In this document: positions 1-64,000 of the stretch, in pieces
How the letters are laid out: the number at the start of each line of letters is the position of its first letter
How positions within the stretch are numbered: position 1 is the first letter of the stretch
Source: Elephas maximus
Lineage: Eukaryota
Assembly: GCF_024166365.1 (NCBI RefSeq)
Contig: NC_064841.1
Location: forward strand, 46,375,680 to 46,439,679
Direction of reading: 5' to 3'
Length of the DNA stretch: 64,000 bases
Notes under the pieces: generated by a model
Told to the model about the DNA's origin: nothing
The model's input: the letters and a program-made list of their open reading frames with translations, nothing else
Databases searched by the model: none
Position numbers and translations under genes: made by a program

Positions 1-520
1 TTTATCTTCTTAGGGGCTACTGTAGATGGTATTGATTTGGTGATTTCCTCTTTGACATTCCCTTTGTTGATGAAGAGGAATCCAACTGATTTATATACGT
101 TTATCTTGTATTCTGATACACTACTAAACTTTTCTATTAGTTTCAGTAGCTTTCCTGAGGACTCTTCAGGTTTTTCTGTGTAAAAGATCATGTCATCTGC
201 AAACAGAGGTATCTTTACTTTTTCTTTGCCAATATAAAAAAAAAAAACCACTGACTCATATGGATGCCCTTTATTTCTTTATCTAGCCTAATAGCTCTGG
301 CTAGGACCTCTAGCACAATGTTGAATAAGAATGGTGATAAAGGGCATCCTTGTCTGGTTCCTGTTCTCAAGGGGAATGCTTTCAGTCTCTCTCTGATAAG
401 ATAATGTTGGCTGTTGGCTTTGTATAAATGCCCTTAATAATGTTTAGTAATTTTCCTTCTATTCCTACTTTGCTGAGAGTTTTTATCGTGAAATGGGTGT
501 TGGACTTTAAAACTTTTTTT
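1..520 (-). mobile_element. L1 LINE fragment, ORF2 reverse-transcriptase region. It continues beyond the window start.
   Basis: The reverse complement matches the L1 ORF2 sequence at 40166-40700 and 46100-46540 at nucleotide level, including [29 protein letters not shown]... Confidence 0.85.
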
Positions 521-2652
521 TTTTTTAATATTTTGTCCAGAAATTAAAACTCTTATTGACAGAATTAGTCATATACAAGTTCTTTCACTATTCCAAGAAC
601 AAGAAGTTTCTCTTCATCCCTATTTTCATCATTCCTTTTTAGTCTAGTGCAGGTCAAACAGACTAAAAATCAGCTAACTCATCTACCCTGGATTATGAAA
701 AGGCTGACATTTTAGAGGTGGTGGCAGTTCACTTCATCTACAAATACAGGTTAATTGCTTAATATTTATTTTATAAGAAAAATATCTTAGAACAGGACTA
801 GCATTTGAACTTCAAGCCACTTGCTGGATGTCTAAGATCTCCTCATCCATCCCTTCATTGTCAGAAGAAGAAACTGAGATCCAGAGAGGCTGAAGTCCTT
901 GCTCTGGAAGACAACTGGCAAGATGCTCTTCAAATTTGTTTTGTCTTCCTGGGCACAAAACTAAACTACATTTCCTAGTCCCTTTGTACCTGGATAACTA
1001 GTTCTGGCCATATTTTCTCTCTTTTCCTCCTGTCTGCCAGGTGACAGATGCCAGAGTAATCTTTTTGTATTTTTCCACCAGGGCAATTTTAAAGCTACAT
1101 ATTAAAGATTACAAAGCCTCAGTATGGAAGGAGTCTGGTTCTCTAAATGCTCTGTCCTTGCTGACCAATGTTTGACAGTGATGTGAGTAAAAAATAATCT
1201 ATTATTGTATTAAGCTGTGTTAAACTCAGTTAAAACCAAGGTTTTCTTTTTTTTTGAGTAGTCAGTGCTACTTATGCTAATAAATTTGTGTGGTATGACT
1301 AAAATTAATCCCCTACCTTTTGCTGGTCAACAAATATAATCCCACTTATACATTAGTTACATAATTACTATTATACTATTCAAAAAAAATAATTTATAAC
1401 AATTAATGTGCTGGAAAAAATAGCGACTTACCTAGAGATCGAATGCCTTTTTGTTCAAGAAAGCTGTTTAAAAAATTTGTATTAAGGTTTAATATAAATC
1501 CCAGTTCTGGAGTAAGTTTCCAGAAGCCATCCTATAAAATTAAGAAAACGAATTTAAGTCACATCATTAGAATTTCATCACATAATAAGTTTCCACTATT
1601 TCAATTCGGTTAATTGAAACATTTCTGAAAATTTTGTTACCATAAAATCAAAGCTCTTCATAGACTAGTGATACAGAATTGTTTTGAATCTCATAAACAC
1701 TATGACACTAAGTATCTAAAGTCATTTAAATAAAGAAGTTCATGTGTAGAGAGTTTAAAAAATGGTATTTTCTATTTTTTTGTTTTTGTTCTAGCAATGC
1801 TTTGAACCAGTGTGTCAGACTTTTAAATATCATTATCTCTTTTGTTCAACATAAAAAAATTGGCCTTCAGAGTCTAAAACTTGAAAATTGTACTTTTCTA
1901 AATATAAAATTTAATATTGAACATGCTTTTTGAAACTACATATATACTTCCCTGTATCTACCATCTCCTGTCCTCCTCAGCTAAGAGCCACTACTTCAAA
2001 GACTGATCTTTATCACATGCTCATGAAAGCATGGTAAGCCTGAAGATGGCGATCCTAACCTTGAAGGAGATAGACCGAGGTCTTAGGGAAACTAACATAG
2101 GAAGCAGAAATGAGGATGCAGTCATAAGCAGGTGCACAGGTTAAAGGATCTATGCCAAGAACTTTAAAAAATAAGAACATGAATAATACGTGCCAACCCA
2201 AATTGAACTAATGTCAGGTACACTTTTTTTTATCTTTTCAGCAACTTCTTATGTAAGGATTATTATTACACTCACTTTGCAGATGAAGACACAAGGTCCA
2301 GAAAGGTGAAATTAACTTGTTTAAAGTCACACTGCTGATACGCAGCAGAACCAGGATTTAAAATCCAATAGTATGGCTCTAGGGCCCACAATCTTGACTA
2401 ACTGCTATACTCCTTCCCACACTGCTTTTATGTACATTATCTCATGTAAGGAAAGCTGGGCAGCTGTTATTATCCTGTTTAAACATCACAAACATTCTAG
2501 GAGGCAGACACTATTACTATCCCCATAATATGGATGAAGAAATTGAAACTCAAAAACGTTATCTGACTTGCCTAAAATCAAAAGTGGTAGGGCTGGGACT
2601 CAGACTTAGTCTTATCATACTAAATCAAGCTGCCTTTTCACTTTACTATTTA

Positions 2653-2706
2653 AAATAAATAAATAAATAAATAAACAAACAAATAAATAAATAAATAAAT
2701 AAATAG
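2653..2706. repeat. (TAAA)n / (AAAT)n microsatellite.
   Basis: Direct tandem taaa units with a few c substitutions. Confidence 0.95.
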
Positions 2707-3044
2707 AGATGTGAGATTGGGCCTTGGTTTTTATAGGCTGTTTATTAGCTTAACAAAAGAAATAATAAGTTCTAACCACAATTATACTAAATCATATCTA
2801 TATTTCAAAGACATTATGTAGAAATTATTTAGGCTATACTTCCAGCACTTGCGCTTTACTTCCAAAAGGAAATTTACATAAATTTCAATTCATCAGTTTT
2901 TTAGCTTACTCTATGACCTGTGCAGGGATGTTAATGTTCAACTAAGGAATATTAGCGTGCACTAGAATGATGTTTCAGATTAACACTTAACAGAGAAACA
3001 CCAGTCAAATACATCACGAAGTACATTTTTTAGTTCAGTGGACT

Positions 3045-3050
3045 TATTTA
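3045..3050 (-). promoter_or_regulatory. Candidate polyadenylation signal AATAAA downstream of the large terminal ORF.
   Basis: The minus strand reads AATAAATAAG about 86 nt 3' of the stop at 3136. AATAAA hexamers are common in AT-rich DNA. Confidence 0.2.
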
Positions 3051-3135
3051 TTTACGGGTAGCAAGATTTCCTTGATGAAGGAAGTGATCTGTTGATTTGT
3101 TGTTTATGACCAAGGGATGGTCATAAACTATGAAG

Positions 3136-4227
3136 CTAACTAACTACAGGCTTAAAAAGAAATAAGATCAATACCTCAGTTTGTAGACTGAAGAGTTTAG
3201 TCCAAGGCACAAAATTCCTCCAGCTTTTTCTGCAGACTTTGTCATCCTCATTATTTTGTGCCTGAAAGCTTGAGGTAAAATCACTTCTTGTTACATCAGA
3301 TTTTGCTACCCTTTTTGAAAACCTACGTGCTTGAAGCACTGGCCTTTCATTACTTTTCATTTCAGAAGAACTTTCATGAATTGAGGCAGTCCAAAGATCA
3401 TGTTGGGGAGCATGTGACAATACATTTCCAGCAGAAAGAGTTAATGGAAAAGAAACTCCTGACTCACTGCTAGCAAACCCAAGTACATCTATTGGTGGCT
3501 TATAATTGGCACTCAAAGGACCCAGAGAATTTTGAAAATGAAGAGGAGAGGGAACGCCAAAACCTGTGGCTGAAACAGGGGGAGGAACTCTAGGAACAGG
3601 AAGAAAAAGATGTGGTCTGGGAGTAGAACTGCCACTTCCATAGATCTCATGGTCTTGGTAAATTTTAGATCGATCAATCTGTTTGGAGCCAAACAATACA
3701 GGTGAAAAAAGAGAAGAGGCACGGGATCTAAAAGGTGGGTTCTGGGGTGGCAGCCTGGAAGGGAAATCCAACTTAACAGAAATGTCAGTACAACTGTCAG
3801 TCTCAAGGTCTTGGTCATATTTAGATGGACCAAACTGTCTGAGACTAGCAGGAGAACCAAAAACAGAGTTCTGAGGAGAGCTGGGAGGGGAGAGAGAAGC
3901 AGAATCAACGTGAAAGGCACCTAGGGGAGTGGGTGCAGCATCAAGAGAAAGAGAAGGCTTGAAAACAGCATTTTTTCTGTTTAAAGAGGATTTCCTAAAT
4001 TGTGCTTTAATTCCTCTTTTTTTTAATGAATTCATCCAGCTTAAATCCAATGGCTTTGCCACAAGTCTACATTCAGAATTGCATATTGAAGGTTGTACTG
4101 GTAGTTGTGTGGCTAAATTAAACACTTCAACATCTTCAGACACTTCCATCTTGAGTGATTTAACTTCTCTTTCAGTCAAAGATTTGGGTTGCAACTCTTC
4201 GTTCAGTTCAGAGGATGCTGAAACAAT
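3136..4227 (-). CDS. Large Ser/Pro-rich coding exon, probably the C-terminal exon of the same VWA5B-like gene. It runs IVSASSELNEELQPKSLTEREV...KVCRKSWRNFVPWTKLFSLQTEVLILFLFKPVVS*.
   Basis: An uninterrupted ORF of 1.1 kb is very unlikely by chance in AT-rich DNA. The acceptor cattacaattttctcttctgggtag| lies at 4228-4229, and its own TAG is the in-frame upstream stop. The ORF-track start at 4194 is a TTG, not ATG. The exon ends either at the stop codon (3136-3138), with an AATAAA on the minus strand about 90 nt downstream at 3045-3050, or at a possible donor ACTGAG|gtattg at 3175. Its N-terminal residues weakly resemble VWA5A GVISSFTAFIAINKEL. Confidence 0.45.
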   Translation of the reverse strand: MVSASSELNEELQPKSLTEREVKSLKMEVSEDVEVFNLATQLPVQPSICNSECRLVAKPLDLSWMNSLKKRGIKAQFRKSSLNRKNAVFKPSLSLDAAPTPLGAFHVDSASLSPPSSPQNSVFGSPASLRQFGPSKYDQDLETDSCTDISVKLDFPSRLPPQNPPFRSRASSLFSPVLFGSKQIDRSKIYQDHEIYGSGSSTPRPHLFLPVPRVPPPVSATGFGVPSPLHFQNSLGPLSANYKPPIDVLGFASSESGVSFPLTLSAGNVLSHAPQHDLWTASIHESSSEMKSNERPVLQARRFSKRVAKSDVTRSDFTSSFQAQNNEDDKVCRKSWRNFVPWTKLFSLQTEVLILFLFKPVVS

Positions 4228-5611
4228 CTACCCAGAAGAGAAAATTGTAATGTAAGAAGAAAATACAGAATAAAACTAACAATCCAACAAGCATACTGAA
4301 GACTTTCTTGTAGTCAAGCAATTGTTTACGCCAGATCTTGAGTCCCAGAATCAGGATCATCGACATGAGCAAAAACATTGAAGATAAAACCAGAGATCTT
4401 CAGTATCATTTAAGTATGACTCCCTCATTTTATAAATATGGAATTTGAGGCCTGGAGAGAATGTCAGCAATAAATATATCAGGTACTTAAAGCTTTTCAT
4501 CTCTTTAGAATCACAGAACTTTAAGCACTCCTCATTTTACGTATGAGGAAACTGAAAACCATAGGAATAGAGTGACTTGCCCAAAATGTTACAATTAGCA
4601 GAATTACAGTCTGTAAATTAGCCCTAAAATAAGCTAACGATTTGAAGTAATTTTTTCTAGTTTTTTATCCTGGTTTTCAGCAATATTAAGAAACTGAGAA
4701 AAATGAAAAGATATTTCAAAGGCTTTAATTAAAGTAACTAAATGAATGTATCTTCATACCAGAGTAGAACAATATGGATAACACAGGGGAATGAAAAGAT
4801 GCTATTTTACTATTATTTCAATCTAAATATGGTGTCCCTTAAAAAGCTGCATATAATCAAATCAAGTTTCATACGCACGGTAAGTTCTTTAGCTTTAATA
4901 CTTTTGTAAATAATTAGTCCCTAAATGCATCAAAGTAAATGAGCTTTTAAAAAAGCAGTACCCCTTTTCCAACTCAGCCAAGTTCCAAGCATACATTTAA
5001 ATAATTAATACTACAAAACACATAATAAAACACACATTTAAAAACAATATTTTTTAAACAATGTTTATCTGGTTCAGAAATATTTTTTGGAATTAGACAA
5101 GCAATCCAAAAAGAACAATAGCGATGTATTAGGTCCATCAGATGTTAAAGCATTTTCTAATAACTACAATAACTAAAATGGATAGATCAATGGAACAGAG
5201 CAGATAGTCAAGCAATATACCCCTAAACATGGGTATTTAGAAGATGAAAAGGGTATTTCAAATCAGTGGGAGAAAAGGAATAATCACTCAATAAACAGTA
5301 TTGGGAGAAGTGGGTAGCCATCTGGAAAAGAATAAAAAAGTTGGTTCCATACTTCTTATTTTATATCAGGAAAAATTCAAACTGCATGAGCAATTTCAGG
5401 GAATTCACATTACTAAGGGCTCATTTCCCAAATATATAAACTTTCCTAAAATAAATAAGAAAATGACTAACAAACAGCACAATAAAAAAGTACAAAAGAC
5501 ATGAACAGACAGTTCATAAAAAGGGAGATATGTAGACCCTTAAGAATAGGAAAACATGCTCTTCATTCATAAAGAACAAAATGAAAATTAAGAAGTCACT
5601 AATACATTTTT

Positions 5612-5722
5612 ATTTTTTTTTCAACAACTGTAAGGATGGCTCAGGACCAGGCAATGTTTCCTTTTGTTGTACAAAGGGTCGCTATGAGCCGGAACCGACT
5701 CGACGCCACCGAACAACACCAC
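5612..5722 (+). mobile_element. RTE-tail / AfroSINE 3' tail fragment.
   Basis: It contains ggctcaggaccaggcaatgtttcc...gggtcgctatgagccggaaccgactcgacg, the conserved RTE/AfroSINE tail. Confidence 0.7.
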
Positions 5723-5759
5723 CACCAATACATTTTTCACCTATTTTGTTCGTACATTA

Positions 5760-7005
5760 AGTGTTGTTATTGTTAGGTGTTGTCGAGTCAGTGCCGACTC
5801 ACAGCGACCCCATGTACAACAGAATGAAACGTTGCCTGGTCCCGTGCCATCCTCACAATCATTGCTGTGTTTGAGCCTATTGTTGCAGCCGCTGTCTTAG
5901 TTATCTAGTGCTGCTATAACAGAAATACCACAAGTGGATGGCTTTAACAAAGAGAAATTTGTTTTCTCACAGTCTAATAGGCTAGAAGTCCAAGTTCAGG
6001 GCATCAGCTCCAGGGGAATGCTTTCTCTCTGTCGGCTCTGGGGGAAGGTCCTTCTCATCAATCTTCCCCTGGACTAGGAGCTTCTCTGCACAGGAACCCC
6101 GGGTCCAAAGGATGCACTCTGCTCCTGGTGCTGCTTTCTTGGTGGTATGAGGTCCCCTTGTCTCACTGCTCACTTCTCTCTTTTATATTTCAAAAGAGAT
6201 TGGCTCAAGACATGAGCCAATCTCGTAGATTGAGTCCTGCCTCATTAACATAACTGCCACCTATCCCATCTCATTAATGTCAAAGGGGTAGAATTTACAA
6301 CACATAGGGAAATCACATCAGATGACAAAATGGTGAACAATTACAATACTGGGAATCGTGGCCTAGCCAAACTGGTAACACATATTTCAGGGGACACAAT
6401 TCAATCCATGACAGTCACTGTGTCAATCCATCTCATTGAGGATCTTCCTCTTTCTCACTGACCCTCTACTTTACCAAGCATGATGTCGTTCTACAGGGAC
6501 TGGATCCTGCTGATAATATGTCCAAAGTACATGAGACCATGTCTTGCCATCCTCACTTCTGAGGCGCATTCTAGCTGTACTTCTTCCAAAATAGATTTGC
6601 TCAATCTTTTGGCAGTCCATGGTATATTCAATATTCTTCACCAACACCATAATTCAAATGCATCTATACTTCTTCAGTCTTCCTTATTCACTGTCCAGCT
6701 TTCACATGCATATGAGGTGGCTAAAAATACCATGGTTTGGGTCAAGTGCACCTTAGCCCTCAGAGTGACATCTTTGCTTTTTAACACTTTAAAGAGGTCT
6801 TTTGCAGCAGATCTGCCCAATTCAATACAATGTTTGATTTCTTGACTGCTGCTTCCATTTATAGTAGCAAACTATTCACAGAGTTCTCCACAATACAAAC
6901 AGAGCTGCCTTATTCTTTATAACGGTAGTATAGATGTTGCTAGACTGCCCTCCAAAGAGGTTGTACTGATTTACACTCCCACCAGCTTGGAGGAAAGTGC
7001 CTTTA
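5760..7005 (-). mobile_element. RTE/BovB-type LINE 3' portion, antisense. It carries a roughly 520-bp foreign insertion at about 5897-6418.
   Basis: The reverse complement of the RTE tail is at 5770-5895 and the reverse complement of the RTE ORF C-terminus at 6420-6850. The track ORF 6480..6845 on the plus strand is its antisense reading. The RTE sequence ...gttgcagcc(a/g)ctgtc|...|cactgtgtcaatccatc is split by the insert, with a short ctgtc-type duplication at both edges. Confidence 0.7.
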
Positions 7006-7007
7006 CC

Positions 7008-7540
7008 ACTTTTTTTTTTTTTTTTTTTACACCTTATTGTACTTTAAGTGAAAGTTTATATAGCAAATTAGTTTTTCCATCAACATTCCATGCACAAACT
7101 GTTCCATGACATTGGTTGCAATCCCTGCAACATGTCAGCCCTATTCCCATTTCCTCCCTGGCTTTCTTGTTTTCATTCATCCAGTGTCCCTGCCCCTCCC
7201 TGCTTTTTCATCTTGCTTTTGGGCAATCACTACCCTTTTGGTCCTGTACAATTGATTATTCTAAGGAGCACATTCCTCATGGGTATTATTGTTTATTTTA
7301 TAGGCTGAGAGGTGGTCTCTGGGAGTATCTTCAGTTTCCGTTAGAAGGCTGTCTTAGGGCATTAGTCTCAGGGGTTCCTCCAGTCTCTATCAGACTATTT
7401 CCAGGCACTCTTGCTAATAATAATGCTGACATTATTGAATGCCTACCAAGAACCAGACATGTTCTAAGGGTCTTACATGTACTAATTCATTTACTATTCA
7501 CAACTCTATGAGTCAGGTTCAATTATTGTCACCATTTTAG
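7008..7540 (-). mobile_element. L1 3'UTR/3' end with poly(A), seen as poly-T at 7008-7030. It is 5'-truncated.
   Basis: The reverse complement resembles the 3' terminus of the elephant-type L1 3'UTR (...gacttgatttgtaaactttcacttaaagcacaataaaaa). It has the same structure as 58857-59400. Confidence 0.65.
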
Positions 7541-8092
7541 AGCACAAAGAATTGGAGCATGACTGCCCTGACAGGGAACACAACAGAGAACCCCTGAGGG
7601 AGCAGGAGAACAGTGGGACACAGGCCCCAAATTCTCATAAAAAGACCCGGTTAAATGGTCTGACTGAGACTAGAAGGACCCTTGCGGTCATGGTCTCCAA
7701 ACCTGTTGGCTCAGGACAGGAACCATTCCTGAAGCCAACTCGTGAGACATGGATTGGACTGGACAGTGGGTTGGAGAGAGATGCTGAAGAGGAGTAAGCT
7801 ACTTGCATCAGGCGGGTACTTCAGACTATGTTGGCATCTCCTGTCTGGAGGGGAGATGAGAGGGTAGAGGGTGTTAGAAGCTGGCAAAATAGTCACGAAA
7901 AGAGAGACTGGAAGGAGGGAGTGGGCTGTCTCATTGGGGGGAGAGTAATTGAGAGTATGTAGTAAGGTGTATTTTTTTTTTTAGTAAGGTGTATATAAGT
8001 TTTTATGTGAGAGACTGACTTGATTTGTAAACTTTCACTTAAAGCACAATAAAAATTATTTAAAAAAAAAAGAATATATACAAAAAAAAAAA
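7540..8092 (+). mobile_element. L1 3'UTR/3' end with poly(A). It is 5'-truncated.
   Basis: It is near-identical in structure to 48530-49018 and 50000-50500 (...gactgacttgatttgtaaactttcacttaaagcacaataaaaattatttaaaaaaaaa). Confidence 0.85.
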
Positions 8093-8284
8093 AAAAAGAA
8101 CTGGTGCACTGAGAGGTTATGGTCACATAGCTAGTTAAGTGGGGTGGGGATTCAAACCATAACTCCTGTTTTCTTAACCACTATATTTTCTGACCTTCCA
8201 CTTATCTTCCTTTTTTGATCTTTGCCATTCTGATAGATTTAAAAAAAAAAAAAAACAGAATTTCACTGGATTCTTAATTGGCAT

Positions 8285-8620
8285 TTCTCTTGGCAACCAT
8301 GAGGTTGAGTAGCTTTCATATGTTTGAGTCATACTATTTCTTTATATATGATCAAATCCTTTGCCTATTTTCCTATGGGATTACTGGTCTTTTTAATAAT
8401 TTTTAAGAGCTCTTTACATGTTAAAAAAGTTAATCTGTGTCTGTTGCAAATATTTTTTCCCAGTTCATTATTGTCTTTGAATTTTATTTGTCATATGTCT
8501 AAATCTCTTGCAGATTTTTGAAACACTATTCAAAGAGCACCTTGCTGCTAGCTTTTTAATATAGTTTTGGTTTGTAGCCTTGGTTCATTCCAAAATAGGA
8601 TTTCAGATGGCTAGTTGTGC
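8285..8620 (-). mobile_element. Older L1 ORF2 fragment, antisense.
   Basis: The plus strand reads the characteristic antisense-L1 text (...tttgcctattttcctatgggattactggtctttttaataatttttaagagctctttacatgtt...). Confidence 0.6.
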
Positions 8621-9145
8621 CATGCCCACTCATCCAGCCCTGCCACAACCCATCTATTCTGTGGCAACTACATGGGTGCTCTTTTATCTAATAGGGTTGT
8701 AACTAGGGAAGTGTGATGGTTAAGGTTGTGTGTTGACTTGGCTGGGCCATGATTCTCAGTGGTTTGGCAGTTATGTAATGATGTACTCACCTCCATAATG
8801 AGATCTGATATAATGTAATCATCATGATGAGATCTGTTATGAGCAGTCAATCAGTTGAAAGGGAGTTTCCTTGGGGCCCCCTGGAGTGAATGATTTTAAT
8901 TTTCTGTTTACCTATCCATGAATGAAGCCTAACCACACTTGTTCTCTTGTACTTTACAACTACCCTCTCAGTTAAAATGTCTGATACGTTTTCCTCGATC
9001 ATGCACATTTTCGTAAATGTGCAAAAATTTTTCATCATCAGGGAGACAACAGTTTTTGCATATACAGGTCATAAGAGTGCTATTGCAGATTCGTCACCAA
9101 CATGGAAATATAAAAATACCAACTTATTTGGTAATTAACATTTAC

Positions 9146-9268
9146 CTGTGTCATGCCGGCATCTGATTGCTCCTCCTGCCAAGTTATATATGGCAGAAAG
9201 TCCACATCTTCTTTGGCAATAAGTTCCAAAATATTTGGAATATTAGGAAAAGGTAACTCATTCTCACC
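9146..9268 (-). CDS. VWA5-family gene, probable exon. It encodes GENELPFPNIPNILELIAKEDVDFLPYITWQEEQSDAGMTQ (41 codons, phase 0 to 0).
   Basis: Acceptor gattcaatatag|GGTGAG and strong donor ACACAG|gtaaat. It resembles VWA5A TFPLQPKPDVNLTIHRLAAKSLL. Confidence 0.4.
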
Positions 9269-9699
9269 CTATATTGAATCACAATTGGGTTAAACCAAAA
9301 CAGACATTATCAAATAAAATCACTACTATAATTTTAAAGCCTGTGAATGTTTAATCTGGAATATGGTTGTGTATAAGATTGGAACATGTACCCTTAGCCA
9401 CGAGTCAGTAGAATGATGTTGCTATTTGAGCACTTACTGGGGGCTGGGCACTGCATTGACTGCTTTACATGGATTTTCCTCTGCAACTTAGGAAGGAGAA
9501 ATGACCTCTCAGAGGGTAAGGGAAGTCTAGAGCCCTTTCTATTTTTTTAGGTTCTTAGATAAATAAAAGAAATGCCAAAAATGTTACAAAATTTTAGTGT
9601 ATCTTAAAAGTACATACGTTTAACTAATTAATAACATTAAAAATGATAATATATATAACCCATTAAGAGAGATCATCATAAGTCCTAATACTGATGAGA

Positions 9700-9905
9700 C
9701 CATTTGTGAATGTGAGGTGGCCCTGGTTCTATGACACTCCTGGCCTCTCCTCATCTCCACTCCTCATAAGCCATGGAAGTAGGTGTTGTTACTAGTACCA
9801 TTTCACAAATGAGAACATTGAGGCTATGTAACTTGCACAAAGCCAGTAACTGGTCTAACCAAGATTCAAGTCTGGTTCTATCTGACTTCAAGACCTTTGC
9901 TCTTA
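9700..9905 (+). mobile_element. MIR SINE.
   Basis: It carries the MIR core ...aggctatgtaacttgcacaaagccagtaactggtctaaccaagattcaagtctggttc.... Other MIR fragments lie at about 2270-2400, 4480-4600, 8095-8170, 12400-12560, 16480-16800, 17820-18060 and 19890-20160. Confidence 0.7.
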
Positions 9906-9918
9906 ACTATTGTACTAC

Positions 9919-10117
9919 ATTATGAAAAAGTGAAGAAACCTTTTTTGGGACGTATTCTTTCTTATGAACTACAGATAACTGAAGAGTAAAATTATACGAG
10001 GAAGCAATGAATTTCCCTGAAATGTCCGGATGGTGAAAATACTGCTCCTCTTTCGGAGCCACTGTGAAGTCTGAGTCGCAAAGGTGGAAGAGGAGCAGTT
10101 TATCTCTTTGGACTGGC
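9919..10117 (-). CDS. VWA5-family gene, post-VWA exon. It encodes ...PVQRDKLLLFHLCDSDFTVAPKEEQYFHHPDISGKFIASSYNFTLQLSVVHKKEYVPKK(VSSLFHN).
   Basis: Acceptor cacaatcctccaag|GCCAGTC with entry phase 2. It aligns to VWA5A QPAVEDVSLSWHLPPGLSAKMLSPEQTVIFRGQRLISYAQLTG. The 3' boundary is ambiguous between two weak donors, AAAAAG|gtttct at 9940 and CATAAT|gtagta at 9919. It is part of the 9907..10158 minus ORF. Confidence 0.5.
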
Positions 10118-10493
10118 CTTGGAGGATTGTGTGGAAATAAGAATGCCTTCTGGTGCAAATATCAAGGGTTTCCTATGGGAGTAGTCCAGCTACTGTTCCA
10201 GAAACTCATAGAGGCATCAAAAACTCAGATAACTTCAGTTACTGTCAAAGAGCAAAATAAGAGGCCAGGTAGGGATTGCAGCTCAACACAGTTCTTGTGA
10301 GACTGGAATGTGAGCTGCTACTCAGCTCTGCCATGTGAAAACGGGAATGCAGTATAGCCAGGTCATCAGATTTTTCAAGAAAATTAAGAAATCTGCGTCT
10401 TTGGGAAAAATCTCTGATAAATTTAAGTAACTAAAACAATTTTTCGAAAACACTCTCAGAATAAATAAAACACATCTGTTTAGTGGGCTGGAT

Positions 10494-10705
10494 ATGGAGC
10501 CCAGGTGGCGCAGCAGTTAAAGCACTCGGCCACTAACCAAAAGATCGACAGATCAAAGCCACCAGCCACTATGCAGGAGAAATATGTCGCAGTCTACTTC
10601 TGTAAAGATTTACAGCACTGGAAACATTATGGGGCAGTTCTGCTCCGTCCTAGGGTTTCTATGAGTCAGAATTGACTAGACAGCAATGGGTTTGGTTGGT
10701 TTTTT
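10494..10705 (+). mobile_element. AfroSINE-type tRNA-derived SINE, full length.
   Basis: It has a tRNA-like head with A-box tggcgcagcagttaa and B-box ggttcgaa-like gatcgacagatcaaagcc, then ...ggggcagttctgctccgtcctagggtttctatgagtcagaattgact..., and a GGTTT-rich tail. Confidence 0.85.
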
Positions 10706-13700
10706 GGTCTGGACTGCTTACGGTAAGGGCCACCAACCAGTCTGACTTCTACCTTAGCATTCTAGGTCATATATGAGCCCCTGGGAAAAGTCTTGGGAAG
10801 GCAGGTGATGAAAGTCATTGTCTGTGTGGCGGCCTCACTGGCTTTGCAGGAGTCACGTTTCATCCTCCTAGTACAGACTGCAATCCTCACTCAATGAACA
10901 GGATACCACCATTGAGAACCGCTGATGCTATTACAGGTAGCTGCCAGCCCTTGTCATATTTTATTATAATCCAGACCGACTGACTTTGAAACACTAAGAT
11001 ATCAGAAAAATCTTTAGAGATTGAAATTCCTATTATACATAAAACTATTTGTACACAGTTTTACAATGCCCAACAAGACTGACTCTGGTCTAGTCACTTT
11101 TTGTTTTCTCACATATAAAAAGTTCTAACTGGGCCTATTGAAAGTGTTCCTCCCCCTTTATATGAAACTTAGCATCTCTAATGGAAATAAGCAGGGATAT
11201 TGGTATGAACTTGACAAAAATGCATCTATGAAATAAATCTAGGGTTCTCTAAAAACTGTGCTTTGTACATTACTAGAAAATCAGTTCTTCTAAAAAAAGT
11301 CATTTTAAATATTATTCTTCAGTTACATTAATAATAATAATAATGAGCAATTGTTTAATCCAAGCTTTACTTCTTTACTATTTAAGATTAATCACATTGA
11401 AAGCCCAGTTTTCTTTGACATTAAATTCAGTGCTTTCCGCCACACTACCTCACATAAATGTGAAAAATCCTGTGTTTGAGATTTCTTTCTGTGAAATGCA
11501 GATTAGCAATCAGAGCAAGAATAATTTTCTCAATATGTAAAGATAAATAATTTAACCATGAGTTAACAACAATACGTACTCTTTTCTCAACTGCCACAAA
11601 GCTTGTAAACTGTGTTAGGAGAGAGTTTTCTTTACTGATTTTAATAATCAGAGATTTCAAGACTTGCTTCTTCATCTAGAATAGAATAAAACAAATGACA
11701 TCATGTCCTGTTATATTTTTTACTATTTACCTACATATGACCAATTAAAAGAGTATTAAGTAATCTAAAAAGTTATTTTTCTATGACAAATAAATCATTT
11801 CATTAGTATTTCAAACTATTTAGTCAATGATCCTAGGTAAATATCAAATAGGTGACTCCAATGTTTCCTGCAAAATAGGATCAACTGAAGAGCTAATTTG
11901 GAAAAAATAATTCATATTTATGTAGCTCTTTATAATTTCTCATTCTTTTACAGACAACCTGTAAGGCAGATGTCTGGTTCCCCTTCTAAAGAAAAGGAAT
12001 CAAGGCTTGGAAAGGTTAGATGACTTGTCAGTGGCAGGGCTGATCAGGAGCCATGCCGCCTAGCTCTTAGTTCAGTGCTGCCTCTCAGAGGAAAAAAGGA
12101 CCTTAAGAAAACTGAACACAAAGCTGCTAATCAGAGGGCAATAAAGGAGTCCTGCGAAAAGCAAGAGGTAGTTTTTTACTGGCCAGGACTGCTTGGAGGG
12201 CGTCCAGGCTCTTGAGTGGCACACAGGCACCTTCCTTTAGGGATGGCACTGAGCACTGATGCTCCCAGCCACATTTGAGATTCCAGCCCGTGAGAGACAC
12301 CAGAACAGTCAGAGTAGGTGGCTGAGTAGACCCTTGTCTGGAGGACATCAGCACAGTGAGGAGTGGCTTTGTCTCTTCTGTATGTCCTGAGGCAGGTTCC
12401 CAATCCCTTGTGCACTTGAGTTTCTCATTAGTAAAATGGGGATACTAACACCTACAACATGGGTTTGTTATAAGAATGAAATGAGGTCATGTGCATTACA
12501 GACACTTAGTAAATGTTCTCTTTCCTCCCTTGGCTGAATTCTCAGGAAACCACTAACATTCTTTCCCTAGGTAATTCATTCAACATGCATTTACTGAGCA
12601 CCCTGCACCCCAGGTACAGATATAACAGAGACAATGATGAAGCCTCCCACAACCACACTCATCTTTTCCACCCAGCTGTCCTGATTTGACATGTTTGAAG
12701 ATAACTCAATTTAAGAATGACCAAGAACAACGCATAATGGTTTCTACTATGAAAAAAACAGACCTGGTGATGTGTTTCATTTTCATGGAGAATGCCATAT
12801 TCAAAATCTCTAATGAGAGCTCGGGCTGTCAGCTTGTGAATCATCTATGTTTAAGAGGCAAAGGAAAAAAGATTCCAATGGCTTCTAATTAAAGACTTGC
12901 ATAGAAAACCAGTTTTTAAATTGAAGTATAATTTACATACATTAAATGCACCCTTCTTAAGTGTAGTTTGATTTAACAAATGTATACAGTTACACAACCG
13001 AAATAAAGATACAGAGCATGTCCTTCACTTTAAAATATTACCCCTGCTCCTCTAACCAGCTCCAGCCCCTAGCAACAACCACTGATTGATCTGTTTTCCA
13101 TCCTTACAGTTTTGCCTTTTCTATGAAAGGCCAGTACATAAATTCAATTTATTTCAGAATTTTAAAACTGTTTCTTTCCTGCAGGAAGAGTCAGCTTAGT
13201 CCCTGTAATGCCCAACATGAACATATCCAACATTAATATACTCTGAAGAACAAGAGCAGCAAAAATTGCATTATGAAGGATTTCCTCCTTTTTCTCTCAG
13301 ATGACTAAGAAATGCAACTGATCTTGAATGGCAATATCTGCTTTTAGTGATAACTCCAATCCTGTAATTTTGTTCTTGATAAGGTCATAGTTCATAAAGT
13401 AAGCATGACTATTAAAACTTCCGCCCAGATTCAATTTTTAAAGCAATATAGCTTTAAGTTCTTAAGTTCCCTTAAGTTCTATATATAAATCACTATCAAG
13501 TAATAAGTCAAAAGTTACTGATTCAGTGTCAAAAAGTAAGACATATTTTATTTTTTAAAAACATCAACAACATCTGGGAAACAGTTTATCTGGTTATAAA
13601 AGTACTCCAATTAATAGCAAGCTATATGTGATTAGTATACATAAAGAATTTTCAAACTACAGTGGATTCAGTACTAATGCAAATACTGCAAATTTTTTTG

Positions 13701-14384
13701 ATAATTCATTTGCTTTTAACCCAAAAATAGAAAAAAACAAACATATTCTCAATATATGATATGGTTTACTCTTACTCTGGTGCTGTTATACTTAATATAT
13801 ATAAAAAAAAAATAGACCAGTAGCATTACACTTTTATTGTGTCATGGCTATCTTTGAGATCTCCCTAGAAAACTTTTCATGCATAAAATGCAATATTTAA
13901 TTTATTCACACCCATTGAAGCTCATCTACGGACACAGAACCCCAGATAAAGACCCTCTGCATTAGAAACTTAAGGAAAGTGTCCTCATTTGTACAGACAA
14001 CAATCCTTCACACTGCATGTTGAAATCTCAGCACAGAAAAACAACAAAAGAAGTAGATGAAGCATTATATATTAAAATATAAAATTACAGCTTTGGAACA
14101 CTTGGTCCATATTTTAAGTTTTAAATCTTACAGTTCCAGTTGTCTTCTGAAGTTCTGTAGTTGACACCATTGTACAAAATTCTTTCTCTTGAATTAATGC
14201 ACTTAGAGTTGCCTGAATTGGGGAAAAAAAAAATTCCTCATTGGCTTTTCAACTCCACAGTGTCTTGGTTAGTCTAACAGTGATTCCTTCAGTGATTTAT
14301 TCTCCCCTTTGAAATGGAATTTAAAGGCTCTCCAGCACTCCTGGTTAACCACCAGCTAGCCCTGGAGAAGGACATAGTGCTCGG

Positions 14385-14548
14385 TAAAGTAGAGCGTCAG
14401 TGAAGAAAAGGAAGACCCTTAACAAGATGGATTGACACAGTGGCCGCAGCAATGGGCTCAGGCATAACAATGATTGTGAGGATGGCTCAGGACCGGGCAG
14501 TGTTTTGCTCTGCTGCACAAGGGGTCACTATAAGTCAGAATTGACCCA
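14385..14548 (+). mobile_element. RTE 3' end fragment.
   Basis: It reads ...ttgacacagtggccgcagcaatgggctcaggcataacaatgattgtgaggatggctcaggaccgggcagtgttttgctctgctgcacaaggggtcactataagtcagaattgac. Confidence 0.75.
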
Positions 14549-17500
14549 ATGGTGCCTAACAAGAACATGTTCTCAGCAGCAGAAAGTTTGCCAGCATACT
14601 ATGATTTGGAAGGGGGTACAGGGAGGAGAAAAAAGAAAACAAGAAAAAGACAATTATTAGCAAACTACATTGCTCTTCCCATAGTAAAACAAATTATGTG
14701 CCTTCGTACCTGTGTGCAATGTGGAATAAACCCATAGACGAGGAGGAGGTCATTGTGGAACAAAGACTGCACCTGGGCTGGTGCCTGCAAAGGTTCAGGC
14801 AAATTCGTGCTTAGCTGCTGCCATTTGACAGAGACTGAGTGGCAACTTGGAGAGTGTAATCTAGTCATTTGGTCTTCTATCTATTCACAAAAGAGGGATT
14901 ATTCCTTTTTCAATTTTACATCCAGGAAACACAGAGCTCACAGTGTTATTTAACATTTAAAATAAATTTTACATTCAATCTTTTTGGATTGTTGCCATTT
15001 GTTTCTTTCTCTTTCCTGCTACAGGTACTTTTTTAAAAGCAACTATATCGAATTTTTTTATAATAGCACTATCACATAACTGAAATTCACAAAATGTCAT
15101 AAAATTATTTCATTAGCTAATTACTAAAATGCAACTATAGGTATAAATTCCATTTATAAAAATTCATGCTAACAAAACCTATGTAATACTTTACTTTTTA
15201 AAATCAACCCGTGACACTTTATAAAGCAGTAATCAAATTATGAGCTAGAAGAATGAGTCGATTAAGTATTGACTGTGTTCCTGCTAGGTACGAGGCAGAT
15301 GGTCATCAGGGCAGGTGGTCAGACCTTCAGTAGCTTTAGCCTCTTTAGGGCTCCTCATTCCATTAATGAAAGCATAGGAGTTACTGTCACTACCCTTGTT
15401 AGAATATTTCTACACATAAACAGAAGACTACATATAAGATGTTTAAAAATCATACCTGTGTTTTCCAACTATGTTTGGATTTTGAGTTAAAATATTCAAA
15501 TACTCCGGCACCACACTGGGACAAAGTCCTTAAGATATGACGATTTGCTGTAGAACTAATCACATTTCACGTTTCAATTTTCAAGAAATTTTAGAAAACT
15601 TTCGCAGTACATGTTAACAATGTTGACAAAGCTCAAAACTGAATAGAAGAAGCATTACATGAAGAAGAATTTACTCTTCTACATCTGAGGTTAGAGAGAG
15701 AAAATTTGTAATAGACAGTATGATATATCTGAAGGTTTGGGTAATTTCAGCTTCCACGTATCAGAGGACTTTCTTATCTTCGACTATAGAAATAAGGAAA
15801 AAGGTAGGAACTTTTGACTTTTGGTCTACCTAAGTAGGTAGATGATTCTGAAAAAACCCCAAAGGTATCAGAAGAGATCAACCTACTTCTGATGAATGTC
15901 AAAGTTACCCGAACCGGATCCCAAAGGCCAAGAACTGGCAAAAGTGTTAATAGTCTACCTCTTAAATTGTATTACATCACTTCTAGATAGCACAAGTTAT
16001 AAAAGAAGTAATTCTCACTCTAGCTAAGAAAATTTTTTATATTTAAGTGATAAGTATCCTATTAAGATTCTCTCAATAATCAAGAATGCCTTTCTTGGGA
16101 AGTTTCTTCCTGAAATATTATGGAAATGATCAATTATTTTTCAGAAAAAAAGTTTAAAATTATTTCTAAGATATTTTTTAGCCCAAGCTAAAGACTGATT
16201 TTATCTTTTGTCCTCAAAATTAACTGACAATGATTATGATGTTGATTAGAAAATCCTTAAGACAAAGGTTATTAGTATTTTCTAGATTTCGTCAGTTAGG
16301 CTAGTTAGAATCTTTTTTGTGCCCCATTGTGTGGACTGCAGAGGACAAGTTATTTCAACAGGAAAAAGGCAGAACCGATGATCACTATTACTACAGAACC
16401 TGTACTAGAGTTTGTAAATATAAAATGTAGGTATAAAACAAGGCAGTAGCATTTAGAAAGATCATGACATAAATCATGATAATTGTAGCTCCTTCAGGCT
16501 GGGTCCTGTAACCAGCACAGCATCACTCCTCAGGGGAGGCTTTCTGACTCATGGTTCTACCCCCTCCAGCCCCACTCACCCTTGATCACAACTTCCCTAT
16601 TTCCTTACCAGCACTTGAGAAAACCTGAACTCACCCTCTAATTTGCAGGATTACTTGTTGACTGTCTGCCCCCTAGAATGAAAACTTCTTAACACAGGAC
16701 TCTTCCAGTCTCTCCTGGTACCGCGCCTCAGTGCCTAGCACAGTCTACCTTGTGATGAGCGCTCAGTGAGTAAGGGCAGAAATAAATGGTGCCGTCTGAG
16801 CCACAGCATCTGAACCTTGCTCTTTAGCATGGTCTAGTCTTCTCCAAAGAAGTATAAGCAGGCCTGTTCCATGGTAGTGTGGAGTCTGATGGAGGGGAAG
16901 TAGGCAGTGTTGTCATACACCAGGAAAAATTTACTGGAGCATTGGCTCAGGCAGGGATACTACCAGTGGAAAGGAGAAGACGGATCCCTACAGTATGGAC
17001 TAGTCCCAAGTTCACAGGTGCTACCTAATCATGTAAAGCCTCATTACTACAAACTCCTGCTAGAGTCCGCTCAAGGTTGAATAAATTTAATATGGTCTGT
17101 GACGCCCTGATAGGCCTTGGATGTCACAGGGCAGGAGCTGTGACTGCGAAGGAGGGGACGAAAAGAGAGACAGAGTGTCTAGCACTCTGGGGCAGGCAGG
17201 TCTGGCCTGAGTGCAGTGGAGCAAGCATCCAAGGGCCCTGGGCTCCTGGAGCATCCAGAGAACACAGCTGACCTGTACTTCCTGCCCCCACCCCCATCCC
17301 CTCAAAGTGTCAAGGTGAGGGTATGTTTAGAGTACCGGGAGATGAGTTGGATCCTTGTATTGCCTCAGAACAAAGAAAGCTGGCAGGTCTTTTTCTGGAA
17401 GGGTGTCTGCAGGGCAAGTACAGGGGGCTTCAGGGACAAGCCCAGAGGATTATGCTGTATGCAAACATCAGTATAGCACTTTCTGTTCAGTATTTTCCTT

Positions 17501-18089
17501 CTATTTCCACCACATACCTTAGTTCAATCAGAAGAAGCAAAATATAATGGAAAGGGGGTCAATTCCGAAATCAAGGGGTTTTCACTTCCATGTAGGAATA
17601 TTCTATTTAAAGTCTACCTTATAAAGTTCAAATGCTCACAGTAGCCAGAAAAGTAATATGAACAAGCAAAACAAACTGGGTGGGGACTGTCTAACTAGCC
17701 TGCCCAGGCCTGCCTGAAGTAGCAGCAGGCGCTGCTTAGCTCCAGTCAAACATAGCTCTGTGAAAATGTGCTCCGAGAACCTCAGACATCTCGAGGCAGA
17801 TTGGAAATTTGGGTTTTATGTAAAATAATAATATCCAACATTTATTTGGTGCTTACCGTGTGTCAGGTTCAGTTTCAAGTGCTTTCCTTAAGTGATTTAA
17901 TTTTTACAATAAGCCTATAAGGTAGATATTTTTATTATATCTTCATTTTATAGATAACAGGTTAAGCAACTTGCCCAAGGTCACAGCTAACAAATGGCTG
18001 ACTTAGGTTTTGAAACCCATGTGGTCTGGCTCCAGAGGCTTTGCTCTTCATCTCTGCCCTACACAGCTTTTACATACTGTTATCACTTC

Positions 18090-18250
18090 ATGGGAGCCCT
18101 GGTAGCACAATGGTTAAGCACTCAGCTGCTAAACAAAAGGTCCGCAGTTCGAACCCATCAGCCACTCCACAGGAAAAAGATGTGGCAGTTTGTTTCCGTA
18201 AAGATTACAGCCTATTTATGAGTCAGAAGCGACGCGATGTCAGTGTTTTG
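18090..18250 (+). mobile_element. AfroSINE-type SINE.
   Basis: It begins gggagccctggtagcacaatggttaagcactcagctgctaaacaaaaggtccgcagttcgaacccatcagcc.... Confidence 0.85.
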
Positions 18251-18329
18251 TTTTTTTTTTTAATTAACTTCAAAACTTTCAAAAACCCTGGGCAAACCAA
18301 CCAAAAAGCCTGCCTGCAGGACTACTCAC

Positions 18330-18517
18330 CCAGTGCCACAGGTGAACATCCTGGTGTGCTGGACATTTCTTTTCACAAGCTTGAATGTTAGGCTCTCGTT
18401 CTGAATGTGCCCATCAGATATAAGGAGGATGTTCCGTAGCCCCTGAGAAGGGTACAGCAAATTTAAATATCGGAGAGTTTTCCAGAAGTCTGTATTTCCC
18501 ATGGTAGGTGTAGCAGC
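18330..18517 (-). CDS. VWA5-family gene, VWA-domain exon. It encodes AATPTMGNTDFWKTLRYLNLLYPSQGLRNILLISDGHIQNESLTFKLVKRNVQHTRMFTCGT(G) (phase 0 to 2).
   Basis: Acceptor tcatttcctccag|GCTGCT and donor CACTGG|gtgagt. It aligns to VWA5A ADLGGTEILAPLQNIY...LQLFVFTDGEVTDTFSVIKEVRINRQKHRCFSFGIGEG. Confidence 0.65.
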
Positions 18518-19119
18518 CTGGAGGAAATGAAGAAAGAGATTGTTTACTCATTGTTGGGAATATTCACCATGAACTGTCATCATTTCCTGAAACACATGCC
18601 TCCTAGAGATACTGTCATTGAAAATTTTCCTTTTTTCTACTTATACATTTACGGAACAACTATACTGACATCCTTTGAGTTTACTTTCATGTCACACTGT
18701 AATGATATTTTTACTTTGCATCTATTTACTTTTTTACAGTTTTCAAAGAACTATTACATACACTTCACTTAATGGGACAAAACATCATATAAAAGTTTGC
18801 CAATCTAGGCTGAAGCAGAGTCTGGTCACTCTTAGCTTGCCCCAAACAAACAAACAGAGAGAAGAAAACACTCTAAAACATTAATGGTGGTTACATTTGG
18901 ATGGTGGGACTACTGTTGATTTTTTCTTTCTACTCTTTTTTAATATCCAATATTTCTTTAATGAGTACATATCACTTTTATTAATAAAATAAAAAAACCT
19001 GCCAATATACAAAAACTGAAGAACTAGGGCTTTTCTGATAGTGACCTCATGGAGAGTGAGTCCTCAACAGTACTACTCAATAGAAAAACGCTCAGATCAA
19101 GGAAGGCACTTTTACTTAC

Positions 19120-19187
19120 CATAATGAACTCTGTTGGCATATCATTACTTGTGATATACTTAGGGTATGAAAATAATTCCTTGTAAC
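19120..19187 (-). CDS. VWA5-family gene, VWA-domain exon. It encodes (S)YKELFSYPKYITSNDMPTEFIM (phase 1 to 0).
   Basis: Acceptor tcttattatgcag|GTTACAAGG and donor CATTATG|gtaagt. The phases fit both neighbouring exons. It matches VWA5A SYEACFPESVKYTQQTMEEAL. Confidence 0.5.
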
Positions 19188-20263
19188 CTGCATAATAAGA
19201 TTGGCATGCAGTGTTACCATTAAATATTCACTTTATTGACTATTAATAAACACCTGTACCACAACTGCTAACTTAAAGACTATATTATACATTTATGCGC
19301 ATACCTTACTTTTAAGAAAACTATCTTTTCTCATTTTAACACAGTATATTCAAAATGTGCATTTCACTATTCACTATTCAAAATGTTATGAGTCAAATTA
19401 AATGCGTAGACCTCTGTTCTGTAATATATCATGAATGTAAAGGTGCAAAGGGTCCCAAATTGCACAGGCAGGTTGACCATGATGAAAGGTGTACTCTCCA
19501 TGCATGTGCTTTGCACTCCTCATGCTAACGTGACCTCTACCCCCTGCAGCATGCAGATCCCAGCTCAACTGTAAAGTAGGACAGGCTTTTTGCTGAATGA
19601 CACAGAATATAACAATCACCGGAAAGTGGTATACCTCCTCATTCCACTCTATGTTCCTTCTTTCATTCCTAAAGAGGTGCCTTTTGGAGGCTGAGATGTT
19701 TCAGTGGCCCAACCTGGAGGATGGGGTTACTTTTCTTCTGATAGTGCTCATCTGATGTTTTCTGACCATTCCTTATAGATATTCTACGACTATACTGATT
19801 TCAAATATTCTGTTCTTATTCTTAGGACCTTCATTCATGTCAGATCATGGGCTTTGCTTTTGGTTCAGTCAGTAGTAATACTAATAGTTATATTTACAGG
19901 GCACTTACTATGTACTATGCACTGCTTTAAGCACTTAATCCTCAAAACAACCCTATGAGGTAGGGCCTACGTATTAACATCTTTTACAGATGAATAAAGT
20001 GAAGCATAAAAAGTTCAAGAAACCTGCATAAGATGACACATATAGCTAGAAGGTGGTTACTGCTGTTGTTGCCATCGAGTCGATTCCAACTCATGACCAC
20101 CCCGTGTATAAGCAGTAAAGCCAAAATTTGAACCCAGGCAATCTGGCTCCAGAGCTACCTTTCACTCTATGAATGAGTTTGGGTTCACTGATTCAGCTCT
20201 ACACGAGAGTATGTTCATATTATAGAGGAAGCTCACTTTGGCTCAGAGCCACAGAATACTTAC

Positions 20264-20459
20264 TTGTGCCAAACTTGACAATGTTTATTTTTTGGTTCTT
20301 ATCCACCAGGGACAGTGCATATAAGGCAATTTTCTTGGCTTGCAAGAATGCCTCACCCTCCATAGAATTGGAACAATCAAGACAGATAATAACTTCACTT
20401 TTCTTGGCTGTTTCAGGGAGGGTGATATTAAAATCTGGCTGAAAGACAAGCATGCAAGC
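20264..20459 (-). CDS. VWA5-family gene, first VWA-domain exon with the MIDAS motif. It encodes ACMLVFQPDFNITLPETAKKSEVIICLDCSNSMEGEAFLQAKKIALYALSLVDKNQKINIVKFGT(S) (phase 0 to 1).
   Basis: Acceptor c(t)13ctttTag|GCTTGC and donor GGCACAA|gtaagt. The DxSxS MIDAS motif is DCSNSM. It aligns to VWA5A AMVSFYPNIPEDQPSNTCGEFIFLMDRSGSM...IQAAKETLILLLKSL...FNIYGFGSS. It falls within the 20220..20453 minus ORF of the track. Confidence 0.65.
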
Positions 20460-20764
20460 CTAAAAGAAAAAAAAAAAAGAGCTTCTTATATCTGTACTAC
20501 TTTATGTGTTAAGAAGCCATAAAATTTCAATCTAAAAGCCTACCTACACAATCTTTCTAAATGGTGGTCAAAAAGTAAAGACACGTCATTGGGATACAGT
20601 AACAGAGAAAAAAATGGCTTATTAAAAACTGGTGACAAGCACCAGGGCTCAGGTAAGCTATTACTCACTGGGTTCCAAACTCTGATAGGTATGCATCATG
20701 TACAGTGATAATAGCTGGCAAGAAAAATCTTACAAACCTCAAAGAAGCGAAAGGATAAACCCAC

Positions 20765-20765
<1 letters not shown>

Positions 20766-20802
<37 letters not shown>

Positions 20803-20810
20803 AGAGACAT
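20766..20810. repeat. (GT)n microsatellite of about 22 units.
   Basis: An uninterrupted gtgt run. The track's 20696..20878 'ORF' with THTHTHT is its translation. Confidence 0.95.
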
Positions 20811-21299
20811 AGCACACCCAATGCATGAAATTCATGCCTATGGAAAAGATAAATTAAAATGTGCTTATTAATTGACATACCCTTTAACTACCATGCTTCA
20901 CTGTGGCATTTGAAAAATGGTATCATTTATATGAAGCTATATAAATTAAATGGTATCATTTATATGAAGCTATATAAATTACATATTATAAAAAATGCTA
21001 TAATTTATATAAAAATAACACTTCAGGCATAGCTCCAAAGTACAAAACATATAGCTAAGATCTGTAGAATTTGCATCAATGCGCAATTTTTATTAGAAAA
21101 GACCTATGTAAAATTCCAAAATTTTCTTGTAAGGTAAAATAATACCATAAAAATAAAAATAATTAAGATTTATTCAACAACAAGGTAGTTGACTAAGAGT
21201 TCAAATAAAAAGTAGAATGTCAGTGCTGGAGTTTCCAACAGGTAGGCCATGAGCCCACGTGAGGCGAGAAATGAATACAATGGTCTAAAAATCCTTGTG

Positions 21300-23080
21300 T
21301 GGCAAACACCAGAAGATAAGCTAGATAGCCGGGATCTTCTAAAAATTAAACATTTATGTTCATAAAAAGACTTCGCCAAAAGAGTAAAAAGAGAACCTAT
21401 GGACTGGGAAAAAAAAATCGGCTATGACGAATCTGACAAAGGTCTAATCTCTAAAATCTATAAGAAAATCCAATACCTCTACAACAAAAAGGCAAATAAT
21501 CCAATTAAAAAATGGCAAAGAATATACACAGACACTTTACCTGAAGACATTCAGGCAGCTAAGAGAAACATGTGGAAAGGCTAGAGATCACTAGCCATTA
21601 AAAAAAAAAAAAAATTTCTTTTTTTTTTTACATGCAAATCAAAAATACAATGAGATACCATTTCACCCTGACACTACTGGCACAAATCAAAAAAAGGAAA
21701 AATAACAAATGTTGGAGAGGCTGCAGGAAGCTTGGAACTCTTACGCACTGCTGGTAGGAATCAAATAGTTTTTCATTTTGGAAAACGAGATGGTGCTTCT
21801 TAAAAAGCTAGAAACAGAAATAGCATACAATCCAGTAATCCCCCTCCTAGGAATACATCCTGGAAAAATAAGAGCTATCACATGAACGCATATGTGCTTT
21901 GCAGCATAATTCACAATAGCAAAAAGATGGAAACAACCTAAGTGCCCATCAACAGGTGAATGGATAAACAAACTATGGTACATACACACACTGGAATACT
22001 ATGCAATAATAAAGAACAATGATAAAGCTATGAAACAGCTCACAACATGGATGAATCTGGAGGGGATTATGCTGAGTGTAATAAGTCAATCACAAAAGGA
22101 CAAATAAAATGAGACCACTATTATAAAAACTCATGAAAAGGTTTACACAAAAAAATTTACAATTTTTGATGGTTACTAGGGAGGGGAGGTATGGGGAGGG
22201 AAAACACTCACTAGACAATAGATAAGAGGTAACTTTGGGGAGGAGTAAGACAGTACACAGTTCTGGGGAAGTCAGCACAACTTAACCAAGGCAAGGTCAT
22301 AGAAGCTTCACAGACACATCCAAACCTCCTGAGGGACCAAATTACTGGGCTTGGGGGCTGGGAACCATGGTCTCGGGGGACATCTAGCTCAAATGGCATA
22401 ACACAGTTTATAAAGAAAACGTTCTGTACCCTACTTTGGTGAGTAGCCTCTGGGGTCTTAAAAGGTTGTGAGCGGCCATCTAAGATACTCCACTGGTCCC
22501 GCCCTGTGTGGAGCAAGGGAGAATGAAGAAAACCAAAGACACAAGGGAAAGATTAGTCCAAAGGACTAATGGAACACAACTACCAGAGCCACCACCAGAC
22601 TGAGTCCAGCACAACCAGATGGTGCTGACTACCACCACCAACTGCTCTGACAGGGATCACAGTAGAAGGTGCCAGACAGAGCTGGAGAAAAATGTGGAAA
22701 AAAATTCTAACACAAAAAAAGACCAGACTTACTGGTCTGACAGAGATTAGAGAAACCCTGAGAGTATGGTCCCTGGACATCCTTTTAATTCAGTACTGAA
22801 GTCACTGGTGAGGTTCACCCTTCAGCCAAAGATTAGACAGGCTGATGAAACAAAACAGGACTAAATGGGTACATCAGCTCAGGGGCAGGGATAAGAAGGC
22901 AGGCGAGGGCAGGAAAGCTGGTAACAGGGAACCCAAGGTCGAGAGGGGAACAGTGTTGACATGTCTTGAGGTTGGAAGCCAATGTTACAAAACAATATAT
23001 GTATTAATTGCTTAAATGAGCAAACAGTTTGCTCTGTAAACCTTCATCTAAAGCACAATAAAAAAATAAAATAAAAATCC
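21300..23080 (+). mobile_element. 5'-truncated L1 (ORF2 C-terminal part, about 1-kb 3'UTR and poly(A)) with a 16-17-bp target-site duplication.
   Basis: ORF2 remnants are ...DESDKGLISKIYKKIQYLYNKKANNPIKKW... and ...[10 protein letters not shown].... The 3'UTR ends ccttcatctaaagcacaataaaaaaataaaataaaaa. The duplication aaaaatccttgtgtgg appears at 21284-21300 and 23082-23098. Confidence 0.85.
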
Positions 23081-23208
23081 TTGTGTGGTCCAACATTGTC
23101 TAATGCTATTTTTTCAGTATTATCAACAATTTGCAAATTTAAGTAACCAGTTTATTCTGAAATGTTTTTTCACGAGTGTCTCCTATTTCTAAGTAAGAAG
23201 CAGTATAC

Positions 23209-23346
23209 CTCACTTTCTTTCTCAGGATATTTTTCAACCCACATTCTTGGGAGATATGCATCAGACAAACCGATGTGGAGAGAAAATCCATTGCTGTCCA
23301 AGGAACTACCTTCCATAGTGCTAATTACAGCTTTGCAGTCTGTGCG
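23209..23346 (-). CDS. VWA5-family gene, exon at the VIT/VWA linker. It encodes RTDCKAVISTMEGSSLDSNGFSLHIGLSDAYLPRMWVEKYPEKESE (46 codons, phase 0 to 0).
   Basis: Acceptor ttattgtcattgttttgtag|CGCACAG. The donor GTGAG|gtatac is weak, but an in-frame stop follows soon after. It resembles VWA5A KTSAQVSLAAGHKFDRDVELLIYYNEVHTPSVVLE and joins in frame to the next exon. Confidence 0.45.
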
Positions 23347-24249
23347 CTACAAAACAATGACAATAAAGTAAATAATGGATTAATATCACATTATCAGTTT
23401 GCGTTTATCTGTCAAGTAGGAAACCCTAGTCATTCTCATTAATGAGCAATTGCACCAATTACATTAACATTAATGATCAATTACATTAACTACATTAATA
23501 ATACAGTCATATATAAAGTACAAAATTATGAAATGTAAGCTTTAGCAATGTGACCATTATCACATCAGTTACTCTCCCGAAATTCTAAGATTAATTTACA
23601 AAGACACATTTAGGCAGAAAAATGCAGTTTGAGACAGTCTCAAACCCTGGATCCAAAAAATATAGTCTGCATATTTAGATTTATCTGGATATAGCAGAAG
23701 GTTATATACACCAGATATATAGTATAACCTACAGTAGTAAAATAAACATAACCTACAGTAGTAAAATACAAAATTAAATAAAAATCTGAGAATTACATTT
23801 TAATAAATATGGAATGATTTTTTTAAATGCACATGATAAGCTTTAAGACAATAAAGACAATGTGGTAGATTGCAAATATGGCCACAAATCCTTTCCATCC
23901 TTGTATGTTTGCCATTTTGCAAGGTGGCTCAGCAGCTCCTCCCATCAGGAGGTGGCAACTATTTCTCCACCCATTGAATCTGGAGTTGAACATGTGACCT
24001 TCTTTGGCCCTTAACTAATGTGATATAAGCAGATGCCTAAAGAAAGTTTGTGTAACTGGGCTTGCCCTCTCTTGTTGCTACTGGGACCTCTCCCATTACT
24101 ATATGAATGAGCCTGAACTAACCAACTGGATGATAAGAGACATCCGGCCAACACTCCAGCAGCCAGGTATGTGAGTGGGGCTACCCTTGATCATCTTGTC
24201 CCAGCAAACCAACCCAGACCAGAACCGCCCATCAATCCACAGAACCATG

Positions 24250-24372
24250 AGAAATAATAAATGCTCAGGTCGCTAACCAAAATATCTGCAGTTTGAATCC
24301 ACCAGCTGCTCCTTAGAAACTCTATGAGGCAGTTCTACTCTGTCCTATAAGTTGAAATTGACTCAACAGCAA
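24250..24372 (+). mobile_element. AfroSINE fragment, 5'-truncated.
   Basis: It reads ...gctaaccaaaatatctgcagtttgaatccaccagctgctccttagaaactctatgaggcagttctactctgtcctataagttgaaattgactcaacagcaacagg. Confidence 0.75.
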
Positions 24373-26109
24373 CAGGTTTTTGTTTGTTTGTTATTGTTTT
24401 AAGCCCACAAAGTTTTGAGGTTGTTTGTTATACAGAAAAAGCTAACTGGGCTTCCCGTGCAGGGTGGATTAAACACATATGTTTACCTTCACTATTTAGC
24501 AAAACAGTAAATCTCCCTTCCAATAAAAAGGGTATAAACCCATAAGATAGAGCAGATGAGTGATGTCAACAAATTTTGCAAAGACAGAAAGTTGATGGAG
24601 GCATGTAAACTAATTAAGCAAGAGTGGCAGAAGCTACTACCTGAGGGTCTGTAGAGGAAATAGCCACAGGCAGTGGGCTAACTAGCCCTGCAATAACCTG
24701 GGGAGGCTCACAAATTGGAGGTACCAGGCACTGCAGAAAACAGAGGTCCTAGTTAATCCACTATGTACTAATGTGTCAGACCCCTAAGTCCCCTCCCCAC
24801 CCTAAGCAGCCAAGCAGCTAGTACCATTTGTCCTTGTTCTCTCACTAAAGAAAACTGGAGGCTTATTACATAGAGAAATTCAACTAACTATGATGTAAAG
24901 TCAAAAATGCTAGGGAGTAGAACGGAGGTTAGGGCAACAAATGAAGATTAGCGAGAGTTGGCACATTGAAACTTGGAACCCTTAGCTACCCTCCCCAGGC
25001 ATGCCGCATAAACATCTTTACAGAGGTTCTGGATAATCACAGAAGAATGGAAGCGTCATTATGATACTCACAACCAAAAAGCCAGCTTGCTGCCTGGTGA
25101 CTCTCTAGTGCAGGTCTTTGGTCAACCTGCCCCACCAACCCACAGAGCTTCTCACTTTTTTGTGTCTTAATCTTAAATATGGACATATAGAGGGTCACCA
25201 GACATTTAAGGAAAAACCTTGTCATAGAGGAAAACACCAGACTTATGTTCTGCTAGAGATAAAAACAAACTGTTTTACTAAAGAAGGAAAAAAAAAAACA
25301 TTTCAAGAAATGGGGAGACACAAGTATTCAGACAAGAGGCTGCAGCATGTGTTCCAAATTTTAGAGAGAGAAAAGTTTTCCTCTGGTGAAACAGAAAAAA
25401 GATCATGTTTGCAGGCATCGGGGGTGTGGGGGGGAGGAATGTGGTCACAGACAGACGTGTAGGAATTACACTGACAAAAAGTTACAGGGGTTTGTCAAAC
25501 TATAATCTTAAACATTTAATACCAGTTAACAGCCTGAGATTCTTACATCCCGAGATTTGTTAAAGCATTTTGTCAGAAGTAATTGAGACCATTTTCTGTC
25601 ACAGATGTATGCCTGCCCCTCCCCTTATCTTAAGGTAACAAGCTCGTGTCTTTACAAGTCTTTACCTTAGTTACAGATTTACAAAGAGTCAGCAGAAATG
25701 GAGTGGAAGACTTTAGTGAGTGAAAATGAAGTTTGATTAAGACTTGGTTAATTGATGTTTTCACAAAGTCATGAGACATTTACAGGTTCCATTTACTTAA
25801 CATTGCTAATTCCACTTATTAACCTCCTGTTGACCAAAGTCTTTTCTGAGGCAAGCTGTGTAAACATTCTTAACAGATAACCTCCTAACAAACAATTCTT
25901 CATCCAAGCCAGAAATCCTGGCTCTTGGCCTCTTTCTTTTACAAGCAGTTAACTGTGACAAAAAGGCTGAACTGTCTTTTCAGAACAGAGGCAAAGGCTT
26001 TTAGGCTAGGTTACAATTTTTACTCAAAATGCAGTTTAATTTAAACCTGGTCAGTCCATCCTAGTTATGTCAAGCACCCCGGTTTTTGGTCTGCATACAA
26101 TCTCTAATC

Positions 26110-28100
26110 TCTCTCTAATATGAAGTATGGAAACCAAAAGAAACAATCAGGGGAAAAAAAAGGGGGGAAAGAGACTCAAAGACAGGAGATACAATGCAGG
26201 GGACAGAAGAAAAAAAATATTATTAATACTGTCAAAGAGATAAAAGAGGGAAAGTATTGCATCCATGAAACCAACAGAACAGAACAGAAAATGGCTCTTA
26301 CAAATAAAAAATACGAGAATAAAATTAAAATCTCAATAGAACAGCTGGAATTTTAAAAAACTGACAAATCATTCAGAAAGTAGAACAAAAAGACAATAAA
26401 ATAGATAATAGGAGAAAAAATAGAAGATAAGAGGCTCAATCCAGGGGGCATCTAATTGAAAAGCATTCTAGAAATATAAAAGAAGGGGGAAAACTTAGTT
26501 TTAAAAATTACAATTTCCCACAACTAATGTCCATGGCAAAAGAACGGGTCAACATCCAACCATTTCAGGAGGTAGCATATGATCAAGAACTGACAGTACT
26601 GAAGGAAGAAGTACAAGCTGCACTGAAGGCACTGGTGAAAAACAAGGCTCCAGGAACAGATGAATACCAATGGAGATATTTCGACAAACGAATGCAACAC
26701 TGGAAATGCTCACTCGTCTACGCCAAGAAATTTCAAAAACAGCTACCTGACCAACTGACTGGAAGAGATTCATATTTGTGCCCATTCCAAAGAAAGGTGA
26801 TCCAACAGAATGCAGAAATAACCAAACAGTATCATTAATATCACACACAAGTAAAATTTAGCTAAAGATAATTCAAAAATGGTTGCAGCAGTACATCAAC
26901 AGAGAGCTGCCAGAAACTCAAACCGGATTCAGAAGAGGACATGGAACAAGGGATATCATTGCTGATGTCAGGTGGATCTTGGCTGAAAGCTAAGAATACC
27001 AGAAAGATGTTTACCTGTGTTTATTGACTATGCAAAGGCATTTGACTGTGTGGATCATAACAAATTATGGATAACATTGGGAAGAACAGGAATTCCAGAA
27101 CATTTAATTGTGTTCATCAGGAACCTGTACATAGACCAAGATGCAGTTGTTTAAACAGAACAAGGGGATACTGCATGGTTTAAAACCAGGAAAGGTATGC
27201 ATTAGGATGATACCTGTTCACCATACTTATTCCACCTGTATTCTGAGCAAATAATCTGAGAAGCTGGACCATATGAAGAAGAACCTGGCACCAGGATTAG
27301 AGGAAGACTCATTAAAAACCTGTGGTATGCAGATGACACAACCTTGCTTGCTGCAAGTCAAGAGGACTTGAAGCACCTAATGATGAAGATCAAAGGCCAC
27401 AGCCTTCAGTATGGATTGCACCTCAACATAAAGAAAACAAAAATTCTCACAACTGGACCAATAAGCAACATCATGATAAATGTTGAAAACAATTAAGTTG
27501 TCAAGGATTTCACTTTACCTGGATCCACAATCAACATCCATGGAAACAGTAGTCAAGAAATCAAACGACATATTGCATTGGGAAAATCTGCTGCAAACGA
27601 CCTAAAGTGTTAAAAAGCAAAAATGTCACCTCGAGGACTAAGGTGTGCCTGACCCAAGCCATGGCAATTTCAATCACCTCATAAGCATGTGAAAGCTGGA
27701 CAATGAATAAGAAAGGCTGAAGAAGACTGATGCCTTTGAGTTAGGGTGTTGGCAAAGAATATTGAGTATACCATAGGCTGCCAGAAAAATGAACAACTCT
27801 GTCTTGGAAGAAGTACAGCCAGAATGCTCCTCAGAAGTGACAATGGTGAGGCTTCGTCTCTTTCACATACTTTGGACAAGTTATTAGGAGGGACCAGTCC
27901 CTGGAGAAGAACATCATGCTTGGTAATGTATAAGATCAGTGAAAAAGAGGAAGACCCTCAGTGAGCTGAATTGACACAGTGGCTGCAACAATGGGCTCAG
28001 ACATAGAAACAACTGTTAGGATGGTGCAGGACTTGGCAAGTGTTTTGTTCTGTTGTACATAGGGTCGCTGAGTCAGAACCAACTCAAGGACAACAAAAAA
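26110..28100 (+). mobile_element. RTE/BovB-type LINE, 5'-truncated and degraded. It includes the reverse-transcriptase region and the canonical 3' tail.
   Basis: RTE reverse-transcriptase motifs are present (KAPGTDE..., ...CLTQAMAISITS...). The tail is ...gctgaattgacacagtggctgcaacaatgggctcagacatagaaacaactgttaggatggtgcaggacttggcaagtgttttgttctgttgtacatagggtcgctgagtcagaaccaactc. There are many frameshifts and stops. Confidence 0.8.
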
Positions 28101-28139
28101 AGGCCATGAGTCTTGAACAATAAATGAAGCTTACATAAT

Positions 28140-28900
28140 TATTAAATTTCAAAATACCAGGAATAAAGAGAAGATCTGAAATTCTGAAAGAATTAAAAAA
28201 AAAAAAACTGTATACAAATACTGTGGGATAAGAATATCATTGACCTTCTCAAAAGTAACACTGGAAGCTGGAAGACATTGCCTTCAATATTCTGAGAGAA
28301 AATAATTTTCAACCCAGAATTCTATACCCCACACGTGATCCAGTGCAGCATGTAGAAGAAAGATATCGTCCGACTTTACCACCCATGCATTCTTACTCAG
28401 GGAAGTTAATGGAGAATGTGCTCTGCAAAACTGAGGGACTAAAACAAGAAATAGGAAAAAGGCTTACAAAAAACAGTAAAGGGAGGCTACCAAACAATAA
28501 CCAGGCCAGGTGGAGCAGAAAGACGGAAGGGAGGGAGGTCTCCAGGGAAAAAATAAGTTGCTGAACTATTTGAAACACTTAACAGTGTGAAAGACAGTAT
28601 AAGAAGAGTCTTTACCAATGTATTAGCATATGAGAAGAAATATGGACAGATTTCTAGAAAACTAAGCAAACTAAAAAGGTCTTTTCCTTCAGGAATCACT
28701 ATAGGAAGATATAAAATATATGTAATCATAATACGGTTCTTGGCTCAATTGTAAGCAATATTCACATAGTCATAATAACTTAAACACTGACTACAGCTTT
28801 AAGGAAGATTGTGATAGCACTCATTTGGGATAAGGGGAGAGAAAAAGTGAGTAGTAAAGTAAGTGAAGGGGGAAGAAAACTAAAGTCTAATCCATTATGA
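28140..28900 (+). mobile_element. Old L1 fragment covering the ORF1 C-terminus and inter-ORF region.
   Basis: The translation reads ...FQPRILYP..., a remnant of the L1 ORF1-ORF2 junction. Confidence 0.55.
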
Positions 28901-29279
28901 ATAAGTAAACCTTAAAATTGGGGCTGCTTGGCGTTACTGAAATGGTTAATCCCAGACCTAAACTGAAATTCTATTTTAAATTAAGCTGCAACTAGGTTTG
29001 AAGCCTGCCTCTGCCTTCTATGAAAGACAAGTTTGCTTCCTGTGAAAGTCTTAACTGCTTGTGACACGAAGCATGTAGAGATCTGGGCCTTAGTTTAGGT
29101 AAATAATCTTGCTATCTTAACTGCTCTCAGGCAATTCATCTGGTGAATGCTTAGGCCCTAACTCCTTCCCTCCTAGCCAGATAGGCAATGTATACATTTC
29201 AAAAGGTTTCAAGTAGGACCTGATTTAATCTCCTTGCTAACCAAATGGTCAACTTTTACATTTTAAGGACTCCAACTAG

Positions 29280-29455
29280 CCTATGGGAAACCCAGGTGGC
29301 ATAATGGTTAAGTGCTACGGCTGCTAACTATAGGGTTGGGAGTTCAAATCCACCAGGTGCTCCTTGGAAACTCTATGGGGCAGTTCTACTCTGTCCTATA
29401 GGGTCGCTATGAGTGGGAATTGACGGCACTGGGTTTGGTTTGGTTTTAACTAGCC
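29280..29455 (+). mobile_element. AfroSINE-type SINE, full length.
   Basis: It begins gggaaacccaggtggcataatggttaagtgctacggctgctaactatagggttgggagttcaaatccaccaggtgctccttggaaactctatggggcagttctactctgtcctatagggtcgctatgagtgggaattgac... and has a GGTTT tail. Confidence 0.9.
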
Positions 29456-30313
29456 TATAATCAATCACTAAACCCCTACAATCAGGAATGTTTACACTGC
29501 TTGCTTTAGAAATATTGAATTAGTTAATTTGTGTCAGGAAAGAAGAAATTGATGTTAGGATAGAAAATGATGTTAGGAAAGTTTGTAGTTTGACAACCCC
29601 TTGTAAATTTCCCTTCCTTACCTGGTATTCCCCCTTGATGAGATCCCATTTTGCCTTTGTTTGCTCTGCCTGATAAACACCTCACTGCTCTCCCTGCAAA
29701 CCAGAACACAGGCTCCCTCTTGTTTGAGTGCCCATGTGATTCATTTCACAAAATGATCTTATTTGTCTTTTTCCTTCAATAAAATTCCTTGTTACAATTT
29801 CTAGCAGAGTGTCTGTCTAGTGTTTTCACTAGGACAATTATAATAAGAATTATGAAACAGATGACTCAAGAAACAGAAGTAAAAACTTTTTATTTAAAAC
29901 TATGGAGTAAACCAGAAGAAACAGCTATATTCTAAAGCAGGTCAGTCTCTGGGTGCTGATGGGGCCAGGCAGGGACTGAATGAGACTGCTACTTTTTCTT
30001 AAAAGTTGCTGTATTATTTGACTTTTTAAACTATGTGCATGCATTGCTGTGGTAAAGTAAAATTAATTTTTAAACAAGAGTTCTTAAGAAATAAAAAAAA
30101 AATTTACTAACCTTTTGTTTTAGTTTATGTGTATCACTAGAAATGAATTCGATCACGTATGGCATCTCAATGTACATACTCAAAGAGAAGCTATCAAAGA
30201 TGAAGAGAAAATTGTCTTAGTAGTTGCTTCAAATAATTTTAAATGAAATTTTAACAATGAAACTAATGTCCATTGAATGATAAACTGACAGGTTTCATAT
30301 TTTAGGTACAAAC

Positions 30314-30360
30314 CTTTGCTTTGTCCCTATTTCCTTTACGCAAATCTTCTCTACTGTATC
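30314..30360 (-). CDS. Candidate 47-nt micro-exon of the same gene. The frame ...YSREDLRKGNRDKAK is loosely similar to VWA5A ...EYLGEDK.
   Basis: Acceptor tatttctttttacag| and donor CAAAG|gtttgt. The exit phase is compatible with the next exon at 23346. No exon linking it to 31412 was found. Confidence 0.2.
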
Positions 30361-30959
30361 CTGTAAAAAGAAATACGTATATATATAAAATTACTTATTA
30401 GGTTTCATGATGAGACTCTAAACTGAATACAATCTAAGCAAGGCCACAGAGGCATTTGCTTATGGAATGACAGTAACTTCTAAAATACAAGAATATGGGG
30501 GATAAGTTACGGCCATTTTGATAAAGATTTTCAACTATGCATGTGTGTGTGCATATTTGTATGTATGCATACACACACACATATACACATACACATATGC
30601 ATACAATTTATATAAATAAATACATAGTAAGAAGTCTGGAAGGACATATACCAAAGCATTAACCAGTAGTTATCTCTGGATGATAGAATTAAGGATGGTT
30701 ATTACCTTCCTCTTCTGGCTAATCTGCATTGTCTATGCTTATCTACCTCTGCTACCTGTCAGTTTGTTGTACTGTGGTGGCTTATATGTGGCTATAAAGC
30801 TGGAGGCTATGCCATCAGTATTTCAAATACCAACAGGGTCATCCATGGTGGATAGGATTCAGCAGAGCTTCCAGACTAAGATAGAGTAAGAAGAAGGCCT
30901 GGCAATCTACTTCCAAAAATTAGGCAATGAAAACCCTATGGATCACAACAGAATGTTGT

Positions 30960-31140
30960 CTGCTATAGTGCTAGAAGATGAGTCCCCTAAGTTGGAAGGC
31001 TCTCAGGATACACCGTAGCCACAACAATGGACTTGGGCACACCAACAATCATGAAGATGGGGCAAGACAGGGCACTGTTTTGTTCTGTTGTACATGTGGT
31101 CGCCATGAGCCAGAGCTTACTCCATGGCAACTAATAAGAA
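30960..31140 (+). mobile_element. RTE 3' tail fragment.
   Basis: It reads ...ccacaacaatggacttgggcacaccaacaatcatgaagatggggcaagacagggcactgttttgttctgttgtacatgtggtcgccatgagccagagcttactccatggcaactaat. Confidence 0.75.
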
Positions 31141-31411
31141 TGCTTACCTAAATTCTTCATGATGAACATATAGTACAGATATAAATTTTTTTTTTTTTTA
31201 GGTAATTGAACAGAATAAAAATATTATGCCCATTAAGCGTATCCGTGTCTTTTATTCTTTTGACTTTACAAACAATATATGTATCTAAATGCTACAACAG
31301 CCAGTAAAATTGATTTTATGCTAAAAAAGATTAGATTATTTAGATTTTTTTTCTTCCCTTTACATAAATTCTGAGAAATGCTTCTTTAAATCTTATCTTA
31401 AGCACACTAAC

Positions 31412-31576
31412 CTGAATGTTTTCATTCAAAGCTTTGTCTTGTTGCCAGGGTGCCACAGTAGCAGGCATGCAGAAAACAGCAGCAGTACCTTGGACGCTGA
31501 GTTCAGTGATATAGGTAATTTTGATAAGAACCTTAGCCTTAGGAGGTAAGTTTCCAACACTTACAGTAAAAACTTC
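31412..31576 (-). CDS. VWA5-family gene, VIT-domain exon. It encodes EVFTVSVGNLPPKAKVLIKITYITELSVQGTAAVFCMPATVAPWQQDKALNENIQ (55 codons, phase 0 to 0).
   Basis: Acceptor tatttctttttcag|GAAGTT and donor ATTCAG|gttagt. It aligns to VWA5A DVFSCNVGNLQPGSKAAVTLKYVQELPLEADGALRFVLPAVLNPRYQ. Confidence 0.6.
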
Positions 31577-32252
31577 CTGAAAAAGAAATATACTACTTAG
31601 CTTTGCAGTTCAAAAGCACATCCATTCTATGTTACTTAACTCCTTGTATTATATGAGCTACTTGAGTTACAATCTGCCAAATTCTTCCTCAGGAAATGGT
31701 TATACAACATTGTTGGTGCTAAAGTGGAGCCCTGGAGCCATTCACCAGTGTGTAGGGGAGGGGTGACACCTACAGGAGACTGAGGGAGGAGGCCTCTCAG
31801 GCTGAACTCTGGCCTGACTGGGGAGTATGGCCCAGGGGCTCTTCCCACAGGAGGACCTGCCCTCTGCACTGCTCTGTCTGCACAGACAGCCTCTCTTTGC
31901 ACAGTTCCATCTCTTGAAGAATCTGTGGCCTTCATGACTCCCATGACCCAGCACCAGTTCCACCAGTGGATGCCAAGCAGAGCAGTTTTCACTAAGATTG
32001 ACCCTCACGTAATTCTGTTACATTGTAGTAAATTTATCATTTTACTTAAAACATATTTAGTTTTCTTTTAATGGGGTATTGATAATTACTGTATAAAGAT
32101 GCAACCTCATTATCACTTAAGGTAGAAAATAGAGAGGATAGATGTATTTTTTTTGTATTTTTTTCTGTTACATAGTCAGAGATCCCTAACATCTCCAACT
32201 ACATATGCCATTCTATTTGACCACACTATCATGAAAATTTAATATGTTCATA

Positions 32253-32440
32253 TTAGGAGCATATACCACTAAAGATTAATGCAGATTCAAGGAGCAAATT
32301 ATTACTTTTGACATCAAGGATATCCATTTGCAGAATGGGAATAAACAATAAAGAGGTAGTTAATGAACAATAAATAATGCTAGCCCTTAAAAGAAGCATA
32401 TGCATAAAAGCCTGGGGATTCATTTGAGAGACTGCCACTT
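32253..32440 (-). repeat. Unclassified interspersed repeat of about 170 bp, MIR-like. A second copy lies at 54011-54125 on the plus strand.
   Basis: The two copies give near-identical translations in the ORF track (...SLLFIPILQMDILDVKSNNLL... and ...SLFIPILQMDILNVKINNLPL...). The 54011 copy is fused to an AfroSINE-like tail. Confidence 0.5.
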
Positions 32441-33659
32441 AATAGCACAAGGTTAGAGTTCTGCTTCCACTTAGGATATAAACACACACAAGATTAAGAG
32501 CTGGATAATCTATGTAATAATTTTTCTTGAACCCATCAGATAGCTGAGGTTGCAATGCAACCAAAAGGACTGAATTCCAAATAGTGACAACACCCCCTGA
32601 GGAAAGATGGGAATCGTAAACTGTGTAAATTCCTAAAGGCTAAGAGTGGGCTAGGATATCAGTTTAGAATAATTGTGAGCCCCAGACACAAGGGAAATTT
32701 ACACCCACTCACAAGTTCTTTGTCAGTCTTCTACTGGGCCCATTAGAAAGACTCAGGGAAGGCAGGACACCAAAGAAAGCCCTGTTCAGTGGAGCAGGAG
32801 TGCAGGAGGTGATTGGCTGCTGCTGGGAGGCAGGCATAAAAAACCACTCACTTCCCTGGATCTTTCCCATGTGAAGCAAAAGCCTGAAACTGGGGAAAGG
32901 AACAGCAAACCCTCTCACCTTCAGGGCCAATACAGAATGGGTAGAAGCAAAACAGTGGTAGGAAACATTCCTTCCCACTCCCAGGAACCAGGCTGAGATA
33001 CACTGCTTTAGGGAAAATGACAGAAGCAAAAGATACTGTCTATGGATGAGGGGAAGGAAACCCTCCTGGGCCTAGGACCCTGCATCAATACAAAGCAGAA
33101 GTTGCGTACCACTGGAGGAAAGGCAGGAAACTGTTCTATGAACTACCCCCAAGACAATCAAGGTAATATTTGGCTGCTGCTAGGGAAGAGAGAAGTGGGG
33201 GAATGTGCAGAAATGCTGAGAAGGTCCCAGCCCCAAGGCCCAGGAACACAGGTCCTGTCTAAGACTGAGGTTGAACCAGCAGAACCAAGAATACCCCTTG
33301 CCCCACCATGAGCCTAGCACTGAGTAACAACCAATAGCAGTCCACCACTAGGGAAGGGGCATATATGTCATCTCTGTGGCACAGATGTGCAGGGTCTTTG
33401 GAAACCTGAGGATGGAGCACGAACCCTAAGAAAAATCTTTCATCATCCCAGAACCCACACTATGCACAAGGTAATGGCAGCCCACCGTTGGAGCAATGAG
33501 AATAAGTTCAACTATTTAACCCCTACACTAATAGCCTGACAGAATAGGAAAGCCTATTTCTGGGCATATATACCACTTACCTCTGTTTCTACTATTTCTC
33601 TACATACACTGTCTGGCATTTGATTATAAATTTCAAAATACACACACAAACACACACAA

Positions 33660-35060
33660 AGACCCACTGTCAAGAAATAAAACAACAGGACCAGAATTCA
33701 AAGATAACCATGAAGTTGGAACAATCAGAAAGGACTATGATAAATATATTTAAAAACCTACTGGAAAAGTGAACATCACGAATGAATAGAAAGGAAATTT
33801 CAGTGGAGAGATGGAAATTATAAAAAACAAATGTCAAAAATGCCAGAAATAAACACAGTATCACAGTTTACCAGCAGACTAGACGTAGCTGAGGAGTCAC
33901 TGAACTTGAAGACAGAGCAATAGAAATTATTTAAAACACATCCAGAAATAAAGTCAAAGAAGAGAGCTTCAAAAGCTGTGTGACATATCAAATAATCTAT
34001 GTATATTTGAAGTCCCAGAAAGAGAATGGGGAAGAAAAAATATCTGAAGAGAAATGGCCATGGAAACTTCAAAATTAACTAAAGATTATAAACCACAGAC
34101 CCAAGAAACTCAGAGAACTCCAAGTAAAGTAAATAATTTTTAAAAATCACATAAACACATCATAATTAAGACTACTGAAAGCCAAAGATAACAAAAAAGT
34201 CTTGAAGGCATTACACAGGGACAAAGACAAGAATTACAGTAGACTTCTGGTTAGATACTATGTAAGCCAGAAGGCAATGGGTTGACATATTTAAAGTGAT
34301 AAAAGAAAAAGGAAAGAAAAAGTTGTCATCAAGTTGATTTCAACTTATGGCAACCTATGTAGGTCAGAGTAGAACTGTGCTCCATAGGGTTTTCAATGGC
34401 TGATTTTGCAGAAGATCACCAACTTAAAGACAGATCACTAGAAATAATCTAAAATAAAACATGGTTATCTCTGAACCCTGGTCCTGTTAATCATTTTATC
34501 TCTTGACAGTGCGTCTTTTTTATTCCTGCTTTTTTGGCATTTTTTGGAATTTGTGATCTAATTCCAGGCAAAATGTATGTAGAAAATAGTATAGATGGAG
34601 ATAAATAGAGATTGTGGCTTTCTTCCAAAGTGCCTCTTGGTGGACTCCCACCTCCAACATTTCAGTTAGCAATCAAGTGTGTTAACCATTTGTACCACCC
34701 AGGGATTCCAGGAAAAAATATCTTTCAAAAAGGAAGGTGAAATATTTTGTCAGATAAAACCTGAGAGAGTTTCTTGCCAGCACACTTTCACTAAAAGAAA
34801 TGTTTAAAAAGTTCTTCAAGCAGAATGATGATAATACCAGATGGAAATGTGGGTCTAAACAAAGAAAGAACACTAGGAATAGTAAAAATGAGGGTAAATA
34901 TAAAAGACAGTTTTTTTCTTATTTTTAATTGCCTTAAAAGATAACTGAAAATCTAGAACAAAAATAACAATATATTGTGAGACTTGTAACATATGAGGAA
35001 GTAAAATATACAACAACAGCACAAAGGATGTCGGAGGAAGTAAATGAAGCATAAAACAAA
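33660..35060 (+). mobile_element. Old L1 fragment (ORF1 region) with an embedded AfroSINE fragment at about 34320-34420.
   Basis: It carries remnants of ORF1-type coding sequence (lysine- and glutamate-rich coiled-coil region and ...FPNL..-type motifs). Confidence 0.55.
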
Positions 35061-35225
35061 CCAAAACCAAACCCAGTGCCATCAAGTCAATTCCAACTCA
35101 TAGCGACCCTACAGGACAGAGTAGACCTGCCCCATAGAGTTTCTAAGGAGCACCTGGTGGATTCAAACTGCCGACCCTTTGGTTAGCAGCCGTAGCACTT
35201 AACCACTACGCCACCAGGGTTTCCA
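35060..35225 (-). mobile_element. AfroSINE-type SINE.
   Basis: It reads aaaaccaaacccagtgccatcaagtcaattccaactcatagcgaccctacaggacagagtagacctgccccatagagtttctaaggagcacctggtggattcaaactgccgaccctttggttagcagccgtagcacttaaccactacgccaccagggtttcc. Confidence 0.9.
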
Positions 35226-35479
35226 AATGAAAGGATAGGGCTATAAAATTCTTATACTATATTTAAAGTAGTATACTATTATTTAAAGGTAGACCGTGAT
35301 AAGTTAAAGATATGTATTGTAAATTCTAAAGCAGTGCTGACCAATGGACCTTCTGCAATGATAAAAATGTTTGCTACCCAGTAAGTTAGCCAATAGTCAC
35401 ATGTAAACATTTGCCTTTAATTAATTTAAATATTCACATGCGGCTAGTGTCTACCACATTGTAAAGGGCGCTTTAGACC

Positions 35480-38400
35480 AACCACCAAAATTTTTTAGGA
35501 GAGGTAGAGGTAGGTCAGATGGTGGAGTGGTCAGATGCTTCCAGTGGTCCCTCTTACAACAAAGGCCCGAAAAAACAAGTGAATTAATTACGACAGTCTA
35601 GGAGCCCTGAACATCAAAGAAAAAGCAGAGGAATCCGACTGAGTGGTGGCAGAGAGACAGATAGTTCAGAAGCAGTGAGGCGTTGCCAGACCTGACCTGG
35701 CAGGAACTGGCACCTCACAGACCAGATCGCTCGTGCAAGCACGGTGAGACAAACAGTGGCGTCTGGGAAACATTTTTCACATCAGGAGAGACCAAAGTGG
35801 AGGAGAGTTCACTCATGCCTCCCAAATCAGAGAAAAGTGGTGCTCTCAGCATAAGTACGTGCATCTAATCTACCATGCAGACAAAAAAACACCCCTTTGG
35901 AAAAAACTCTCTCCCATTTAACTGACTCCTCCCCACTCTGCACCAGGTCCTAAGGCAGCTTCAGTGACAGTCGCTTTCCTTGGGCTGGAAGTAGGACCTG
36001 TTGTGCACCCTGAGCCATCCTCTCAACCTTGGAAAAGGAATAAATTAACAAAGAGGGGAAAAAATAACCTGCAGGCTCCCCTACACTGGGAACTCAGGGC
36101 AGAAATAGCTCCTTTGCCTAGGCACAGGCATAAGTGGTCCACGGATTTTGAATGCCTTTCACCACTGCAAAGATTGGTGTGGGCCCATTTCAACAGCACA
36201 GTACAACAGGGTATATGCCAGAATTCTAACTTCAATGGTTTCAGCTATATGGTGGATAGGCAGGTTTGTGATGTTTGACACCACTCTACCTATTAAGCAA
36301 GGTCCTTGCCTACCCACATCAGGGGCCTGAGGACTGGCGGCTTTGCCCATGGCACCTAGCCATTTTAGAGAGGGGTCCAAGGAAAAGTGGTGCCTCCCAG
36401 TCCTTAGAGCCAACAGCACTGGGTACCCATAGTATGGATGCAAAACCCAAAACCCACCCATCTAGGAGCTCTAGGGAACAGGGATAGGCTTTCCTCACAA
36501 ACACTCAGGGGTGGTTGTCAGTCCCCTGCCTTGCTGAACGTGTGATGCCCTACTGCAGCCAGATACCTGTGCCTACACCAATCATCCATGCTTGTCGAAG
36601 GCTGCAAGTGAGAGCCTGCACCACACACCTGGGGACAGACTACCTGGACACTTGAGCTGAATCCATACAAGAAAAGTAAATGGATTCCTGGGCTCATATA
36701 CCTATTAACAGTTCTAACCACCTAGTGACAGGGTGTTAGGTGCCAATAATCAAATCAGCTCATTCAAGCAACCTATTTGGGCAAATCAGAACAAAACGAA
36801 ACAAGAAGCTAGGACATAGTAAGCAAACATAAAATAATATAGTAACTTATTGATGGCTCGGAGACAACAGTCAATATCAAATCACATAAAAAGGAGGAAG
36901 ATGATGGCTTCAGCAAGCTCCCAAAACAAAAAATTGAGAAACCTTCCAGATGAAGATAAATTCCTGGAACTACCAGAGGTAGAATACAAAAGAGAAATAC
37001 ACAGAACTCTTAAAGACACCAGGAACGAGATCAGGAAAAACACAGTACATGCTAAGGAACACACAGACATAGCATTAGAGGAACTTAAGAAGATTAGAGA
37101 AGTACATAATGAAAATTTAATACCCTTCAAGAATCCATAGAGAGGCAGAAAACAAAAATTCAGAAGATTAACAGTAAAATTTCGAAATTAGGCAACTCAA
37201 TAGAAAGTCATAAGAGCAGAATTGAGGAAATGGAAGTCAAAATACATGACACTGAAGATAAAGCACCTAACAAGAACATATTTGAGGAAAAACCTGATAA
37301 AGGAATTAAAAAAAATGAAGAAACCCTAAGAATTATGTGGGTCTCTATCAAGAAAAATAAAGGAGTGATTAGAATACCAGAACACAGGGGGATAACAGAA
37401 AATACTGAGAGAATTGTTGAAGATTTGTTGGCAGAAAACTTCCCTGATATCCTGAAAGATGAGAAGATATCTACCCAAGATGCTCATCGAACCCCATACA
37501 AGGTAGATTCCAAAAGAAAGTCACCAAGACATATTATAATCAAACTCACCAAAACCAAAGATAAAGACAGAATTTTAAGAGCAGCTAGGGATAAACAAAA
37601 AGGCAACTACAAAGGAGAGTCAATAAGACTAAGCTTGGACTACTCAGCGAAAACCATGCAGGCAAGAAGGCAATAGGATGACATATATAAAGCCTTGAAT
37701 GAAAAAAATTGCAAGCCAAGAATTATAAATCCAGCACAACTATCTATCGAATATGAAGGCAAATTAGGACATTTCCAGATAAACAGAATTTTAGAGAATT
37801 TGCAAAACCCAAACTAAAATTACAAGAAATACTAAAGAGAGTCCCCTGTTAAATATCAGTAACATCAGATAACAACCAAAGACTAGAATACAGGGCAGGG
37901 CAACTAGATATTACCTCACAGAGAGGGAATTCTCAAAAATAAATCAAAGCTAAAATGCTCAAAATAGGGAAACAAAGATATCATTATATAAAACAATGAT
38001 GTCTTTTAATGACAATATGAAATCAAAAAAGAGGGACTAAAAATGTAGTCACAGCTCTTTCATATGGAGAGGAAGTCAAGGCAACATAAAGAAATAAAAT
38101 ATTAAGGTAACACAAAGGAAACTAAAAAACCTAAACATCAAAATAAAAACTGAGAAAAGCATAAAGACTTAGCAAATACAAAAACAACAATAATGAAAAA
38201 GTGGAAAAGACAATATATAAAGAAAAATGGCTCACCACAAAAAATTAAGTGGAAAAACAAGTGTAAACAAAACAAAAAAAGACATCAAAATGACACCTTT
38301 AAACTCATACATATTCGTAATTAAGCTGAATGTAAAGGGACTACATACACCAATAAAGAGACAGAGAGTGACAGAACGGATAAAAAAACACAATCTGTCT

Positions 38401-41400
38401 ATATGCTGCCTACAACAGACACACCTCAGACTTAAAGACACAAACAAACTACAGCTCAAAGGAAAGAAAAAAAAATCAAGCAAACAACAGTCAAAAAAAG
38501 GCAAGAGTGGCAATATTAATGTCTGACAAAACACACTTTAAAGGAAAATCTGCCACAAAGGATAAAAAGGACACTATGTAATGATTAAAGGGTCACCATA
38601 CCAGGAGGATATAAACATAATCAAAATTTACACATCTAATAACAAAACTCAAAATTACATAAAACAAACTCTGACAGCATTAAAAAGAGAGATAGATGGC
38701 TCCACAATAATAATAGGAGACTTCAACACACCAATTTCAGTGAAGGACAGAACATCCAGAAAGAAGCTCAATAAAGATACAGAGCATCTAAATGCCATGA
38801 TCCACCAACTTGACCTCATAGACATACATACAACATTCCACCCAAGAGCAGACAAGTATACTTTCTTTTCCAATGCACATGGAATGTTCTCCAGAATAGA
38901 CCATATGTTAGGTCATAAAACAAGCCTTAACAGAATTGAAAAAATCGAAATATTGCAAAGCATCTTTTCTGACCATAAAGCCCTAAAAGTAAAAATCATT
39001 AAACAGAAAAAGCAAGGAAAAAAAAAATCAAACACAATGAAACTGAACCACACCTTGCTCAAAAACAACTGGGTTATAGAATAAATTAAGGACGGAATAA
39101 AGAAATTCACAGAATCAAATGAGAATGAAAACACCTCCTACCAAAGCCTCTGGGACACAGCAAAAGCAGAGCTAAGAGGGCAATTTATATCAATAAATGC
39201 ACACATCCAAAAAGAAGAAAGGGCCAAAATCAAAGAATAATCCCTATAACTCAAACAAATAAAGAGCAGCAAAACAAGACCTTGGGCACCAGATGAAAGC
39301 AAATAATAAAAATTAGAGCAGAATTAAATGAAATAGAGAGCAGAAAAACAATTGAAAGAGTTTAATAGAACCAAAGCTCGTTCTTTGGAAAGGTCACAAT
39401 ATCAACGACCCACTGGCCAAACTGACAAAAGAAAAACAGGAGAGGAAGCAAATACCCTGAATAAGAAATGAGATGCGCGATATCACAACAGACCTAGCTG
39501 AAATTAAAAGAATCATATCAGATTACTGCGAACAATTGTACTTTAACAAATTTGAAAACCTAGAAGAAATGGATGAATTTCTAGAAACACACTACCTACC
39601 TAAACTAACACAAACACAGAACAACTAAATAAACATATAAGAAAAGAAGAGATTGAAAAGGTATTTTAAAAACTAACAATAAAAAAAAAAACACCCTGGC
39701 TCTGACAGCTTCACTGCAGATTTCTACCAAACTTTCAGAGAGGTACTACTGAAGATTATTTAAGAGCATAGAAAATGACAGAATACTCCCAAATTCATTC
39801 TATGAAGCCAGCATACCCCTGATACCAAAACCACATAAAGACAAGGCAAAAAAAGGAAATTACAGATGAATACCCTCATGAACTTAGATGCAAAAAATTC
39901 TGAACAACAGAATTCAACAACATATCAAAAAAATAATTCACCATGACCAAGCGGGGTTCATACTAGTTATGTAGGGATGGATTACCACTGATTGTTTTAT
40001 CAATATAATCCATTACATAATAAAACATAAGACAAGAATCATATCAACTGATGTAGAAAAGGCATTTGAAAAAGTTCAAAACGCATTCATGAGAAAAATC
40101 CTCAGCAAAATAGGAGTAGCAGGGAAATTCCCCAACATAATACAAAGCCAAGAGCCAACATCATCCTAAATGAAGAGTCTGAAGGCATTCCCCTTGAGAA
40201 TGGGAATGAGGCAAGGATGCCCTTTATCACTCTTATTCAACATTGTGCTGGAGGTCCGAGCCAGAGTGATTAAGCTAGAAAAAGAAATAAAGGGCGTCCA
40301 GATTGGTAAGGAAGAAGTAAAAGTATCTCTATTTGCAGATGATATAATCTTATACACAGAAAACCCTAAAGAATCCACAAGAAAACTACTGGAACTAATA
40401 GAAGAGTTCAGCAGTGTATCAGGATACAAGATAAACATACAAAAATCAGTTGGATTCCTCTATAGCAAAAAAGAGAACGTCAAAGAGGATATCAACAAAT
40501 CAATACCTTTTACAATACCCCACAAGAAGATAAAGGGCTTAGGAATAAATCTTACCAGAGATGTACAAGACCTATACAAAGAAAACTATAAGACACTACT
40601 GCAAGAAGCCAAGAGGCCTACATTAGTGGAAAAACATACCTTGCTTACGGATAGGAAGACTCAAAATTCTGAAAATGACTATTCTACCTAAAGCAATCTA
40701 TAGATACAATGCAATCCCGATCCAAATTCCAACGGCATTTTTTAATGACATGGAGAAACAAATCAACAACTTCATATAGAAAGGGAAGAGGCCACAAATA
40801 AGTAAAGCATTACTGAAAAAGAAGAATGAAGTGGGGGGCCTCACACTACCTGATTTTAGAAAATATTATACCACCACAGTAGTCAAAACAACATGGTACT
40901 GGTGCAACAAAAGATACATAGACCAGTGGAACATAACTGAGAATCCAGACATAAATCCATCCACATATGAGCAGCTAATCTTTGATTTCACACAGGCCCA
41001 AAGTCAGTTAAATGGGGAAAAGACAGTTGACAACACTCAGACTGGGAAAAAATTCTTGGCTACGACAAAATCGATCAGTGTCTAATCTGTAATATCTACA
41101 AGATACTGCAAAACAACTAAAAGACAAATAACCCCATTAAAAAATGGAGAAAGGATATGAACAGGCACTTCACCAAAAAAACATTCAGGAAGCAAACAGA
41201 TACATGAGGAAACGTTCATGATCATTAGCCATTAAAAAAAAAACCCAGTGCCATCAAATCGATTCTGACTCAGCGACCCTGTAAGACAGAGTAGAACTGC
41301 CCCATACAGTTTGCAAGGAGCACCCGGCGGATTTGAACTGCCGACCTTTTGGTTAGCAGCCGTAGCACTTAACCACTACACTACCAGGGTTTCCATTAGG

Positions 41401-41440
41401 CATTAGAGAAATGCAAATCAAAATTACAATGAGGAACCCG
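35480..41440 (+). mobile_element. L1 'A', 5' part (5'UTR, ORF1, most of ORF2) of a near-full-length L1. It is interrupted at 41440 by L1 'B' and resumes at 49018.
   Basis: The 5'UTR lies at about 35480-36850. ORF1 spans 36850-37680 and shows ...NFPDILKDEKISTQDAHRTPYKVDSKRKSPRHIIIKLTKTKDKDRILRAARDKQ.... ORF2 spans 38230-41230 with endonuclease and reverse-transcriptase motifs. There are multiple stops and frameshifts. Confidence 0.85.
41228..41398 (-). mobile_element. AfroSINE inserted into ORF2 of L1 'A', with an 11-bp target-site duplication.
   Basis: The SINE sits between the L1 ORF2 residues ...SLAIK and IREMQIKTT.... The duplication cattagccatt appears at 41217-41227 and as cattaggcatt at 41400-41410. 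Confidence 0.8.
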
Positions 41441-44400
41441 GCGTGGCAGAGCCAAGATGGCGGAATAGACAGATGCTTCTGGCGAGCCCTCTTTACAAAC
41501 AAAGACCCAAAAAAACAAGTGAAACGAGTATATCTGTGACAAGCTGGGAGCTCTGAGCATCAAAGGCAAGCTCAGACAATGAACTGAGGGGCAGGGGAAG
41601 GAAGAGATCGTTCAGAAATGGAGAGGAGTTACCAGTCCTGATTCGTGGGGAGCCCTCAGGCACAATTCCCGGAGCAGTGGCAGTGTTGGCGGATTGGTAC
41701 TAGCGTTCAACCGCAGTTTCCTCAGGGAGAACAGCCAGCCACACAGCCTACTCACACCTCTGGAACCTAAGAAGAATGGCACTCTCGGCAAAAGCTAAGT
41801 ACTTGCGTGTATTTTACCGCACCCCTCCAATCCCAAACCGACCTCAGTGGCTGAAACCCTAGGCCTGAGATGGACCCTGGTGAGCACCTAGAGCCATCCT
41901 GCCAGCCTTAGGGAAGGAAAAAATTTGCAATTGGGGGAAAAGATAATTTGCTAGCTCCAGTAACCAGGGGAGCTCAGGACAGAAGCAGCTCCTGTCCAGG
42001 TATAAACCATCCGTGGACCTTAAGCACCTTTCCTTTCTGCATGGACCTGTGTGGGCCTATTTCAGGAAGATAGGCCCTTCTTGGCAGACTCCAACGATTT
42101 CAGCAGTGCGGTGGAGAGGTGGGTGTTTGACGTTTGACATTCCTTTCCCTATTAAACAAGGTCCTCACCTACCCACAACAGGGACCAAAGGACTGGTAGC
42201 TCCACTCAAGTCACCCAGCCACCTGCAACAGTGGTCCAAAGGTAACTGGTACCTCATAGTCCTTACATACAAAAACTTTGGGTGCCCACGGTGCCTCTGC
42301 AGAGCCAACCCACCAGCACGCTCTAGGGAACAGAGACGCATTTTCTTCAGACACCTGGGGGTTGGTTCTCGGCCCCCTGCCTTGTTCAGAGTGTGACCCC
42401 CTGCTGCAATCAGATACCAGTATATACACCAATCACCCCTGCCCCTCTAAGACTGTAGGACAGAGCCTGTACGACACACTTGATGATCAGCTACCTGGGA
42501 ACCTGAGCTGAATTCATACAAGAAAACTGAATGGACTCCTAGACTGATATACTTGACAACAGCTCTAGCCACCTGGGGACAAGACACCAGAGCTCCAAAG
42601 ACAAAAATAATCAAGCTAGCTCACTCAAGCAACCCATAGGGGTATAACAAAACAAAACAAAGCAAGCAGCTACGACACAGTAAGAAAGCATAAACTAATA
42701 CAATAACTTATAGATAGATGGTTCAGAGACAAGAGTCAATATCAAGTCACATAAAGAAACAGACCAAAATCACCTCAACAGGCTCTCAAAACAAAGAACA
42801 CTCGGATCTTCTGGTGAAAGTGCATTCCTGGAATTACCAGATGCAGAATACAAAAGTTTAATATACAGAACCCTTCAAGACACCACGAAGGAAATGAGGC
42901 AATACGCAGAACACGCAAAGGAACACACAGATAAAGCAACTGAAGAAATTACAAATATTATTCAGGAACATAATGAAAAGTTTAATAAGCTGGAAAAACA
43001 CATAGACAGACAGCAATCAGAAATTCAGAAGATTAACAATAAAATTACAGAATTAGATAACTCAACAGAAAGTCAGAAAGTCAGAGGAGTAGAATTGAGC
43101 AAGTAGAAGCTAGAATTTCTAAACTCGAAGATAAATAACTTGGCACAAATATATTTGAAGAAAAATCAGATAAAAGAATTAAAAAAAATGAAGAAACCTT
43201 AAGAATCATGTGGGACTCTATCAAGAGAAATAACCTACGAATGATTGGAGTACCAGAACAGGATTTAACAGAAAATACGGAGAAAATTGTTGAAGATTTG
43301 TTGGCAGAAAACTTCCCTGATATTGTGAAAGATGAGAAGATATCTACCCAAGATGCTCATCGAACTCCACATAAGGTAGATCTTAAAAGAAACTCACCAA
43401 GACATAATTAAAGTTGCCAAAACTAAACACAAAAAGACAATTTTAAGAGCAGCAACGGATAAACGAAAAGTCACCTACAAAGGAGACCAAATAAGAATAA
43501 GCTCGGAATACTCGGCAGAAACCATTCAGGCAAGAAGGCAATGGGATAACATATGTAAAAAACTGAAGGAAAAAAATGGCCAGTCAAGAATCATATATTC
43601 ATCAAAACTGTCTCTTAAATATGAAGGTGAAATTAAGACATTTCCAGATAAACACAAGTTGAGGGAATTCATAAAAACCAAACCAAAACTATGAGAAATA
43701 CTAAAGGGAGTTCTTTGGTTAGAAAATCAATAATATCAGGTATCAACCCAAGACTAGAACACTGGGCAGAGCAACCAGAAGTCAACCCAGACAGGGATAT
43801 CCAAAAAAACAAAGCAAGATTATTAAAAAAAAAAAAAAGCCCCAAACGTGGTAAGAGAGATGTTACTATATAAAAGAAGACAACATTAAAATAATAAAGA
43901 GGGACTAAGAAATGTAATCACACATGTTCCACACGGAGAGGAAGATGCGGCGATACAAAGAAATAAAAGTTAGTTTTAAATTTAGAAAAATAGGGGTAAA
44001 TCATCAGGTAACCACAAAGGAGACAAACTATCCTACTCATCAAAATAAAATACAAGGGAAAATACAGACTCAGCAGAAATAAAATTACCGAACAACAAAT
44101 ATGAAGAAAAGACAATATATAAAGAAAATCTACTCAGCACATGAAATCAAGGGGGAAAAGGAAACTGTCAACACACAAAAAAAGACATCAAAATGATAGC
44201 ACTGAATTCATACCTATCCATAATTACCCTGAATGTAAATGGGCTAAATGCACCAATAAAGACACAGAGAGTGGCAGGATGGATTAAAAAACAAGATCCG
44301 TCTATATGCTGCCTACAAGAGACACACCTTAGACTTAGAGACATAAACAAACTAAAACTCAAAGGATGGAAAAAATATATCAAGCAAACAACAATCAAAA

Positions 44401-47400
44401 AAGAGCAGGAGTGGCAATATTAATTTCTGACAAAATAGACTTTCAAGTTAAATCCATCAGAAAGGATAAGGAAGGACACTATATAATGATTAAAGGGACA
44501 ATACACCAAGAAGATATAACCATATTAAATATTTATGCACCCAATGACAGGGCTGCAAGATACAGAAAACAATCTCTATCAGCATTGAAAAGTGAGATAG
44601 ACAGCTCCACAATAATAGTAGGAGACTTCAACATACCACTTTCAGTGAAGGACAGGACATCCAGAAAGAAGCTCAATAAAGGCATGGAACATCTAAATGC
44701 CACAATCAACCAACGTGACCTCGTAGACATATACAGAACACTCCACCCAACAGCAACTAAGTATACTTTCTTTTCTAGGGCACATGGAACATTCTCTAGA
44801 ATAGACCACATATTAGGTCATAAAGCAAGCCTTAGCAGAATCCAAAACATTAAAATATTACAAAGCAATTGCTCTGACCATAAGGCAATAAAAGTGGAAA
44901 TCTATAGCAGGAAAAGGACGGAAAAGAAATCAAACACCCGGAAACTGAACAATACCCAGCTCAAAAAAAACTGGATTATATAAGACATTAAGGATGGAAT
45001 AAAGAAATTCTGAGAATCCAATGAGAATGAAAACATATCCTATCAGAACCTTTGGGACACAGCAAAAGCAGTGCTCAGAGGCCAATTTATATCAATAAAT
45101 GCACACATTCAAAGGAAGAAAGGGCCAAAATCAAAGAATTAATCCTACAACTTGAACAAATAGAAAGAGAGCAACAAAAGAGACCCACAGGCACCAGAAG
45201 AAAACAAATAATAAAAATTAGAGCTGAACTAAATAAAATAAATAGAAAACACAAAAACAAGTGAAAGAATTAATAAGACCAAAAGCTGTTTTTTTTTTTT
45301 TTTTTTCAAATCAACAAAATTGATAAACCACTGGTCAAACTGACAAAAGAAAAACAGGAGAGGAAGCAAATAACCCAAATAAGAAACGAGATGGGCGATA
45401 TTACAACAGACCCAACTGAAATGAAAAGAATCATATCAGATTACTATGAAAAACTATACTCAAACAAATTTGAAAACCTAGAAGAAATGGATGCATTCCT
45501 AGAAACACACCACCTACCTAAACTAACACAAACAGAGGTAGAACAACTAAATAGACCCATAACCAAAGAAGAGATTGAAAAGGTAATCAAAAAACTCCCA
45601 ACAATAAAAAAAGCCCTGGTCCGGACGGCTTCACTGCAGAGTTCTACCAAACTTCCAGAGATGAGTTAACATCACTACTACTAAAGGTATTTCTGAGCAT
45701 AGAAAAGAACGGAATGCTACTAAACTCATTCCACGAAGCCACCATATCCCTGATACCAAAACCAGGTAAAGAACGACAAAAAAAGAAAATTACAGACCTA
45801 TATCCCTCATGAATGTACATGCAAAAATCCTGAACAAAATTCTAGCCAATAGAATTCAACAACATACAAAAAATAATTCACCATGACCAAGCGGAATTCA
45901 TAACAGGTATGCAGGGATGATTCAACATTAGAAAACCAATTAATGTAATCCACCATATAAATAAAAGAAAAGACAAGAATCACATGATTTTATCAACTGA
46001 TGCAGAAAAGGCATTTGACAATGTTCAGCACTCATGAGTGATAAAAACTCTCAGCAAAATAGGAATAGTAGGAAAATTCCTCAACATATTAAAGGGCATT
46101 TATACAAAGCCAACAGCCAACATCACCCTAAATGTAGAGAGCCTGAAAATATTCCCATTGAGATCAGGAAGCAGACAAGGATGCCCTTTATCACCATTCT
46201 TATTCAATATTGTGTTGGAAGTCCTAGCCAGAGCAATTAGGCTAGATAAAGAAATATAGGCCATCCAGATTGGCAAGGAAGAAGTTAAAGTATCTCTATT
46301 TGCAGATGAGATGATCTTATACACAGAAAACCCTATGGAATCCTCCAGAAAACTACTGAAACTAATAGAAGAGTTCAGCAGAGTATCGGGATACAAGATA
46401 AACATACAAAAATCAGCTGGATACCGATACACCAACAAAAAGAACATCATAGGGGATATCACCAAATCAATGCCATTTACAGTAGCCCCCAAGAAAATAA
46501 AATATTTAGGAATAAATCTTTCCAGAGAAATAAAAGACAAAGAAAACTATAGTACAGTTCTGCAAGAAACCGAAAGAGACTTACATAAGTGGACGAACAT
46601 ACCTTGCTCATGGATAGGAAGACTTAACATAAAAAAAAAAAAAATCTATTCTACCCAAAGCAATCTATACATTTAATGCAATTCCAATCCAAATCCCAAC
46701 GACATTCTTTAATGAGATGAAGAATCCAATCACCAACTTTATATGGAAGGGAAAGAGGCCCCGGATTAATAAGGCATTACTGAAAAAGAAGAACAAAGTG
46801 GGAGGCCTTACTTTACCTGATTTTAGAACCTATTATACTGCCACGGTAGTCAAAACAGCCTGGTACTGGTACAATAACAGAACAGATACATGGACCAATG
46901 GAACAGAATTGAGAATCCAGACACAAATCCATCCACATATGAGCGGCTGATATTTGACAAAGGCCCCAAACAGTTAAATGCGGAAAAGACAGTCTTTTTA
47001 ACAAATGGTGCTGGCATAACTGGATATCCATCTGCAAAAAAATGAAACAAGACCCATACCTCACTCCATGCACAAAAACTAACTCAAAATGGATCAAAGA
47101 CCAAAACATAAAATCTAAAACAATAAAGATCATGGAAAAAAAAAATACAGACAACATTAGCAGCCTCAATACATGACATAAACAGAATACAAAACATTAA
47201 AAAGAATGTAGAAGAAAAACTAGATAACTGGGAGCTCCTAAAAATCAAGCACCTATGCTCATCCAAAGACTTCACCAGAAGAGTAAAAAGTCTACCTACA
47301 GGCTGCGAAAAAGTTTTTAGCTATGACATTTCTGATCAGCGTCTGATCTCTAAAATCTACATGAAACTGCAAACAGACAAATAACCCAACTAAAAAATGG

Positions 47401-49018
47401 GCAAAAGATATGAATACACACTTCACTAAAGAAGACATTCAGGTAACTAACAGATATATGGGGAAATGTTCAGGATCATTAGCCATTACAGAAATGCAGA
47501 TCAAAACTACAATGAAATTTCATCTCACTCCAAAAAGGCTGGCAGTAATCCAAAAAACACAAAACAATAAATGCTGGAGACGCTGTGGAGAGATTGGACT
47601 TATACACTGCTGGTGGGAATGTAAAATGGTACAACCATTTTGGAAATCGATTTGGTGTTTCCTTATAAAGGTAGAAATAGAACTACCATACGATCCAGCA
47701 ATCCCACTCCTTGGAATATATCCTAGAGAAATAAGAGCCTTTACATGAACAGATATATGCACACCCATGTTTACTGCAGCACTGTTTACAATAGCAAAAA
47801 GCTGGAAGCAACCAAAGTCCCCATCAACAGATGAATGGATAAATAAATTATGGTATATTCACACAATGGAATACTACGCATCGATAAAGAACAGTGAGGA
47901 ACCTGTGAAACATTTCATAACATGGAGGAACCTGGAAGGCATTATGCTGACTGAAATTAGTCAGTTGCAAAGGACAAATATTGTATAAGACCACTATTAT
48001 AAGAACTTGAGAAATAGTTTAAACTGAGAAGAAAACATTCTTTTGTGGTTAAGAGAGGCGGGAGGGAGGGAGGGTAGGAGAGGGACATTCACTAATTAGA
48101 TAGTAGATAAGAACTACTTCAGGTGAAGTGAAAGACCAAATACAACACAGGGGAGCTCAGCATCTCTGGACTAAACCAAAAGCAAGGAAGTTTCCTGAAT
48201 AAACTGAATGCTTCAAAGGCCAGCGTAGCAGGGGCAGGGGTCTGGGGACCATGGTTTCAGGGGACATCTAAGTCAACTGGCATAATAAAATCTATTAACA
48301 AAACATTCTGCATCCTACTTTGAAGAGTGGCATCTGGGGTCTTAAATGCTAGCAAGCAGCCATCTAAGATGCATCAATTGGTCTCAACCCACCTGGATCA
48401 AAGGAGAATGAAGAACACCAAGGGCACAAGTCGATTACAAGCCCAAGAGACAGAAGGGGCCACATGAACCAGAGACTACATCATCCTGAGACCAGAAGAA
48501 CTAGACGGTGCCTGGCTACAACCGATGACTACCATGACAGAGAACACAACAGAGAGAGCCCTGGAGGGAGCAGGAGAGCAGTGGGATGCAGACGCCAAAT
48601 GCTCATAAAAACACCAGACTTAATGGTCTGACTGAGACTAGAAGGACCCCAGTGGTCATGGCCCCAGACCTTCTGTTGGCCCAGGACAGGAACCATTCCC
48701 AAAGCCAACTCTTCAAGACACGGACTGGACTGGACAATGGGTTGGAGAGGGATGCTGGTGAGGAGTGAGCTTCTTGGATCAGGTGGACACTTGAGAATAT
48801 GTTGGCATCTCCTACCTGGACGGGAGATGAGAGGGTGGAGGGGGTTAGAAGCTGGTGAAATGGACACGAAAAGACAGAGTGGAGGGAGAGAACAGGCTGT
48901 CTCATTAGTGGGAGAGTGATTGGGAGTGTGCAGCAAGGTGTATATCAGTTTTTGTGTGAGAGACTGACTTGATTTGTAAACTTTCACTTAAAGCACAATA
49001 AAAAATTATTTTAAAAAA
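41440..49018 (+). mobile_element. L1 'B', a full-length L1 of about 7.6 kb (5'UTR, ORF1, ORF2, 1-kb 3'UTR, poly(A)) nested inside L1 'A'. It is not coding-competent.
   Basis: The 5'UTR (41440-42890) is homologous to 35480-36850. ORF1 remnants lie at 42894-43900, ORF2 at 44190-47990 (DHILGHK endonuclease, QGCPLSP reverse transcriptase, a fragmented YADD box (..FADEMI..), CWWEC zinc knuckle), the 3'UTR at 47990-49010, and the A-tract at 49010-49020. ORF1 and ORF2 carry many stops. Target-site duplications (a)aaattacaatgag sit at 41427-41440 and 49019-49032. Confidence 0.85.
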
Positions 49019-50505
49019 TTACAATGAGATTCCATCTCACAACAGCAAGGCTGGCATTAATCCAAAAAACACCAAAAAATTAATAAATGTTGGAGAGGTT
49101 GTGGAGAGACTGGAACACTTGTACACTGCTAGTGGGAATGTAAAACAGTACAACTACTTTGGAAATCGATCTGACACTTCCTCAAAAAACTAGAAACAGA
49201 ACTACCATATAATCCAGGAATCCCATTCCTTGATTTCATATCCTAGAGAATAAAAGCCCTCACAGGAATAGATACATGCACATCCATATTCATTGCAGCA
49301 CTGTTTACAATAGCAAAAATATAGAAACAACCAAGGTCCCCTTCAATGGATGAATGGATAAATAAATTATGGTATATCCACACAATGGAATACTATGCAA
49401 CCATAAAGAGCAACAATGAACCCTTGAAACATCTCATAACATGGAGGAATCTGGAAGGCATTATGCTGAGTAAAAGTAACCAGTCACAGAAGGACAAATA
49501 TTGTATGAGATCACTATTATAAGAACTCAGGAAAAGGTATAAATGCAGAAGAAAACATTCTTTGATAGTTACGAGTGTGGGGTGCAAGGTAGGGGGTATT
49601 CATTAATTAAATAGTAGACAAGAATTATTCTAGGTGATGGGACGGACAATACACAATAAAAGGGAAGTCAGCACAACTGGACTAAACAAAAAACTAAGAA
49701 GTTTCCTGAATACAACCAAACAGTTTGAGGGACACAGTAGTAGTCTGGTGACTATTGTTTCAGGGGACACCTAGGTCAACTGGCATAACAAAGGGTACTA
49801 AGAAAACGTTCTGCATCCCAGTTTGGTGTGTGGCATCTGGGGTGTTAAAAGCCAGCAAGCAGCCATCTAAGACACATCAATTAGTCTCAACCCACTGGGA
49901 GCAAAGAATAATGAAGAATACCAAAGACACAAGGAAAATATGAGCCCAAGAGAAAGAAAGGGCCACATAAACCAAAGACTTCATCTGCCTGAGACCAGAA
50001 GAACTAGACGATGCCTGGCTACCACCGAAGACCAGCCTTACAGGGAATACAACAGATGGAGCAGGAGAAAAGTGAGTTGCAGGCCTCAAATTCTAGTAAA
50101 AAGACCAGACTTAATGGTCTGACTGAGACTGGAGGGATCCCAGAGGTCATGGCTCCCAGATTCTGTTAGCCCAAAACTAAAACCATTCCCGAGGCAAACT
50201 CTTCAGACAAAGATTAGACTTAACTATAAGACAGAAAATGATGCTGTGAGGAGTGTGCTTCTTAGCTCAAGTAGACACATGAGACTATGTGGACAGTTCC
50301 TTTCTGGATGTGAGATGAGAAGGCAGAGGGGGACAGGAGCTGGTTGAATGGACACGGGAAATACAGGATGGAGAGAAGGAGTGTGCTGTCACATTGCAGG
50401 GAGAGCAACTAGGGTTACATAACAATGTGTGTATAAATTCTTGTATGAGAAACTGACTTGAATTGTAAACTTTCACCTACAGTACAATAAAAAAGGAAAA
50501 AAATT
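49018..50505 (+). mobile_element. L1 'A', 3' part (ORF2 C-terminus and 3'UTR) resuming after the L1 'B' insertion.
   Basis: It resumes exactly in ORF2 (...[10 protein letters not shown]|RFHLTTARLALIQKTPKN...). The 3'UTR ends ...gaaactgacttgaattgtaaactttcacctacagtacaataaaaaagg. Confidence 0.85.
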
Positions 50506-50509
50506 TTTT

Positions 50510-50720
50510 AAAGATGTAATAAATAAGCCAATAAGGAGATAAAATGGAATCATAAAATGTTCAATACAAAAAAAGGCAAGAAAAGAAAGAAATAACAAAT
50601 GAGACAAATAGAAAACAATTAGCAAGACTGTAGCTATGAATCAAACCAAATCAGTAATTACATTAATTGTAAATGGTCTAAACAACCCAATTAAAAGGCA
50701 CATACTGTCATATTGGATAT
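50510..50720 (+). mobile_element. Older L1 fragment covering the ORF1/ORF2 junction.
   Basis: It reads ...atgaatcaaaccaaatcagtaattacattaattgtaaatggtctaaacaacccaattaaaaggcacat, the start of L1 ORF2 (...SIITLNVNGLNxPIKR). Confidence 0.6.
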
Positions 50721-52479
50721 AATAGTATAAGGTTCCAGTGATAAATATGTCAGTCTAGATGTTTTAGGAAGAAGAAAATGGTCAACTGGTCACATAAATT
50801 AGGTCTTGGTAACACTGCCATTTAATCTGGCAATTAGGAGGATGTAAGTGGCCCTTTTTTTTTTTTTTAAGTGGCCCTAGCTTGGGCAGTCCCTCCAGCC
50901 TTGCTTTTGGCACCACAGTTTTCTTTTCATTTTCCCATAACTATCTACCTTTTTCTGTTACTTCCCTGCTTAAATATTGGGGATTACAAACTAAACCTCT
51001 ATCTTTCTAAATAGTATACTAAACATTATGAAAATGAGACAGATACATACAGGTTGCCACAGAAGCATAAGACAACGGCACCTAACCTTTCCAGGACAAT
51101 GGCAGGAAAAGCTTTAGTTTTCTCTTAGATGAAAGGGTGCTTAAGCTAAAATTCTATAAATGATATTTTTTAAAAATCAAGCAAACAAATGAAGTGGCAT
51201 TGTGTCTTCGAGAAACATAAACAGCTCGGCCTTTTTGGGATATGATGTGGAAGGAAGAAAGTAATGTAAGACTGATAAAGTAGGCAGGGCCAGCCTTGGA
51301 GGGCCTTCTACTCCACATTAATGAGTCAAGGGAATAAATGATGGGTCCTAAATTAGATTAATGACTACAGAATAGGTGGTGGCATGGGGTAGATTTCATG
51401 GATGTTTAGGAAAAAATTTAACGGATGACTAACTGAATATGGGAAATGGAAGACTGGAAAGACAGACATGAGAATGACTCCCTGATTTCCTTCATAGAGG
51501 AAACAGTATGGATGGGAAGGTAGTGAGATCAGTTTTACACGTGTTTAATAAGTATTTGTGTTTTTATTTTTTATAATTGATTTATTTTAATGAATACGCT
51601 ACCTTGTTCCTTTTAAGCTGACTTCAAGAAGTCAGATTAATAAATGATTAATTTATGTACATACCAAAAGTGGGTCAATATAAATTTGATTTATTAGTTT
51701 AGACTTGGGTCTCTTTATTGTGCTTTAACTCAAGGAATCTGAGAGAGAGAGAGAACCATGTAAGTTTACATTCAATTAGACTTACAGAAGCAATAACACT
51801 GTGTTAGGAACTTTCCTCAGGTATGGCAGCTCAGCCCCTTTTTTGCTTTCCCTTCTACCACCCAACACTTAAAGCTAGGTGTTCCAGAACTGCATCCAAT
51901 CTCTGTTACAATACCTAATCTCTGTCACCATGCCATCTCAGAGAATCCCATGATGACTCCCAGATCTCCACCTCCAGTGTAGACCTCTCTCCTAAGCTCC
52001 CAAACATATATTCAGCTGCCTCAGGAACCCATGCACACAATGCCCATCAATTACGCAAACTCATTATCTCCTCCCACTCACACTACCCTCATACCCACAA
52101 AGAATCTGCTCTTCCCCAATCCCTGCCTTGATGAATAGCAAACAGCCTCTGGTCACCCAAGCCAGACTTGTCCAAGCCCCATTCATGATTCCTTTCTCTC
52201 TGCCACACTCTCCATATGTTTCCATCTTTAACCAGTCATGTACATTCTAGCTCCCTAACATCTTTCACAACAGTTGCATTCTCTCCATTCCCACTGCCAC
52301 TATTTTAGTTCAGGCCCCCATTATGCCTCTTGCCTAGACTACTACAATAGTTGCTTAACTAGTCTCCCTGCCCCAAGCTGACTGTCAGGCCACTCCAACC
52401 TTCTAATTACCATCTGAGTGCTCTTTTTCAAAGGCAAATCTTACCCATGTCACTCCAGCCAGGACAAAATACCAGTACT

Positions 52480-52725
52480 TATATTTTCCCACAGAACAAT
52501 GCTGTTTCAGGTCACTTACAGCCTGTGCTTGTTGAATTGCCAGAGTTGCTTGCGGCTCATGAGGACCCATATATGCAGAGTAGAACTGCTCTATAGGTTT
52601 TTCAAGGCTATGACCTTTCAGAAAGAGATCACCAGGCCTGTCTTCCAAGGTGCCTCTTGGGTGATTTTGAATCACCAACCTTTCGGTTAGTAGTTGGGCA
52701 TTTAATCACCCAGGGTCTACCTCTT
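52480..52725 (-). mobile_element. AfroSINE-type SINE.
   Basis: The reverse complement shows the tRNA-like head ...ggtgattcaaaatcacccaagaggcacc... and cagagtagaactgctctataggtttttcaaggc. Confidence 0.7.
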
Positions 52726-54124
52726 TGTTTACCTCGGGAGTTCCTACTCATCCTTTAAGACTCTGTTCAAGAGTCTTTGTCTCTGGGAAGGCTCCCCGAA
52801 CCATTAAATTTGACTTGTCCAGTGCCTTGTTATGCCACTACTACGTTAAATACATCTCTATTACTCTATCACATATCATAATCTTTGTTTAGTTTGCTTT
52901 CCACACTAGACTGTGAGTTCTATATGGGATTATGTATTATTTCTAAATCACTAGCATCTGGTATAGGTACTAATGTTGGTTTAACTGAAGAAAGGATAAT
53001 CAACAGTCTCAAAACTGCACTGGGGTCATCTAGATGGTGTAGAGTAGATGTTGTTTTGACACTTTGGAGACCACAAGATACCTTAGTGGAAGCATTTCAG
53101 TGGCCTGATGGGGGAGTCATTGAGTACATTAAGAAGTAAATCGTAAGAAAATAGGTAAGTCTTACATTGAAGGGAAAGAGAATAACGGGATAGTAGTTTA
53201 AGAGGAGAAAGAGAAGTAAAGGAAGGGCTGGCTTTATTTTTTAGGCTAGATAAGCCAGGAATAAAAAGCACGTAGTGACAGAGAAGCTGGAAATAAGAGA
53301 GGAAATAAGTGATAGGGCAAGGATTAGGAAAAGATTATGTAAGATGGGATAAAGAGTCCAAGAGATAAATTAGAGTTAGAAATATTAGGGACAAAGGGAC
53401 AAGAGAGACTGAAGATATCATTCTTTTAGTTGAAGGGGAGGAAAGCTGAAGGAATTCATGATTTATAATTATTTTTATAGAGGTGGTTTGCTAGTTTAAG
53501 GAGAATGGTAAAGAGCTGAAATAGCTGTTGCTGAGAATGGAGCAAAGAAGCCAGCTAGGAGTGAATAAAAGGGCTGTTTTTTTTTTTTTTTTAGAGGTGC
53601 AGTGAGCATGCTCACTGAGGGAGGAGCCCTTTAGTCCAAGACATTTCTTCCAACTCTATCCACACTTCCGATATATTAATTTGTAATTTTAACACATCAC
53701 TATATAACATTCCAATCACTAACTATTTTCATTTCTGTCCCTTGGATATCTAAAGCCAATGTGTTAGTTTTCTGATAATCACAGTTATCGGATGGCAAAA
53801 TGCATTTTGGGAGACCTGAAAGCAGGGGTGAGCAATGGCTCTGACCAGACTTTATCTTTAAAAAAAAAAAAAAAAAAATTTTTTTTAATTTATCTTTGGT
53901 AGTATCAATTATGAAGACTGACTTCCTGTGAACCACATTCCTTGGGAAATGTTAGCATGAAGGAGGAAATATTTAGACCAACTCATTTAGGACCATAATC
54001 CCACACTCAAATGAACCCTCAGGCTTTTATATATATACTTCAGCCAGAGGCCAGCATTATTAACTGTTTGATAATCACCTGTTCATTGTTCATTCCCATC
54101 CTACAAATGGATATCTTAAATGTC

Positions 54125-54300
54125 AAAATTAATAATTTACCCCTGAAATCTAACTGCAAGGTTGGTGGTTTGAGTCCACCCAGAGTCATCTTGGAAGAAA
54201 GGTCTGGTGATATACTTCTGAAAAATCAGCCATTGTAAACCCCATAGTGCACAGTTCTACTCTGACACACATAGGGTCACCATGAGTCAGAGTCAACATC
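54125..54300 (+). mobile_element. AfroSINE-like element fused downstream of the unclassified 54011 repeat unit.
   Basis: It reads ...aggttggtggtttgagtccacccagagtcatc...acagttctactctgacacacatagggtcaccatgagtcagagtcaacatcaactggtttgatttt. Confidence 0.6.
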
Positions 54301-55040
54301 AACTGGTTTGATTTTTAAATCTATACTAATTTTTAATATTGTGCACACCCGTGCCAAGCATTAAATTTTCATGATATTATGGCAATGTGTCATCCTCAGA
54401 GGACATGCCTGAAGCATATGGTTCCATCTTTAACAACAACTAAATATGCACTAGATATTCTGGTTAGAAACTGACTGCATGCAATCATGCACCTATTGAA
54501 GGTACATTTAAAAAATACTTAAGAAAAAAATCTAGTGGACATGGTAATTATCCTTCTTCCAGATTCTCCACATTATATTCCTAAAAGCTAATAGTCAGAC
54601 GGCAAAGAACCTGGCCCTATTTCAGTCCCTGCAGAAATGCCTTCCTGGGTTACGATTTGGTAAAAATTGAGTAAATTTTTAAGTGAGCTTAGTTCCAGGA
54701 AGGCTTATCTTGTAAATACATTACACTCTTTTATAGTAAGATGACAGTTATGTAACCCAAATGTTTTCTTTTTGTTGATACTTCTGGGAAACTCAGTTCC
54801 CAATTATAGAGATAGTTATCTGCCTTGTAATATTTATACCATTTCCTCCTTTATTTAGACAAATCAGATATGTCTGATCAGCTTAGCGTCTCCCTGCTTA
54901 AAAGCAAATGAAACATCAGAGGCCCAAACACTATAAATTATCTTGGTTTCTAGTATGAATTTCATATTTTAAATCATTTTCCAACCCCTTTTTCAATTCT
55001 AATAAGACTACTAAGCTAGCAGATGAATAGCAAGTCATAC

Positions 55041-55127
55041 AGGTGCATCCTGATCCATCAAGTAAGCACCATGGCCTTGACTGATGGCTTCTTGGTATTC
55101 TTGACGGGCTCCTTCCTTCTCTTTAAC
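55041..55127 (-). CDS. VWA5-family gene, VIT-domain exon. It encodes VKEKEGARQEYQEAISQGHGAYLMDQDAP (29 codons, phase 0 to 0).
   Basis: Acceptor aattttttccag|GTTAAAG and donor GCACCT|gtatga. It matches VWA5A KMKARTNYEKAISQGHQAFLLEGDSS. A stop codon lies immediately after the donor in frame. Confidence 0.6.
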
Positions 55128-55881
55128 CTGGAAAAAATTATTTTCACATCCGTCATAATATGAATGGTGGCTTCAGACTTTAATTAGGAAAACTTAATCA
55201 TGTTTACTAAAATCTAGGCAAAAACAGAAAACTAAGAGCCTATCTAAGATGAATGGAAGCTTACGTAAAGTGACCATCAAAATGTACTTCTTATCTGATT
55301 CGAATTTGAACCAAAAAGAACAATTAAAGAAAACTCTCTTTAAATTTGGAACAAAATATTTCAGAGTCAATACAAAAAAAACAAAAACGGTTTGACTGGG
55401 ACTTTATTTTGAACAAAAAGTAACAAATTAAGTTTATTTTATCTTAAATTTACAAAATGTGGGTTGTAATTGCAATTGTGTTCTAATGATTAGAGTAAAC
55501 AAAGAATAAATCAACTGTTATTTCTTTTGGTACAATTTTTATACATGTATTTCAGTTTCACTTTTATAGCAGGGTATGGAGGATCAGTTTTTGCAAAAAT
55601 ATACAATAGCTACACCAGTTATCCAATATGCCTCTCTTAAACTTTTGATTTTGAAGTCACTCTTTTCTCAAGTGCCGGAGCACAGAATTTGCCAGAGACT
55701 AACGAAGGCTGGACAAACAGGAATTTAGAAATTTGAGTGGAGACTAACCGTATACGCATGAGAATATTTTTGCTTTATGACAAGGTTGCTACTCAACCTC
55801 ATAGCTACGGGGGACTCACATAATGAAGATTTAGGTAAATGGGAAACCAAAGTGAAATCACAATGCATTTTCTCCCCTTAC

Positions 55882-56013
55882 CTCTCCTACTATATGCTTC
55901 CCATTGATGAAAGCTTCAAAACCACACACAGCTGCTTTATCATCCAGAGGAAAGATATATTTTGCCTCAATTGGCACATGACTTTGATTTGTGTATGTTT
56001 GAAAAACGATGAC
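55882..56013 (-). CDS. VWA5-family gene, VIT-domain exon. It encodes VIVFQTYTNQSHVPIEAKYIFPLDDKAAVCGFEAFINGKHIVGE (44 codons, phase 0 to 0).
   Basis: Minus-strand acceptor ttttcttcttcag|GTCATCG and donor GGAGAG|gtaagg. The only open frame aligns to VWA5A VPLEAFFVFPMDEDSAVYSFEALVDGKKIVAE. It is not in the ORF track because it is under 60 aa. Confidence 0.6.
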
Positions 56014-58854
56014 CTGAAGAAGAAAAGTCCATATACTTGTTGTTATAATTACTAATGAAAATTCTTATGCATAATTGTTTTAAATGCCTTGAATTTTTAT
56101 CATGTCCCTCAAATTCCTAACTCAGGCTTTAGGAGTTAGAGGAGATGCCACTGCTATGTAGAGTCTATGTCACATGAGAAAATGCACCGGCCCCGTGTTT
56201 AGGTAGTTCATACATGCCTAACAAAAGGTGAGTCACTTGACAGCAGTGCAACTTAATTAGCAGAAGCAATGCAGCTACTGTTAAGCTGGCCAGGAAAAAA
56301 GTTCCTTTTTTTAGCTTCCTTATAGCACACGAGCCTGGTACTATTCCAGAATAGCCCTTATATTCAATCTATGATGTCTTGGTACTCCTCCTTGGGGATG
56401 TTTCTTTGGTTTTATCCCTTTCTTCTCAGCTGCTTTTCCAGTCTAAGTCCTCATCTTTTCCTGCCTAGATGGCTCCTGAATCAAGCCTTTTCCATTCTAC
56501 TGTATCTTGCCATTTAAATGTTATCATATTAATTTTTCTAAAAGGACAATTTTTATCAATTACTTGCTTATCAAGAAAAAGCATTAGTTTTTAAATATTT
56601 GGAAAAATTTTTAAAAACTTACATATGTAATAAACAGTAAAATAAACAATGGCATTAATAAGAAAATATTTAACAATTTGTAACCAATAATCCCCGAGAA
56701 GAGACTAAATGAAAAGAAAAAAAAAAAAAGTCAGCCTACTCTAAAACGCTATCTACAACTGGGTTTACTAAAAGCTAGGGTGTATAGTCTGGTTTGGTTT
56801 AGGGTGTACAGGGCACCAGACAAATACGTTTTGAGGGTCCCCTGCCTATATAAACAATTTGAATCGCCCCAAGTCAGTAGGTCAGCACCCTTCTGGAGAC
56901 CCAATCTCTTGCAATCCTACATACAAATGCCTCAATGGCCAGTGGGAGATTTCTGCTTGCCAGACCACCCCCCTGGAACAATCCCACAGACACAAGTCCA
57001 GTAGTTTCTGAAGTACCTGCACAGCCCCATGTGACTCTGGAAGAGGAGAAACCAGGACTGGAACTGACACAGGGCTCTGTTTGCCCTGATCTAAGGGCTA
57101 CTGACTAGAAGGGCATCATGTTCACTCCTTGGTTGCACAGAAAACTCCTGAGGGAGAAAACATCCTCTCCTGGATGCCTACAGTTCTACCAAACCCCTCA
57201 GACACACTTTTCCTTGGCTTATATTTGATGAGTATGATCAACATCTAATTATACTTTGGTTTAGTGTCTTCATTCTACTCTGTAGATATCCTATCAGCTT
57301 GATTCTCTTTGTATATCACATTGTAGAATTGGGCACTCAAAAAATTCATAATTTTAGATAATGATGACAGAAGTATTTTTGCCAGAACTTAAAGCAGAAA
57401 CTAATACACTATAAAAATTTTTTACATTTAATATTCCTCCTTAAGAAGAAACCATTACATAAATAATGAGCTGAAAACATTAAACTCATTCCAAGAAGAG
57501 TCAAAACATATGAGCTAAGCACATAGAGGTGCCTACTGTTCAGCCTCTGTTCAAATATGCAAGGTTAATCTACAGGTCAGCTGCCCAATCATAAATTAAT
57601 AAAATACTCTCTGCTAAATGAGTTATTGTGGACCAAACTTCCCCATGAAGGAGGCCATCTCAGCTTTGAAATATCAAATAGAGCAACTTATAAATTCCAA
57701 AGGACATATGCCTCTTGTAGCATAATCATAATTTGTTTTGTATCTCCTACATGTCAAAAAATGGACTAGGTACTTTACATTCATGGTATCTAATAGCCAC
57801 AATACCAATGGGTAGATATTATTATTCATATTTTACACATCAGGAACTGAGGCACAAAAAGGTTAAGTAACTTCCCCAATGTCAAAATGCTAGAAAAGAA
57901 TGAAGCAAGGATTCAGAGCTATCTTTTTGACTCCAAATCCCATATTTTGTGTCACGTATGATAGGTTGTGGAATTGACATGACAGCAACAGATTTTACAA
58001 CATGTTGCACTACAGCAGTGATTAGGAACCTAAACTATAGAATCAGAAGGAACTGAGGTCAAAAGCTCACAGAGTCATTGCACCTGAAAAATTTAATTCA
58101 GAGCTTGAATTATAAGAAGTGGTAATTATTGTTGTTACAGCTCCTAAATGCCTCCAAAGATATAAAACATTTACCACCAGACCACATGTGGGTTTTCCCA
58201 TGTTCTATATGACATTCCCATGAGCTACCTCAGGGGCATGGGTACGGGTCAGAGCAGGCCAGACAGTAGTGGTCAGATATTTCCAAACTGGTATAAATAT
58301 CATACATAACATAATCTTCCCCACTCCAGTTTAAGGTGATCAGTAAAATTAATATTATTTCCCTCCGAAGGTACAAGAGTCATGATGTTCTTATTTTCCT
58401 GAGAATATTTTTATGGTTGTTTAACAATCTTCAGTGTTAGGAGGCAATGATGAGTTAAATATTAGAATTCAGTTTTAGAAAACAGAACTTTTTCTACCTC
58501 TACCACCACATGTACCCACCTACTGGCATGTGTGCCCTTAAATTCTACGTGCCATCCCATGATGGTGGATTAACTAACTCTAATCTCCCACCCAAGTCCA
58601 GGCACTGCTCCTGAGCACTGGATCTCATCCTCTCGCCTACAAAAGGACGGAGCTCCAGCAATATTCGTCTCTCTCTCGTGGGTCACCAGTTTTCCTTTCC
58701 TGCAATGAATCACTCCGACTGGCACATACACGTTATTATTTCTCCCAGCTCAAAAGGAAAAAGAATGCACTCTTGAACCCACTTTTCTTTCTACTACTGT
58801 CCCATTTTCTCTCCGGTGACTCCAAATTCTTTCCTCCCATTCTCTCTCTCTCTC

Positions 58855-61800
58855 TTTTTTTTTTTTTTTTTTTTATTGTACTTAAATGAAGGTTTACAGA
58901 ACAAACTAGTTTCTCATTGAACAGTACATGTATTGTTTTACTACATTGCTTAACACCCCCACAACATGGCAACGCTCTTCCTTCTCAACCTTGGGTTCCC
59001 TACTACCAGCTTTCCTGTTCCTTCCTGCCTTCTAGTCCTTGCCCCTGGGCTGATGTGCCCCTTTAGTCTCATTTTGTTTTATGGGCCTATCCAATCTTTG
59101 GTTGAGGGGTGAACCTCAGGAGTGACCTAATTACTGAGCTGATCAGGTGTCCAGGGGCCATAGTCTCAGGGTTTCTTCAGTCTCTGTCAGGTCAGCACAT
59201 CTGGTCTTTTATTTAGAGTTAGAATTCTGTTCTACATTTTTCTCCAGCTCTGTCCAGGACCCTCTATTGTGATCCCTGTCAGAGCAGTCAGTGGTGGTAG
59301 TCGGGCACCATCTAGTTGTACTGGGCTCAGTCCCATGGAGGCTGTGGTAGAGGTGATCAGTTAGTCCTTTGGACAAATCTTTCTCTTGTATCTTTGGTCT
59401 TCTTCATTCTTCCTTGCTCCTGAAGGGGTCAGAACAGTGCAGTATCCTAGATGGCTGCTCACAGGCTTTTGAGAACCGAGACACTATTCACTGAAGTAGA
59501 ATGTAGAACAGTTTCTTTATAAACTATGTTATGCCAGTTGTGCTAGATGTTCCCTGAGACTATGGTCCCGACGGCCCTCAGCCCAGCAATTTGGTCCCTC
59601 AGGGAGTCTGGATGTGTTTATGGAGATTCCATGACCTTGCCTTGTACAAGTTGTGCTGGCTTCTTCAGTATTGTGTACTGTCTAACCCTTCACCAAAGTC
59701 ATCACTTATCTATTGTCTATTTAGTGTTTTTCCATCCCCAACCCTCCCCTCCCACGTAACCATCAAAGATTGTTTCTTTTTGTGTGTAAACCCTGTCATG
59801 AGTTTTTACAGTAGTGGTCTCATACAATATTTGTCCTTTTGTGATTGACTTATTTCATTCAGCATAATGCCCTCCAGAATCACCCATGTTATGAAATGCT
59901 TTGCAGATTCATCGTTGTTCCTTATCATTGCTCAATACTCCATTATGTATATGTACCACAGTTTCTTAATCCATTCATCTGTTGATGGGTATCTAGGTTG
60001 TTTCCATCTTTTTGCTATTGTCAACAGTGCTGCAATAAGCATGGGTGTGCATATGTCTATTCATGTGCCAACTCTTATTTCTCTAGGATATATTCCTAGG
60101 AGTGGAATTGCTGGATCATATGGTATTTTTATTTCTAACTTTCTCAGGAAGCGCCATATCGTTTCCCAAAATGGTTGTATCATTTTGCATTCCCACCAGC
60201 AGTGCATAAGAGTTCTGATCTCCTTGCAGCCTCTGCAACACATGTTATTTCCTGTTTTTTTGATTCATGCCAATAATGCCGGGCTGAGATGGTATCTCAT
60301 TGTGGTTTTGATTTGCATTTGTCTATTTTTTTTTTTTTTTTTTAATGGCTAGTGATCGTGAGCATTTCCTCATGAGTCCGTTGGTGTCTGAATGTCTTCT
60401 TTGGTGAAGTGTCTGTTCATTTCCTTTGCCCATTTTTTAACTGGATTATTTGTCTTTTTGTTGTAGAGGTGTTGGATTTTTTTGTAGATTTTAGAAATTA
60501 GACCTTTGTCTGATTTGTAATAGCCAAAAATGTCTTCCCAGTCTGTGGGTTCTTTTTTTAATCTTTTGGTGCAGTCTTTTGATGAGCGTAAGTGTTTAAT
60601 TTTTAGAAGATCCCCGTTATCTAGCTTATCTTCTGGAGATTGCGTGTTGTTGATCATGATTTGTATCCTGTTAATGCCGTGTATTAGGGCCTCTAGCATT
60701 GATCCTATTTTTTCTTCTATGAACTTTAGAGTTGTTGGCTTTATATTTGTTATATTTCTTTTGGTTTTGGATAGTCCTTGAGAGTTCATTTCCTAGGTTG
60801 GTATTTGACTGGTAAAATTTTGCTTCCTAGATTCAGGCTGTGGTCTGACGTTGTTTGTTCTCAGACCAAAGGACTCCCTTTAATAATTCCTGTAAGTTTG
60901 ATTTGGTTTTCTACATATTCCCTTAATTTCTGTTTATCTGGAAATGTCCTAATTTCATCATCACATCTGAATGAGAGTTTTGCAGAATATATTTTTCTTT
61001 GCTGGCAATTTTTTTCTTTCAAAGCTTTATATATGTCATCTCCTTGCCTTCGTGCCTGCGTGGTTTCTGCCAATCAGAGCTTATTCTTATTGTTTCTCCT
61101 CTGTATGTGGCTTTTTGTTTTTCTCAAGATGCTCTCAGCATTTTTTGTTTGTGTTTGGTTTTAGTGAGTGTGATTATGGTATGCCTTGGTGATTTTCTTT
61201 TGGGGTCTATCCTATACGGGGCTTGTTGAGCTTCTTGGATGGTCAACTTTTCATCTTTCATGATATTAGGGAAGTTTTTTATCAGCAATTCTTTGATAAT
61301 CTCTGTGTTTTCCATTTTCTACCCCGTTCTGGAACACCAATCACTTGTAAATTTTGGGTTTTGACTATAGCCCACATCATTCTCAGGGTTTCTTCATTTT
61401 TTTTTATTCTGATTTTTCCTCAGAGTTGTATCCAAGTGTTTGTCTTCCACTTCACTGATCCTGTCTTCCATCATTTCAAACCTGCTCCTCAGCCCTTTTA
61501 TTATGCTGTCCATTTCTGAAATCTTGTTTATCTTTTGGATTTCTGATTGCTGTTCTTGCATGATTTCTAGTTTTAAATTTATTTTGGTATTTTGTTCCTG
61601 TATCATATTCCCGAATTCTTCCATTTTTTTTGTCTGTATATTCCATGAATTTGTCTATTTTTTCCTCATTTTCATCTGCTTTTTCCTTCAACTCTTGGAT
61701 AGCTCTGAATATTAGTGATTTGCATTCCCTATCAGGTAGTTCTAGTGCCTCTTCTTCTACTGGAGAGTCATCTGGTGTTTTATTTTGGATGCCTACTGGA

Positions 61801-64000
61801 ACTATTCTCTCCCGTTTTTTTTATGTTTTGATATTGTCTGCTGTCTTCAGGACATTCAGTAGTTATTTTCTTCATTTATTGATCATAGTTCTGTTTGTCT
61901 CACCCTCCTTTTTTGTTTTATTTGGTCATGTTTGAGCAGACAGGCTGTGTGTTCTTTGTTGTTTACCTGTCTGTTGTCATGATACTTTTCACCTCCTTGT
62001 CCAATGGGCAGGGACAGTCACTCAGCTATGGTGATGCAGAACAGGTCCAGCTGAAGGGGAGGGGCTGGGATGGGTTGCTGTGGCACATACTAGGGCCAAC
62101 AGGGCTTGGAAGAAATCAGTGCTGGGCAGGTTCTGGTAGGTCATGCCTGTGCTGCTCAGGGGTGTGATGTTCAGCACATGATGCAGGTAGGCAGGAAGAA
62201 AGGGGAAGGTGGTGATGTATGGAGCTAATATTGATATGGGAAAGAGTAAAGAGAGGAGAGAGAAAGAAGAGCCAAAAACAAACAAACAAAAGAGTGCTAA
62301 GGGAGCTTGCCACTGGAGTGGAGAAATGAGAATCCGAAAAATGGAGAAAAACAAAAAGGAAAAAAAAGGGGGTAAAGGAAAAAAAAAATATATATATATA
62401 TATATATAAATTTGGAAGCAATGGAAAGAAAGAAAAGAAAAGCCCCCAGAGGTCCCACCAGTGCAGCTGCAATGAGTGGGGAGTGGCTCCCAGACTATGC
62501 AGTATCACCTGGCTAAAGGAGGTATAGATGTCATACAACGCCAGGTATGCAGAAGACAGGAAAAGAAGGTAAGTATAGAGAGAAGAGAATTGAGAAATGA
62601 GAAAAGACAGAAAGGAAAAAATAAGAAAGAAAAAAAGGTATGCCCCCAGGGATCCCACCTACGTGGCTGCACAGATTGGGGGAGTAGCTCCTAAGTCATG
62701 CAGTGTGGCCCTGCTGGAAGAGGCTCCAAAGCCACAAAAAAAGAAAACAAACAAATAAACAAAGCAAAACAAAGAAAAAAAATGCCCTAGGAATCCCACC
62801 AGAGTGGTGTCACGGCCAGGAAAGTGGTTCCCCAGCTAGGCAGTGCTTCACAGCCTTTCAAGAGTAAGAAGAGATGGCACATGGAGCTAGGTGTTCGAGA
62901 GTAAGGAGTGGGAGGTGATGGGAGGCATGGAAGAAACCAAAAGAAATGGAAAAAAGTAATACCAGCAATAAACTAATGGCAGAGAGCTGGCCAGTGTGGG
63001 TGGGGTGAATCCAAGTAGCACGGGGCCAAAACAGCTGCCTCTGGGCCAAGGGGCTGTGACCAGTGGGAAGTGGAGGAGGCTGGGGTGGGAAAGGGAAGAA
63101 GAGTGAGGGTTAGGAAAGCATATATTGCTGGTTACCAGATGCTCTGTCTCCTGTTGGGAACTTCGTGAAGCTGCTTTCCCATACTCTCTGTCCGCCCATC
63201 TCTGATGTGGGTGGGGCGAATCCAAGCAGCACGGATGCTGCACTTCCTGGCTGGCCATGCCACTGCTGCCAGCCAGGAGTCACGGAGGTAGAGCAGTGAG
63301 GAGACAATGGGGGGTAGGAAAGTGTGTCTTGCTGGTTACCAGGTGCTCTGTTTCCTGCTGGGAGCTCCATGAAGCTGCTTTCCTGTGCTCCCTGTCTACC
63401 AATCTCCAACAGGAGTCCAAGATGGAGAATCCATGCTGCATTAGGTGATAGGGGACCTCCACATGCATCTCTCCTCACTCTCTCTTCTCTGTCAGTTTCT
63501 TCTTCTAGTCAGTGCTTGGCTGAGTTTTTTATCTCTTCATTTGATGCTTTGGGTTCCAGGACTGGAGATGTTTGTCTCTGTTTGACTTAGTTTTTCAGAT
63601 CTTTGCTATGGAGAGACGGCGTAGTGCTTCTGTCTATGGTGCCATGTTGGCCAGAAGTATTCCTCTCATTCTCTCCTGAACTCACCTTAATTAGGCTTTT
63701 GCCTCTGCCACTCAACCAAAAATGTGTTTGTCAAGGTGATCAATGATCTCCTCACTGCTAAATTCAATGGTAATTCTCAGTCTTTATTTTACTTGATCTA
63801 GCAGCAATATTTTAAACAGTTGCTCATTCTCTCCTCCTTGATCGACTTCCCAGAACACCTGGCTGCTCCCTTTCAGTCTCCTTTACTGATTCCATCTCAT
63901 GGTCCAGATCTTAAGCGCTGGCCATCTCTTCTCTTTCTACACTGATTTCTCTTGTTCTGATCTGGTCTCATGACTTTAAATAAAACATATAAATGCTGAT
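58855..64000 (-). mobile_element. Near-full-length L1 'D' on the minus strand: poly(A) seen as poly-T, about 1-kb 3'UTR, ORF2, ORF1, and a long 5'UTR with tandem monomer-like units. It continues past the window end and has decayed ORFs.
   Basis: Poly-T sits at 58857-58880, the reverse complement of the 3'UTR at 58880-59850, ORF2 at 59850-61100 (sense-strand pieces in the track at 60061..60243 and 60370..60789, minus strand) and ORF1 at 61124..61624 (minus strand, ...NFPNIMKDEKLTIQEAQQAPYRIDPKRKSPRHTIITLTKTKHKQKMLRA). The 5'UTR lies above 61990. Confidence 0.8.

Follow-up and report, generated by a model that had tools for sequence, protein, structure and literature searches.

We have described here a stretch of 64,000 nucleotides of Elephas maximus DNA (the window) that almost certainly holds the middle and 3' part of PARP4 (vault PARP, the protein mono-ADP-ribosyltransferase PARP4) on its minus strand. 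PARP4 is a vertebrate gene of an ordinary kind that has been described before and is already known. A sequence-only reading had proposed a multi-exon minus-strand gene with VIT and VWA domains, which is borne out, and had offered a VWA5B-like paralogue as its best guess, which is not. The VIT-VWA pair is common to ITIH, VWA5A/B and PARP4, and the gene here is predicted to be PARP4. The shared pair is thus insufficient for assignment to a family, and it is the full-length comparison, together with the sequence outside those two domains, that reveals PARP4.

The gene model has 17 coding exons running from position 56013 down to 1432, with AG/GT at all boundaries and compatible phases, and its 2905 nt contain neither a frameshift nor a stop, giving a stop-free product of 968 residues. 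The exons are given below with the human PARP4 residues that they match and the identity to them, the human reference being the 1724-residue chain of PDB 11jf/9bw6/9bw7.

55882..56013, minus strand, PARP4 exon: human 639-682; VIT (Pfam VIT), its first part in the window; phase 0; 97.7% identity
55041..55127, minus strand, PARP4 exon: human 683-711; VIT; 75.9% identity
31412..31576, minus strand, PARP4 exon: human 712-766; end of VIT; 87.3% identity
30314..30360, minus strand, PARP4 exon of 47 nt: human 767-782; acceptor TTTTTACAG, donor GTTTGT; 93% identity
30112..30190, minus strand, PARP4 exon of 79 nt: human 782-808; 84.6% identity
23209..23346, minus strand, PARP4 exon: human 809-854; 93.5% identity
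20264..20459, minus strand, PARP4 exon: human 855-920; start of VWA, MIDAS DxSxS as DCSNS; 70.8% identity
19120..19187, minus strand, PARP4 exon: human 920-942; VWA; 81.8% identity
18330..18517, minus strand, PARP4 exon: human 943-1005; VWA; 74.2% identity
15456..15555, minus strand, PARP4 exon: human 1005-1038; end of VWA; 84.8% identity
14710..14880, minus strand, PARP4 exon: human 1039-1095; 84.2% identity
14132..14212, minus strand, PARP4 exon: human 1096-1122; 92.6% identity
12764..12844, minus strand, PARP4 exon: human 1123-1149; 81.5% identity
11580..11675, minus strand, PARP4 exon: human 1150-1181; 90.6% identity
9146..9268, minus strand, PARP4 exon: human 1182-1222; 63.4% identity
3175..4227, minus strand, largest PARP4 exon, 1053 nt and 351 codons: human 1223-1582; 34.2% identity
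1432..1531, minus strand, PARP4 exon: human 1583-1615; part of MINT; donor GTAAGT; 84.8% identity

The 47-nt and 79-nt exons jointly restore phase 0, and exon 15456..15555 completes the Gly codon split at the end of exon 18517-18330. Identity to human PARP4 lies between 63 and 98% in 16 of the exons and is 34% in the 1053-nt exon.

The assignment to PARP4 is carried by comparisons that span the whole model. Residues 1-968 are collinear with human PARP4 639-1615 in a phmmer search against PDB sequences (1255 bits, E=0), and BLASTP aligns human PARP4 with the full 968 residues at 63% identity and 1147 bits. The alignment of model residues 1-584 to human 639-1222 has zero indels, which confirms the splice junctions, since a misplaced junction would give indels. 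Pfam finds VIT (~3-3.8e-35), VWA_3 (1.2e-13) and VWA (3.1e-12) on the model. Two homologue searches, one with the VIT-VWA part and one with the 601 C-terminal residues that follow VWA, gave 142 database matches in total; those named by their source are mostly PARP4 or poly(ADP-ribose) polymerase, the remainder being generic (hypothetical, unnamed or domain-containing). The post-VWA query accounts for 38 of the matches, and nearly all of its informative names are PARP4 and none VWA5. Many homologues from the VIT-VWA search, including the closest ones, carry PF00644 (PARP catalytic) just upstream of VIT. PF26156 is precomputed on many of the C-terminal homologues and was not recovered when the model was scanned locally with Pfam.

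The product shares with human PARP4 the order of VIT, VWA, a conserved post-VWA region, the disordered exon-30 segment and MINT, as well as the MIDAS motif DxSxS (DCSNS here, DCSSS in human) and Ser1614, for which a hydrogen bond to MVP has been reported (...IRSL here, ...IQSL in human). It differs in that identity is ~63-65% overall, ~82% once the large exon is set apart and 34% within that exon, and in that only part of the gene is present here. The DxSxS motif had been noted in the earlier reading and is indeed intact, in exon 20459-20264.

Two other vertebrate families combine VIT with VWA. That the gene belongs to the VWA5 family, as a VWA5B-like paralogue of VWA5A, is highly improbable. 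The architecture is common to both, and VWA5A (in a provisional sequence) aligns with model residues 7-542 at E=4e-42, so that a module of VIT, VWA and a downstream part is homologous at the superfamily level between PARP4 and VWA5A (BCSC-1/LOH11CR2A) and VWA5B1/B2. However, this provisional VWA5A sequence, which contains every motif quoted in the earlier reading, reaches only 25.7% identity and 152 bits, compared with 63% and the 1147 (BLASTP) or 1255 (phmmer) bits of human PARP4, and the 40–50% identity to VWA5A judged previously by eye was too high. The C-terminal 426 residues (model 543-968) fall outside the BLASTP alignment to this provisional VWA5A, in which PARP4's exon-30 linker and MINT have no counterpart, whereas they align with PARP4 at 1181-1615, exon 30 and MINT included. 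No VWA5-named protein occurs among the 142 matches, and VWA5 proteins are not known to have an upstream PARP catalytic region. An inter-alpha-trypsin inhibitor heavy chain gene can be set aside altogether. ITIH1-6 share the succession of VIT and VWA, and ITIH4 is the sole PDB match besides PARP4, but this is a marginal match at the level of VIT (model 4-147, E=5e-5, 24.6 bits) that scores ~50-fold below PARP4 and has no similarity past VIT, and no ITIH-named protein is found among the 142 matches. ITIH heavy chains are secreted into the plasma, and their C-termini are unrelated.

A different kind of alternative accepts the family and questions the copy, holding that the window contains a non-functional or lineage-specific PARP4 copy (an unprocessed pseudogene or a 'PARP4-like' paralogue) and not the functional orthologue. 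Entries named 'PARP4-like' for Pongo, Pan and Panthera among the database matches indicate that duplicates are annotated in some mammals, and the gene ends and promoter lie outside the window. Nevertheless we consider such a copy very unlikely, given that none of the 17 exons is disrupted, that their splice sites are canonical and their frame uninterrupted, and that even the fast-evolving exon 4227-3175 keeps 351 stop-free codons despite its 34.2% identity to human, for which the chance in random sequence, (61/64)^351, is ~5e-8 by our own estimate. The conservation of the domain exons (63-98% identical to human) likewise appears consistent with purifying selection. The narrower proposal of a lineage-specific but intact PARP4 duplicate in this afrotherian genome, in place of the canonical orthologue, has a slim chance of being correct.

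Taking the gene as PARP4, its genic span is at least 1432-56013, and it leaves the window at both ends. We found no credible further exon in 56100-64000 or 1-1430 by tblastn with the 142 homologues and human PARP4 at E up to 10-100, and the gene therefore extends past the window on both sides; its continuation past the window start also follows from the GTAAGT donor at which exon 1432..1531 ends. PARP4 has the domain order BRCT, HD-ART, VIT-VWA and MINT, with MINT at residues 1562-1724 (PMC12280208). On the predicted orthology, the BRCT and PARP-homology/catalytic (ART) exons must lie beyond the high-coordinate end, and we infer the physical linkage to the PARP domain from that orthology. The last ~110 codons, predicted to encode the rest of MINT, would be located beyond the low-coordinate end. 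The window's part of MINT corresponds to human 1562-1615, its first third, and exon 1531-1432 is ~85% identical there and keeps Ser1614.

The segment encoded here would thus lead from VIT through a VWA with its MIDAS and a conserved region into the long disordered exon-30 segment and the first third of MINT. In the literature PARP4 is anchored inside the vault cage by its MINT domain, which binds repeat domains 3-5 of MVP. Its ART domain uses NAD+ to ADP-ribosylate targets, and VIT-VWA is thought to act as a protein-interaction module. By analogy, the encoded protein would be expected to share these described functions of vault anchoring and ADP-ribosylation.

The sequence-only reading recovered much of this structure, and its remark that the gene is invisible in the open reading frame track holds, as prokaryote-style calling of open reading frames misses it. 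Nine of its ten exons are supported by homology. The ten listed intervals do stay in frame when concatenated, as claimed, and they are open frames with AG and GT flanks, although the canonical boundaries fail at the last one, which ends at a stop codon. That interval, given as 3136-4227, overran a GTATTG donor after ...SLQTE into the intron until a stop was reached, and the true bounds are 4227-3175, with the stop at 3136 arising from intron read-through. The exon set was also incomplete, having missed eight exons (30360-30314, 30190-30112, 15555-15456, 14880-14710, 14212-14132, 12844-12764, 11675-11580 and 1531-1432). The remaining interval, 9919-10117, is spurious as an exon: it has no PARP4 homology and no Pfam family, and it is incompatible in frame with the true exon chain, because the true exon before it, 11675-11580, finishes in phase 0, and the interval has stops when read in frame 0.

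The large introns contain antisense L1s and AfroSINEs in abundance, which is usual for a mammalian gene. In the large intron, L1 ORF1, endonuclease and reverse transcriptase domains are encoded on the plus strand, antisense to the gene, and contiguous L1 DNA extends over ~36229-50494. The intronic cluster described earlier as 17 kb and nested is thus real, but it measures ~14 kb, and its copies are arranged head to tail with one SINE inserted and are not clearly nested. Besides the AfroSINEs present in introns, no motif of Alu, B1, B2, ID, CanSINE, PRE-1, Bov-tA or ERE was found at up to 3 mismatches, and the diagnostic motifs of rabbit C repeats, VES and the MIR core were absent at the same threshold. 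The AfroSINEs indicate an afrotherian among placental mammals as the probable source, and the missing motifs speak against a primate, rodent, carnivore, pig, ruminant, horse, rabbit or bat. Across the whole window there is no Rfam match at gathering thresholds that would indicate intronic snoRNAs or miRNAs. There is no CpG island, the CpG observed/expected ratio being 0.19 overall and 0.04-0.20 at 62-64 kb (47% GC). Twelve open reading frames of at least 120 residues (6480-6842, 7116-7508, 3516-3920, 42013-42393, 46103-46540, 48532-48987, 59867-60349, 60373-60789, 60778-61161, 62119-62658, 62890-63258 and 63113-63478) match no Pfam family and are due to chance or derived from repeats.

Exon 4227-3175 is the predicted orthologue of human PARP4 exon 30. 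It encodes a disordered Ser/Pro-rich linker, and its 3' end begins the MVP-interaction (MINT) domain. The earlier description of a long Ser/Pro-rich C-terminal exon was right as to length and composition, but the exon is not terminal, since the coding sequence goes on in exon 1531-1432, and it is a feature of PARP4 and not of VWA5B. PARP4 exon 30 is fast-evolving, disordered and under recurrent positive selection, a signature of host-pathogen conflict, and the contrast of 34% with 63-98% identity seen here reproduces that published pattern (PMC4038475). The divergence from human may reflect positive selection in Afrotheria, as described for primates and bats. The extreme divergence of this large exon on a conserved background is the one mildly interesting feature of the stretch, and it is documented already (PMC4038475).

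A sequence-only reading had placed a spliced gene encoding VIT and VWA domains on the minus strand at 3136-56013. The gene is real, and it is an already known one, PARP4, rather than a paralogue of VWA5. Each of the ten intervals proposed as exons is a minus-strand open frame with an AG acceptor, and all but the last have a GT donor, the last ending instead at a stop codon. Joined end to end the intervals keep the frame throughout, and Pfam finds both VIT (E=3e-35) and VWA domains in the product.

The assignment to PARP4 rests on several protein comparisons. The VIT-VWA part, used as the query in a first search against 5.8 billion proteins, gave 104 hits, and most of those named by their source go under PARP4, poly(ADP-ribose) polymerase 4 or closely similar names, the others being generically named and none carrying the name VWA5. 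The hits include mammalian fragments with 83-89% identity, and many have the PARP catalytic domain (PF00644) immediately N-terminal of the VIT domain. A second search left out the domains that VWA5 and ITIH have in common with PARP4 and used 601 residues following the VWA core; nearly all informatively named members of its 38 hits are PARP4, and again none is named VWA5. When the 968-residue product of our 17-exon model was compared by phmmer with all PDB chain sequences there were two hits, "Protein mono-ADP-ribosyltransferase PARP4" (1724 residues; 11jf, 9bw6, 9bw7), with 1255 bits and E=0 and with model 1-968 aligned to human residues 639-1615, and ITIH4 (E=5e-5), confined to the VIT domain. 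In BLASTP, a provisional VWA5A sequence (with all of the motifs quoted in the sequence-only reading) matches model 7-542 with 25.7% identity and 152 bits, whereas human PARP4 639-1615 matches with 63% identity and 1147 bits. VWA5 is rejected because of this disparity and the PARP4-named hits in both searches; the earlier assignment was misled because the VIT-VWA module is common to PARP4, VWA5 and ITIH.

Database hits mapped back onto the window revealed additional minus-strand exons near 30.1-30.4, 15.4-15.6, 14.7-14.9 and 12.8 kb, and tblastn with a provisional human PARP4 sequence, used as a lead, was colinear from residues 638-1616 to window 56016 down to 1430. Between residues 639 and 1615 this provisional sequence and the one printed by the PDB search are identical. 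Exon boundaries were set exactly by sequence inspection and the 17 exons then assembled.

Exons of the PARP4 model
56013-55882, minus strand, PARP4 exon
55127-55041, minus strand, PARP4 exon
31576-31412, minus strand, PARP4 exon
30360-30314, minus strand, PARP4 exon
30190-30112, minus strand, PARP4 exon
23346-23209, minus strand, PARP4 exon
20459-20264, minus strand, PARP4 exon
19187-19120, minus strand, PARP4 exon
18517-18330, minus strand, PARP4 exon
15555-15456, minus strand, PARP4 exon
14880-14710, minus strand, PARP4 exon
14212-14132, minus strand, PARP4 exon
12844-12764, minus strand, PARP4 exon
11675-11580, minus strand, PARP4 exon
9268-9146, minus strand, PARP4 exon
4227-3175, minus strand, PARP4 exon
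1531-1432, minus strand, PARP4 exon

All 17 have a pyrimidine-rich tract before the AG acceptor and a GT donor, their phases are all compatible, and the 2905 nt encode 968 residues with no stop. Model 1-584 corresponds to human 639-1222 with no indel, and fourteen consecutive splice junctions are therefore independently validated. Nine of the ten exons listed earlier are retained, one is spurious, and eight had been missed. The rejected interval, 9919-10117, resembles neither PARP4 nor Pfam families. Its frame 0 is interrupted by stops, and since the two flanking junctions are phase 0 there is no in-frame way to join it between the real exons 11675-11580 and 9268-9146. The large exon does not end at 3136; its true end is the donor after ...SLQTE (3175), the 13 additional codons and stop are intron, and the protein goes on as DGFWKLTPELG... 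in exon 1531-1432, which has 85% identity to human 1583-1615. Searches of 56100-64000 and 1-1430 found no more PARP4 exons, and the gene therefore continues past either edge of the window; the exons for BRCT and the catalytic region would lie upstream, and the final ~110 codons downstream. The model is complete as far as the window reaches, which would hold the orthologues of human exons 15-31 if exon structure is conserved.

The 1053-nt exon 4227-3175 has 34% identity to human PARP4, versus 63-98% in the other 16 exons, and retains 351 open codons despite this divergence. It matches the pattern of human exon 30, the largest PARP4 exon, which encodes about 360 disordered residues, differs between vertebrates both in length and in sequence, and has evolved under recurrent positive selection in bats as well as primates (Daugherty et al., PMC4038475).

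In PARP4, long disordered regions connect BRCT, HD-ART, VIT-VWA and, at the C-terminus, MINT (residues 1562-1724). Within the vault cage MINT docks onto repeat domains 3-5 of MVP, and no minor vault component other than PARP4 is known to be an enzyme (PMC12280208). The window encodes VIT (model 2-95), VWA (about 238-392, with MIDAS DCSNS), the conserved post-VWA region, the disordered linker and some 54 residues at the start of MINT, including a conserved Ser that is the counterpart of human S1614. By orthology, the functions described in the literature would be expected to apply to this gene.

The 23.5-kb intron 31577-55040 contains L1 ORF1 (Transposase_22, E=2.5e-18), two endonuclease and two RT segments on the plus strand, and therefore antisense to PARP4. 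Self-comparison resolves the array.

L1 features
36229-50494, plus strand, L1 array antisense to PARP4 (self-comparison)
36229 to about 42087, plus strand, L1 copy 1, about 5-6 kb (self-comparison)
42088 to about 47488, plus strand, L1 copy 2, about 5-6 kb (self-comparison)
47503-49005, plus strand, L1 3' segment, about 1.5 kb (self-comparison)
49015-50494, plus strand, L1 3' segment, about 1.5 kb (self-comparison)
1-487, minus strand, L1 fragment
7559-8068, L1 fragment
21302-23077, plus strand, L1 fragment
58857-61410, minus strand, L1 fragment

The two long copies lie head to tail with 76-80% identity, each with ORF1, EN and RT remnants, and are followed by the two adjoining 3' segments (78% identical). 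Further L1 fragments occur both elsewhere in the introns and ahead of the first exon in the window, the window start falls within an RT-region fragment, and an ORF2 Cys-rich C-terminal motif is encoded at 60097-60258 (minus strand).

tRNA-derived SINEs
29279-29446, plus strand, tRNA-derived SINE
35058-35225, minus strand, tRNA-derived SINE
41235-41401, minus strand, tRNA-derived SINE inserted into L1 copy 1
24272-24349, partial copy of a tRNA-derived SINE

The first three share the core GTGGTTAAGTGCTACGGCTGCTAACC (3 matches, with 0 expected by chance), have 3' ends of GGTTT/GGTTTT repeats, and are presumably AfroSINEs. AfroSINEs occur solely in the genomes of afrotherians, and elephant AFROSINE copies terminate in (GGTTT)n (PMC6007223). 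SINE diagnostic motifs of primates, rodents, carnivores, pig, ruminants, horse, rabbit and bats (Alu, B1, B2, CanSINE, PRE-1, Bov-tA, ERE, VES) are absent from the window. The DNA therefore comes most probably from an afrotherian, for which elephant, manatee and hyrax are typical candidates.

A ~450-bp repeat is present in inverted orientation at 6412-6858 (plus) and 27540-27985 (minus), with 82% identity between copies, no Pfam match to either, and short related pieces at 14360-14540 and 5802-5895. The longer copy adjoins sequence like the AfroSINE 3' part (…GACTCAGCGACCCTATG…), and the repeat is possibly AFRO_LA, a composite element of afrotherians. Rfam gave no RNA genes in the window, and no CpG island is present. 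Its GC-richest part, 62001-64000 (45-55%), is strongly CpG-depleted (observed/expected 0.04-0.20); it belongs to no CpG island and no PARP4 exon, and probably represents an old repeat or LTR. This segment also has two direct copies of a 99-bp repeat (63104-63202 and 63308-63406, with 81% identity), together with several minus-strand ORFs of 120-180 residues without Pfam matches. Just upstream of exon 20459-20264, the intron contains a perfect 33-bp tandem duplication (20915-20981; 2.0 copies, 100% match) and a (GT)17 microsatellite (20767-20800).

Follow-up and report, generated by a model that had tools for sequence, protein, structure and literature searches.

An open reading frame in 64,000 nucleotides of Elephas maximus DNA is very probably an internal PARP4 exon orthologous to human exon 30

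The longest open reading frame (ORF) of the window, by which we mean the whole analysed stretch of 64,000 nucleotides of Elephas maximus DNA, is very probably the largest exon of PARP4, which encodes the vault poly/mono-ADP-ribosyltransferase (vPARP), and an internal one, orthologous to human exon 30. The exon occupies positions 3175-4227 on the minus strand (1053 nt, 351 codons) and is in phase 0 at both ends. The feature has already been described, in 2014, as exon 30 of PARP4, and the assignment is an annotation correction and not a discovery.

On the minus strand, positions 3139-4227 comprise 363 sense codons without interruption, followed by the stop codon TAG at 3136-3138. No longer ORF exists on either strand of the window, in agreement with the original prediction, which described the longest non-repeat ORF of about 364 codons. 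The ORF is beyond chance: in 30 mononucleotide shuffles of the window, the longest ORF had 146 codons on average and 179 at most. The description of the ORF as Ser/Pro-rich was also apt (S 16.2%, P 9.7%, L 9.7%). An origin of the ORF from a repeat was ruled out by blastn, in which the region matched only itself and is thus single-copy within the window. A tandem-repeat scan of positions 1-12000 revealed no tandem repeats in the ORF, and the Rfam scan of the whole window gave nothing bearing on it. The exon is overlapped by two ORFs in other frames, one at 3513-3920 on the minus strand (135 aa) and one at 3914-4252 on the plus strand (113 aa). Homology supports neither of them, and the simplest explanation is that they are by-products of an exon poor in stop codons.

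The ORF translation alone matched human PARP4 residues 1246-1582 with an E value of 1.9e-17 in a sequence search of the PDB, the alignment ending at ...VPWTKLFSLQTE / LQTE. The 1724-aa chain of PDB entries 9bw6/9bw7/11jf served as the human PARP4 reference; human PARP4 (vault PARP) has the UniProt accession Q9UKK3. The homology search of the translation, which had been suggested as a check of the original prediction, therefore yielded PARP4, in camel and bat as well as in human. When the exons 11580-11675, 9146-9268, 3175-4227 and 1432-1531 were spliced in silico, the resulting 458 residues aligned in one stretch with human PARP4 1150-1616 (E 3.5e-73), exon 3175-4227 covering residues 1223-1582. 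A 585-aa model spliced from the upstream exons matched human PARP4 638-1218 with 1094 bits, an E value of 0 and single-residue gaps only, and among the solved structures nothing else was matched but ITIH4 (E 1.3e-5). Pfam recognized a VIT domain in this model (residues 2-96, E 2.1e-35), followed by VWA_3/VWA (residues 238-393, E 4e-12 / 1.4e-10). VIT and VWA were likewise found in a concatenate of five ORF pieces, whose named database matches were PARP4 or PARP4-like, the other names being generic. PARP4 entries were present in two of the four clusters of exon 30 homologues. Using PARP4 of Camelus ferus (XP_032352428.1) and of Rousettus as tblastn queries, 17 colinear minus-strand exons were mapped from position 56052 to 1430, and their exon portions are stop-free. 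The window as a whole is mammalian-type DNA rich in LINE fragments, in which short, well-conserved ORF pieces are scattered on the minus strand.

A word-indexed protein search with the ORF alone gave no match. We ascribe this to the limited sensitivity of such a search for low-complexity words, since both phmmer and the PDB search did produce matches. A negative result of a word-indexed search is uninformative for low-complexity queries in general; HMMER found nine homologues in this case. Pfam assigned no family to the ORF, as expected of a disordered linker.

The ORF had originally been taken for the 3'-terminal exon of a VWA5-like gene, with TAG at 3136-3138 as the stop codon and polyadenylation after AATAAA near position 3050. 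The choice of gene is explained by the fact that PARP4 and VWA5A have in common an ITIH-like VIT-VWA region as well as a helical domain of similar type at the C terminus (PMC10450202), a likeness that extends to VWA5B, and the FTSFVAVEKR-type motif of the window does resemble FTAFIAINKEL of VWA5A. Against a VWA5-like gene stand the 1094 bits scored by the upstream exons with PARP4 and the absence of VWA5 names from the named matches, and the exons of the window differ from VWA5A and VWA5B in being ~83% identical to PARP4 over ~580 residues. On the original prediction's account, a counterpart of the Ser/Pro-rich segment is absent from VWA5A. The match reported between IVSASSELNEEL, at the start of the ORF, and ...VISSFTAFIAINKEL of VWA5A was not real: IVSASSEL of the ORF aligns to SLLASSEW of human PARP4. 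Judged by eye, the motif that resembles VWA5A is LLTQFTSFVAVEKR, and it lies in the PARP4 exon 11580-11675 (minus strand), which encodes MKKQVLKSLIIKISKENSLLTQFTSFVAVEKR.

The splice junctions were defined by homology together with consensus dinucleotides, and AG/GT sites are present at each of the four junctions around the ORF. On this basis, the exon is predicted to be internal and frame-symmetric, spliced from 9146-9268 and into 1432-1531. The acceptor AG at 4228-4229 on the minus strand is preceded by the pyrimidine-rich tract cattacaattttctcttctgggtag, and the boundary 4228/4227 has the context ...ttctcttctgggtag/ATT (here and below, a slash within a sequence marks the junction). Across this boundary the frame runs from GMTQ into IVSASSEL, in phase and without a gap with respect to human RNQ/SLLASSEW, so that the acceptor 4228/4229 had been placed exactly in the original prediction. 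An alternative acceptor 10 nt downstream, tttcag/CATCC, was rejected because with it both the frame and the ungapped match to the human junction would be lost. The preceding PARP4 exon at 9146-9268 on the minus strand (123 nt, AG/GT bounded, phase 0/0) encodes GENELPFPNIPNILELIAKEDVDFLPYITWQEEQSDAGMTQ, and its product GENELPFP...GMTQ aligns to human PARP4 1182-1222; the in-phase link to this exon had been proposed correctly. The same does not apply to the exon proposed at 9919-10117 with phase 0/0. Its length of 199 nt is incompatible with phase 0 at both ends, and human, camel and bat PARP4 pass gap-free from 11580-11675 (...FVAVEKR) into 9146-9268.

At its other end, the exon stops 39 nt ahead of the ORF stop, at a GT donor at 3173-3174 on the minus strand (CAAACTGAG/gtattgat, boundary 3175/3174). 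The alignments of the homologues all stop exactly at ...LFSLQTE, i.e. at the 3174-3173 donor, and in human PARP4 as well as in the annotated camel and bat PARP4 proteins, DGFWKLTPELG follows immediately after the end of the exon. The next PARP4 exon (DGFWKLTPELGFILNLNTNFLNSFLEQKGIRSLG) lies ~1.6 kb downstream of the donor at 1432-1531 on the minus strand; it is 100 nt long, AG/GT bounded, ends in phase 1 and encodes DGFWKLTPELGFILNLNTNFLNSFLEQKGIRSL(G). It shares 85% identity with human PARP4 1583-1616 and 91% with Rousettus PARP4 and marks the beginning of MINT/MVPID, the MVP-interaction domain. The remainder of the ORF at 3136-3174 on the minus strand, 12 codons (VLILFLFKPVVS) plus TAG, is an intronic read-through tail that is non-coding in the PARP4 mRNA. 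The genomic ORFs P0049, P0050 and P0052 of other mammals cross the same donor, and their tails differ in length and sequence.

The claim that the exon is terminal could not be maintained in view of the GT donor 39 nt before the stop and the conserved coding exon 1432-1531 downstream of it. The ORF does reach a stop codon, and one AATAAA follows 84 nt past it, as a VWA5-like terminal exon would need. However, the donor is conserved, the highly conserved exon 1432-1531 continues the PARP4 protein, and the tail beyond the donor varies between species. The 'cluster' of minus-strand AATAAA hexamers reported at 3045-3050 is a single, intronic AATAAA at 3047-3052, and the window is AT-rich and has 43 AATAAA on its minus strand (0.67 per kb), so that one copy here represents the background frequency. 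Taking these data together with the PARP4 matches of the upstream exons, we give practically no credence to a terminal exon of a VWA5-like gene.

A related alternative within PARP4 is a minor isoform in which the 3175/3174 donor is bypassed, 12 codons are added, translation ends at TAG 3136-3138 and the transcript is polyadenylated in the intron by means of the AATAAA at 3047-3052. The donor GAG/gtattg is indeed off consensus at +4/+5, and the in-frame stop after 12 codons and the AATAAA 84 nt beyond it are compatible with such an isoform. The tail is not conserved as a coding sequence, though, and a single AATAAA in an AT-rich intron is expected by chance. All human and rhesus ESTs include exon 30, termination within the following intron being outside the scope of that study (PMC4038475). 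We consider the isoform very unlikely; if it were real, it would give rise to a PARP4 without the MVP-interaction domain, which would be untethered and could act outside vaults. The reading of 3175-4227 as an internal PARP4 exon is preferred to both alternatives.

Some PARP4 models of camels differ from the window at the preceding exon. The RefSeq models contain six extra residues (GSISYQ), which correspond to read-through of the 9146-9268 donor to a downstream donor. The equivalent stretch of the window, 9128-9145 on the minus strand, encodes VNVNYQ in frame and continues with CAA/ataagt, i.e. without a GT donor, which makes the longer form of the exon unlikely here. In the Camelus dromedarius protein 'Poly [ADP-ribose] polymerase 4' (P0011, 346 aa), ...SQGSISYQ is joined directly to DGFWKLTPELG. 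The large exon is thus skipped in frame, as its phase 0/0 permits. The skip could hint at a cassette isoform; since no ESTs with exon 30 skipped were found in human and rhesus (PMC4038475), it is probably an artefact of gene prediction.

Overall, the minus strand of the window contains PARP4 from VIT to MINT. In the direction of transcription, the first exon mapped, at 55876-56052, contains the start of the VIT domain (its tblastn HSP overruns the acceptor by ~11 codons), and two further exons with parts of this domain lie at 55041-55130 (tblastn) and 31382-31576 (tblastn and Pfam), the bounds of both being approximate. A single tblastn HSP at 30112-30363 covers two small exons separated by a short intron and contains stops in its middle. 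The exon at 23191-23343 is followed by three exons of the VWA domain, at 20265-20459 (domain start; tblastn and Pfam), 19108-19188 (tblastn) and 18329-18526 (tblastn and Pfam), and then by exons at 15453-15560, 14707-14880, 14129-14215 and 12761-12844; all these are minus-strand exons with approximate bounds, taken from tblastn where no other source is given.

At the 3' side of the gene, the window contains a single exon of the MVP-interaction domain (human 1562/1570-1724), the first one, 1432-1531; the remaining ~108 C-terminal residues of PARP4 (after human 1616) would be encoded beyond position 1, and positions 1-1431 gave no match to them. At the 5' side, PARP4 of camel and bat, used in full length as tblastn queries, gave nothing credible in 56053-64000, and the exons for the BRCT, WGR and PARP catalytic domains must be located past position 64000. 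In the human, camel and bat proteins, ~60 residues separate the catalytic from the VIT domain, and no exon matching them was seen upstream of ~56 kb. Either the intron upstream of the ~56-kb VIT exon is longer than 8 kb or a short divergent exon escaped tblastn.

By eye, the introns of PARP4 are filled with fragments resembling LINE-1 ORF1 and ORF2, with reverse-transcriptase and endonuclease motifs, and these fragments make up the next-longest ORFs of the window. They were noted at 3-433 on the minus strand, within the intron that follows exon 1432-1531, and at 37113-39081, 40170-41082, 42714-47985 (+) and 59849-61820. ORF fragments at 6474-6871 on the minus strand, e.g. ILNIPWTAKRLSKSILEEVQLECASEVRMARHGLMYFGHI, together with the sequence GGGGTCGCTGTGAGTCGGCACTGACTCGAC, have the look of an RTE/BovB-clade retrotransposon, and the tails near 5760-5830 and 14436-14657 appear by eye to belong to SINEs sharing an RTE/BovB-like tail.

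This intact, internal coding exon changes much more rapidly in evolution than the exons around it, yet its frame remains open and it retains conserved islands. Identity to human PARP4 was 82.7% in the ITIH-like part, 31.5% in exon 3175-4227 and 85.3% in the next exon; the corresponding values for camel PARP4 were 81, 37 and 85%. According to tblastn, the large exon shares 36% identity with camel and 29% with Rousettus (bat) PARP4. When 1.84 billion representatives were searched exhaustively with phmmer, no more than nine homologues of the exon emerged, of which the best shared 43% identity, and a profile search with the six-species alignment yielded only homologues with 31-36% identity, at which synonymous sites would be saturated for a dN/dS estimate. 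In the six-species alignment the frame is open over 322-360 residues despite identities of 30-43%, and 17 columns are invariant; the invariant islands include LDLS, individual residues (e.g. F123 and P164) and the terminal LQTE. The view of the ORF as a protein-coding exon, which had been put forward from the start, is thus corroborated by both the homology to PARP4 and the open frame in six species.

The same original prediction spoke of a rapidly evolving disordered tail. Rapid evolution is evident from 31.5% identity compared with 83-85% in the flanks. In an AlphaFold2 model of the four exons based on a 5-row alignment, the exon has one 4-residue helix (415-418) and otherwise no secondary structure throughout its length. 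The block means of pLDDT in the exon were 31-47, with the exception of one 10-residue block (57), and both flanks of the exon are helical with pLDDT 50-65. This output is weakly consistent with disorder, low pLDDT being a weak indicator when the alignment is very shallow. A simple charge-hydropathy measure lends no support to disorder, the mean hydropathy of the exon being 0.449 vs a boundary of 0.419.

The low conservation might also suggest a decaying, effectively neutral relic, which has lost constraint or become partly pseudogenised, as the original prediction envisaged. Identities of 30-43% to any homologue, the lack of a Pfam domain and the low-confidence structure would all fit this explanation. 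It is contradicted by the 351-codon frame without stops or frameshifts (the shuffle maximum being 179), by its persistence in at least six mammals, where it has a comparable length and invariant islands, and by the fact that both the splice sites and the remainder of the gene, with 17 colinear stop-free exons, are intact. Moreover, the published dN/dS above 1 combined with conserved residues is a sign of selection and not of neutrality (PMC4038475). Decay of the exon is therefore extremely improbable, and an intact, fast-evolving PARP4 exon is the reading retained here.

Exon 30 of human PARP4 (~1223-1582) occupies the same place as the elephant exon, being flanked by the last ITIH-like exons on one side and by the exon that opens the MVP-interaction domain on the other. 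Both exons have the junctions ..Q/S or I..ASSE at the start and ..LQTE/DGFWKL at the end, with phase 0/0 in the window, and both are Ser/Pro-rich and without predicted structure. The elephant exon has 351 codons and the human one 360; they share 31.5% identity with ~25 gapped positions, and the patch positively selected in primates (human 1504-1521) has no recognisable counterpart in the window. This is the ordinary divergence of orthologues for exon 30. Camelus ferus PARP4 (XP_032352428.1) and Rousettus aegyptiacus PARP4 (in the cluster of P0052) have colinear exons and the same LQTE/DGFW junction, the camel models differing by the extra GSISYQ.

In the published description, exon 30 encodes ~360 aa predicted to be almost entirely disordered and is positively selected (Daugherty et al. 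2014, PMC4038475). Its human-rhesus dN/dS is 1.75 vs 0.63 for the whole gene; positive selection has been recurrent in primates and bats, the length of the exon is variable among vertebrates, and nine residues are invariant over 25 primate and bat species (PMC4038475). It was proposed to be an interface of host-pathogen specificity, by analogy with the v1 loop of TRIM5alpha and loop L4 of MxA, in which positive selection is likewise concentrated in an unstructured segment (PMC4038475). The PARP4 segment, with ~350 aa, is far longer than those loops, and the analogy does not imply homology. We know of no pathogen ligand of the disordered segment of PARP4.

The structure-poor Ser/Pro-rich segment encoded by the exon connects the VIT-VWA region, which is folded and ITIH-like, with the helical domain at the C terminus, through which the enzyme is anchored to the major vault protein at the inner vault wall. 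In cryo-EM of the vault-PARP4 complex, the MINT (MVP-interaction) domain was delimited to residues 1562-1724, and the long disordered regions of PARP4, which move freely in the vault lumen, could not be resolved (PMC12280208). By extension from this work, the segment may be a flexible tether that allows the catalytic and VIT-VWA parts to move in the vault lumen (PMC12280208). Its rapid change may reflect recurrent positive selection at a host-pathogen interface, judging from other mammals (PMC4038475). At such an interface the segment might recognize a pathogen factor (PMC4038475), or it might be cleaved or modified by viruses in a way that changes how PARP4 associates with vaults, the disordered segment having been suggested as a possible site of such viral action (Suskiewicz et al., PMC10450202). 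Judging from the published work, the segment probably serves as a surface for interaction or modification that adapts rapidly.

Two lessons for annotation follow from the comparison. When a long ORF continues for a few codons beyond a GT donor, it is easily taken for a terminal exon, and VIT-VWA exons by themselves cannot separate PARP4 from VWA5 or ITIH genes. What is new here is only one more divergent orthologue of exon 30. Exon 30 is among the clearest cases of positive selection restricted to one disordered exon and has been proposed as an interface between vaults and pathogens. That the elephant exon carries lineage-specific adaptive changes at such an interface is a possibility, by which the published hypothesis would be carried to another species.
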